Counted from the whole stretch's first letter, positions 1-61,337 are shown. The stretch: 61,337 bases of DNA, filler included, from Basidioascus undulatus (GCA_000826855.1; 8 parts of 8 records of this genome joined end to end with filler, not necessarily neighbours in it), one strand, 5' to 3'. Numbers and translations: made by a program. The notes: generated from the letters alone by a model not told the origin.

Positions 1-823
1 ACATGTCGGTGAAGTTCTGCGGGGCATCGGCCATTTGAACCTCCTGTCGAATACAGATGCAGCTTCAACCCCACATATGCGAATTACTTACCTGATTACG
101 GAGGCTGGTCTTCCTCCCGTACATAAAAAAGGTTAGCCTGTACGCCCTCAGATCGCGTTTTCCACCCGCTCACTCCTCAACCGCAACGCACCTTGCCTAC
201 CCCGCTCGGGCCTACGATGACGACCTTGAGCGTGCGCTGCGGCATTCTGACGGCGGGGGGACTAATACAGATAGAAGAATTTATATGAGAATGTATTGGT
301 GCGGTAGAGCAAGGAGGGTAGGACGGCGGCAGGGAGGAAGGGAAGGGGTGGTCAGATTCTGAGATGTAGGGAGGACGTGCATGCGGGCCACTTGCGCGTG
401 CTTGCCTTCGCTCCGGTGCTGACTCAGCAGAGCGCTATCTTATTTTTTTATCTTTCGCAACTTCCCGATATTTTGCGGATACTACTCCTCAATTGATCAT
501 ATAATTGAGAACAGCGCATGCTAGGCGATACGGACTGCCCGATCCGGCGCCAGTCATTTGAGTGAGGAACCCTCTCTGGGAGCTCGCTATCTTATCTTGA
601 AGCTGAAACGAATGTGCTTTTCGCGAAAGAGGTACCTAAAAGAGTTGCAAAGGCCTCCGATACTGGAATGTCGTCGAACCGTTGCAAATAGCTGCGGCAT
701 CCTTGCCGCCGGAAACGTCGGCGGCGGTGCCGGAAACGTCGCGGTGTCGCGCTCACCCTGCCTTCCCGTCACGCACGCTGGACGTTGCTCCTTTACACTC
801 ATCAAGCTCGGCTCGCAGTCAAG

Positions 824-3807
824 ATGCCTCCTCGCACATCTTTAGACGACGAGATGGACGCCCTCGACGATACGGGCGAGGGCTTTCCGATGCTCCCCAC
901 CCCGCAGCTGCCGAACGGCTCCCCCTCCGGCGGAGGAAGGCGAGGAGGGGGGTACGCACCGCTCAGCGGAACAGGTGCAATTCTCGCGGGGACTCCGCGA
1001 AGGCGAATAGCCGCTTTCGTAGGGTACGTCCAGTTGGCAATAAAGTGAACTTTCCCGGGTCTGAACTGACGGCGGGGACTGGCAGGCTGGCGGTCTTCTC
1101 CGGCATCGCCTTTCACTTCCTCCTCTCCCTCTTTGGCATCATTCGGCCATGGGGCAGGAATGGAGCTGTGGCACCTCCGGAGTATTTATCTCCAGGGGAT
1201 TGGCTGAGGACGAACGGGTCAACGCCGAAGGAGGAGATGGAGCTTGTGAAGCTTCAGGCGATGGTGGATGAGACTCAGGGATACCTTGTGCGGGATTGGT
1301 CGTGCGTTCCCTTTTCCCTGCATTCTGGGTGTAGGGTGACTCATGCGAAACTCTATAAAGATTGAATCTTGGCTGTGGGTGTATTCACCTTCGCTCACGT
1401 GGCCCACTGATTTTCGAGAGCGATCAGGGAACAACATGCGGTCCGTCTTCTAATCACCTCTATCCTGGCTATGCCGTCGCTGATGTCTTTTATTCACAGA
1501 TATATCATCGAGACGGGCCTTCTTCACGCCCAAATCCTGAATCGGACACTGGTTCTCCCTTCATTCGTCTACGCCCGCGCATGCGAGTTCAACAAGTTCG
1601 TCGCTTCCTCGAGCCAACAGCATCGCCTCGACGCTGACTCCCCTGCTCAACCCGAGCAGTGATGTCTGCGGCGCTTTCGCGAAGCAGGCCCATCGCGGTC
1701 AAGCTGTCGGTGCGCAATCGCGCGTCTACCCCAGGGCCGGGCCGGCGCTAACGACAGGTTCGTCTCAGGGTCGCACGAGTGGGACGAGCTTCCGGAGGAG
1801 GAGCAGCAGGCCTGGCAGCTACCCATCGAGGTGATGATCGACCTCCCTCATCTTCGGACGACCTACGGGCCGGTCATCACCACCCAGGAGTACCTGCGGC
1901 TCAACAACCTCAGCCCGGACCTCGAGGGTGAGCACCGCCGTTTCCAGTCCGCCAAGGTTCTGCTGACTATTCGGAACATTCAGGTCTAAACGGCTGGTGG
2001 CAAGGCCGATACAACGGGGACCTAAGATACGCTGCGCTGCCCAATTCGTTCGGTGTCCCGTTCACACCTGCTCTCCTTCGATGCTGCTTACACCGCTTTT
2101 CGACCCGCAGCGACTGGGACCCCTTCCCGATGGTGCGCGTCGACCGTCTGCACCCGCCCGGCCTGCACGACGAGCTCCAGCCGAAGTCGGACGAGGTCCC
2201 CGCGGGACTGGACGCCGAGCGCATCAAGGCGCTGTTCGAGGAGAAGAAGAGCACGATCGACCTTGACGAGCTGCGGTCGAAGCTGCGCGAACAGGGCTTC
2301 GAGCTGCCCGAGAACCCGACGGGCGCGTTGGAAGCGCTTGGGTTCAGGCAGTTATATACCTATGATCACATGCAGGTCCCTTTTTCTTTTCAAGTCCTTT
2401 CAAACGACGCTGACGAACTGCCGCCGCCGGGTAGTCTTGGAATGGACTTCTTGTACGTCAGGCGAGGGTGTCGTTTGGCTGATGCTTCGGCTAATACCAG
2501 CACTCTTTGCAGGAAGAGCCCTGTCAATCCCGTAACGCAGGTTGCAGCGGAGGGAAACCTGACTGGTCTGTGGGAGGAGGCTCACGATGTGACGGACAAA
2601 ATTCTGTGCGTCTGACTTCCGCTCTCCCGACCCATCTTCTTAGACTGATCGCTCTTATTCACAGGCACATCCGCGTGCGTCCCAATTTTGGCTCCCCGCC
2701 GGTCACAATGATAGCTCCTGACCGATAACCTGTTGTTACAGGGCGAGATCCACCTCTACCGGCGGGCCGGCTCTCTGTACTTCACGAGCCCCGAGCAGCG
2801 GGAGGAATTCCGCAACATTATTCTCGGCGACATGAAGCCGCTTCCGCGGATGTACGAGCTCGCTGCGAGGGTCGATGCTCGGATGCGGCAGAAGACCGAG
2901 GGCCGTGCTTGGATGTAAGTCTTACCATTCTGGTACCGCTCGCGAGAAGACATTGCAGACACTGACGAGAAGTCGCTCAGGACTGCTCACATGCGAAGAG
3001 GTACATGCTTGACCCCCTGTACAATGCAGGTGCTGACGTTTTGCGCCCGCAGGCGACTTCGTGAGGCACGGATGGGCGATGGAGGGCGAGGTGCGTCTTG
3101 CGCCGTCGATCGTTGACCTTCTTCGTCGTTCTGACCTCTGGGCTCTCCTGCAGTCATTCGAGAAGCACGCAGACAGGATCAAGCGCCGCCTGAGCAAGGG
3201 GCAGAAGATCTTGGCGGCCAACCCGTCTCTCTTGCGACCAGCGCCGGGCGGGGACACCGTTCCGCCCGCGCCCGCGCCAGGAGACCCCTTCTACGTCGCG
3301 ACGGACGAGCGAAACGCGACGAACCTCGACTACCTGCGCTCTATCGGCGGTGTCGTGCTTTCCGACGTGCTCACCACTTCCGATCGAGTGAGTCTCAACG
3401 TTGATCTGATGTCGGTTGAACAGACGGAAACTGACGATGCGAGCACTCAAGGATTACTTCGGCCCGATGGCCGTCTTCACCGACGTCCTTGCTCTTCTCG
3501 AGCAGGTTATCATGTCGCATGGTACGGGGTTCGTTTCTTCCTGTCCACTGATTCAGCCTCTGACTCAGCTATTACGTTCCAGGCGCGTATTTCTACGGAC
3601 ATGTGAGTCGTGATAGCCATGGGAGGTGGAATGAGGAATATACAACTGACGTTTCCACGCTTTTGCAGGCATTATCATCGGTTGCCGGTGGGGTCGGTAA
3701 GTTCGGATGGCTCCAAATTCTCGCTGGGTGAGCGCTGACACCTTTTCCCCGCAGTCAATTTGCGCGAGGCAGCCGGATACGATCCCCGAACCAGGCTAAT
3801 AGATTAG
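824..3807 (+). CDS. O-fucosyltransferase-family (GT-B fold, POFUT/PF10250-like) type II membrane glycosyltransferase, multi-exon
   Basis: Spliced translation gives an N-terminal TM segment, then GYLVRDWS-LNLG-WNNMR-YIIETGLLHAQILNRTLVLPSFVYARACE, AHMRRGDF, PFYVATDE and LEQVIMSHG. It ends YDPRTRLID* (TAG 3805-3807). The reconstruction uses micro-exons of 14, 13 and 10 nt and a probable GC donor at 2372. Confidence 0.75.
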
Positions 3808-4146
3808 ATGATTGTGTACTATGCTACTTTAGGAACTGGGAGAAGTTTGCCTAATGAATGAGGATATGCGTGTTCGAGGGGAAGAAAGGCAAGCGGACAA
3901 AAGCTGGTTCCTGGTTCTGAGACGGCCCGCAACTTTCCCCGCTGTCACCCCCACGGTCGCGAACAACGCTGTGTGAATACGTTTCTACCTACAGTAAATA
4001 GGCATTAATCGTCGGCGTTACGGAAGCCCAGTGCGGGGCATCGTGTATCCCGTGCAGAGAAATTGAGAACGGACACCTATGTCGGGGACAGAATAGCACG
4101 CCGTGCACTTCATCTTCCATCTCCATCAGTCCAGACACGTAGCATC

Positions 4147-6360
4147 ATGTCAAATACAATACGCGTGACGGAACATCATCTCCCGCAGAACGCAGACGCA
4201 CAACACTCTGCTCCATCCCGCGCCGCGACAGCAGCAGTGGCTCCTGACGCTCTGTGGCAGATCTCCCAGAACACCGCGGCGCAACCCGCAGAGCGGCATG
4301 GCGGAGGCGGAGGCGGAGGCGTGCATGTTGAGGTTGGGCCATCCAAGGTACGCACTCACACCGAAAAAGTGTATCATACTGCAAAGGTCCGCTCGCGGCG
4401 CTCATTCTGATCTCAGCCTCAGCCCGTCGTCGCCGCCCCATCCACAACCTCCAGCACTCGCACGGTGGCCCCAAGCTCGCCCCCACGAAAACCTTCCGAC
4501 ATTCCTGTGGGTACACAACACGGTACCTCACGGCGGAAGTTGACACTCATCGTGCCAACACCTTTGAGCAGCTGCCAGACTCGGTGTCGAGCGAGGCTTC
4601 TCATTCCTCTCCACTCAATCGTCGGTTGCTGGACATGCAGTCAATCGTAAGCAACCGTGGATGCAGTTGATAAACTATTTGCGAAGTCTAATCCCTTTGT
4701 CACGAAGCCAAAACCAGCAGTCCGCGTTGCGGTCGGCGCTCCCGAAGAAAGGGTCATTCCGAACAGCTCTAACTTGACAAATGTAGGTTCAGTAAGTACG
4801 CAATTGAAGTGGGTATCCCTGGTCCAAGTAGCTCATCCATTTCTTCATCGCGCGTTGCATCGCAAAGCAAGCCGAACCGCACGTCGTCGTGGACGTGAAG
4901 CCGACTGCGGCACCGAAACCCCCTCGTCTTGTCGAGCCAAGTGCGATACCCAAATCGGTAGGTGTTTTTTTTTCTTTTCTTGAAATTTCTGGACCGAAGC
5001 GGGGTGGTTTTTTTAATAATGGAAGCTTCACCCCAGGCTCCGCCTCGACCTCCTCAACCTCCTGGTGCGGTAACGCCGAAGCACTTGGACGCGCACAGCA
5101 CCTCAAAGGAGACTCCCGTAAGTTTGCGTAGATTCTTGGGTTGCTTTGGACCTCATGTTTGGTCTCGTTCATAGACTGCTGCACACTCACCCACCGTCGC
5201 CGTGGACGTGCATTCCTCTGAACAGCATCCACCCGCTGACCAGCGTGTTGCGCCCGAGACTGTGAGCCTTGGCATCATTGCAGCAGTCCAAACCCTCGTT
5301 CTAAAAGGTTTTCACTGGCCTTAGGCCACCAGGGGCGTTAAAATCCACATCCACACTGGCGCTGCAGCCAATCCATCGGTCGAACGGGTACGAATGAGTT
5401 GCAGCAACCGTCGGGACTCGACTGACGAACAGCTGTTGGCCAGGCTATCGGAGAAAGGCCGTCGGAAGCAGCACCTGTAGGTCAGACTTACTCTAACAAT
5501 CCGCATGAGCAATGGGGGCTTGTTTCGACCGTAGCGTCGCTGACCGGTCATCTGGATGACAGGGACTTGCAGTCAAGCAAGTCCCGGGCGCGCGGATGGC
5601 AGCAAGTGCACCTCCGGTGGTGCGCATTTCCTGAGTCGCATCCTCTTACAGCCTTGATCTGACTGTAGCTCAAGAAGATAACAACAACCGTCACTATTCC
5701 GCCCGGCGGTCCCTCGACAGCAAAAGCTGTTGATCCCGCATCCATCCCGGCAAGTCTTGATGACCTGCAAATGGCAAGAGGTCACCAGTTCTTTATTTTG
5801 CTAACAACGCCTTTACGGACCATAGCTACCGCCTCCCGTAGCTAGCTCCGTTTCGCCATCGGCTTCAGGGCGCTCTGTCCAATTCAAGTCTACCGCCGAG
5901 TTGATCAGCATCACTCCTGCGACTGGATGGACACCACCGGATACTCCCAAACCGGCCGTAAAGCATATTGAATTTGTTCCCGTACGTCCTGCATTCGCCT
6001 TCCATCTTCGCGTCTAGACGTCCCATTCCCCCAGTTACGCGACGAATCCCCCATCTTCAGTCAGTACCCCATTCGCTCTGTTATCCCTCCGCCGACGTGG
6101 CCTCCCGGACGGCATACTCCTGCCCGTATCACATACTGGAATGACCTTGGTATGGCTCCGCCGCCGTTGCCGCCTGCACCGGTACTACGGCCACGCGGTG
6201 CGCCACCGCCTCGTTCTTGGGGAAACCACGGTCCGGTGAGTCGCTTCCGCTCTGATCTTTCATCATATAACTTCACAGTACTGAGATAATTAGTGGACTG
6301 GGACAGTCCGAATGGGGATCGCACGGCGGAGACCGCGTGGGCTACGGCGAGTGGGGTTAA
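4147..6360 (+). CDS. Putative multi-exon low-complexity hypothetical protein (may be degraded)
   Basis: ATG at 4147 opens MSNTIRVTEHHLP. Pro/Ser-rich coding-like segments follow, bounded by GT..AG pairs, with a last segment GDRVGYGEWG* at 6360. No family recognised; exon structure not resolved. Confidence 0.3.
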
Positions 6361-7059
6361 GGTCCTCCTCGATGACGATGTCGCAGTTTTGGTGTCAGTT
6401 GTGTAAAATGACATCCTTGAGACGTCGCATTCAAACAAGTCCGATTGTCTCCCGTATGCCGTTAGATGAACATCATGGGCATGTTTGCAAAGCGCACAAA
6501 CGTTGTACGGCAACGTCCGTTCTTCCTCTCATTACTCGTCCCTGCCTTCCCAATTTCAATCCTTCGCACAATGTCGGTCGTCTGGTTGTGCTTTACCGGA
6601 TCCATGAGATAATCTTATGGTTGGTGCATGCCATAAGGGTTAGGTTTATAACAGAAGAAAGCGCAGTTCAGGCCGAGCCTCCGAGGATCCTCCGGAATTG
6701 CGGACGGCAGATGGGGACTGAGCAGATGCAACAATGTTCGCTGAAATATCTTAGCTGTAAACCAACTTCAAATATCCCACAATAGCAGTGAACTTCCCTA
6801 TGGTACTTCACCAGGATGTGAAAGTTGATGTAGCAGGTGGTTACCTGGATAAGTTCTGTTTTTCGGTGTTTCCTCGCATGCGTCGCGTCCATCATTTGAT
6901 ACTGGCGCAAGCTAGTGGACACACGTGTAAGTAGGTAACAACTTCAATAGGACCGGCGGTCTCAGCGAGACACATGAACGACACGCGAGACAGCGTCGAG
7001 GAGGCGAGTGAGGGGCAATCGCTCAAAACTCTCGGCGTGCGCAATCATCAGCGATGTCA

Positions 7060-7270
7060 GGCCGGGGCGGATGATGGGGCGGTCTTCGCCTAAGATTGGC
7101 CAAGTCTGGGCCATTTATGAGCCACCGTTTTGTGGATTAGACCAAGTCATAGGCCCTTTGCAAGCTTTTCTATTCTCATGGAAGCACAGAGCCCCGCGTA
7201 GTTGGCGTCGGGAGTTCCCAGCTGCCCCCACGTACCTCCACTGCCACGCCTCCAGCCAAGAAGGGGCGCC
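7060..7270 (+). promoter_or_regulatory. Possible CreA/Mig1 (SYGGRG) boxes and CCAAT box upstream of the sugar transporter
   Basis: CCGGGG (~7063), reverse-strand GCGGGG (~7192) and GTGGGG (~7226), plus ATTGG (~7095), lie 200-420 nt upstream of the ATG. These motifs are short and may occur by chance. Confidence 0.25.
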
Positions 7271-7481
7271 ATAGCTTTGGCCTGGTCATGAGCCGTCGAA
7301 GCATGTTCCTGATGACGGACCATGCGCTTGTACTGCTGTCGAAATCAGTGCTCTTGAAGTTTAGCCAGTCTAGACATCTCAGCTTTCGTTCTTCTTGCTC
7401 CCATCCTACCTCCGTACTCTCAGTCGCTCCCCACCCGTAACATCACCACTACCATATTCTTACTTGGGATTATCTCCAAGC

Positions 7482-10400
7482 ATGCTGGGGGATAAGCACA
7501 TAACAGTAAATGGGGCAGCCGTCGGAGTTGAAGCAGTCGCGCTCGGCGTCGTGACTTCCATTGGTAGTTACGCCCGCATTCCTGTCTCGAAAAGAGTGGC
7601 TAACTGAACAAGCTTCAAAAAAGGTGGATTCCTCTTCGGCTACGACACCGGTCAAGTGAGTGGTTCCCAGAACTCAGCGCCCTAAGAAACTGACGGTGTC
7701 TACGCTTTTCCAGATCTCGGGCATGCTGCTCCTGGAGGACTTTTTCGAGCGATTTGCTGAACAGCAAGAGGACGCTTACGCCAATTCAACGGGAAATATC
7801 GAGTCTGCTCGTCAGTCTAATGTCAATCGGTGAGCACCTTGCCTTACTACTGAGTAAGATTGTATGAATAATGTGTTCTTAAAGGCACTTTGTTTGGTGC
7901 GCTCGCGGGATCATACACGTAAGTGAGAGTGACGAGCAAGGAAAAGTGCTCACTAATGCTTTGTCTGTAGGGCGGATTGGTTGGGCAGGAGGAACTCGTT
8001 GGCTTTCTGGGTCGTCATCTTCATCCTGGGCAACGTTGTTCAGGTAAGTGGGAGAGGAGCCGCTGACAAGCGAACAATGCCTGATATTGTGCGGCATGCT
8101 GCAGATTACCGCCATGCAATCCTGGGTGCACATGATGATGGGTCGATGGTTCGCCGGTTGGGGATGTACGGTCTTCCCTTGTGCAGGTCTTGCCTCACAC
8201 GCTCACGCTCAATCAGGAATTAGAGGCGGACTGTCGATCGGAGTGCCAATGTAGGCGGAACTTGAGGCTGTAGTGAGCATGTCTGACCCCGTCGTTCTTT
8301 TACAGGTTCCAGAGCGAGACATCCTCCAAAGAGATCCGCGGTACAGTCGTCGCTTCCTACCAAGTGCGTCCAGCTCCAAACTTCACGCTCTGTCGGGTGC
8401 TGACGGTGTGCCTGTTGGCGGAATGCAGCTAATGATTACCATCGGTGCTCTTTAGTACCGGATACAATCGCATCCTCAACTTTCTCACATCCTAATACTT
8501 CAGGTATCTTGGTTTCCAACTTGATCAACTTGGGCTGCCGAGACATCACTGGCTCAGCAAGCTGGCGTATCGTAATCGCCCTCGGCATTGCGTTCTCTAT
8601 TCCTTGGTAAGTTTCCTCCCTCCATTGACAAGTCCCGCTATCTGATAAGTGGTGCTGTCAAGGGCATTGGCGTGCTCCTCGTACCAGAGTCGTAAGTCAC
8701 CTCCCTCAGCCGGTGCGAAGACGTAATGAAGAATAAAGTCTTCTTCAGGCCTCGCTGGCTTCTTGCACGCGGTCGCCCTGGCGAGGCTCGCCAGGCCATC
8801 GCTCGTCTCCGAGGGGTGGACACAAAAGATGAAGCAGTTGAGGTGGGGTTTCTCATATTATATGTTGAGCGTACCGTAGCTCACGCTCTGTACTACAGGA
8901 TGACTTTGAAGAGATGCAGAACAAGATCCAGGAGGTGAGCTGTCCTGCTTTCTTCGATGTGTATCCACGGCTCAAGCGGTGCATGTTCAGGAACTGGCCA
9001 CTGGCGCCGATACCACCAGCTGTATGTACTGTTTTCGACGACCGGCGAAGCCTGTTCTAACTTGCACTTTCTTCTTCAAAGGGGCGGAATGCTTCACGGG
9101 AGTCGAAGGCATCAACCGCCTCATCTACCGCACTTTCCTGGGATGTGCCATCCAATTTCTACAGCAACTTACTGGCGTCAATTGTACGTCTAAAATTCAA
9201 AGGATTACATCTGGCCGTGGGACAGAGAGCAAGGAGTTATGGACGGCTTTCACCTCGCTGACGGTGACTCACCATCGCCCAGACTTCTTTTACTACGTGA
9301 GTTGTTGATTTCGCTCATGACTTGTCCGTTTATTTTATTCTTGTTATGCAGGGCGCAACTATCTTCCGCGCAGCGGGTATCGTCGATCCTTTCGTGACGC
9401 AGATTGCGCTGGGCAGCGTCAACGTCTGTGAGTAGGCTACTCCGACCGCTTCGGTTCCAAGGACTCACTTTCTCATATCTCAAGTCTGCACCTTCTTCGG
9501 TCTCTACATCCTGGAGAGGTTCGGCCGCCGCATGCCCCTTTTCTACGGAGGACTATGGCAATCGGCTTGGCTCTTGGTATTTGCTTCCTTGGGAACGGCC
9601 ATCAACCCTGAGGGCAACTCGGGCGTTGGAAGCGCCCTGATCGTGTGTGCCTGCATGTTTATTGCATCCTTTGCGTCCACCTGGTGCGTCCATGACCTGA
9701 TGAACGCAACGAGGGTGCTGACAGAAAAAATGACAGGGGCCCGGGAGCATGGGTTGTGATCGGAGTACGTCCGTCCTTGTATTCGCTAGGACTCCTATAC
9801 TGGCAGTTTACACTCTTTATATTTTGGTCCTGACGGCGAAGCGACTGCGCAGGAATCCTTCCCTCTTAGAACTCGAGCAAAGCAGGCCTCCTTGGCAACG
9901 GCATTCAACTGGCTGTATGTCGCGCCCTTTCACTTATACTTGCGTCTGCTTACACCGCGCTGGTGTTCAGTGGAAATTTCATCATCGGTGAGTCCTTCTT
10001 TTTTGAAAGAAGACCTCATAATTCACGGCTGGCTGTTTCGACGACTAGCTTTTGTCACACCCTACGCGGACGAGGGCATTTCGTACGCCTACGGATACGT
10101 TTTGTACGAGTTTAATTGCTGGCCCCCTTCGGTGAACGTAGCGGCTTTCTGAACCATGTCCTATAAGCTTCACGACCAACTTGATTGCAGCACTGGTCAT
10201 CTGGTTCTTCACTTTCGAGACCAAGGGTCTTTCGCTCGAAGCTGTCGATAAGATGTACACCGACCGCTCCCTCAAGGTAAGCGCAGTGGGCTTTCTGTGT
10301 TGGTTGAAACTGTATCGCTAACGCGCTTGCTCGAGCAGGCATGGCAATCCGCCAGCTACGTTCCTCCTGGATACACCTCCCGGAGTCAGCGCGACCATGT

Positions 10401-10569
10401 GAGTTCCTACGCGAAAATTTTTATACAGAAGAACAGTCGTTGACCGTATGTATAGGTACAGGATGCGTTTGAGGCCCCGATAACCGAAACGGACGCTAGT
10501 TCGGCTGTGCAACGCGGTGGCAAAAAGTCTGAAGGAGTTGAGGACCCTCTGCACGTGGAGAAGGTCTAA
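7482..10569 (+). pseudogene. MFS sugar porter (hexose transporter), ~24 introns, frameshifted in its 5' third
   Basis: Motifs: GGFLFGYDTGQISGM, LVSLMSIG, ADWLGRR, PMFQSE, PESPRWL, QQLTGVNYFFYYG, ERFGRR, WGPGAWVVIGESFPLRTR, ETKGLSLE. The frame breaks in exon 7714-7829 (116 nt, wrong phase), at ~8160 and at ~8605; the remainder is intact to TAA at 10569. Confidence 0.8.
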
Positions 10570-10915
10570 TCGGTCGCATGTCTATCTCTGTAAACAAATT
10601 GGACTGCAAAAATTCATATAAAAATACCCACTTTGAAGATCAGGCAGCATAATCGCAAGTGTTCATGTCTTGTTGCATCCAGGGCAAACATGCCCTTGCT
10701 GGTCTCCGGCTTCCAGCGCACCAGGTTTGCCTAACAACACATTACATGTTGAGTCCAGCTTAATGTGAAGAAGGGAACCAATGGAGATATTCTATTCATA
10801 ATCCAGCTTGAGCTTCACATGAGAAGAAGGCCCCGGCATTTTGACAGTATTTGAGCCCTGCGACGACTGGTGCAACCCACGGACGGAAAACGCTGCACGG
10901 TGCGACTATAGTTTC

Positions 10916-11768
10916 TCAATAGGGCTCCACAACCAGATACTGCCTGTACAGTTTCCTCTCCCCCTCCCTGACCCTTCCCGCCTCCCCAAGCTCATCCTTA
11001 AGCGTTACCCTGACCTTCCTTGGCTCAAAGAACGCCTCGTTCCACCTACGCACAAAATCCTCCGCCTTCGAGACCTTCATCGCCCCCATCTTGCGTTCGG
11101 CGAGCTCAGACACCATCATCCCCATCATTCCCATCGGCATTTTCCCAAGCCCGGATCTAGCGAGCCCCGAGAGCTTGCAGCGGGTCGAAAGGTCGCTAAT
11201 GAAATGCTGCCAGTCGGTGGGTAGAACGTCGTGAGGGGCGAGTTGCCAGGAGGGGAAAGTCGTTGAAGCCGGACGTGAGGTCGGCGCCGTTCGTGGGAAC
11301 CGAGAAAGGGGAGAAGGTATATACGTCCTGTAAATATCAGGGGGATATCATGTCAAACCTGTCTGCAGACCGCACATCGCCCGGCTAAGGACTGATACGT
11401 TGTGGTCGGGTGCCCCGGTGAACTGCACCGGCGGAGGGTCGAGAGGGTCCTTTTGTCCCCTACCATAATCGGTCACCTGCTGAACGGATGCGCCAGGCTG
11501 AAGGTACTGCTGCACGCCTGGAGGGGACGGCAGCGGCTGCAGCTGGGGGGACGGGAACGGGTATGCCTGCGTCGAGCGCCTCGGCGGACAGTATTGCTGC
11601 TCGTATGCTGCCGGCGGAGACGGGGCCTGGGACGGTGCGAAAGGGGGCCTGGTATGGCGGAGATTGATTGTAGAGAGAGTATTGGTTCGGCGGCGCCTAA
11701 GGCCGATACCCATACCCAGCGACCGCTGGCGGCCTGGACACGGCGAGATGTGCCTGTGTGGACGCCAT
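10916..11768 (-). pseudogene. Conserved basidiomycete hypothetical protein (HDV...DW / WNxxFFxPR family) with one frameshift
   Basis: Reads MASTQAHLAV.., DPLDPPPVQF, FSPFSVP..LTSGF, then LAPHDVLPTDWQHFISDL and WNEAFFEPRKVRVTL. The HDV/DW block is in a different frame from GFNDF (break at ~11255, TTTCCCC run), and the unshifted frame reaches TAG. Confidence 0.6.
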
Positions 11769-12646
11769 GTCGGCGCGGCGTGCTTCGCGTCTGCGTCCCA
11801 TTCGGTAGTCGACAGCGGGGGGAAGATTTCGAATGACAGAAAACTTAATGCAGAGTGTGTTGATGAGAGACAGAGGAGAGGTCGTCTTAAGACCTTTTCG
11901 TCCCGTCGGCTTGCCCGTGGGGCGCATGTGGGCCTTCCGACGGCATCACCAGCTTCGTCCTGTTGCGATCGATTGCCTAAGCCAGAGAGAACCGTTCTCG
12001 CGTGTTACGACCTAAATACATCATTTCAGTGGTGAAGTATGTAGGAGCAAGTTGAAGTAGCTCCCTGAGGACGAGCCCAAGCAGCTGCAGGGTGAAGCAG
12101 TGCCGGCGGCCCGGGAGGCAGTGCATGTAACGTAGTAGAAACAAGTCACAACCACATGTTCTTGCTAGGTAATGATGACTTCAACTGGACTGCACACACA
12201 GTTAAAAGCAGACATGCTCAATGCCTAGCGTTATCTGATTGAGGTGAGGGTCGACCACGCCGGCTGCGGAGAGGTCCCTATACATTGAATACGATTCTTT
12301 AGGGTCTTAGAGTCAAATAGTAATAAGATTATGTGGTGCTGATAGTGAATACGAGTGAGTACAGTAAAAGCCGGACGCAACCGTTCGTCTTCTGGCTTTC
12401 GCACCCGCTGCTCCGGCTCCCATTGACCGTCCCGGCTCCAGTCACCAGGCTTCGGGCAGACTTGCGCATGAAGCCCGCGAAAGTAATGGATTGTAGGCTA
12501 CTTTCGCATAAAAACCGCGAGTCTTGAACATCGCAGCCATCCTGTTTGCGGCACAGGTTCTTTAAATGCAAATGTTTCATTCTTAAATCGAGTCTACCGA
12601 CCCCTCGTCCCGCTACACCCCGTTCCGTCAAACCACCTTCATTCCC

Positions 12647-14326
12647 TTAAGAGCTCAGCTCCATATCGAAGACAATCTTGCGCGCCTTCCGCTGATCGAA
12701 CATCGTGTACGCCTCGGGGGCCTTGCTGAGCGGCATGCGATGCGAAACGAAGCCGTCGAACGCGCCTGATGCGGACGCCTTTTGCAGAGCGGCGAGCGCG
12801 GTGGGGAAGATACCTCGGACTATTCAAGGGAGGAGGATGAGGTAGATAGGCCAGCCATTATGGTCGGAACGAAGAGCAGGAGCGACGAAGGGCTCGGGCA
12901 ATAAAAAGGAAAAATGGGCGTACCGGGACAGCGGCCGAACTGGAGTCTGCGGTGGTTCGGCCATTTCAGTCACAACTGAGTCAGAGGAAAGGGGAGAGCG
13001 GGAGGAAACAGATTAACAGCGTACTTCACGTTCTTGTCGTATGCCTGAGCGCCAGTGATTGGGATCGCCGCGTTATGCACGCCTGTACAACAACCGACCT
13101 CGTAAGCAGAGGCTGCTGCTGTAAACGGAGGGAAATGCCGGGACGTACCAACGCTCACAATGGACCCAAAAGGCCTGACAAGCTCATACGCGAGCTTCAG
13201 CGCGCTCTCATGGCCGACAATCTCGAGCACGACGTCCGCGCCGCGGCCTTCGGTAGCATCGTGCACGGTCGCAACGGTCGGAGAGGCGAGGGGCAGGGGG
13301 TGGGCGCCGTGACGCTTTGCTTGAGCTGCGGGAAAAAAGGGAAGATCCGAGGTTGGTATACGTGCACAGGAAGACGGAAAGTTGGGAGGAAGAGGTTCGA
13401 GAAGACGCACCGAGACGCTCATCGACCGAGTCGATCGCGTAGACGCGCTTGACGCCAAACCCGCTAGCGGCAGAGACCGCGCAAAGGCCTACGGGTCCAC
13501 AGCCGACGACGACAATGGTCGTGCTGGCGAGCGTCTCCGGAGAAAGGTGAGAGAGTGCGGAATGCGCTGCGTAGAAGCCGGTCGTCCAGACGTCGCCTGG
13601 TATCCGTGGAGGAGAGTTAGAAGAGGGCAGAAGCCAAGGAATTGGAAGTTCGGAACGGACCCATGAGAAGCAGGTGCTCTTCAGGGATGCTGGGGGGCGA
13701 CTTAATGAGAGTGGTACCTATGAGAGAAGCCTTTCAGCACGATTGCAGAAACGGGGCAGCAGTCCAAGGGAAAAACGCACTCGCAAAAGGTACACGAACA
13801 TATTCGGCCTGGGCGCCGTCGAGCTTTTCGCAGCCGAACAGTATGTTATGCTCGCAGCGCGAGGTGAGGCCGCGGGTGCAGTACCAGCACTCGCCGCAGG
13901 AGACTGTAAACGGCGAGAGGACGCGGTCCCCCTTCTGCAGACCCTGGACGTCGGACCCGACCTCCTCGACTACCCCCACAAACTCGTGCCCCTTCAGACA
14001 AACGGTATTGAGCGAACGGCCACGCAGAGCATTGAAGGAAGACGAAAGCTCACGGGGATGAAGCCGGTCCCGCACTCCTCGTGGCCCCGGTAGCCGTGCA
14101 AGTCTGATCCGCACAACCCTGCTATGGATATGCGGATTACAGCGTCGGTGCTTTTTTGTACTCGTGGGACCGGCCGGCGGGAGACAGCGATCTTGCCCGG
14201 CCCTACGAAGACAGACGCGAGCGCAGAATCAGTTGAGGACATGGTCAACAGCAAATCAGCAGCGATCTTCCGCTGACCTTCGAAGATAGCCGCGAGCATG
14301 TAGTTAGAAGAATCAGAGGAGGACAT
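12647..14326 (-). CDS. Zn-dependent medium-chain alcohol dehydrogenase (formaldehyde-dehydrogenase-like MDR)
   Basis: Motifs: GLCGSDLH, GHEFVG, structural-Zn CGECWYC...C, GAQAEYVRVP, Rossmann VVGCGPVG. All traced exons are in frame to TAA at 12647. There are two in-frame ATGs (14326 and 14242). Confidence 0.9.
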
Positions 14327-14343
14327 GGCCAACAACAGATCAG
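14185..14343. repeat. Diverged tandem duplication (75 + 84 nt) of the ADH start region
   Basis: cagcgatcttgcccggccctacgaagacagacgcgagc..agaatcagttgaggacatggtcaacagcaaatcag (14185-14259) aligns with cagcgatcttccgctgaccttcgaagatagccgcgagc..agaatcagaggaggacatggccaacaacagatcag (14260-14343). Confidence 0.85.
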
Positions 14344-14840
14344 AGTGAGGAGGACTGGATGAGGGAAGAAGGCAAGACGCTGGATGATCGAGGCGAAGCG
14401 GGAAGCCCGGTGCTTCGGCCCGCTGGGAGCCGGTTAGAGACGGTTAGTCAAAGGAGAGTGGAGGGGCTGGAGGGGCAAATGTTGGTTGTTCTTGACGGGC
14501 AAAGATCGTGTTTCCATGAAGAACATGTTGAAGTTCGCACAGCATACCTACTTAGATGAACGCAGGGAGTCTTCAGTGCTCGAACTCGCATTGACAGCCG
14601 TCACAGGCCGCCCGGCTGGCCAATCTTGACGCCTACACGCTGACCTTTTTGTGCTTCCTTCCTGGAGATCAAATACTTGTTGTTCTTCATGGTGCTGGGA
14701 CTAAGGCAGTGCGGTTTTCAAGACACTTTCACCTTCTGAAGGCTACAACGACGATACAGGCAGGGTGCACTCACATCACGTGCATGCGTTGGTAATCTCC
14801 TGTTCGTGCCCCTCCCTCTCTTCCACTCGCCATCACCACC

Positions 14841-16087
14841 ATGCAGCCCACCAGCCCCAGTTTACCCTTAGAGATCTACTCGCTCATTATCAACAACCTC
14901 ATCGAGGACTACACTAATGTCGGCGACGTCCAATTTCCTGCGGTCGAGGTCCGCGAGACGCTCCGAGCTCTCAGCGCTTCGACCCGCACGCTGCGCCGGA
15001 TGACCGCACCCGTGCTGCGCAGAGACGCCTGGGTGCGCACGGAGGAGGACATTGGGATGATGGAGAGGGGCTCGGGGGGCTGGCTGAGTCGCGTGAAGTA
15101 CGTCGTGAATCATTATCTTACGAGAAAGCGTACTTCTGACGAGCACCTACGACAGCCATCTCCGCCTGTCCATCATTCCATCTTCACTAGCGTCCCTCAC
15201 CCCACGCCTCTCGACTCTCACCAACCTCACCTGGAGTGCCAGCGCCGGCACCTCAGACGGCGCAGCATCTCCGCCTCAGACCCCTCCCTCAGCGCTCTTC
15301 GCGTCCTGCCCGCGTCTCATGCGCGTGACGGCCAGCTCGAGCTCTGAAGCGCGCATGCGCTGCTTTCTCCTCACGCTCGTGGACTGCAAGTCGCTCACCT
15401 CGCTCCGCATCTCCCTCTCGAAGGAGGAATTGGCGATGAAGACGCTCGAGGCTGTGGCAGAGCTGGTGGAAGGGCTGCGCGAGCTAGTCGTCGAGACGCG
15501 GGACGGGGACTGGGGTTTCGGGTCGGAGGTGCGTTTGCGTTCTATTAGCCATTTGCTCTCTCTTCTCTTTACCTGACTACGCTCCGTCTCTCACTCAGCG
15601 GAACTGCGCCCTCGCTCTCGCCCCCCTCCGATCCCTGTCCTACCTCCGGCTCCCGATCTCAACCTACGCCAAGCCCTCTCACGTCCCTTCCCCCCACCCT
15701 TCCTTCCACCAGCCCCTCACTATCGCCGACGACACTCTGGACGTCCAAGCGCTGCAGACGCTCGCCGAGACGTCGACCGCCCCGCCCGAAACAATTGCGC
15801 ACTTCACGGAGCTGCTCGCCGAGTACGCCTCGGCGCGGGAGCGCTTGGCTGAGACGCAGCGGGCCGCCGCGGAGGCGCGGCGCGAGTGGGAGGCAAGCGT
15901 GCTCGATCTGCGGAGGAAGCAGAGCGAGCTCTTCTTTTCGGTCTTGCCCGGGCTTGAGAGGATCGCATGGGACGTCCCTGGCTGTGGGATGAGAGTGTGG
16001 CACGCACAGAGGGATAAGTGCAAGAAGCTCTCGGTGGAGATGGAGGACGCCGAGGGTTTTTATAGAGAGTTCGCGGCGCGGAGATGA
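14841..16087 (+). CDS. F-box-like protein, 3 exons
   Basis: N-terminal PSLPLEIYSLII...TLRALS..RTLRRMTAPVL pattern followed by LRR-like LTSLRIS/LRELVV segments. Exons splice in frame to TGA at 16087. Confidence 0.55.
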
Positions 16088-16390
16088 ATTGCCTGCCTAC
16101 CTGGACTTATGTTGCAGAATACCAGCTGCACACCGACGCAGCGCTCCAGATTGTACATCCTTCCCTTTGGGGCCGGAATGTGCGTACGGGAATGTTGAGC
16201 AGAGTACTCATTTGCAATTGCTTCTCAGCTTGCTTTAATTGACCAAGGCTGACTTGCAGTTCTCGTGAAGCATCGTAACCCAAGAGCGAGTGTTGCACAA
16301 GCGACCGTCTAAAGTCAATACAGCGTATAACGTTCAGAAGAAAACAAAGGAAAGAAGAAAAGAAGGATCCAGCCCCGGTGCGTCCAACGA

Positions 16391-19300
16391 TTATGCGGAG
16401 CGCGCCTTCGCCGCCGCGGCAATGGCGTTAAGTGCGGAGCCGGCCTTGAGCCAGGTGAGCTGGTCGGCGGACATGGTGTGGCGGACGGGGATACCGAAGC
16501 TCTCGCCGCTGGGCTTGATCACGCGCACGGTGAGCGTCCCGTCCGAGGGCTTGCCCGAGAGGAGGTCCGCCAGCCCCTCGGTCTGCACGGTGTCGCCCGC
16601 GCCGATGCGGGAGTAGTCGGCCTTGTCCACGAAGGTGAGCGGGAGGATGCCCTGCTTCTGTTGGCGTGAAACGAGAAGGGAAAAGGCGTTAGCGATTTGA
16701 TACCTGTGGGTCGGACTCGAAGATTGCCGCAGGACGCGCCTTCAGGTTCGTCTCGTGGATACGGGCGAGCGATTTGCCGAGCACGATGGCGCAGCCTGCG
16801 GAAAGCCAACTCGTCAGCTCATTGGTGCGCGCATGTCAACCGACGGAAGTGCCCACCCAGCCAGCGCGGCTGCATCGCAGCGTGCTCGCGAGCCGAACCC
16901 TCGCCGTAGTTCTCGTCAACGACAATCATCCACGGCTGCTTGCGCTCGCGGTAACGCTTGCAGATCTGGGAGAAGGAGTCGCACGCGCGTTAGCCAGCCA
17001 GTCAACCGACTGTAGCAGATGGGTATCTGCGAAAATGCCACGCACCTCGGGGATGGTGCCAGTCTCGTTCAGGTCAATGTCCTGCGCGACGTTGACCTCG
17101 CCGTTCTCGTCGTTCACAGCCTAGCCGAAGAAACAAATGGGTAAGCGGATCGCGTGCCAGTTTCACACGTAGCGAGCAAGGACGAACAGTCATCACTGCG
17201 AGCATAAGCGTGATGTCAGCATCCGACGGGAAGCCTGCCAGTAAGACGAAGCGAGAACCACTCACGGGTGTTCTCCGAGATGTTGCTCAAGTGGCCCTTG
17301 TACTTGAGCCACACACCGGCAGCAGAGATGTGGTCGGTCGTGCACTTGCCGCGAACACGCATCATACACCTGAGGGGAGGGAGCTCGAGCTCGCCCTCCC
17401 GGAACTGGCTGGAGAACGGCTCGAGGAGCTCGAGGCGGGACGAGTCGGGGGAGATGATGACGGGGGTGTCCGGCTGCGGGACGGGGGTAGGCGAGGGCGC
17501 GTAGGAGGTGTCGCCGGGGGTGAAGCCGGACTCGGGGAGGACGGAGCCGGAGGGCGGGGAGAAGCGGAACGGCTCTGCGTCGGCGGACGAGCCGACGGGG
17601 GCGGGGAGGGTGTCGGTCATGGGGTTGAAGGAGAGCGAGCCGGCGAAGGACATGGCGGTGACGATCTCGGGCGAGGCGAGGAAGTTCATCGTCTTCAAAT
17701 TCCCGTCGTTACGCGCCTTGAAGTTGCGGTTGAAGGACGTCAGGATCGCGTTCTCCTCGCCCTTCGCCTCCCGGCGATCCCACTGCCCGATGCAGGGCCC
17801 GCACGCATTCGCGAGCACGGTCGCGCCCACACCCTCGAGCGTCTCCTGCAGCCCGTCGCGCTCGATCGTCGCGCGGATGAGCTCGGAGCCGGGCGTCACC
17901 ATGAAAGGGACGGCGGCCTTGAGGCCGGCGTCCTTGGCCTGACGCGCGATGGACGAGACGCGAGACATGTCCTCGTACGACGAGTTGGTGCAGGAGCCTA
18001 TGAGAACAAGAGTGACGATAAGCAACACGACACCAACAGGCTTTGAACTGATCGAGCGCACCAATCAGACCCGCAGATAGCTTGTCAGACCAGCCGTTGG
18101 CAGCGACAAACGCGCCGAACTTGGACAGAGGCGTGGCGAGGTCGGGGGTGAAGGGACCGTTGATGTGCGGCTCGAGCTCGGACAGGTTCTGTGCCGCACC
18201 GGCCGCGTTAGCCTTGAAAGTCCTGCCACAGGCATGTAGCAGGAAGACGCCTCACAATCTCGATGACCTGGTCGTACTCGGCGCCCTCGTCAGCCTTGAG
18301 GAAGCCCTGCGACGCAGCCTTGTCCGCGGCGTCCGCGACGGGCGCGCGGCCGGTGGCATGCAGGTAGGCGCGCATGCTCTCCGAGTAGGGAAAGGTGGAA
18401 GTCGTCGCGCCGACTTCGGCACCCATGTTGGCGATGGTGGCGAGACCTGCGGACAGCGTGTCAGATACCGCGGTAGGGGAGCGAGTGGTAGACCAACGCA
18501 CCGGTGCAGGACTGTGTGGCGAGACCGGGACCGAAGTATTCGATGATGGAGCCGGTACCGCCCTGTCACGATACGCCATTGAGCAAAACGGATGTGACAC
18601 TGATTTTAAACGCAAGGCGTAAGACTTACGCGGACAGTCAGCTTGCCAGCGAGGTGAAGGATCAGGTCCTTGGGCGTGGTCCAGCCGTTCATCTCGCCCG
18701 TGAGCTTGACACCGATGATCTGAGCCCACAAACCTCGTCAGCCCATCAGTCCATACTCTCATACCACATGCTTCATCTTCACGCACCTTGGGCGCCTTCA
18801 GTTCCCACGGCGTCCCGCTCATGCCGTCGACAGCGTCCGCACCACCAACACCGATCGCGAGCATGCCCATGCCGCCCGCATTGGGCGTGTGCGAGTCCGT
18901 GCCAAGCATGAGCATACCCGGCGCCGCGTAGTTCTCGAGGACAAGCTGGTGGATGCTGCAGACCGGAATTAAACATGTAAACAAACGGGCCGAAGGGCAA
19001 ATTGAGGGGGGGGAGACGGAGAGACGCACATTCCAGCACCCGGCTTCCAGAACTCAATCCCGTACTTCTTGGCAGCGGACTCGAGGAAGTCGAAGACCTC
19101 CTTGTTGGAGACGATCGAGCGCTATTCACCATACCCACCGCAGGTGTTCAGCTCCTCCAGCTGTGAGCGCCTCGCGATGCAAGGAAACAGCGCACCTTCA
19201 GGTCCGCCTCGGCACCCTCGAACGCTTGGACTGTGAGATTGGTGTGGATTAAGTTTATTGTTGAATGCTCTGTATTCGGGAGACTTACTTAAGTGATCAC

Positions 19301-19759
19301 AGTGGATGGAAGTGGGCACGGCGGTGGTGGGCAGTCCGCAAGTCATAAACTGCAGGAGAGCCATCTGCGCACTCGCATCTGGAAATCACTCCTCCTCGGG
19401 TCAGATTCTTTCCCAACCACAGCTCTCCTTTTCGACTGTAGCTCCAACTCACCCTGCATGGCCACCCGATCCGGCGTCAACTTGAGGTACGCCTCGCCCC
19501 TGATCTTCCCCCCGCGGCCACCCAGGCTCTCCTCCGGGTTTGTCAAGTGCGCATAGAGGATCTTCTCGGCGAGAGTGAGCGGGCGCTTGTCGAGGATCTT
19601 CTTCACGGTCTCGAGCTTGGAGAGGAGACCTGCGTATGGCGGCGTGATGGACGTGCAGTCCTTAGCCGCGAGCTGGGGCGCGTTGGCGTGGGTGGCCAGC
19701 CCGCGGCGCGAGGCGAGGAGGCGCCCAGCGCGGGGGACGGCGGCGGCGCGGGAGATCAT
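16391..19759 (-). CDS. ACO2: Mitochondrial aconitase-family hydratase, ACO2 (homocitrate dehydratase) type
   Basis: Arg-rich presequence, then [87 protein letters not shown]. Includes an 8-nt micro-exon (TGATGACT) near 17190. Confidence 0.88.
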
Positions 19760-20122
19760 GGCGTGCCGACGACGACGACGGCTAGTGCTTAAACGAGCGT
19801 AAAGCAAAGGAGAAGGGACGAGCAACCGTTGGGAGGCGAGTGCCGTTTCCAGCGGCGACTTTCTTGTCTTCTCTTTCCGGCACGTGAGACTTTCACAAGC
19901 CGATCGGCCCGATCAAGCCGAAACACAGCCAACCGGAGCAGGCGCGTTCCACACGGTGAACCGGACAAGGTCGACAGCACAATGTAATGGGCATGCAATA
20001 GAGTGCTTTGGTGATAGATTTTCCGTGTAGTGCACAAGATAAGGTGGTATAAGCTGCGAGGCCGCCTCTAGCGCAGGAGACCACTGCAGCGCAAGTGATT
20101 GTCTGCGAACAGCCAACCCATC

Positions 20123-21448
20123 CTACGCCAGCTTATCCGTGAGCCAATCGAGTCCCTCTTCTAGACCTGCAGGGAGGACGGAAGATGGACCCATCTGTGT
20201 CAGCAAATCATTGCGCGAGTCAGCGACGCGAGTGCGCACCTTTGCCCGTCAATGCCGAGCACGCAAAGATCGACCATTGCCCTGTACACGCCCAAATCGT
20301 CAGCCTGGCTGAACTGCCAAGGTAAAAGTAAGAGGCGTACGATCACGCAAATTGGTCAGACCGAGCGCTTCTGAGATCTGAGCCGCCGTTGCGGCTTGTC
20401 CCTACACAAGTACGCGTTCCCCTCGTTAGACTAGACCGTCGGTATAGCAAGCCAAGACCCAAGTGAGAACGCACTGTCCGGTCCTGCTTATTGGCCCAGA
20501 CCAACAGCAAAGAATCTTTCAGTTGCTGCTCCGCCGAAAACGCGATCCTCGTAAGTAAGCGCGACAGAGGGTCGCGACGAGTATGCAACGCACCTCATCC
20601 GCCATGGCCCGATGCAGCTCTTCCCGGACGATCGGTAGCCGGTCCTTATCGCAGCTGTCCACCGCAAGAATCACCGCCCGCGCCTTGGTGTAGCTGCCGG
20701 GACGGTCGCATTTCCTCTGCGTCAGTGTAACGGCGATTGAGGCTCTGAGTCGCCGCACGCACTAGGCTGCCCATGACTGGCGGAGCTGCGTTTGCCCACC
20801 GATATCCCACCTGCAGGCCAAAGGAAGGTTGCACGTGAGCTTGGCGGCCTCGGGAACCAGCGGAAGAAAAGCAATCACGGACAGTGCGAATCGGAGGTTC
20901 TTGTACTCGAATTGCTCCGAATTGGACCCTACCGTCGGCGCTGTTGCGATTACTTCGCCCTAGGAAGAGCAAACCGTATCGATCAGCAGCAGGGTTCGAC
21001 AAGAGGTTGAACATTGTGTGAGAAGATCGAGCGAGAAGCTCAGGGCGAAGTGGGATGCTTGCTATTCGCCTCGACGCCGCAACCTCTCGCCATGCGCTCA
21101 ATAGTCATAAGCAGAATCAAGCGCTCCTATAAGCCCTACTCACTCCCCCCCTCCGAACTGTCCCCACGGCGACACCCAAAGCCAGACCACCCCAACAGCA
21201 CCGTCTTCCGGCACGCCCCGCCGACTGAGGCGCTCGCATCCTCAGACTCACCTGCGTAATCTTATACAAGATCGTCGTTTTCCCTGCATTGTCTAACCCA
21301 ATGATGACGATCTTCAGCTCGGGCTTGGAGAACAAAGGCGTCCAGAGCGAGGAGAGTGCGACTGGAGCGAGCGAGCGAGCGCGCGAAGCGACCGGTTGTG
21401 AGCTGTGCGCGATGTACTATTCGAGACGCGAGTATGCGTACGGCCCAT
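20123..21448 (-). CDS. ARL5: Arf-like small GTPase, ARL5-like
   Basis: Spliced: MGLALSSLW..KIVIIGLDNAGKTTILY..TAPTVGSN..WDIGGQTQLRQSWAAYY..VDSCDKDRL..WANKQD..FACSALTGKGLEEGLDWL. All exons are in frame and Gly2 is a possible myristoylation site. Confidence 0.75.
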
Positions 21449-21510
21449 GATTCGAAATGATTAGATATGTTAGTGATTTGAACGTCGGTGCGCGAGAGAA
21501 GAGTGCGAGC

Positions 21511-23920
21511 TCAAGGGCGTGAGTTGGTGTGGAAGCGGAGAAGCCGAGCTGCCCTTGGCTGCCCCCTTCTCAGCTCGTGTCGCGCGACAGGGTCTTTAGG
21601 CGGTTGCATCCGGGCCAGCGTCCGGACGTCATACATCGTCTTCAAGACTTCAGTAGGTTGTGCTGCTGTCTTCCCTTCATGTGTATACCGCAAGCTGCGG
21701 ACTCAAGGGTCGACATTCAAGGTACTCTCGGCGGGCTATTATGAATTTCTCCCGGACGACCAGCTGGATTGACGCTTGTGTTTTGCGTCCGCGAAATGCA
21801 AGTCAAGCTGCAACTTGAAGGACAGGCAGACCTTGGCAGACATCAGCTCGTCATATTGCACGCAATGTACTGCAAAAACGATCGTCTGCATCATGCTTCA
21901 CAGAGCTAGCTAGCAGACGGTGGTGGTGGCACAGTAGAGAAACAAGCAACCCGCCATGAAATAGCCAGCGAACAGCTACACCAAGCAAAACCTTCCAATG
22001 ACCAATGCGCTCGCCCGGGAGACTAGCGCTCTCCTTCGCGGCCAGGAGTGGTCGAAGTTGCTCGCCTTCAAAAAGAGATGCATGAGCAATTGAGCAACCG
22101 GCGCATCGCAAACCACACACCTTTAGAACCTTGGCGCGAAAAGTGGACATCATGCGTGCGAACTGAGCGTGCTCCTCCCAGACTACCAGGCCAAATGTCA
22201 GTGAGATTTGAGTCGGAGTGAAAGAAAAAGACGAACCGGCTGCTTCTTGGACGTTGGTGCTGCCGCGACTCGCGCCCTTGCCCGGGCCGGCGTCGGGGGA
22301 GAGTCGTCGCCGAGGTCGACAAGCAGGTCCATGAAGGCATCGGGGTCTGTGAAGGTCCGGCACGTGGGGTTGGTCAGCCGAAGTCTCGGTGACGCAGATG
22401 ATCGTGACCCAAGCACGCACCGCAGCCGTCGAGGCGACGGCGATCTCCGAGACCGGAAGCGATCTTCTTAAAGCCCGCAGCAATCAGGTCATGACTCTGC
22501 ATCTGGTTCGCAAAGCAGCGACGCAGAAGCGACGTCGCGCGGGTGTCGCTTCCGAGAAGCACGGCGGTCGCGATATCGCCGACAGTCGTCTCGAGGTAGG
22601 CGCTGACGGCGGCGGACGATGAAGAACAGGCGCGTATCGGGGCGGAAGGACCCTTCGCCCGTCATGAGCGGCAGCCACGCCGTCTCATCGACAGAGTCGG
22701 CGGCGACGCCGACGCGGCCCGACGATGTGGAAGAGAGCGAGCTTGATGAGCTTGCACCGCGTGCAGAACGCGGGTTTGAGGCCCCAGTTCGCAGGCAGGG
22801 CAGTGAAGGATTCACGCGCCGAGGTGCCGTCGCTGAAGGTCGTCTCGAGGACGATGCCGCGGGCGTCTGCGTCCGGGTAGCAGCCGGGCGAAGAAGTCTA
22901 GCGCGAAGATCGCGGTCTCGTCGAAGTAGCGCTCGAGCTTCTCGTTGCAGCCCGGCATTGAATCAGGGTACTGCTGGAACGACGCGCGACCTGGGAACCA
23001 GATCCGGTACGGCCCTCCGTCGCCGCCGCCGGCCGTCGCCTGGACCATGCTCTCCACCGCGCCGGCGCTTGGGGCGTAGACGTACAGCCCGCTCTGCATC
23101 TTCCACTTGCGCACTTGCACGCGTCGAGCTCCTCCAGCGGTTCGCGCTCGCCCTAGAACTCGAAGCCCAACGCGGCTCCCAGCGCGGCCGATGCGGGAGG
23201 CTGCGTCGAGGAGGATGGGCCGGCGGAAGCGGTAGAGTGCGCGTCGGCCGAGCACGCCTTCTCGCGGGGGCGAGGGGCCGACGGGGCGACGTGAAGGACG
23301 GAGTGAGCGTTGGTCGGCGCGTTTCTCCCAGTGGAGGTGGGAGGGAGCGGGAGGCACGTGAGGAGCGGGAGGCGGTCTTCCGGTGCGACTAGGCGGAGAG
23401 GTGCGACCTGGGGGGGAGAGCGTTCTCGGCGATGCTGGGAGAGGGGACTGAGCGATCGACTGACTTCGCAGGAACAGCCAGCGTACCACGCTCTCCCCAG
23501 CTTACCCCCCGCTCAGCTTATCTCCACCTGCGCACTACGGTTCGCTTCTGCGCCGTCGAGCAGCCTGCGGCGCTTGGGCGCTTGCTCGTCATGCCGGGTG
23601 CTCTCGTGGGAACCCTTGTTTTCCTTGTCGCGAGCCGGGTCGTGACGGTTGGGCGAGAGAGGACGAGGGAAGACCAGCGTATCGTCGATGGCGTCGCGCG
23701 CGGTGACGGTCGACGGAAAGTTGAATACGGTGATTTGGAGGTTGTTGTAGTCGTGGTGGACGTCGAAGGGAGGGAGATCGCGCGGGAAAGAAGCGTCGCG
23801 GCTGCTGTTGTCGTGGGGGAGGAGAGATGCCGGGAAGCTGAAGTTGGAGTGTGTAGTGCTGGTGGAGCTCCGCACGTCAGTAAGCTCGGTGCCATTCGTC
23901 GTCCAGCCAGTGAGATCCAA
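21511..23920 (-). pseudogene. Heavily frameshifted relic of an unidentified protein-coding gene
   Basis: Protein-like blocks (PYRIWFPGRASFQQYPD..EKLERYFDET, YPDADARGIVLETTFSDG, TAWLPLMTGEGSFRPDTRLFFIV, TFTDPDAFMDLLVDLG, IQLVVREKFIIARREYLE) lie in successive different frames, without obvious introns and with internal stops. Confidence 0.45.
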
Positions 23921-24677
23921 TACTAATCCACGCTTGTCCCTATGAATTGACTTACACAGCGGGCAGCACCTCTAGTTATGGTCGCTGGAGGGGGGGCCCC
24001 CGAGGCATAGCTACCGTTACGAGCAATACGCGAGCGAGCGGGAGAAAGAGAGAGACAAGAAGACAGGCGCCGGCCTGAGGAAAGACGCCTCGTCTCGCAT
24101 CTTCCATGCTGTGGTCCGCAATTCCGCCACTCCTTGTCGCTGTCCCGTAGTCAACATAGCTACGCTTCTCCCGCTCGTATCCTAGATTAAAATCCATCGC
24201 ATCACACTTCAAACACTGTGTACTGGCAGCACAGCCAGCACCGATTCGATGTTCGTGTGGGCCTCGTCCAGAAAGCGTGCGCTTGACTTCAATCACTGCT
24301 TGATTGTTAGCCGCCTTTCAGGCTGCATGCTCGTTTCCAAGTTTGTTACGACTTTATATGCATAGAGAAAAGCCTTGAAGATGGGTAGAGTCAGAGTGCA
24401 CTGCTACCTTCGGCTTCCTTGGTCCTCACGAAGCACTTGGGACGCTGCAGATATCGTCCTTAAGTCCCGTGAGTAGACACTGCCTAGATTGACTTAAAAT
24501 TTTACTATATAATGTGTTTGGTCAGGATGCAACCTTCCCGGCGCAAGTAATGCAAGCTCCAACAGTATTAGGAAACTCTCGCAACGAAACTGTCGCGCTC
24601 GAGTGTGCAGGACTCCTTCATGTGGAGGATCCGACCCGTATCAGAAGTATATTGAGCTCCAATAGCTAATATTCAAC

Positions 24678-24840
24678 TGCTGGCGGACGGTCGCGATTCA
24701 AGTCGGTTGCTGGTGGATGGTCGCGATTTCAAGTCGGCTGCTGGCGGACGACACGGTCAAGTATTGCCATCAAGCACTACAGTAATAGCCGCGTCAGCTG
24801 CTGGCGGACGGTCGCGCTCAATTGAGCTATTGGCGGACGG
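24678..24840. repeat. Degenerate ~30-bp minisatellite (core TGCTGGCGGACGGTCGCG), 5 full or partial copies
   Basis: Copies start at 24678, 24708, 24739, 24799 and 24828. Confidence 0.75.
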
Positions 24841-25021
24841 TACAGTCTGACGGAGGGTCAGGCTATCGCGTCTGGAACGTGTCATCTTTAACGCGAAGCT
24901 TGCAAAAGCTTGCACCGGCAGACTGGCGAACGCCACACGTCCAGGCTGTTTTCGACGCAGTGGACTCATTGCAACAGCCCTGTCCTAGCAAATACAAAGA
25001 ACGACAATTGAATAGAAATGA

Positions 25022-25811
25022 CTAGCGAGACCAAGTTGGTTGCGAAGAGTCCTGCTTCCAGCGCGACGACGGACTCGCCCCATCGTTGGCGCCCGGACTC
25101 GTGGGGGAGTACGCGGGCGAGGCAGGGCTGTACGAAGGCGAGGTCGGGCTGTAGGACGGCGAGGCCGGGCTGTAGCTTGGGGAGGCCGGGCTGTACGAGG
25201 GCGACGTCGGCGAGTACTTGGGACTCGCCGGGCTGTACGAGGGACTCGTCGGCGAATACTTTGGACTCGCTGGGCTGTACGAGGGCGACGTTGGCGAGAA
25301 CTTGGGCGACGTCGGGCTATACGACGGCGACGTCGGGCTATACCGTGGGCTGGTCGGGGAATAACCTGCACATACAGAGCGTCAGCGCGCTCGCTCTCAG
25401 CGTGCAGGCAGCTGGCGCTACTCACTTGGGCTGGTCGGGCTGTATTTCGGGGAGGTTGGCGAGTAGGACGGGGAGGTCGGGGAGAAGGCGGGCGAGGCCG
25501 GGGAGTATCGGGGGCTTGTGGGGCTGTAGGACGGGCTGGTGGGCGAGAAGGCGGGCGACGTGACGCCGAGCAGCGGGCTCGTGGGGGAGTAGCCGGGGCT
25601 CGTTGCGCCGCGGAAGGCGGGCGAGGTGACCCACGGTGACACGGCGCCCGTTGCAGGGGAGGTCGGGACGTCTGAGTGTCATCAAAGTCAGCATCCTCGC
25701 AATGAGGCGATGTGGCGCAATGCACGTACAGCCAGGGCTCGTCGGGCTCCACGAAGGCGAAGTCGGCGAGTAGCCACCGGCGGGCGACGCCATGCCGGCC
25801 GCCATCGGAGA
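25022..25811 (-). CDS. RPB1: RNA polymerase II largest subunit, C-terminal domain (5'-truncated by contig end)
   Basis: About 22 YSPTSPS-type heptads across three exons (introns 25672-25729 and 25366-25425), ending [23 protein letters not shown]. Confidence 0.93.
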
Positions 25812-25911
25812 NNNNNNNNNNNNNNNNNNNNNNNNNNNNNNNNNNNNNNNNNNNNTTAATTAATTAANNNNNNNNNNNNNNNNNNNNNNNNNNNNNNNNN
25901 NNNNNNNNNNN
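25812..25911. other. Artificial contig linker N44-TTAATTAATTAA-N44
   Basis: Six-frame stop 12-mer flanked by 44 Ns on each side; identical at all seven joins. Confidence 0.98.
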
Positions 25912-27575
25912 CCAACCTCCCCTCCGTGTCCCCACTAATCAGATACCTCAGCACATCGCTCAGACTGATGATCCCCACAAGCATGCCCTTCCTCCTCCGC
26001 CTCCTTCGGGGCTCGGCGAGCGCAAGCCACGCCTCCTCCGGCTCGTCTTCCGCCTCGACCATCACCACTCGGTGCACGCGCCGCTTCGAGATGAGGTTGA
26101 AGAAGGATGCGAGCGTCTCATGCGGCGTGCAGGTTATTACGCCTGGGAAGTCGGGCGAGCGCTGCGAGAGCGCGGAGTGAATTGTGAGGTCGAGGGAGTG
26201 GTACGCGCCTAGGCGGACGAGGGTCTGTGGCGCACCCACTCAGCCGTCAGTCTCAGTCGCCCTCCTGCTTCTAGAATAGAAAAAAGGCCGGATAGAAAAT
26301 GGAGGGAGGGAAGAGCGACGCACGATAACGTCCACCGTCTCATACAAGTTCAGTACGATGCCCTGCGCGTCGATGATGGGCACGGCCGAGATGCCGCGCT
26401 CAGAGAACTGGTGCACGACGTCGAAGACGGTCGTCTCGAGCGTTGCGGTCGCGACGGGGTGGAACGGGTTGTCCGCGTCCGGCGCGGGCGACGCGTCCGA
26501 GACATACGTCCCGATGTTGAGCTCGCGCAGCGTCCGGTGCAGGCCTGTCGTCTCTTTGCACTGCGCGTTCCATCCCGCGGATCGTCAGGCCATGTCCAAG
26601 TCGAAAGCGGGGGAGAATGAGAAAAGGAAGAAGTCGATAGAGCGGGAAAGGGAGAAGGGAAGGAAGGTGGGGAAGATGGGGGAAGGGAGGCGGGCAGGGG
26701 AAACGGCAACGTACGTTCATAGCGATGAACTTGAGCACGCGGTATTGGGTGAGCACGGAGAGGACGACCTCCGTGCCGGTCTGGTCGTCACGGTCGATGA
26801 GCGGCAGGCGGCGCGCGTGCGTCGTCATGAGCAGCTGGCAAGCCTCGAGGAGCGGGCGGAGCGGGTGGATCGAGTGCAGAGGCGGGGGCGGGACGGAGAT
26901 CGCTTGCTCGATTTCTAGAGTGTGCGGGTGGGGGAAGGGGTCAGTGGGCGGTTCGAAGAGTGCAGGGGGATGCCAGCAGCCGCAACTCGGCCCCCAGCTA
27001 GAGCGAACATCCAAGGAGGTTGTGTCCTGACTTCAGCTCCGCAGCGCCGCCCCGCCACTCACCTCGCAAGCTGCCGAGAGTGAGCTTCTCGACGTCGGCT
27101 GCTGCGCCCTCGTATGTCGTGGTGTGATAGTAGTATTGCATGAGGTGTACCAGATCGGCGATGGTGAGCATGCCTGCGAAGCGGGACTCTGCAGAGGACC
27201 ACAGGGGCGCAGAGACGACGCCTGCATTTCCTCGAATGTCAGTGTGCCCATCCTCACCAGCTGAGGATAAGATGAGCACGCACCGTTCTGCACGAGCGCC
27301 CCCAGCGCCTTCTTTACCTGCAGCTCCGTATCAAAGACGATCATCTTGCTGCTAACGGGCAAGATGGACAGGGACGTCTTCGACTGGAGGAAGGCGCGGA
27401 TGGACTCGAGCGCGCGCTCGTGGTCGCGCGGGTGGGGCGGTGGGCGCGCGGAGGTGTTGCGTCGCGGGCGGGTGGTCGATGCGGATGCGGGGTGTGAGGG
27501 CGTAAGATGGGAGGAGGTGGGGGCGATGGAGGGCGGGGGGAGGGGGGCCGGGATGGGAGGCGGATCGGACGACAT
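25912..27575 (-). CDS. SNF4: AMPK/SNF1 gamma subunit (CBS domains), 3'-truncated
   Basis: Motifs: LPVSSKMIVFDTELQVKKAL, VVSAPLWSS..FAGMLTIADL, LHSIHPLRPLLEAC..ARRLPLID, VLTQYRVLKFIAMN, RRVHRVVMVE, GIISLSDVLRYL. Confidence 0.93.
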
Positions 27576-27884
27576 CCTGGGCGGTCGCGATGGAGGGTTG
27601 TGTGCAATAATCCGCAGTATTTTGTGTGTGGTGTGAGTACGCGTCTGAAATGTCGAGTGCGATGGATATGGGTGTAGCTGGCTAGGGGAAGTGGACAAGG
27701 TTCGGTCGAAGCCGGCGTCGAGTTTCGCGCGTCATCAAGCAGGATAACGAGACAACAGCCGAGCATACAACCGATACTGTGCCACACGAATAAACGTCTT
27801 AACCGCGTCTCACCCGGCAGCGCGTCTTCTCTCTTGCCTCTCCTCTTCTCATCCATCCCATCCTACACTCCCCGCACATCCAGC

Positions 27885-28671
27885 ATACCCCCCAAGTCCG
27901 CCTCCCCCGAGGCCCTCAGCGCCTTTCCCCCCGAGACGCGTGAGATGCTCCAAGTCCGTCGTCCCCCTCCCCTTCCTCCTTCGAAACCCTCTAACGCCCG
28001 CCCAGAAAGTCCTCTCGACCTACCGCCCACGCCCGAACGCACCCGACGGGCCAGGCGACATAATGCGCCACCTCGCGTCCTCCTTCCCGTCCGACGAGGT
28101 CGACATGCTCGTGCGCTCCCTCGGGTCGATGACGGCCGGCGCGGGTGGGGTCGCGGTCGATTTGGACAAGTTTGATTATGGGAGCGTCAAGGTGGCCAAG
28201 GATAGCTTTTGGGTCGTGCAGATTGTCTCGCTCGGTTTCCGGAAGGGAGAGGAGGAGAGGGAAGAGTCCTTTGAGGGCGCGCAGCCCGTTTGGGGGGTCG
28301 TGGTTTGTGAGTGCTATTTGGGAGTACGCAGGGAGAGGGGGGAGGACGCTGATGGGATGGGGTGGGATGGTGGGATCCAGACGACGAGAAGGGCAGCTAC
28401 AGGTGCATGGAGACGCCCGAAACAACCGGGCTTCCATCGTCCGCCTTCATCCTCACGTGTGTCCTCCTTCTCGCCCCTCCGTCTCCTCCACCTAGACCCC
28501 CTCCCATCCCACAGCCGCATCAAGATATCCATCGCCTCCCCTCTCGCGCCCCTGCCCCCCTCCCTTCCTCCTCTAACAACCCTGGGCCTTCCACCTCCAC
28601 CTCTCCGCCCCATCCCCTCTCCGCCTCCCTCCTCCCACACCTCTCCCCCGCCCTTCCCACACTATTCATAG
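27885..28671 (+). pseudogene. Truncated 5' half of an uncharacterised basidiomycete gene; ATA at the presumed start
   Basis: ATA-CCC-CCC-AAG looks like a former MPPK start. Three GT-AG introns give [51 protein letters not shown]. The sequence then runs into PPM1-derived DNA and stops at 28671. Confidence 0.5.
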
Positions 28672-29521
28672 CGGAATGCCTGCTGGTCTACATGCCCCCC
28701 TCCGCCGCCGCCGCGCTCGTCTCCTGGTTCGCGCAAACGTTCGAGCACTCCGCGGGCGTGGTGTATGAGATGTGCGGCGTGGATGATAGCTTTGGGAGGG
28801 TGATGGTTCAGAACCTCAAAGTGCGCTTCTTTTCCTCCCTGCCTTCTCCCTCTCTCTCCTTCCTCCTTCCCCTCCCTTCTCCCTCTCTCCCTTCCCTTCC
28901 TCCTCCCTTCTTTCTCCCTTTCCTCCAGGCCGCGAAAGCTGAACCCACCCGCCGCGGACAGGCGCGCAACATCGCCCTCCCCGGCGCCCTATCCTACCCG
29001 CGTGTCTCTTCCCAGCCGGGACGCTTCACAGACGCAGGCTTCGCCCGCGCGGGCGCGCTGGACCTCGAAACTGTGCGGACGCAAGTCGTCTCCTCCGAAG
29101 AACGCGCACGGTTCGTCGGATCTTCCCCTCCTCCCCTTTCCCCATCTCCGTCTTCAGAAGCCCTGTCTACCTCTCCTTTTACCTTTTACCTTCTCCCTTC
29201 TCTCCTCTCCATTATCCATTCTCCCTTCTCCCTTCTCCCTTCTCCATGATCCTCTCCCTCCTCTCTCCTCTCCTTTCCCCACTTCTCCACCACTCTCCCT
29301 AGTCCACTTCTCCCTGCTCGCCTCGACTCGCAAATGGAAACCCAAGAAAGCTGACATGCATGTGGGTGTTGGCGCCGGGGTTATGGGCTGGCAGGACAGC
29401 GAAGCTCGAGATGCTCGACGAGGTGGAGGAGCTTGAGCTGTTGCTGAGGCACTATGCGATTTCGTGGGCGACTAAGGGGGAACGGTTGGAGGGGATGGGG
29501 CTGGAGGTGGGGGGCGGGTGA
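28570..29521 (+). pseudogene. PPM1: 3' half of leucine carboxyl methyltransferase (PPM1/LCMT1); N-terminal SAM-binding half absent
   Basis: [60 protein letters not shown] to TGA at 29521. No upstream INRG..R, LGAGxDT or EIDF motifs are present. Confidence 0.8.
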
Positions 29522-29749
29522 TGCAACCTGCGCAACCTGGCGCACGGCCAAGTGCATTTGGGTGATTGGAGAGAAGGAAGAGAGCCGCTGCGTGAGAGTG
29601 CGAGAGCCGGGCAAGTGAGGTTCTTAGATGCTCGATATGATGCGCAACACAACGACCTGGCTTGAAGAGAACCAGCACAGCCGGTCCTCCCCGCCTGATC
29701 ACCACGCTCTGTCGCGAGGAGTACGCGACAATATCTTTGCTTTTTCATC

Positions 29750-30400
29750 AAGAAAAGCAGCAAATGGCCACTCTAAGCGTGCAGCGCAACCAAGTCGGGC
29801 GCTTGTGCCTTCCCATCTTCGTCCAAACTATCCAGATGACTTGAGGTGACAAAAATTCATCAACACCGAATCGCCCAAAAATCGCCACTGTATGCGTTGC
29901 ATCCGCACCGGAGAAAGTCAACGCATCCCCGGCGGGCGGGGTTGCAACGACCGCATGAGGCCCACAGGTCAGGGCGCGCCTCACCGCGTGCTCGTCGAAC
30001 GCCTTCCTTCGATTCTCCACGCTCTCCACTGTAGCTGTACTACTGACTGCTCACTGCTCGCGATGAATATTGGACATGGAGTCGATGGGGATGCTCACCC
30101 CCTGCTCTCACATCCTTCCTTGCATCAGCTGACGGTTGCTCATCGCTCGAATCCTCCTCCTCGTCCTCCAGGCTGTCGTTCTCCTCATCGATCAAACCGC
30201 GCAGCTCCTCTCCCTCGACACTTGGGGGGCGCAGGCGGACGTCGCATGTGATTCTTGAGCCTGCCCGGTGAGAGTGCGTGCGGGGGAGAGGTTTGAGGTG
30301 CGGGACGCCTTTCCCGGGGTGCGAGAGAGGATGCCGCCCGCGGTGAACTGCTCGGAACGCTAGAGGAAGGGCGGGTGCGCCGGGTGGGAAGCGAGCGTGC
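29750..30400 (-). other. Coding-like fragment of an unknown gene (acidic tract EENDSLEDEEEDSSDE), incomplete or degraded
   Basis: ORF pieces 30040-30615 and 29748-30029 have protein-like composition; no family recognised. Confidence 0.25.
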
Positions 30401-30904
30401 CGTGGGAGGTGGTGGTGGAGGAGGAGAGAGCGGGGGGACGGTGGGGGAAGGGTAAGAAGAGAGTGTAAGTCTTCGTTCTCATTCCCTCCTGCCTTCTTCC
30501 TTTTCCCCCTACCTCGCACTTTCCCTTTCCCTCCTCCATTCCTCCGTGCTCCTTCTTTAAATTGTTTCCGTCCTTGCTGATCAGCTTCCCATCCACCCCC
30601 CTCCCCCAGTCTCACAGCCCCGATCCTCTACGCCCGCCCCACCCGCGCCCCTCGCTCCCCGTCCGCCGAGTTAGCCCTCACACTCCGCCGCCCGCGGTCC
30701 CCGCCGTCCGAAGACCCCGCGGAGTGGGGCCGTGTTTCCTCTTGACGGGACGGCTGGCGCTCGGGTGGGTCTTATGCTCCCTTTCCCTTCCTTTCGCCTT
30801 CCCTCCCTACCTCCTCTTTCCTTTTCCTCTTTCTTCCTCTCCTCCACCTTCTCAGTTACTGACCCCTCGAGCTCCCGCAGGTATCCCTCCCCCACCCCCC
30901 GCGC

Positions 30905-31004
30905 NNNNNNNNNNNNNNNNNNNNNNNNNNNNNNNNNNNNNNNNNNNNTTAATTAATTAANNNNNNNNNNNNNNNNNNNNNNNNNNNNNNNNNNNNNNNN
31001 NNNN
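30905..31004. other. Artificial contig linker
   Basis: N44-TTAATTAATTAA-N44. Confidence 0.98.
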
Positions 31005-31738
31005 TCTCGGCTTTGTGGACGAGGAAGGGTTCATCTACGTTCGCGATCGCGGTTCGCGATCGCGGTGCGCTCTCAATCGCAGACTGGCGCAGGGGCAAAA
31101 AGCTCACTTGCGCTGGCTTGCAGTGAAGGACATCATCATTCGGGGAGGCGAAAACATCTCTAGCGTCGTCGTCGGTGCGTTTCTCTCGCGCTGTTTGATT
31201 TTGCATTCCGGTCAGGCTTAAATCTCAGTTACTGATTATACAGAAAACGCCGTCTACTCAGAGTAGACAAATACGCTTCTACTTTTCCCATAGACCCGAC
31301 TTACACTGGCCATCAGCTCCCGTGTCGCCGACTGCGCTGCGGTGCCACTTCCCTACCCTACCTTGGGCGAAGTCGTGTCATGCGTGGTCGTTACCCGCGA
31401 GGGCTTCCACGGGAAGCTCACCCAGGAGCATATCCAATCGTACACAGCAAAACTCCTCCCCGGGGTAAGTTTTTCATAGGGTTTGGAGCCAACATCTTCG
31501 GTCTAATTAGGATAATTCTACTCCACAGGCCGTGCCCGAGTTCATCGTCTTCCGTGAGAAGCCCATCGAGAGGAATGCGGCGTAAGTATGATAACAGCTC
31601 TCATTATGTTCGGAAGCGATGGCTGATTTGACAAACGCTCGCAGCGGCAAGGTTGTCAAGAAAGATCTGAAGAATGAAGTCCTGCGGGAGTGGAAGAAGC
31701 GTGGTGCAGGAGTAGCGAAAGTCACTGCGAAGCTGTGA
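31005..31738 (+). CDS. AMP-binding acyl-CoA synthetase, C-terminal part, with peroxisomal PTS1 (-AKL); possibly disrupted
   Basis: [52 protein letters not shown]..AKL*. A 13-bp tandem duplication at 31039-31064 sits next to a splice donor. Confidence 0.85.
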
Positions 31739-32311
31739 TACGGGGAATCAGTACTTGAGTTGGGATTGTAGTGCAGTACCATACCGGATGAAAAATCAGT
31801 GCAAATGTCCTGCCTACCTCATGGTGACAATTCCTTCCCCGTCAGGCACCCGTACGACTGCCAGATTCCCGCCCAAGTGCGCATTGAGATGTTTTTCTCT
31901 ATGTCGTCACCGGCAGGCAGTCAGTCGCACGAAACTGTTGCAGGGCCAGTCGGCCGGTTGCGACGGCAGTTATGGGAGGAGGTGCACATGGCGGAGGGCT
32001 TTTAATACCCTAGTTTACATGCAGGAGCGCACTTATCGCCGTGGATATGCGCTTAATTCAGCAGAAGGCAGGTGTATGGCGAATCACATACGGTATATCT
32101 GTTCGTGAGTTGTCGCGCTGCGAGACCGAAGTGCGATATGAGAGTGCCGATTTGCTGGCTGATCGGTTGTGGGAACGATGCCGCCGCGCACATCCATAAT
32201 TGGGACTGGACCGCGGCTTGATCTGTTCCCACCTCTACTCTCATCATATTCTTTTCGAACTCGATATACAATCACATAATTTCTTCCGAATCCTCATGTA
32301 TTGACCGGCGC

Positions 32312-35300
32312 ATGGTGTCCACTCCCGATCGACCGTCAACGCCGGCGTCTTTAGACACTGCGCTCGAAACTCAGTCTGCTCCGCCTCCCGCTGCGCCTGA
32401 AGCCCTCGGCCAGGACGAGAAGGAGACCGCTGCTCTCGAAGGGCCCGATGATCCCTCCTTGAATCGCAAAGTCAGCGTACCGCCAAGCGCACCTGCTCCG
32501 CCATATTGTGCGTCTCTCCGGTCGGGCGACTCTGTTGTTTCTCACGCTGACTATCGATCGCGACAAGCCATCTACACCCATCGACAGAAGTTGGCGATAT
32601 GTTGTCTGGCTGCACTAGCTGGTATGGGCGGGATCATCATGTTGAATTCTTATTTCGACGCTCACTGGTATGGATGCAGGAATGCTCTCCTCTCTCGCCG
32701 CAAACAGTGCGTTTCTGCCGTTGCATATCGCGGGCCCGCGACGATGACAACACTAACTATTTGACGTTTAGTCTACTTTCCTTCCATACCCGGTACGTTT
32801 GACCTGCGTGTTACCACCACGTAGCGCCTTGCTGAACAGAGTGCACAGAATTGAGTCGGGACTTCAAGCGTTCTGTGCAGGATATCAAGTACGCACAGAA
32901 CTTCTCCTCGCCGGCAACCTGACGATTTACTTCATCCCTGCGACGCAGCATCACAGTGACGGTGTACATGATCTTCCAGGGCATCAGCCCGACTCTCTGG
33001 GGCGCTGTTGCGGACACGAAAGGCAGACGGCAAGTCCTCATGTTTCGACGGTCCCGCGACCGAGTTCACAGCTGAAGTGAAGGTGACAGACCCGTCTACC
33101 TGGCCTGTCTCACTGTATTCTTGCTTTCGAACGTTGGGTAAGCACTCATGAGTAACAGTGTCTTATGTTCGTCTGACATGCCCCTCAGGCTCGCCCTGAT
33201 TCCCAACAGAGCCTACGCTGGCCTTCTGGTGCTGCGATGCGTGTCCGCGTTCGCGAGCGCGGTGGTTATTGCGCTAGGTGAGCAGGCTGTGCGGTACAGG
33301 GAGACGAGCGCTTTCACTCACAGTGCGCTGTAGGGTCCGGTACTGTGGGAGACATTGCCGAGCCCTTCGAAAGGGGTAGATACATGGGCGTAAGTTGTTC
33401 AATCCTGCATCCGCAAGCCAGACGCCGACCTAACCGACCTCTTCAGATTCAATCTATCGGGCCGATGGCGGGACCCTGGTGCGTGTTGCAGCTTCACTGG
33501 TCGGGAAGGTTGCTCACATTGCTGTTACCGTCAGCTTCGGGCCCGTCGTGGGCGGGACTGCTCAGTCAAGGGTTTGGTTGGAGGTACGCCGTACTCGTTA
33601 TCTACAATATCTGAAGTGCTCAACTTAATCTCTGCCCCGCAGAGCTATCTTCTGGTTCCTCGCCGCTCTCTCCGGCGCGGTCATCCTGCCGATGGCGCTC
33701 TTCTTTCCCGAGGTGCGCACTCACCTTTGCCTGCCGTATCGACACAGCGCGCCGAGTCTCTTCACGTTCAGACGCTCCACACCATCGCTGGAAACGGGAG
33801 TATTCCGCCTAGTGGTATGAACAGAACACTGTGGCAGGTCATCAAGCATCGCAACGACCCCAAACCGAAGGAGGACGTCGCGACGAAGCCGCCCAAGCAG
33901 GTGACCAGCGTGGTATGGGTCACCGTAGTCTTTTCGGGAGGGCATATTGGAGTCAACGAGCTAACAACCTGTTGATCCTCAGTTCGCCGGGCTGAAGTAC
34001 TTCCTCGAGCCTGACGTCGCGATCATCCTCTTCTTCAACGCCTTGAACTGTGCGTTTGACACGCACACCTGTTCGCTAACAACCACTCACGCATAGTAAT
34101 CCAGACACCCTCTTCTGTACGTCTACCGCGCTGCTGCAAATCCGACGTTGATCAGCTTACCCACCTCACAGACGCCGTCACGACGTCGACGTCGTCCATC
34201 TTCGAACGACAATACACCTTCCTCAACGACGCCACTATCGGTCTTTGCTACTTGCCGATCGGGTGTGCACTTCTGCAACCTTACGATACCGTTCTCACTG
34301 CACCCACCTGAAGCGACTGCAATCCTTGCAGCACCGGCTTCCTCGTCTCCGCCGCTTCACCGGCCGGATCATGGACCGGGAGTTCCAGGCGTACAAGCGC
34401 CGCGTCGAAGCGAAGCGCGCGTCGCTCCCTGCCCCACCGCCAGGCGCAGCGAGCGAGAAGCCCAAGGATGCCGACGACCTGGCAGTGTTTCCGCTCGAGC
34501 ACGCTCGGCTTCGCGTGATGCCCATTTACCTGGGCATCCTCTGGGGATCCGCTATTATTTGTGCGGTTTTCCTGGATGCCTACGCCCGTGCCTCATTCTC
34601 TGACAGATGCCCCTGTCCGGTGCAGATGGCTGGCTCGTTCAGCAGAACGTCTCGCTGGCGGGTCCGCTCGTCTTCCAGTTCTTCAGTACGTGTTCTCTCC
34701 GGTCCTTGTTTGAATGTAGAGTAGGAAAGCAACGTTGACCCGTGGCGCACACGACAGTCGGATACAGCAGTACTGCGGTCATGCAAGTCTCGCAAGTCAT
34801 GCTGGTTGACCTCTTCCCCGGCCGAGGGTGAGTCGCTCAGCAGTTCCCAAAGGTGCGCGTCTTCCTTGAGCTGATTGTGCCTTCTTTCTCGAACGCAGAG
34901 CGTCCATTACAGCCAACGTACGTTACCCCATAAATGCTCATGCGCACTCGCGTCACGCTCACGATATAACTCGTTGTCTTATTTCACACCAACCCACAGA
35001 ACAACCTCGTACGTCCCCTTTCTCCATCGCACTCCCAAACCCCATCGACTTCCCAACTGACCGCATACTCCCCTTCCTCCCCGATAGTGCCGCTGCCTCA
35101 TCGGTGCCGCCGGCACCGCGGCAATCGAGCCTCTCCTGACCGCGCTCAATTCGGGGTGGACGTTTATCCTGCTGGCAGGGATCTGCGCCGCCGCGAGCCC
35201 GCTCATGGTCCTCGAGTGGCGGCGGGGGATCGTGTGGCGCGCTTCGCGCGCCGAGCGGAACCGCAAGGAGGAGGAGCGGCGGAAGGAGAAGCGGGAACGG

Positions 35301-35438
35301 AAGGAGCGCGCGAAGCGGGAGAAGGAGAAGGCGGGCGGGAAGACAGTTGGTGCGGCGGTGGAGGAGGAGGACAGCGATGCGGGGCAGCAGCACGGGTTCC
35401 CGGAGCCCGTGAGGAGGATCGTCACGCCGCATGATTAG
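32312..35438 (+). pseudogene. MFS DHA1-family drug:H+ antiporter (QDR-like) with two frameshifts
   Basis: Motifs: IYFPSIP, VTVYMIFQGISPTLWG..DTKGRRPVY, GDIAEPFERG.YMG, GWRAIFWFL, FPETL, FPLEHARLR, NNL.RCL. There is a +1 G at ~33555 (GGC GGG A CTG) and a -1 at ~34355 (GCC GC TTC). GC-AG intron at 33030; 9-nt micro-exon near 35000. Confidence 0.78.
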
Positions 35439-35723
35439 ACGTCCATGGATCGGACATTACAACCTCATCTTTATGATTCTACGCCACGCTTGAGCTCTGC
35501 TGTCGGTTCCTAAGTTGCCTAAGAGTCGCACACTCTGCGACCACACGCAATGCACATGCCGCGAAAAGCAAATAATTCAACCAGCTCCATTCCGAGATAT
35601 TCCTTCAACAAGCGAACGAGCAATACAGAGCCAAGTATTCCTGTCGTAACGTACCACAACCAAACCTCAACAAAACAAAACAAAACAGAAAGAAAGGGGA
35701 CAGTCTCGTCGTATCCCTCCTCC

Positions 35724-35994
35724 TCACTCCGACTTGAATCCATCCGAGTCCTCGCTCCCCACCGCAAGGCCATGGTCCGCCTCCCTCGGCTCGATCGCCG
35801 CGCCACGCTCGCGCAGCCACGCAGTAACCTCGGAGGGGCGGATATTCTTCTCGCGGCCGAGGAGGGCGTCCTTGGGAACGAGCTCGTGTTCGTGCGCCTC
35901 TTGGGGGGAGTCGAGCGCGAGGAGCAGCGTCGATAGCGCGCGGACGGCGTCGAGCCGGGTGCGGAGGAGCTGACGGATCAGGCGCCGGCCCGAG
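35724..35994 (-). CDS. 3' fragment of a hypothetical protein
   Basis: Open frame from the contig end: RLIRQLLRTRLDAVRAL..NIRPSEVTAWLRERG..GFKSE*, with GC3-rich codons. Confidence 0.5.
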
Positions 35995-36094
35995 NNNNNN
36001 NNNNNNNNNNNNNNNNNNNNNNNNNNNNNNNNNNNNNNTTAATTAATTAANNNNNNNNNNNNNNNNNNNNNNNNNNNNNNNNNNNNNNNNNNNN
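35995..36094. other. Artificial contig linker
   Basis: N44-TTAATTAATTAA-N44. Confidence 0.98.
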
Positions 36095-36870
36095 AGAAGC
36101 AGAGGAGTGAGAAGGCAAGGGGGGAAGGGGTTGGAGAGAAGGGAGGGGGCGCACTCGATCAGGAACACCCCGTACGAGGAGGCCATGATGATTGCGGGGC
36201 CGGTGGGGCGGAAGGGGAGCTCACTGTGAATTGGAGGGGTGAGTTTGCAAGACGGAGAAGGAGAAGGGCAAGGATGAGGGAGGAGGGAAACGCACCCGAT
36301 GCAGGGGTTCGCGAACGTCTGGAGCGACTCAGACATGAGGTGCACGTAGCCCGTGGAGATGATCACGCCGGTACCGCTGGAGTTTGATAGACGGTATGAG
36401 AGGGGACACTGGGCAAGGGGAAGGGGAGGATGGGGAGGTGCGCGCACAAGTACTTGGTGAACGCCAGGACTCGCTTCCAGAAGGTGCTCTTCCTGCAGCG
36501 CTGGTCAGAGGACGGAGTTGCGGAATGGAAGGGTATGGCTACGCACAGAGTACCGAATAAAACAGGAATGACCACACCCGCCGTGCTCGCAACGAGCAGG
36601 ACGAACTGTCCGCCCATCCACCGTCAGTCCCCACCTCTCCCTCCAGACCCAGCTGCTGACTCGACTCACGAGCGCGACGATATGTAGCTCCAAATCATAG
36701 TCCACCGGCGCCTGCTCGGCACACCGCTCCGCCAGGCTCTTCGCTTCGCTCCCCACGGCGCGTCGGCCGAGGTGCGGATTCCGCATGTCGACGGTCGCGG
36801 CGACGAGGGTGGAGGAGGAGAGCGCGTAGAGGAGCCCGAAGGCGCCGACGATCTTGTGATCGATCGGCAT
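36095..36870 (-). CDS. ZIP-family zinc/iron permease (ZRT-like), 3'-truncated
   Basis: YDLELHIVALFVLLVASTAGVVIP, KYFGTGVIISTGYVHLM..FANPCIGEL; exons splice in frame. Confidence 0.88.
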
Positions 36871-39084
36871 GGGGGGCAGGGAAAGGGGGGAGGAAGGTGA
36901 GGGTGGGGAGGATCAGGAGAGGGAGAATGAGGGGGTGAAGGAGGAGGAGGTGCTGGTGGTGGTGGTGGTGGTTGAGGATCGAGTGGATGAAGTGGACGGG
37001 GAGGAGCGAGAGACGCCCAGAGGTCGCAGAACGATGCGGCTTCCGCCAGAGTCCGGAACTCCCGGTCGCCGATCGCTGCCCTCGCTCGCTCACCGAGTTC
37101 CTGGCCTCTCATCGTCCACTCAGTCCACAACTCCCATCGCCTTTCTGTTTCCTTTTGAAAATTTATGTTCTTGACTGCAGTTCAGCATAAGAAACATTGC
37201 AAAAAATCAAGACAAATTGTCTCTACAGCCGCGAAACCCCGCCCAGATGGAAAGCCGCTTGGCCAGCCGTCACTGAGCCAGCGGAAAGGTTCGGGAGATC
37301 GCTGCCCGGGCCCTTCCGTCGACGGTACTGCGCACACGACCATAGGAGACCGAGCAAGTCCTGCCCAATTGGTTCTTCCGGGTTGCGTGGGTTTGTTGAA
37401 AGACTGAACTATGACAAGTTGGAGAGAGAGGAGCATGGGTGAGAGTGGAAGTTTCAAAGTGGGTGTGGACTCTGTCAATGTGAAAGAGAATGTTGTCAGT
37501 TGCCATCCAGCGACGGTCGGATACCGTGCTATACAGATGGTGTCAACGACGCTGCAAAAGAACCTCACAGCTTCTCACTATGTAAAACGTCAGACACAGG
37601 CCTGTCCATGTGCGCAGGCTGAGGGAGCCGCCGTCGCACAGCATATTCCTGAAGATCAACACCGTCTTCAGGCACACTCGGCCTCCTGCATTTAACCCCG
37701 TGAAGGAATTTTAGTGCTGCAAAACATTCCTCAGTGCTGTCCCCCCTTGGACGAACCGCCGGAGCACGGCCCACTTTACTCCCGTCTGATGCACCGCCTA
37801 GCTTGGAGGACACAGCGGTTCTCACACACCTTTCATTGCTTCATTCTCTTCTCTCGGTCCTTAGTCTCTACAATAAACTAAATGAATCCAGCCAGTGAGC
37901 CCTGCTAGCAATCTGAAGCTTTTCTTCCGATCCCCGTGTCCATGGAGCTTCATTGCAGTCGCCTAACCCTCCTTCGCTTCTCGCTCATCTGGTTCTCAAA
38001 CACCACCGCCGTCTTCCCTCAGCCCTTCTTTCCCTCTTCCATTCAATGCACATACGGTTACTGGGCCTAACTGCTCGCAACACCTGCCCGAAACTCACAC
38101 ATCGCGGGCCACTGGCGCGCGGTCCGAACCCGGAACATGCAAGCTCACTTCAGCGCTCTTAACATACACATACAAGCGGATCCGAGAGACATACAATAAG
38201 CCAGCACGCCCACCATGACTGCCGCAACGCTGAGGAAGGAAGAAAGCGACAGGCGGCCATCCTTGACGGGCCTGGGAGGCTCCTGAAAGCCCGTACTTGA
38301 AACCTCCCTGCTTTGTCTGGGTGACTTGTGGGCTCTGCATTCTCCCATACCCAACCATGCGACAGAAGGACGAGGACGAAGACCTATTCATGTTGTTGGA
38401 AACCGAAGTCGCCTGTGGTCGCCAATTGGAACCCTCGGACTAGCACGTTCGAGTTGGTTCATGGCTCGCTGTCTGTAATTCTATGATGACTCTCGTATCA
38501 GGTACAAATCAGAGTGAACAAGTGTTCTAGACGCATCGCCACAACTTTACGCCGGGTGTTGCATTTTGTCTCCAAGCACAGTGCTCGGCTGGTTTCTATT
38601 GCTGATTCTTGTAGAGAAACATGATTTCTCTTTTATTACTAGCCCTTATTATCATACGAAGTCATGCGAAAGAAGTATACCCAGCCAGGAGGGTTATGGT
38701 TACGCAGCTCAGCTGCGTCGCCCTCTTAAACATAACAAAACACCCTGTGGCCCATTAGCATCGAAAAACATTTGGGATACATAAATATGGCTTGGCAAGT
38801 TCTCATGCTACTGGACTTTCGCGGCAGCGGATGGTTGTCTACAGGGTCGCGCACTCGACTGTGGAAGGGGTCCTTCCCTGCGGCGTTGCACGCCTCCTGC
38901 GGCCTTGGTATCCCATCCCACCGAAAAAAATAGAAAGTGACATTGACCTCCGTGGACGCTGCCAGTAGTATGCCTCTCGCCCGCCCAGCCGGCCGACGTC
39001 CCGCTGCCTGCAGGACCCGTTCATACCCGTTCACTTCTGTGCGGCTTCAACTCAAAAGTTCCCACTTCACTTAAAACGACTACT

Positions 39085-40530
39085 ATGCGCCTCCCTCCAC
39101 TACACATCACCTCTCTCTTGATCTTCGTCCTCATCGGGGCGTTCGCCACGGCCGTTCCGAACGTCGAGCTTCAGAGCTCGTGCAGATGGGACTCCGAAGC
39201 AACCGCATCCTTGTGTCCAATAAGGAGCTCAAGCAAGGAGGGCGTGACCCACCGGATGACCGCCAGCCTGTACATTTCCGACGTTCTTACCCTAGCCCTG
39301 ACCCGCAGGCGTTCAGCTGACCGCCGGCTTCTCTTCAATCCAAGGACGTCTGCATCGTAAGCGCGCGAGCGAACTCGCTTGCTTTCGGTCATGCGCGCAC
39401 CCTCGGAACCATCACATCCCTCACTGCGTGTTGCGACGAGTGCGTGCAGACCGCAGGTTGGGGGTCCTTGCTCTTCACCGTAAACTCGTGCAATCTCAAT
39501 GGCGAGCCCGCGAGCGCCCCGCCTTTTTGCTCCGTCTCGAGCCGGACTAGGCCTTTGCACGGCATTGTTGCGAATAAGTCTACCATCCATGCTGGGACAG
39601 GGCCTTGTACCCGGGTGCGGAGTACTGCCTCGAGTCGTTCTACATCCTGCCGTTTCTCAGCGCTGGACAATGCCACACTCGGACGCAGGGGCTTTTCCAT
39701 GACTAGTTTGCGTTAACTCTGGAATTTTTCACACCCCTGTCGGATCTGCTATCCTTGTCACCAATGTTCGCATCAATGTCACGATGCTTGAGACAAACCA
39801 CCATGTATACCTGCGCGGCTGTTATATCCCCTCAACGTGCCTTCAGAATGGGTCCATTTACCACATGGCGGCGCACTCGTCCAGACTTCCTCGCCACCTG
39901 CAAAACGCCACGTCTCGCTGGGCCATTCTCGTCTTTCCGCAGTCGAATAAAACTTACATCATATGAGCCGCCACTGTGAAAAGGACGGCATCTTTCATAT
40001 CCAGGACATGCTCACTAGCGACATGCAGCACGACCAACGGGCTTTCAATATCTTTGAGGGCGAAGCATCAAACTCATAGTGACTCCCGCAGTGCTTCACA
40101 AGTTGGGAAGGATATCGTAGCTTCTCCTTTTCCCGTAAATAGTGTGACACCGAAGCAGTGAGGCCCCACAGCTCTGTGCACATCGCAGCCGGACCTCCAG
40201 GCCGGACAAGCAAGACCGTCGTCCTGTTCATGCCGGACGCGGAAATGGTGCTAAGTTATATCAAATGAGGGTCATAATTATAGCCTTACTTGGGTTCCAG
40301 GAACGCGTGGAGGTGCTCCGGGTGTTTCCTGAATGAATGCGAGGCACAGGCAAGCACTCGACGGACAGTCCCGCCCGCCGCCTATTGACCACTCTCTCAA
40401 GTCGACACGCAAGCACGGGTCCACACGCCGGATACCATGAGTGGAAAATACCCAACGCAAATTGGCCCCCTACGCATGTTACTGTATTGTCAATCGGCGG
40501 CACAGGATTCACTTGCAAACGTGCTCGCTT
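39085..40530 (+). pseudogene. Probable decayed gene for a secreted protein
   Basis: Signal-peptide-like start MRLPPLHITSLLIFVLIGAFATAVP. Downstream protein-like blocks fall in shifting frames with many stops. Confidence 0.3.
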
Positions 40531-40812
40531 CTCGCCGCCCGAAAATCCTCAGTGCCAACACCAAGCCATACGCGGAATACATAAAATGACATGAAAAGTT
40601 TTTGTTCTTTCTAGAAACCCCCGACTGGCGTGGGGTCTTCCCTCACGGTTAGTGTGGAATTGCCCCCTCCCCGTTTCCCCCGGAGTGCCCCGACCGACGT
40701 CGTCGTCGTCTCGAGAATTGTAATGGTAGGGCCAATGCGCACGCGTTTCCTTGCTATTCACAGGGGGCAGGGAGCCGCACAAATAGTGGAAGTGAAATGA
40801 GCAGCCGAGATT

Positions 40813-41083
40813 ATGAGTAGTGGGCCTCCGTCTTCGAAATCGCAATGGTATTGGAACGGGACCACCGACAGACGCGTGCACGGCGCATTGCCCAGCTCCT
40901 CCTTCCCCTGCACCCCTTCCCTCTCCCCTCCGAAAAGCGACTCTAGCTCCGCACACCACAGTCCGGAAGGTGGGTATCCATTTCAACTTCAATCTCATGC
41001 TTATCCAGGTACAACGCCAACTCTCATACAAGAATCTCACTCCCCCCCCTTCCCCTCCCTTTCCCAGCATGTCGGTGCCGAGG
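40813..41083 (+). CDS. 5' fragment of a Ser/Pro-rich hypothetical protein
   Basis: ATG at 40813, open to the contig end. Confidence 0.35.
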
Positions 41084-41183
41084 NNNNNNNNNNNNNNNNN
41101 NNNNNNNNNNNNNNNNNNNNNNNNNNNTTAATTAATTAANNNNNNNNNNNNNNNNNNNNNNNNNNNNNNNNNNNNNNNNNNNN
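41084..41183. other. Artificial contig linker
   Basis: N44-TTAATTAATTAA-N44. Confidence 0.98.
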
Positions 41184-41697
41184 CGACCCCCCCCTCCCCC
41201 GCGATCCTCGACGACGCCCTCTCGCGCCTCACCTCCAACCGCGCCGTCGCGGGCGTGCTCATTCTCCTCGCGAGCGACGGGAACATCGTGCGCTCCGCGG
41301 GCGCCGCGTTCGAGGGCGAGGGCGGGCGGCGGTATGCCCGCGGGGTGAGGGGGATCGTGGAAGGGGTTAGGAGGGGGGTGGGAGAGTGCGAAGAGGGGGT
41401 GAGTTCGTTGGGGTGATGTAGGAGGAGGGTGGTGTGGAGGCATGGGAGGAGGTGGCTTATGTGTGGGAGGGCTCAGGACGACGTGAAGTTGCTGAGGATC
41501 CGGACAAAGCGGCACGAACTCATCATCACGCCCAGTACGTCCTCTCCCCTCTTCCCCTCGTCCCCTGCTCCCCTCCTGTCATCTCCCCTTTCACAATCTA
41601 CACACCTCGCATACCCTCCCGTAACCAACTGATGTCGGACGGCGCAGGCGATCCCTACATCATGGTATGCGTGCAAGATCCGTCTGTCGCAAAATGA
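41184..41697 (+). CDS. Dynein light chain roadblock/LC7, 5'-truncated
   Basis: LSRLTSNRAVAGVLIL..GNIVRS..RRYA..DDVKLLRIRTKRHELIITP.DPYIMVCVQDP; two introns. Confidence 0.88.
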
Positions 41698-42308
41698 CCC
41701 GTCGGGCCGCGTGTATTCTTCCTTTTGTTCGCACTTGCATTATACCCCTTTTGACGCCTCAGGGTGGGCTTGATGAGCTGGAAGTAAAGGGGGGGGTGGG
41801 ACGGGGATGGGGACGCTCGTCGAACGTACTCCCCGTCGATCAGCATGTGCACTCATCGCTGAACACTCTCGTTTCTATTTGCGCCTCGTACTCGATCAAT
41901 ACCCAGCGATACAGTCGCTTTCTGTCCGCCCGCCCAGTGTCCTGTGGAGTTCTTCGAGGAAGGACATGGACGGGGGCGCTGGTCGAAGAGCTCGCTGGTG
42001 TTCCGCGCTCATCGCGAAGTACCAGCTCTCTGATCGGCTCCTCGACCTGAATCCTTCTTGGCAAAGTCGTACTCATTCCACAGCCCAACATATGACTCAA
42101 GTTGGCTCGTCTCGCGCAGATCTTTCGGGGCGACGAACTGCTTGAGCGGCGCTTCACGCTCCTCTCGTCCCCTCAGCCCTCTTTTCTTCCTTTGACTCCC
42201 TGAAACTTCACATTCTTCCTCAAAGCCACAAGTTGCCACTTCCTTCGGCTTTAGGAAACTGTCGAGACCCCTAATCCACAGCGCTTCTCAATTCACATCG
42301 ATGCGCGC

Positions 42309-43133
42309 TCACACCCTCCCTAGTCCCCTCATCTCCCACACATCCCTCAGCGGCACCTCCACCCGCTTCAGAAGCACTCTCCACTCCTCGCCGACATCGC
42401 CCTTCAGTTCCTCTACACACCACCATGCGCGCCACCGCCCATCGGCACTCCTCGTCTCTGCCGGTTCCGACGGCGAGGGCACCGCGAGCGTCGGCCCGGA
42501 GGTGCCTTTGTCAATCCAGGCGGTACTGATTGGCATGCACCATGAGCTGGATGGCGGTGTTAGCGTTGGCAGACGGAGGAGGAGGGCGGAGCGAGATGGG
42601 GTAGGCCGAGCGGGGGAAGGAGGGGACCAGCGTGCATGTGTGGGTGAGGGGGTCGAAGTGCGATCTGGATGAAAAAGGGGGTGAGAGAAAGTCTGGTTCG
42701 GGGAAGCTAGTCTGGTTGCCGTAAGAGAGAGGAGATGAGGAAGCATACAAGATGAGCGCACGCGTTTCGAGCGTCTTATCAGGACACCTGTAATTCGGGC
42801 AGACATTGTTCGCGCCTGCGTATTTTGGTTCGGGATAAGGCAAAATAGCATGTTTTTCACATTGCAAGCCCCAACGAGCACAGTTGCAAATCAGCTTGCA
42901 AAAATCCCCCGACTCCTCGGAAGACACGCAAATGCACCATCACTTTCTCCCCTCTTCTGTGCTCTCCAGCGCAGACGCGTCCCGGACTCCTTGAATGGCC
43001 TGAGGAGATGAACCGTGGAAAGTTCGCGGATGTGCGTGTTGACTTGCGAGAGCGCCAGGAGATCGCGTGGGGTAAGGTGGGAGAAGACGAGATCGTGCAG
43101 GTGAGCGAAGGGCGGGTGAAGCAGGCGGTGCAA
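42309..43133 (-). pseudogene. F-box-like gene lacking an in-frame ATG, with an apparent frameshift in the last exon
   Basis: HLHDLVFSHLTPRDLLALSQVNTHIREL is F-box-like, and an in-frame TAA lies just upstream. The frame switches near 42530. Confidence 0.4.
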
Positions 43134-44271
43134 GGCTGGATGTTACGTTGAAGGTGGGATGCGGAGGATGAGAGGTTCGGATATGGGAAAGAGCATTCAA
43201 CTTTGGTTTATTTGTTTGCATCTCTGCAGGAATGCCGTGTGGATGCGTAACTCTTCAAAGCTCCGATGGCCGGCGGTGGACTCGGAGCAGGCGGCGTGGC
43301 GGCGAGTAGCTGGTTAACTACATGAGCACTGTACATGCTATTTGCGTACCCCCATAATCCAGGATTTTTAGTTGTACCCCGAGTAACGGAAGGTTTCTGT
43401 GTCGCCTGGGATAGGCTGTGTGGCGTCGTGCATGCCAATAGAACGCAAGGACACGACCTTCCGATTGTTCTCTGATTCAAACGGCAGCCGTAATAGTGCT
43501 GCACACCCTATGTGGACTTTCCGACCTGCTTATGTGCAATAGTTACTCTTGGTGCAATAGAAAGCGCGGAGTGAAGGGCAGTATGAATGCAGTACATTTT
43601 TGGTGCCACAGTCTGGAAGTCGAAACCCATCGGTTACAGCCATTCTTCAAGATAGCCCACTCCATACTCCGTGGAGTCTTCAATACACGAGAATTCGTCC
43701 GTTAGCATATGGTAGAAGCTTATGCCTCGCGCGCTGCAGACCAGAACAGCACGGGCACTCGAGGCGGCATGAGGGACTGGACCAGGAGCGCTAACATTGC
43801 GCACCTGCTTGTCCGTTATCACCTTCAGGATCATCTCCGGGTGGACTGCTACGTCGTTCTGCCGTAATGGGTCTCAGGCCGCCTTGCGTAAAGAATGCGA
43901 GGCTCATGGCTGTCGCACTGCCCCTCCAACCATCTTTCATCTCTGAAGATGTTACTTCGCCCCCTGTGAGAAAGGATTGGTTTAAAAAACGACTGCACAT
44001 GAGGAGCATTGTGTCGGCGTATAGTCGCTGCGTTTGGAAAGCCCTCTGCTGCGCACCATGCGCGTTCATCCGAGACCTGCATGCCAGCCGGCCTCTGGGC
44101 GCAACTATCCGTGCCTTTCCGGATGTAGAACCCTTTTTATTCGTTATTTTCCCTTAGCAGGTCCCGGGCACTTCAAAGGCTGGCCCTCAAAGCGCGGGTC
44201 GGCCAGCCTCCCTCCTCACATCGTCGACACCCCCCAACTCGCCAGCCTCCCTCAAGCTATCGACGGACGCT

Positions 44272-44721
44272 ATGAGCGAGTCCAAGCCCCTTCTCACTGA
44301 GAAGGATCAGTCGGAATCTATACACCTGACCCTCGAAGTTGGTCGTCCTGCCGCTCACGCCCCGAAGCATGAGACCATCTCCGCCTGAGAGTCTGGAGTA
44401 GACCACAATCATCGCCATCATCCTCTTCTTAACCTGCCTCAATGGCTTGATCCAGATCTACATCAACTCCTTCAGCTTTCCCGTCTACGGAGACATGCTG
44501 GTCCATATCGGAAGGATCTGGGATGACAGCGCCTCTAGGTGCGTCTTTCATTGTGCCTGGAGAAGGAAGATGGACCCAAGGTCGCTAAGCCGCAGTGCGT
44601 GGTGGAAAAAGGCGGTTCTTTGTTTCTGGTGGTATGTTCTGTCGCGCTCAACCTCAATCCTCGGATGAACAAGGAGGAACCCAAAGCCGAGGCGGACAGG
44701 GCGACAATGGAGGAGGTGTGA
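44272..44721 (+). pseudogene. Possible decayed membrane-protein gene
   Basis: MSESKPLLTEK start, a TM-like TIIAIILFLTCLNGLIQIYI segment in a second frame, and a C-terminal block in a third frame. Confidence 0.25.
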
Positions 44722-46158
44722 GCGTGGACTTGAGGCGGGCTAGGCATGGGCGTGGGCGATACTCAATGGGATCTACCAAAACGATATCCACATTTGATTG
44801 TAAAGCGCGTCTGAGCTCTGCAAACAAAACGTGCCACGAATCAATGCCTCGGGGAGATCCGATGGCAAGACTGCGGTGAGGCAGCGAGGTCAGTAGCATG
44901 CGACGATGCAAAATGCGATGTTATATCACGGTATGATTGCGACTGTCTCTGTGGAGGGACATTACATCGGACCTACAACGTACACCCAGAGGAACTGCCA
45001 CCTTTTTTAGCAAAATCTGATGTAACCAGAGGAACAGGTCAAAGTTACCAGGGGGAGATTGCTTGGATGGCCAGAACACTTCGGTGTGCGAGGTGTATTT
45101 GACCTTTCCTCCAATTAGTGTCTCTCAGGTTTCCATCCTGACCTGTCTTCTTGTTCGTTCTACCATTTATGCTTGTAGCCGCGCAATTTCACGTTTGTTT
45201 TGCGGCGAAATGAATGGCAACGCACAGCAACCAGCGTCTTCTCCCAATCTTTGTTCATCAATCCATCAAACAGACCCCGTATGACGAACCCACGAACCTA
45301 CAAGCAGAGCAGCCCCGGTACCTGAACCCATCAGACTGGACTTTTGTTGCGCCCCGTTCTCCACCACCCGAGGTGGAAGAGGGCGGGGCGCTCCGCACGC
45401 AGACCCGCGCAGGAGGGTCTGTCGGACAGGGGATCCTCGGGTTGTCTTCATCTGGGTTTCCGGGAGGGGTGTGGGAGAGAAGGGAGGGAGCGCGAGAGGC
45501 AGGGAAGAAGGGGAAGGAGGGAGGTCCGGAGAGCGGGAAGGAGCGTGGGGTAGCGTGATGGACGTCGCGTGCATCGAAAGGAACAAAAAGCGAGGAAAGT
45601 ATCAATTACGAAAGGGAAGAAAAGTACAGCTCGTCAACCCATCCTTTTACCCAAACGAAGAACAAGCTTCAGACGCACCTTTCTTGGAGCCCTTCCTTTC
45701 TCGTCCCTCCCTCCTCCAACTGCCCTCATCCCTCGCATGGGCCCTTCGAGCTGCACGAAGCGCCACCTACGCGAATAGCAGAATCTGGCGCTGCATACTA
45801 CGTTGGCGCCGGTATTGATCGAGCGCCCGCTTCTTCGAGTCAGGTCTTCGAGATGGGAGAAGAAGCCTCCGTGTGAGAACGATCGAAAGAGAAGAGCGAC
45901 ATTGAGGGCCTGAGCCGATCGACCGGATCGAGTGAAAAATGAGCGGTGCAGCGGAGTGAGTCCTGAGTCCAACCCAGCCCCTACCAACCAGCGTATCCCA
46001 CTCCCGTGGCTCACATCCATCCATCCAGCCCAGGATTCCCCGCAGAAGCGGCCGGCCGTATTCGTAGCGTGTGCATATGCGTTTGGCGACCCAGCATACA
46101 AGGGGGGTGGGAAGGGGAGAGACGGTGAACGAGGAGGAGTCGACGCGCGGGGAAGGAA

Positions 46159-46258
46159 NNNNNNNNNNNNNNNNNNNNNNNNNNNNNNNNNNNNNNNNNN
46201 NNTTAATTAATTAANNNNNNNNNNNNNNNNNNNNNNNNNNNNNNNNNNNNNNNNNNNN
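46159..46258. other. Artificial contig linker
   Basis: N44-TTAATTAATTAA-N44. Confidence 0.98.
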
Positions 46259-46640
46259 CTTTCCCTCCCCACCCATCCATCCTAACCGACTTCCTCGTCC
46301 CCTCCATCAACCGTCGTGCCCTCCCCTCCCTAACGCTCCACTACCCGCCCTCCGCCCTCGCCAAAAACCCATACTTCAGGCCGCCGCGTGCGGGTCGCTC
46401 GCGTACCTAGGCGACTCCAAGACGCACGTCTTGATCCAGCACGGCTACGCGGAACTACTCGCCGAGGACGTGGCGAAGCTCGTGCGCGCCTGAGGGACGA
46501 TGGTGTACGCGAGGAGGTGGACGTCTTTGATGGCGGGGCGCATGTGGATGCGGGGATTGCGTTTGCTCTGAGGGAGAGGGGGGAGAAGAGTAGTTGGGAG
46601 AGGCTGTTGAAGGCTGTTAGATGCGATCGGGCTGCCGAAA
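46259..46640 (+). pseudogene. Alpha/beta hydrolase (HSL-like esterase/lipase) C-terminus with two -1 frameshifts
   Basis: TDFL..NPYFRP | AACGSLAYL..VLIQHGYAELLAEDVAKLVRA | LRDDGV..VFDGGAHVDAG..SSWERL. Breaks at ~46383 and ~46490, both in C runs. Confidence 0.65.
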
Positions 46641-46714
46641 GCGAGTGTGCACTGCGTGCGGGAAGGCACGCTGCGAGCGGCGACGGAATGCTTGTTCAAA
46701 ACACATGCATCCCC

Positions 46715-49700
46715 TTACCCCCTCTGCTCCCCCCGCGCAATCTTCACGTTCAGGGTCTCCAGCCTCCCCCTCACAGCCTCAATCATCTTCGTCCTGCTCA
46801 TCCATCCCACGCACCCAGTCAGCCTCAGCCCCTCCGCTCCTCCCCCTCAGCAGAAACAAGAAAGGGTAACACGCACTCCTCAGCCAGCTGCCTCTCCATC
46901 CTCGCAATCTGCGCCGAGCCCAACCCGCGCGGCGCCGAGCCCCCACCAACCACGTCCGGCGACGCGGCCTTTTGCTTCGCGAGGGCGACGAGCTGCGGTC
47001 GGAGGAGGGCGAGTTGGTTGGAGAGCTGTGTCGCGCGCCGGGCATTCTGTCAGCCGCGCGTGCAAAGGAAGAAAGATAGAAAAAAGGAAAAGGAAGAAGG
47101 AAGATGACCTCGACGCACCCTCGCCGTCCTAGCCTGCAGCGCCCTTCCGCTGCCCCCACCGCCCTTGATCTCCTCTCCCAACCTGCCCAGCTCCGCAAAC
47201 CACGCCTTCTCGAACCCGCTCAGCGTCGGCTGGTGCCTATCCATCAAGCGCTGGAGCACCCTATCCACACGCGCAAGCAGCTCCCTCTGCCTGCGCATCA
47301 CCGCGTCGACGCGTCCCCCCACAGCCGCCGCGCCCCGGGAGCGCATCTCCGCCGCGAGGTGCGCGAGCTCCGCGAGCTTGTCGAGCTGCCGCTCGAGCTC
47401 GCGGACTTGCAGGTCGAGACGCGCCTGGACGGCGTTGGCGGAGGAGACGAGCGCGCGGATTTCCGAGCGAGAACGCTCGACTGTTGTTCCGAGGAAGCGG
47501 AGACTGTCGGGCGTGATTTGGAGGGTGGCCGAGCCACCGGCGAGGGACGACGGAGGGGGGAGGAGGCGCGGCTGGGTGGGCTGCCCGGAGAAGGAAGAGA
47601 GGTTCGCGGGGAGGACGAACGGCTCGGTGAGGAGCGTCGCGTACGAGGGCTCCGTTGTCGTCGTGGTCGTGGTCGTGGGTGCAGCGGTGCTGGGTGTCCC
47701 CGTCGTGGGCCCGCTGATGGAGGGGACGCGAAGGGAGAGCTCGACGGGCACGAGCTGCAAGCTCGCAGTGAGCGCGAGGAGCGAGTAAGCGAGGTACACG
47801 TCGTTGACGACCTCGACCGAAACAACAGGGACGCTCGTGCCCCCGCCACTGCCGTCCGCGGCGCCGCGCGTATCCACGACCCACGCTACCTCGGTCTCCA
47901 GCCCACAGTGCACCGCGCGCGCGAGCGCCTGCTCGTCCGACCCTGCACGCGCGAACTCGCGCAGCCATGGGCGCATCACGAGCGCGTGCACGCCCAGGGC
48001 GTGGTAGACGTATTGCGTGTCGCGGTAGAGCGGGTCGGGGACGAAGGTCGGGTGGTTCGAGGGCGGGGGGGTCCCGCTCGAGGTGGAGGAGCTCAGGCCG
48101 AGGTCGATCGACTCGTACACTGCGAGCGCGGCCGGCTCGGTGCGGAGCTCCTGCACGATGAAGCGTCTGTGAGCGGAAAGAATCTTCGAATGAAAAGGAG
48201 CAGAGCAACTAACCTGCCGAGTCGCCCACCGCGCCTCGACCTTCTCCACCTCCAAACACACATCGACCTTCCCATCCTTATACGCGATCCCAATCACGCC
48301 CACGGGGACGTCCTCGTCCTCCCTCTTCGCGCCCTCGCCTTCGCCCTCCCCCTCCTGCGCGCCCACATAAAACAGGTCCGTCGCCTCGGTCTCCTCGTCG
48401 CCGAGCTCCCTCGGCGCAGGTTGCATCAAGAATGGGCCCTGCCTGAGTGGCGCGCCGACCCCGCGCGGGGGCGCGCACCGCACAGGCTCGTCAGTGTCCT
48501 CCTCCGCCCCATCGTCGTCGGCCTGGGAGCGTGACGCGGCGGACGTGAGCTGCTTGAGGAGCCCGGACGCCCACTTCAGCTGGTGGTTGTACCGCGTGGA
48601 GAGGACGTCGTCGAGCGGGGACGCGCCGGGGAGGACGGACGACGCCTGCGGGTAGAGCGAGGCCGCGTCGGCTATGGACGGGTCCGGCATGAGCTGCGAG
48701 AGGAAGTCGACTTTGGCGGAGGCGAAGGTGGAGAGCGCGTGGGCGTAGGAGGGAGGGACGAGGCTGGACCGACCCCTCTGCGAATTAGCCGCTTTCCCAG
48801 TGGTTCCGAGATGTGGGAAGAAAGACGCACGCATGCTTAGGCATGAATGGGCAGATCGCATATACGTCCCCGTTCCGCATCAGGCCGTAGACGGTGAGCG
48901 GGCCCCAGTCGCCCGTCCCGCTGCCAAGCGTGAACGACACAGCCTCGTCCGCGGCTCTGTCGTCCGCGCTGAAGCCGGCGCGCCGGCGCGGCGGGGAGGT
49001 GACGGAGGTGGTGGAGACTGTGCAGGTCGGAGAGGCGAAGGAGATGGCCTGCTGCGGCTCTTCGGTGTCGGACGAGACGTCGTACTCCCTGTGAGCGTGG
49101 ATATATGAGTGGGGGCTGGTGGGACGCGATGAAGGTGATTGGATCCGCTCACCGAAGGACACCATCAGCTGTGAGCACTAGGAGCGAAGACGCGCCCTCT
49201 CCCCATGGGTGCCAGTCGACCTTGGCGATCTGGGGCGAGGCGTCGACGGCATGGTAGTATTGCCCGACCTGAATCGATCTGTCCTCCGGTCCGCACCACC
49301 TCGTCAGGATCCTCACAATCCCAGGCAAAGAAGGCAGGAGACCGTACCTGCACTCGACGAGGGGCGTCATGAGCTTCGCGTACCCCGCCCGGGGCAGGAC
49401 GACGACTGCGAGCTGGTGCTCTCCAGCGACGGCAAGGAGCTTGCCCGTGCTGTTAAGCGACAGGGTGAGGATGGGGAACCGGATGTTCGGCGTATGGAGT
49501 GTCTGTGCATCCCCATCTCATCCCGCATCAGCTGCGTGCCATCCCTTCCACCCGCAAGCTCGCCGCCCACGCACCTTGTACGCGATCCCGCCCCCGAGCT
49601 CCTTGCCGTTCTTGGCATCCACCAAGCTCGCCATGCGGATCTCGTTGCCGACGGCGACGATGAGGTCCGAATTGCGGACGACCATCGCGTGCCGCCTGGC

Positions 49701-49844
49701 CGACCTGGCCGCCGCCGCCTTCGCGCTTGAAGACGCGGATGGGGCGGCGGGGAAGGCGGGGTCTGCGGCGGCCGAGGAGGGCGTGAAGATGGGGTGCGCC
49801 GACAGCTCTTCGAGCCACGGCTCGGAGATGTATGGCGAGCCCAT
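46715..49844 (-). CDS. NUP82: Nucleoporin NUP82/NUP88 (beta-propeller plus C-terminal coiled coil)
   Basis: HPIF, RNSDLIVAVGNEIR, LNSTGKLLAVAG..LAVVVLPR, KVDWHPWG, WGPLTVYGLMRNGDVYAICPFMP, QGPFLMQPAP, LSGFEKAWFAEL. Confidence 0.85.
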
Positions 49845-50194
49845 TTGGGACGCGAGACGGCGAGGATGCGGGTTGAGAGAGAGATGCGAGCAGCAGGCAA
49901 AGACGCGAAAGTCGCGAAGTGCCGGACGTCGCGCAGGCAAATCCCGCAGAGCGAGCGACTACCCCTGCCTCGGGCTACATGCACAGCAATGTATACTGTG
50001 GTATCAGTTATCGATACAATGCTCATAAATCTGCCATGAGGCTTGAGATTGGGAAGATATTCCCCATCCGCAGATACACAGATAGTTTGCCATTTCATCC
50101 CCATCCCCACCCAATTCCCACGCCCCGTCTTCCCTTGTCTTCCCGCTCCCGATTTCCCGTATCCCTCTCCTCCATACTCATTACAACCCCGAAG

Positions 50195-51221
50195 ATGTCG
50201 CCGCCCTCCCCCAAGCGCGCCAAGACGGAAGCGGACGACGAGCTGGCAGCGGGCGAGCAGATCCTGGGGGAGGCCGCGCTGCTGCACAAGGCCGGGCTCG
50301 CGCTCCTCCAGGCTGCAGCCGAGAACGACCTCGACGGCGTTAGGGAACTCCTCAAGTCGGGCGCGCCGGCGTTCTACCAAGGTACGGTCTGCTCTGGTAG
50401 TCTGTCATGTGAGAAGAGGGATGGTGCTGATGGTATTCGGTGGCACGACAGACCTCGAGTCCGGCTGGTCCGCCCTTCACTTTGCAGCCGAGAACCAGAA
50501 CGCGGAGATGGTGTCGCTCCTTCTGCGCGAAGGCGGAGGTGCGCTTTCTTGCCTGCTCCGGCGCTCTCAGGCAGGACACTGAAGCGGAAAGGTGGACGGC
50601 AGTCTGGAACGGCACGGACGAGGCGGGGCACACCGCGGGGGACATGGCGCTCTCCCTCGGCTGGCTGGAGGGCTACGAGCTCATCCGGGAGGAGGGGATC
50701 CGGACTGGTGCGTCTTCGTTCTCCCCTTACTCCTCCCCTCCGCTCTCACCCTCTTCCCTCCGCCCGACCACCTTCTAACCACTGACTGAGGGGAGCCCGC
50801 AGAGGTCCTCCTGAACCTCCTGAACCGCCGCGCCGAGCAAGACGCCTCCGACCCGGCGTCCAGCCTGTCCGCGTACCTCTCCAGCCCGCTCACGTACGAG
50901 ACCGACGAGCGCGGGGAGGAGCGCGTGCTTGATGAGAAGGGGGATGGTGTGATGATGGGCTGGGAGAAGCCGATCAGTGCGTCTTCTTTTCGACGGACTG
51001 TGGGGGAGGCCGGGGATTGGGGGCTGATGTGCTGGTGTGCGATGCGGATAGTGGAGCGCACTGTCCAGGCTCTGACTGCCGACCACCCTGATGCCTCGCC
51101 TTCGGAGGGCCTCTCGGTCTTGAATGTTGGCTTCGGACTCGGGATCGTGCGTCCCCCCCTATCCATCTCATTCCTCCTCCCCTTTACTCCCCCTCCCCTT
51201 CCTTCTTTCTCACCTTCACCA
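50195..51221 (+). CDS. RMT2: Protein arginine N5-methyltransferase RMT2 (ankyrin repeat plus methyltransferase), 3'-truncated
   Basis: GWSALHFAA, GAVWN..D..G.TAGD.A, GVMMGWEKPIM, VLNVGFGLGI. Confidence 0.92.
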
Positions 51222-51321
51222 NNNNNNNNNNNNNNNNNNNNNNNNNNNNNNNNNNNNNNNNNNNNTTAATTAATTAANNNNNNNNNNNNNNNNNNNNNNN
51301 NNNNNNNNNNNNNNNNNNNNN
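51222..51321. other. Artificial contig linker
   Basis: N44-TTAATTAATTAA-N44. Confidence 0.98.
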
Positions 51322-54300
51322 GTCGGGCGTCGGCCCGCCGCTCCGTGCGAGCTTGTTCGCGGCGCGCTTCTCCTTGCGCTCGCGCTTCTGCGCAATGACC
51401 TCGTTGATGTCTGCGCCGTCGTCCTCGAGAGCCTGCAGTGCTCCAGAAAATCAGCAACATGCCTCGTCGCGCTACGTTCTCAAAATGGGAAGGGCCTGAC
51501 GCACCTGGAGGAACTGGTCTTCCGTCAAGCCGTCGTCGTAGTGGACCGGCCCGCGCAGGCGCGCACCGCGGCCCTCCTCGCCGACGATCTCGTCCTCGAG
51601 CGGGTTGAAAACGTGGTCGGAGCGGTAGATCTCGGGGAGCTCGGCGTCGCTGATGAGCCGGCCGGGGTGCGGGCCCTTATTGCCGGCGTCGCGCCACGTC
51701 TTGAGCTCGTCGCGCTCGCGCTGCTTGTCGATCTCGGCGAAAATGCCGACCTCGGCGTCGCCGCGCGCGATGACCTCGTTCAGCTCATTGTCGTCGAGAT
51801 CGCCCGCCTCCTCCTCCTCCTCGTCGTCGTTGTCGCCCTCGAGAAGGGAGCGCTGAGGAAAGCAAAGCCGACAAGCGATCCATCAGTCCACCATTCATAC
51901 ACAATGTAAGAGGCCGAACCAACGCACCAGGAACTCCTCACGCTCCTCAGCCGTCGACTTGTTGTCGAACTTGCCGGCCTGGATAACCTTACCGTCGATC
52001 TCGAGCTTGTACTGCGCGCGCGCGAGGATCTGCTCCTCGACCGACTTCTCGGTAATGAGCCGGAGGATTCGGACCTCCTTCTTCTGACCGATACGATGCG
52101 CGCGGTCTTGCGCTTGCTGCAAACGGGCGGAGACACGATGTCAATGAACGTCCTCGAGTGGGTAGCGCCGTTCAGACTCACCAAGTCGGCGTGCGGGTTC
52201 CAGTCGCTGTGCAAGTCGACCAACGTCAGCACTGAATCACGCGCTACTTCACACCCTTCCAAACACGAAACCTGCTCACGAGTCGAAGATGATGACCTGT
52301 GACGCACCCCAACCCAGGTCAGCTTCGTGCCCCTTCTTTCGTCTCTCCCGACGCTCAACTCACAGTGTCCGCCGTCTGCAAGTTGAGACCGAGACCGCCA
52401 GCGCGAGTGGAGAGGAGGAAGACGAAGTAGTCGGACTCGGGATCGTTGTACATCTTGAGGAGCTGCGAGCGGTCGTCGGTCTTGGTCGAGCCGTCGAGGC
52501 GGAGGTAGGTGAAGCCGCGCCAGTGCAGGTAGTCCTCCATGATGTTCATGATCGCCGTCATCTGGAAGAAGATGAGAACCTGCAAGTCCCCCCCCCCCGC
52601 GCGCATCGTAAGCCAGTCAGCTCTGCTTTTTATCGATAAAGACAAAGCGGATGTTCCGACGACGTACGCGGTGACCGGTCGCCTTGAGCTTGGGCAGGAT
52701 GCGGTCGAGGAGCTCGAACTTGCCCGCGGTGCGGTAGAGGTTCGCGTCGGACGCCTTGGTCGGGTTGACGGTCGCCTCGACCTGCTCGAAGACGTAGGGG
52801 TGGTTGCAGATCTTGCGGAGCTGCATGATCGTGTTCTGCAGGCCGCGGATGCCCATCTTCTTGCTGCTCGTCCCCCGCCCAATACGAAATCAGACACTGC
52901 TGTCCGTCCGTCGAGGGATACAGAAAGGGGGAGAGGGATGACGCACCCCTTCGGGTCGTTGTTCTCCGCCGCGAGCACGCCGTGCTTCTTCATCTGCGAG
53001 TAGAGCTGCATCTGGAGGCCCGACATCCGGCACTTGATGACCTTCTCGACCTTGTCCGGCAAGTCCTTCTCGACGTCCTTCTTGAGGCGACGGAGCAGGA
53101 ACGGCCGAAGAACCTTGTGGAGACGTTTGATCTGTTTGTCGCCACCGCATCAATGTTCACGTTCTCGGGCGAATGAAGCGACGAAAAAAGGGGAAAGGGA
53201 CGAACGATGAGCAGCGACTCCTCCTCGTTGATCTCGATCTTCTCCTGCGACCCCGTGTTGGCAAACGGCGTGTTGAACCACTCGTCGAACGACTTGACCG
53301 AGTTGAAGATCTTCGGGAGGACGAAGTTGAGGAGCGCCCAGAGCTCGGGGAGGTTGTTCTATCGTTCCCGCCAACATTCATGACCTCGTTAGCATCGACG
53401 CACGAAAAAGAGGAGGAGAGGGGAAGGGAAAGGAAGGAATGAGGGACGAGGACGCACCTGGAGTGGCGTCCCCGTGAGGATGAGGCGGTACCGCGACATG
53501 TAGAATTGAGTGAGAGTTTGCGAGAGCTTGGACTCGGTATTCTTGAGGCGGTGGCCCTCGTCCATGATCATGTGCACCCACTTGTACTTGCTGAGCACGG
53601 GGCGGTCCTTGATGATGTACTCGAACCTGCACGCCCCACCCACGTCAGCACCCACTCTACCTTCTCGCTTTCTCATCGTCCGGCCTATCCCGAACTCAAG
53701 AGAATGAAAACATGGAACGCACGTCGTAAGCAGGACCTGGAAGCCCTGCTGCCTCATGCGGTTCTGGATCGCCTTGCGAGCGACGGGCGGGCCCTTGTAC
53801 ACCTGGACGGCGACGGAGGGCGCCCACTTCTCGAACTCGAGCGTCCAGTTCGTGAGTGTCGAAAGCGGGACGATGATCAGGTAGGGGCCGTTCTGGCGCT
53901 TCTTCTCGATCAGGAACGTCACGAGGGAGATCGTCTGGATCGTCTTCCCGAGACCCTACACATGCCACGTCCAGCCATCAGTCAGAACGTTCGTTCGGGT
54001 CGCGGACGCAGAACGGAGAGGGAGGAGAGGATCGAGGAGGCGGAGCGAGATGGAGGAGGGATGGGGGAAGGTAGGAAAGGGGAGAAGGCAGCAAACGATG
54101 CACCATCTCGTCCGCCAAAATGCCGTTCAAGCGGTTGTTGTAAAGCGAGATCATCCACTGCAAGCCCTTGATCTGATACTCCTTGAGCTGCCCTCCGACG
54201 AGGATCGACGGCTGCTGCGTGACCTTCTCCTGGATCCGGTGCGCGACGGCGTAGTAGTCGACCTGGTCCCCCATCACACCCACGCCGTATCAACGCACGG

Positions 54301-56219
54301 TCCCCTCCGAAGCAAAAGCCCAAGGCCAGAAAAAGGACGGCAAGGAAGGGGCGGGGGAAAAGAGAGAGAGGACTGAAAGCGCACCTTCCCCGTATCCTCC
54401 GCCGCATCATCCTGCCTAATCGCGCCAAACATGCTCTCGTTCGCGGGCCCATCCTCCGTCTCAAACTCCCCAATCATGCCAAGCTGCGCCTGCTCCTCGG
54501 GTCCAATCTCGTTCTGCTGGCTGACGACGGCCTGGGCGAGGGAGTCGAGGTACGCGTCCGTCTGCGAAAGGAGATGGGTGATGCGCGTGTCCTTGGCCGT
54601 GTCGATCAGCTTGAGGTACGCCTCCTCGTCGTCGTTCTTGAGCGCGCGCAGACGCTCCTTCGCGATTCGCTCGATCCGCTTCTGCTCCTCCTTCTCTACC
54701 TCCATGTGCAGGCGCACGACGGCGCGGCCGAGCTGTGTGCCACCCCAGAAACACTCATCAGCTTCCCATTCGTCTCCTGTCGCACGCCCAGCGGAACCAG
54801 CGCACCTTGACGCTCTTCGCGACCGCCTCCCTCCCGGCCTTCTTCAGCCCGTCCCCATGCGCGTTGATACTCTGGAGGTAGTCCAGATGCTTCTGCTTCG
54901 TCTTCTTATCGCGCTCCGTCCGTTGCTTGCGCTCGAGCTGCTCCGTCACGCGGGCGTCGCGGAGCGTCTGCTTCTTAAAGCGCCTGAACGCCGTGCGGTC
55001 CGTCGCGAGCGTGCTGGCGTGCGTCATCGAGTCGACGACGTCCTGCCTGAGCGCCTTCTGGCGCTCGAGCAGGCGCAGGCTCTTCAGCTCGATGAGCGCG
55101 CGCATCTTCGCGCTGCCCTCCAGCTGCGGCAGCTCCGCAGACGCGTTCTCGTCCTTGACGACGGAGGGGTCGGAGGGGGGCTCGTCGGAGATGAGGGATG
55201 GGAGAGCCTCGAGCTCGCGGATGCGCTGCTGCACGCGCGCGTCGACGAAGCGGTTGCGCTCCTCCGCAAGCACGTACGGGTCGAGCCCCATGGGCATGAC
55301 GGAGGGTATGACGAGCCGCTGCTGCTTGGACGCGGCGAGGGACGTCCCGCGCGGGGGCGGGCCCGCCTGCAGGTACGTGAACGGGTGCACGTACGAGTTG
55401 TACGGGTAGATCGCGCTGCTCGTGTCCGTCTCGAGGTACGGGCCCTCCTGCGGCGGCTCGGACGGCGCCGCAGGCTGCGCCTCCTCCACCTTCGGCGTCG
55501 GCGCAGCGCCGTTCTCCGTCTTCGGCTGCGCCTGCTGTTGCAGCTGCTCGCCGTTCTCGGCAGGCGTAGGCGGGGCGGGGCTAGCCTGCGCTACGGCAAC
55601 GGCGGCTCCGACGGTCCGCTCGCCCACGCCGTCCTCGGGCGGCGGGGGGGCGGCTCCGTCTGCGCTAGCGGCCCGCTCGGCAGCGGCGGAAGGGTTGAGC
55701 GCCGCCTGCTGCACGTCGGCGGGGAGGCAGGTTGACCTGTACAGAGAGGGAGAGGGTTGAGAAGACAGTGAGAGGGAGGGGGTTGGAGGGAAAAAGCACC
55801 TTGGGCGGCGGACGCCTGCACCTGCGCCTGCTGGTGCTGCTGGTGCTGCTGATGGGCCTGCTGCTGGCGCTGCATCTGCGCGAACATGCGGAGGAAGCCC
55901 ATGATCTGTACGAGCTCGGGGCTAGTCTGCTCGTTGAAGCCCTGGGACCGGAGCTGTTGCATGCGCTGTATGTCGCACGTCCCCGAAAAGCGACTCCCTA
56001 TCAGTCCCCCTGTCCCTGCGCGCACATGGAAGAGGGAGAGGAGAAACGCACGGCAAGCATAGTCTGGATGCGCTCCTTGGTCATGGACTGCTGGAGCTGG
56101 AGCATCTGCAGCGCCTGGGGCGTCGGCTGGGGCGCGCCCGCCGAGTAGCCCTGCTGCTGCTGCGGGGGCGCGGTGGGCGCCGGGGAGGCGGTGGGCGCGG
56201 AGGAGGGCGGTTGGGACAT
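51322..56219 (-). CDS. SNF2: SWI/SNF-RSC chromatin-remodelling ATPase (Snf2/Sth1/Snf21 type), 3'-truncated before the bromodomain
   Basis: HSA region ([19 protein letters not shown]), [83 protein letters not shown], SnAC domain. Confidence 0.95.
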
Positions 56220-56283
56220 GGTGCTAGGAGGAGGAGGAGGAGGAAGAAGCGCGAGCGTTCGACTGGGGTGTTGATGGTAGAAG

Positions 56284-56383
56284 NNNNNNNNNNNNNNNNN
56301 NNNNNNNNNNNNNNNNNNNNNNNNNNNTTAATTAATTAANNNNNNNNNNNNNNNNNNNNNNNNNNNNNNNNNNNNNNNNNNNN
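56284..56383. other. Artificial contig linker
   Basis: N44-TTAATTAATTAA-N44. Confidence 0.98.
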
Positions 56384-56611
56384 GGTGCACCCGCTCCTAC
56401 CACCCACGACGGGCCGCCCGCGCCCGATCCGGTCGAGGACGCACCTGCGGCTGCTCCGGCTGCGCCCTCCGACGAGCCTACGGCGTCCACCGAGAAGCCT
56501 GCCGCGCCCGTTGAGGAGCCAGCCGCGCCGGCCGAGGAGCTCGCCGCGCCCGCGCAGGAGCCTGCGTCTATCTCGGAGGAGCTCAAACCCGCTCCTTCCA
56601 CCGCCGCTTAA
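56384..56611 (+). CDS. 3' end of a Pro/Ala/Glu-rich low-complexity protein
   Basis: DAPAAAPAAPSDEP..EKPAAPVEEPAAPAEELAAPAQEPA..* with internal GCCGCGCC repeats. Confidence 0.5.
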   Translation, partial: GAPAPTTHDGPPAPDPVEDAPAAAPAAPSDEPTASTEKPAAPVEEPAAPAEELAAPAQEPASISEELKPAPSTAA

Positions 56612-57037
56612 TCGCTCTCGCTCTTCTCCTTTCCCTTTCCCTTTCCCTTTCCCTTCCCTCCCACTACCCGTTACCTTGGCCCGGCCAACGCACACTGACG
56701 CTCTCTGCCATCCCTTATCTCGCTTCTCTTCCTCCTCGAAAGTCTATGTCCCGTCTTCCTTCCTCGTCTGGTCAATCTCTCGAGATCGATACCCATACCC
56801 CATACTCGCGATTCCCCCTCCCTCCCTCACCCCCAGTCTGACATAATCTCCCTCTCCTTATCCTTCTCTCCTTTCCTCTTTCTCAGGGCACTTTGATAGG
56901 AATAATCGATTGAATAGTTGATTCTCGCTATTAGTCTATCTACAGACGGTCGGGACAGACGTGATGCGTTTCCGTGTGGGCGTTCAAATTACAACGAGAA
57001 TCATGCGTCGGCCCGTCCGTGCGTCTGCCTAGGCTTC

Positions 57038-57076
57038 GTTATGCACATGTATACACATGCTATGCATGTGCATAAC
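57038..57076. repeat. Inverted repeat: 16-bp stem, 7-nt loop
   Basis: gttatgcacatgtata (57038-57053) pairs with tatgcatgtgcataac (57061-57076), with one G-T pair. Confidence 0.7.
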
Positions 57077-58069
57077 CCCGTAGTTGGCGGTAACAAGAGT
57101 ATCGACAGTGGACGATGTTCGCGTCGTAAAAAAAAGCCAGGACGGAAGGACACTGGCAGCTGCCCAGCTGCGTGCACGACGGTGAGGTGTTCCCAGTCGG
57201 TGCATGGTGGAATTTGGCGGAATCGTTGACAACAGTCACTTTCTGGGCTTTGCAACAAAAGAACGAACACCGTTGAGCATGTGCAGCAAATGAGGTTGAA
57301 GCAAGTCCCGTCTACATGCTGACAAATTGAACAAGGGAGGCAACGCGAAGCAGGCAGTATGATCAAGGTAGTACTGTACCTTATGAGCGTGTCGGTATCA
57401 GCTAACAGGCTTACAGGACGTGCGGGATCTCAGATAGGGCAATAGAGATCAATGGAGTGCGACGTCCCTGCATTTCGTTGGGTGCGTGCACAGAGCAGGA
57501 GGACACGGCGTGGAGTTGCGTCTGTACAGCGCAATATGCAGGCCGCAGAGCACGGCTTTCAAACTGCACGCGGTGGAGCTGGGGCAGGGGTAGTTGTGGA
57601 ACGTCCAGTGAGGTGCTGGGAGGGGCGGCTCCAATTCGCCGAACATGAAGGGGAGACGACGGCGGAGGCGGGTTGAGGTGGGCCTCAAGGAAGCGGAGTC
57701 TCAGCGGAGAGCGAATCGTGGTGGAACAGAAGCGAGAGATACAAGGGAGGAGCGCAAAGGTGAGGGTACTGCAAAGCACTGCACAACACTGCACTTTACT
57801 GCCAATTCACACACATCAAACAGCTATCCCACCCGGCATTCATGAGTTTCAATTTCCAGGCGACATTGGGGGATAGTCAGCCCATCTTCAAGCCGCCCTC
57901 ACGCTGTATTATGACAAGCTCTCTCCGCGCTACTCCCAGAGAGTGCCTGCGATGGCCATGTCCATAGTTCTATGCCTAAATGGGGATTGAGACGTAGAAA
58001 CGTGGACGATTTCCCCTGAGCGAGTCGGTGATCAATTTCTCGAACCTCCCGCGCTTCATCAATATTAAC

Positions 58070-58772
58070 TCACCTATAAACAAGAATGTCACGCATGAAG
58101 ATGTACCGTCTCAAAGAAGGACTTCCCTTCACAAAGTCCTCTAAGAGCTTAATCGAGGTGGTGTCCACGGAAGCATCAAACAGCGAACGGTAGTTGTAGG
58201 AAGTAACAAGCACCTCGATAGCTGGTAGCGGGGTCACCCAAGCCAGGGCAACGTCCGCAGAAACGGTCTGGAAGCACTCCAAAAGCTTCAAGCAGTGGCC
58301 GTGCCGCGGGTTGAGCTCGGCCCCCGGGCAGACGAGCTCTTCGAGGCGCCTCAAATCGCGAATCGCATTCACCCACGTAGACAGACCTTACTCTCTCTGT
58401 TGTTCTATTCTCCTTGCTACCGGCCCATCCGAAGCTAGGAAGACCCCAAAATTATACGATTGGACAGTTGAGTTCCCTTGCGTGCGCGTGTTCTCCGTCC
58501 ACTCGACTTCTGTTGCGGCCCGAGCGTTACAACTTTGATGCGAGCACGGGCTTGCTCTGGAGCGTGTTGGAGAACGCCTCGAGTTCACATCGGGTAGATA
58601 TGACGACGGACTCGTAGGGCTTTGTGCAAGCGATGGGCAGAAGCGAGCGAGAGACGAGGCAAAGCGAGGCCAGGGTCTTCCAGTCGCTGATTTACGCGAG
58701 TGGGTGAGCGGGTTCGGCAGCAAGCTCGATGACGCCATGGTAGAGCTCGAGAGCAATAATCGGGATGGCCAT
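58070..58772 (-). pseudogene. F-box-like/LRR pseudogene
   Basis: MAIPIIALELYHGVIELA..PLA*ISDWKTLASLCLVSRSLLPIACTKPYESVVI..FSNTLQSKPVLASKL* has in-frame TAA at 58692 and ~58527, and a later frame change to IRDLRRLEELV. Confidence 0.6.
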
Positions 58773-60101
58773 GGTGTAGACAGCGAGTGGGTGAAATGCT
58801 TGGAGGGGATGAGTAAGTGAGCTCAGCGCGGAGGGGGAAGGTGGTGGAAGTGGGAGGGCAAGGTGCTTCCGTCCCGCGCGGCCACAGGGGAAACAAGCGG
58901 TCGCATCGTGTCGTGTGCACTCGGTTGTGGTTTCTGAGACCATCAGCGCCCTCTGGTTACTATTTGAATTTCCTTGTCGATCGTATGTGTGCTCGTCCAT
59001 AATATTATAGAAATTCCGCCAAAAGCCGCCCGGAGGCCACCGCGACAACACGTGCAGCACTGCACGCTATGACACATGCTCGGTGAAGTTGAGCCAGTTA
59101 ACTAGTGATGGAGACGCTTGTTCTGACATGTTATTTGGAGTGAGCAACGTATCTCCAACGAGGTAGGACTATACATTACCGCCTAGACCTAATGGGAGTC
59201 ATGTTGACGAGTGCACTGACGCTGGAGCGGACAATCCGAAGTTGAATTACGGGTCGCAGCAGCAGTTAGCACTTTTACCCGTATCGTTAAAAGTATGCTT
59301 ACCTGGAATATCCCAACACTCGAAAGGTCGTTGTAGCTTGCGGTGAGGTTCAGACTCTCCAGGTCACTCAGCGCGTCGACCAATGCAACCGAGTTGAGCG
59401 AGTTGCGACTCTCACGGCCCGCACGTTTTGACGCGATATCCGCTTCATGAAATAGAGGAAGGCTAGGTCAGTTACATTCTCAATCAAAAGTAGTCCTCAT
59501 TGGATTCGGAACACACCAGTGCCAGCGGCAGAGTCGCATTGTTGCGATAGGTTGCGACTGGATGGCAGTTTGGCTCATGAGTACCTACGAGGATGAGAGT
59601 TATCATCACGTCTTGAAGAAAGTGAAGATGTTTGTTGGAATCCCGGGTGAAAATCCCGCGATCACAGCGAGAAAGGTCTGGTGCGGTACAACCTTACGCT
59701 AAAAATCGCTAAGCGTGGGCAGGTTCCACGCAGGAGCGTCGGAGAGCTCGCAACGCTTCCAGAAGCCTGCCTTTGCTGGATATGTCGATGCAATATGCAA
59801 TCCAAGGCGTGCCAGGACTACATTCGCGGCCATACGGGTTCACAAGGGCGCGAAATGGTGTGGCCACACTGCGTAGCTCGTGGTGGCTCTGCTCTATCTA
59901 CAGGCTAACGAATGTGAGAAGGATACGACTGTAGCGAAGGCTAGGGTGCCATTACATTTGAGATTCTGCCGCGGTGAAGTGTGAGCTGAGAAGCCAAACG
60001 CCAGACCCAGAGGAGCTCTCGGAGACAGACAGACACTTCGAATCAAGCTGGCAATGCATCCGAAAACAACAACCCAGCAATGCAACGCACCAAGGGGCCG
60101 T

Positions 60102-61337
60102 CTAACGCTTGACCCAGGTGTACTGTGGGGAGGGGACATGAGGGTGAGTAAACGAACGGGACGGACGCAGGGGAGGAAATGAGTGAGGGGGAGGGAAGAG
60201 TTGTGGAAGAGGACGGAAGGGTAGGGGACAGGAAGGGCAGGGGGAAGGGAAGGAGGATGAAAGAGGGAAGACGCACGCGCTTGCGGGCCTTTGCGAGACC
60301 GGTCTTTTTCCGCTCCACCATACGCGGGTCGCGGAGGAGAACGCCAGCTGTGATGGGGTGGAGAAGCAAGTCAGTCAACTCAAGCCAAACACATGCTGTA
60401 GAAGCGGAAAGGAGCGAAGGGCGAAGGGAAGGGAAGGGGAGGGGAGGTGGGAGGAACGCGAACGCACCCTTCTTGAGCACCCTCTTCACGCCCTCGTCCG
60501 GCCCGAGCTCCTGCTTTTGGTCAATGTGGCCCACCAGCCCTTTCGCAATAGCGTGCGCGATCGCGGCCGCCTGGCCGGAGACGCCGCCGCCGCGGACGAG
60601 CGCGAAGACGTGGAACGCGCCGAGCTGGCCCGCAATGCGGAGGGGGTAGAGGATCGCCTCCCTGTCGGACGCGCGGGGGAAGACCTCCGCAATGGGACGC
60701 GCGTTGACGAGGACCTCGGTGGTCGTCGGAAGATCGGAGGAGGAAGAAGAGGAAGCGGAGGAGGAGGAGGAGGAGGGGGAAGGGGAGGAGGGCTTGGTAG
60801 GGATCATCCAGACGCGGGCGGAAGAGGTCTTGCGGCGGCCGACGGTGTAGGAGCGGCCGTAGAGGTCGAACTGGACGGGCTTGCGCTGGGGGAGGACGCG
60901 CTCATGTCCTCCGGGGGGGGAGTACTCGTCGAGGGCAGCCTCGATCTCAGCTACGATGTCTGCGGTCGCGTGGCCGGCGGCGCGCGCGAGGGGGAGGAGC
61001 TTGGCGAGCTCGGTGAGCATGCCGGTGAGCGCCTTGTACGGACCCAGGCGGAGGTGGCCGTCGAGCCTGGCGGCAAGGTCCGCCTGCGGCACCCAGCGCA
61101 GGGCGGTCGGCGGCGGGGTGACAGGCAGCTTGTGTGCGGGGAGGGCGAGCGCCTGGCCGAGCGCGCGCTGGGACCGGGTGAGGAGAGAGGAGAGGTTGGA
61201 GAGCGCTGAGGAGAGAGAGGGCCGCGCGGTGTAGTAGTAGGGCGAGGCGGGCTTGGGTGTCGGCCGGGGCGCGGTGGGGGCGGAGGAGGATGTGGGCGTG
61301 ATGGAGAAAGCGTAGAACCACTGTTTTTTTTCCAATC
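60102..61337 (-). CDS. MRPS9: Mitochondrial small-subunit ribosomal protein uS9m, 5' end at or beyond the window edge
   Basis: [57 protein letters not shown]. Confidence 0.93.

Follow-up and report, generated by a model that had tools for sequence, protein, structure and literature searches.

Real pseudogenes in accessory gene families of a probable basidiomycete: a known pattern over-read as evidence of lifestyle

The broken genes in the window (the whole stretch of DNA that was analysed, 61,337 nucleotides) are real pseudogenes of an already known pattern, which has been over-read as evidence of lifestyle, and they probably arose by the ordinary birth-and-death of gene families. Over positions 5800-25790 the lesions are in the DNA itself, broken copies recur in the same families elsewhere in the genome, and the core families are clean. 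Nine of about 26 genes in the window were found to be broken, five of the nine being relics read by eye, and they lie on six of the eight contigs, in agreement with the first-pass annotation, which had placed lesions on at least six. The contigs (C1146 and C1149-C1155, joined by N spacers) had been called unrelated: linkage between them is indeed absent, but all eight belong to one assembly (G000, 32,128,072 bases in 2992 contigs) and so do not represent unrelated organisms.

The SNF2 protein was 77.8%, 75.8% and 72.4% identical to those of Sporisorium, Mucor and Blastosporella, respectively, and these relatives place the organism within the fungi, with phylum as the finest rank, which is probably Basidiomycota. 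Genes contained many short introns, with a span of 50 to 148 bases among the 114 introns used for training. The two DNA runs amounted to 34.6 and 34.3 Mb against the 32.1-Mb assembly; no excess of foreign DNA was apparent from this comparison, which would leave little room for host DNA and suggests that the organism was grown alone.

Lesions were called by a purpose-written, spliced and frameshift-aware protein-to-DNA aligner, with splice sites retrained on the organism's own genome. Its sensitivity was gauged on 22 sugar porters that looked intact: of 132 single-base indels introduced into them, 107 were detected, but none of the six at one locus (L033), and another locus (L011) was only partially aligned. 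Exon models were supplied by a self-trained ab initio gene finder, which misses genes. Ab initio frameshift calling on whole contigs was rejected as a genome-wide measure (one of eight then-known recent lesions found, plus false calls), and its calls in RPB1 and RMT2 were refuted by explicit exon chains. Single-reference frameshift calls at seven loci (L031, L034, L037, L059, L043, L047 and L094) were discarded as they were not repeated across all references. An all-against-all paralogue search over 777 kb gave too few pairs to be used.

The hexose transporter (HXT, a sugar porter; 7482-10569, plus strand, about 24 introns) shares 66-68% identity with fungal homologues of full length. A frameshift at 7777-7795 was present against 12 of the 12 top references, and a -1 frameshift at 8603-8606 was present against all four references used with the trained splice sites. 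Manual reading gave a probable third lesion at about 8164, which might be spliced around through use of another acceptor at 8225, and thus two of the three lesions claimed previously are firm and one is probable. The gene is without an in-frame stop substitution. Its closest paralogues in the genome are 51-58% identical, none of them close, and it is placed as sister to an ascomycete clade; redundancy is therefore not demonstrated for HXT. The RNA run was without cover over 6467-10468, and such missing contig cover says nothing on expression.

The conserved gene at 10.9 kb, recorded as broken once, encodes a DUF4646 protein (10916-11801, minus strand) with a frameshift at about 11253, and by reading it carries two further lesions, a second frameshift at about 11640 and a stop at about 11698. 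It was partly covered by the RNA run, for which no indel was listed there, and RNA-level repair at this gene may be conceivable. The DHA1-type MFS exporter (32312-35435, plus strand) contains the two lesions ascribed to it, a +1 at about 33555 and a -1 at about 34354, both from three-frame reading of the assembly sequence; its first stop falls at residue 268, and its GC-AG intron (33030-33089) is normal. Searching with the DHA1 exon gave no match among homologues, and in the organism's own genome it returned only itself and one weak match, without a close paralogue. For the 3' end of a putative esterase (46259-46693, plus strand), frame changes at about 46380 and 46488 were read in three frames from the assembly sequence, in accordance with the two lesions reported, whereas the esterase name comes from that earlier report only and was not confirmed by any Pfam match.

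Both F-box-like genes that had been listed as broken contain stops. One (41900-43200, minus strand) has them at about 43145 and 42893, with a match to PF12937 below the cut-off; the other (57900-58774, minus strand) is decayed by stops and frame changes and gave no Pfam match. Likewise, the several older relics proved to be three, all read by eye and without homologue: one at 22400-23900 (minus strand), with several frame changes and a stop, under an unspliced RNA contig; one for a small secreted-looking protein at 39085-39713 (plus strand), with a stop at 39318-39320 and no Pfam match; and one for a small membrane protein at 44272-44720 (plus strand), with stops and a frame change.

Three runs were aligned over 5800-25790: two of DNA contigs from two studies (X1, depth about 17; X2, depth about 43) and one of spliced RNA (X3). 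X1 and X2 covered all 19,991 bases with no indels and with one shared substitution, at 24793, while X3 confirmed introns of ACO2, RPB1 and an intact F-box gene. Since both DNA runs agree with the assembly, the lesions of HXT, DUF4646 and the 22.4-kb relic are in the DNA, and in that stretch the earlier view that random sequencing error does not explain the lesions holds; the possibility raised with it, that reads might support intact alleles, is contradicted there, X1 and X2 matching the broken alleles. The lesions are also clustered in the same genes (two to three in HXT, two in DHA1, at least eight in a sugar porter on C2690, at least three in an MFS gene on C158 and five in a transcription factor on C1237), a pattern that loss of function would produce and scattered error would not. 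The reading that the apparent lesions are sequencing or assembly errors, or unrecognised micro-introns, is accordingly given very little weight. It could draw on the many lesions that are single-base changes in short runs, on the position of the DHA1, esterase and F-box lesions beyond the stretch compared, and on the nature of X1 and X2 as consensus contigs, which drop rare variants and either of which may be the assembly's own source; moreover, two of the three HXT lesions were hidden behind weak splice sites in the first aligner pass, so that calls of this kind are soft. Against it stand the absence of any indel in 20 kb from two runs that differ in depth and study, the core families that are clean over tens of kilobases, and the exon-3 shift of HXT, which sits in a gap of about 45 bases between conserved motifs, less than the shortest of the 114 training introns (50 bases).

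The PPM1-like locus (27945-29521, plus strand), which had been counted among the broken genes, has no frame lesion. It retains an open frame of 341 amino acids with four GT-AG introns, of which the C-terminal half alone matches LCMT1/Ppm1 and the N-terminal part does not, and by its sequence it appears truncated or chimeric rather than frame-broken. Over 35 bases, the end of contig C2535 and the 3' end of the locus agree before they diverge; the locus may therefore have arisen by partial duplication or by mis-joining in the assembly, and in the second case the oddity would be one more effect of assembly error. No match was found in a homologue search with the PPM1 exon, no credible Atlas match was found for the second exon, and a metagenome PPM1 relative (L105) showed no alignment to the upstream region among the matches listed. 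An inversion was considered and rejected, as the reverse frames show no methyltransferase motifs.

The genes reported as frame-intact were all open over the parts given here. Explicit exon chains were obtained for ACO2 (16391-19759, minus strand, 802 amino acids, with at least eight of its 14 introns matched by RNA joints), ARL5 (20123-21341, minus strand, from the first long exon), the 3' end of RPB1 with its CTD (25022-25811, minus strand, intron confirmed by RNA) and RMT2 (open up to 50976). SNF2 (51322-56219, minus strand, contig-truncated) was aligned to homologues with no consensus lesion, and a zinc-binding ADH (12647-14299, minus strand) showed no lesion when aligned to a paralogue. 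Ab initio models, open and with normal introns, were the basis for SNF4 (25912-27575, minus strand, contig-truncated), the NUP82-like gene (46715-49843, minus strand), MRPS9 (60102-61337, minus strand, contig-truncated), GT, ZIP and roadblock. The description of accessory genes as broken and housekeeping genes as intact thus stands for the core genes, but several accessory genes are intact as well, namely GT, ADH, ZIP and an F-box-like gene of 372 amino acids (14841-16087, plus strand) that is spliced in the RNA, and the breakage of accessory genes is therefore a bias and not a rule.

Similar pseudogenes were found on other contigs in the same families, as had been expected of lesions extending beyond the window. 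Three of 26 sugar porter loci were broken (HXT, the locus on C2690 with at least eight lesions and one on C1027), and 23 were without a consensus lesion. For MFS_1, with 82 first-look candidates in the genome, two of nine loci were broken (DHA1 and the gene on C158, which has at least three frameshifts against a 62-69% identical paralogue); five of the nine were testable by alignment, and the four without a usable paralogue were counted as intact, although one of them (L093) looks degraded. Broken copies also occur in a Zn-cluster-type factor pair and in an aldo-keto reductase pair, and open paralogues of 62-69% identity exist for two of the dead genes outside the window (those on C158 and C1237). 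None of 21 core loci was broken (0/12 SNF2-family, 0/6 MutS, MLH1 and 0/2 aconitases), with MutS aligned over the ATPase region only and MLH1 represented by an ab initio model only. The proposed comparison of indels in accessory and core genes therefore came out in the direction foreseen, 5/35 against 0/21, without reaching significance (one-sided Fisher P 0.085); with the window genes removed it was 3/33 against 0/19 (one-sided Fisher P 0.25). The family-level pseudogene rate was about 9-14%, which may be an underestimate as HMM-ranked sampling favours intact genes, and pseudogenes are scattered across the genome, with about one gene in ten affected in the transporter families.

In the ordinary course of gene turnover, indels of one or two bases and nonsense changes would arise in spare or niche genes such as sugar porters, MFS exporters, F-box genes, transcription factors and reductases, and the resulting nulls could drift to fixation where paralogues cover the function or the substrate is not met. 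Further lesions would accumulate after the first, hence the several per gene, while purifying selection would remove like mutations from single-copy essential genes, and an indel-rich mutation spectrum would let frameshifts exceed stops. Neutrality, redundancy as the cause and the indel-rich spectrum are the parts of this account that we infer. In no viable genome can null alleles of essential genes go to fixation. Given such purifying selection and the transporter bias already published for yeasts, selectivity by itself is no sign of a parasite.

A broader reading is that decay has begun throughout the genome, owing to a narrowed niche (host, symbiosis or clonality) or a low effective population size, so that an unusually high proportion of accessory genes is being lost. 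In its furthest form, the pseudogene load would reach a third of the genes of some regions and lie far above that of free-living yeasts, with an indel-rich mutation spectrum and with repair and meiotic genes intact, and the genome would be a eukaryotic counterpart of the opening stage of erosion in symbionts. Both forms of this reading appear rather unlikely. The load in the window, the broken copies in sugar porters, MFS_1, the factor pair and the reductase pair, and the low predicted coding density of a 32 Mb genome are in its favour. Nevertheless, the sugar porter repertoire, at least 26 loci with 23 free of a consensus lesion, is not shrunken, MSH4 and MSH5 (named from sequence features) are open, the median GC3 is about 0.85 among 67 predicted genes, and the DNA run totals suggest little host DNA. 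The first-pass view that selectivity signals a host-restricted or low-Ne lineage was accordingly not upheld, with most transporters intact, MutS and MLH1 open and the bias known in yeasts.

Some observations count against birth-and-death as the whole account. The proportion of broken genes in the window is high and hints at a load several times that of relatives, though this is a selected sample. In 40 evenly numbered contig starts (353 kb, 89 predicted genes), only four genes had a usable paralogue and two of these were broken, and the predicted coding density was 30%, though the finder misses genes; the Fisher P values given above belong here as well. Genome-wide rates in yeasts are low, for example 3.6% of genes in Y. 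lipolytica (PMC2876123). HXT, as noted, has no close paralogue. The genome-wide pseudogene load may be moderately raised.

The small-indel excess could also be the product of a mutator deficient in mismatch repair. In genes that broke recently, frameshifts are more numerous than stops; the copies of a duplicated segment next to DHA1 (C1783/C1150) differ by 13 indels and 66 substitutions over 1284 aligned bases; and one MutL-domain match only was found (a lower bound), PMS1 not being located. With 41 transitions among the 66 substitutions, a RIP-like excess is absent from this pair. Six MutS loci have open long models with clean ATPase-domain alignments, and MLH1 is open to the end of the stretch examined; the MutS subunits are presumably MSH1-6, including the meiotic MSH4 and MSH5. 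No loss of repair or meiotic genes was seen among these loci, and with MSH1-6 and MLH1 open, a repair defect is unlikely and a mutator is judged highly improbable.

With birth-and-death as the preferred reading, a practical caution is that gene finders splice around recently broken transporters, and transporter counts will be inflated in consequence. If the load proves to be well above that of relatives, the genome would be one of the few cases in which reductive evolution of a fungus is caught at an early stage, and the lost transporters would indicate substrates that the lineage has stopped using.

Among the titles matched in the literature, none described erosion of this kind in a basidiomycete. 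In other fungi, patterns of the same kind have been described. Eight hemiascomycete yeasts contain 871 pseudogenes, among which transporters are over-represented also after normalisation, and the sugar-transporter family of D. hansenii accounts for 11 (PMC2876123). The likeness lies in frameshifts and stops within duplicated families, in a bias towards transporters and the cell periphery and in the sugar transporters that are hit, whereas here the genes are basidiomycete-like and intron-rich, the assembly is fragmented and the rates are at family level. Cladosporium fulvum has pseudogenised CAZyme and secondary-metabolism genes, including two of six GH78 genes (PMC3510045); accessory genes die in an otherwise complete genome there too, but there a comparison with a sister species linked the losses to a biotrophic lifestyle already known, whereas the present analysis has the genome alone. 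For F. graminearum, 544 unitary pseudogenes are given (PMC12311193). Erosion in bacterial endosymbionts of the Sodalis type likewise concentrates pseudogenes in dispensable functions, but they make up almost 50% in Sodalis according to the available text (PMC7067036), against about 9-14% in turnover-prone families, 0/21 core loci and open repair genes here.

GC-AG introns were located in the pseudogene of the MFS exporter DHA1 (window 32312-35435, + strand; intron at 33030-33089) and in the intact core gene ACO2 (window 16391-19759, - strand; intron at 16658-16739), with splicing of the latter being seen in RNA, and both introns could easily be misread as lesions. The segment at window 31005-32310, comprising the 3' end of an acyl-CoA synthetase gene and the upstream region of DHA1, was duplicated in the Basidioascus undulatus assembly (G000) at C1783:1-1391 with 89-91% identity, and the start codon of DHA1 lay immediately beyond the end of the duplicate. 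In the window copy, 13 bases at the boundary between an exon and an intron were duplicated in tandem.

At the PPM1 locus (window 27945-29521, + strand), about 130 other residues and the C-terminal half of PPM1 were joined in one open frame. This was the only LCM match found in G000, and the end of contig C2535 carried a second PPM1 3' end. An unspliced RNA contig with a depth of 54 spanned the decayed relic at window 22421-23832. Position 24793 was G in the window and T in both DNA runs (X1 and X2), which is likely to represent an assembly base error or a strain difference.

Elsewhere in G000, pseudogenes were recorded for a Zn-cluster-type transcription factor copy (L123, C1237), an aldo-keto reductase (L124, C1312), a sugar porter (L026, C2690) and an MFS exporter (L089, C158), respectively.

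In the FastTree phylogeny (34 sequences, 493 columns), a Pezizomycotina transporter clade was placed as the sister of the dead hexose transporter HXT (window 7482-10569, + strand) with a support of 0.99. This placement, in a tree thinly sampled at 34 sequences, may reflect either an ancient paralogue or an earlier transfer event. Two other G000 porters were placed in the same tree with basidiomycete porters, away from the dead HXT.
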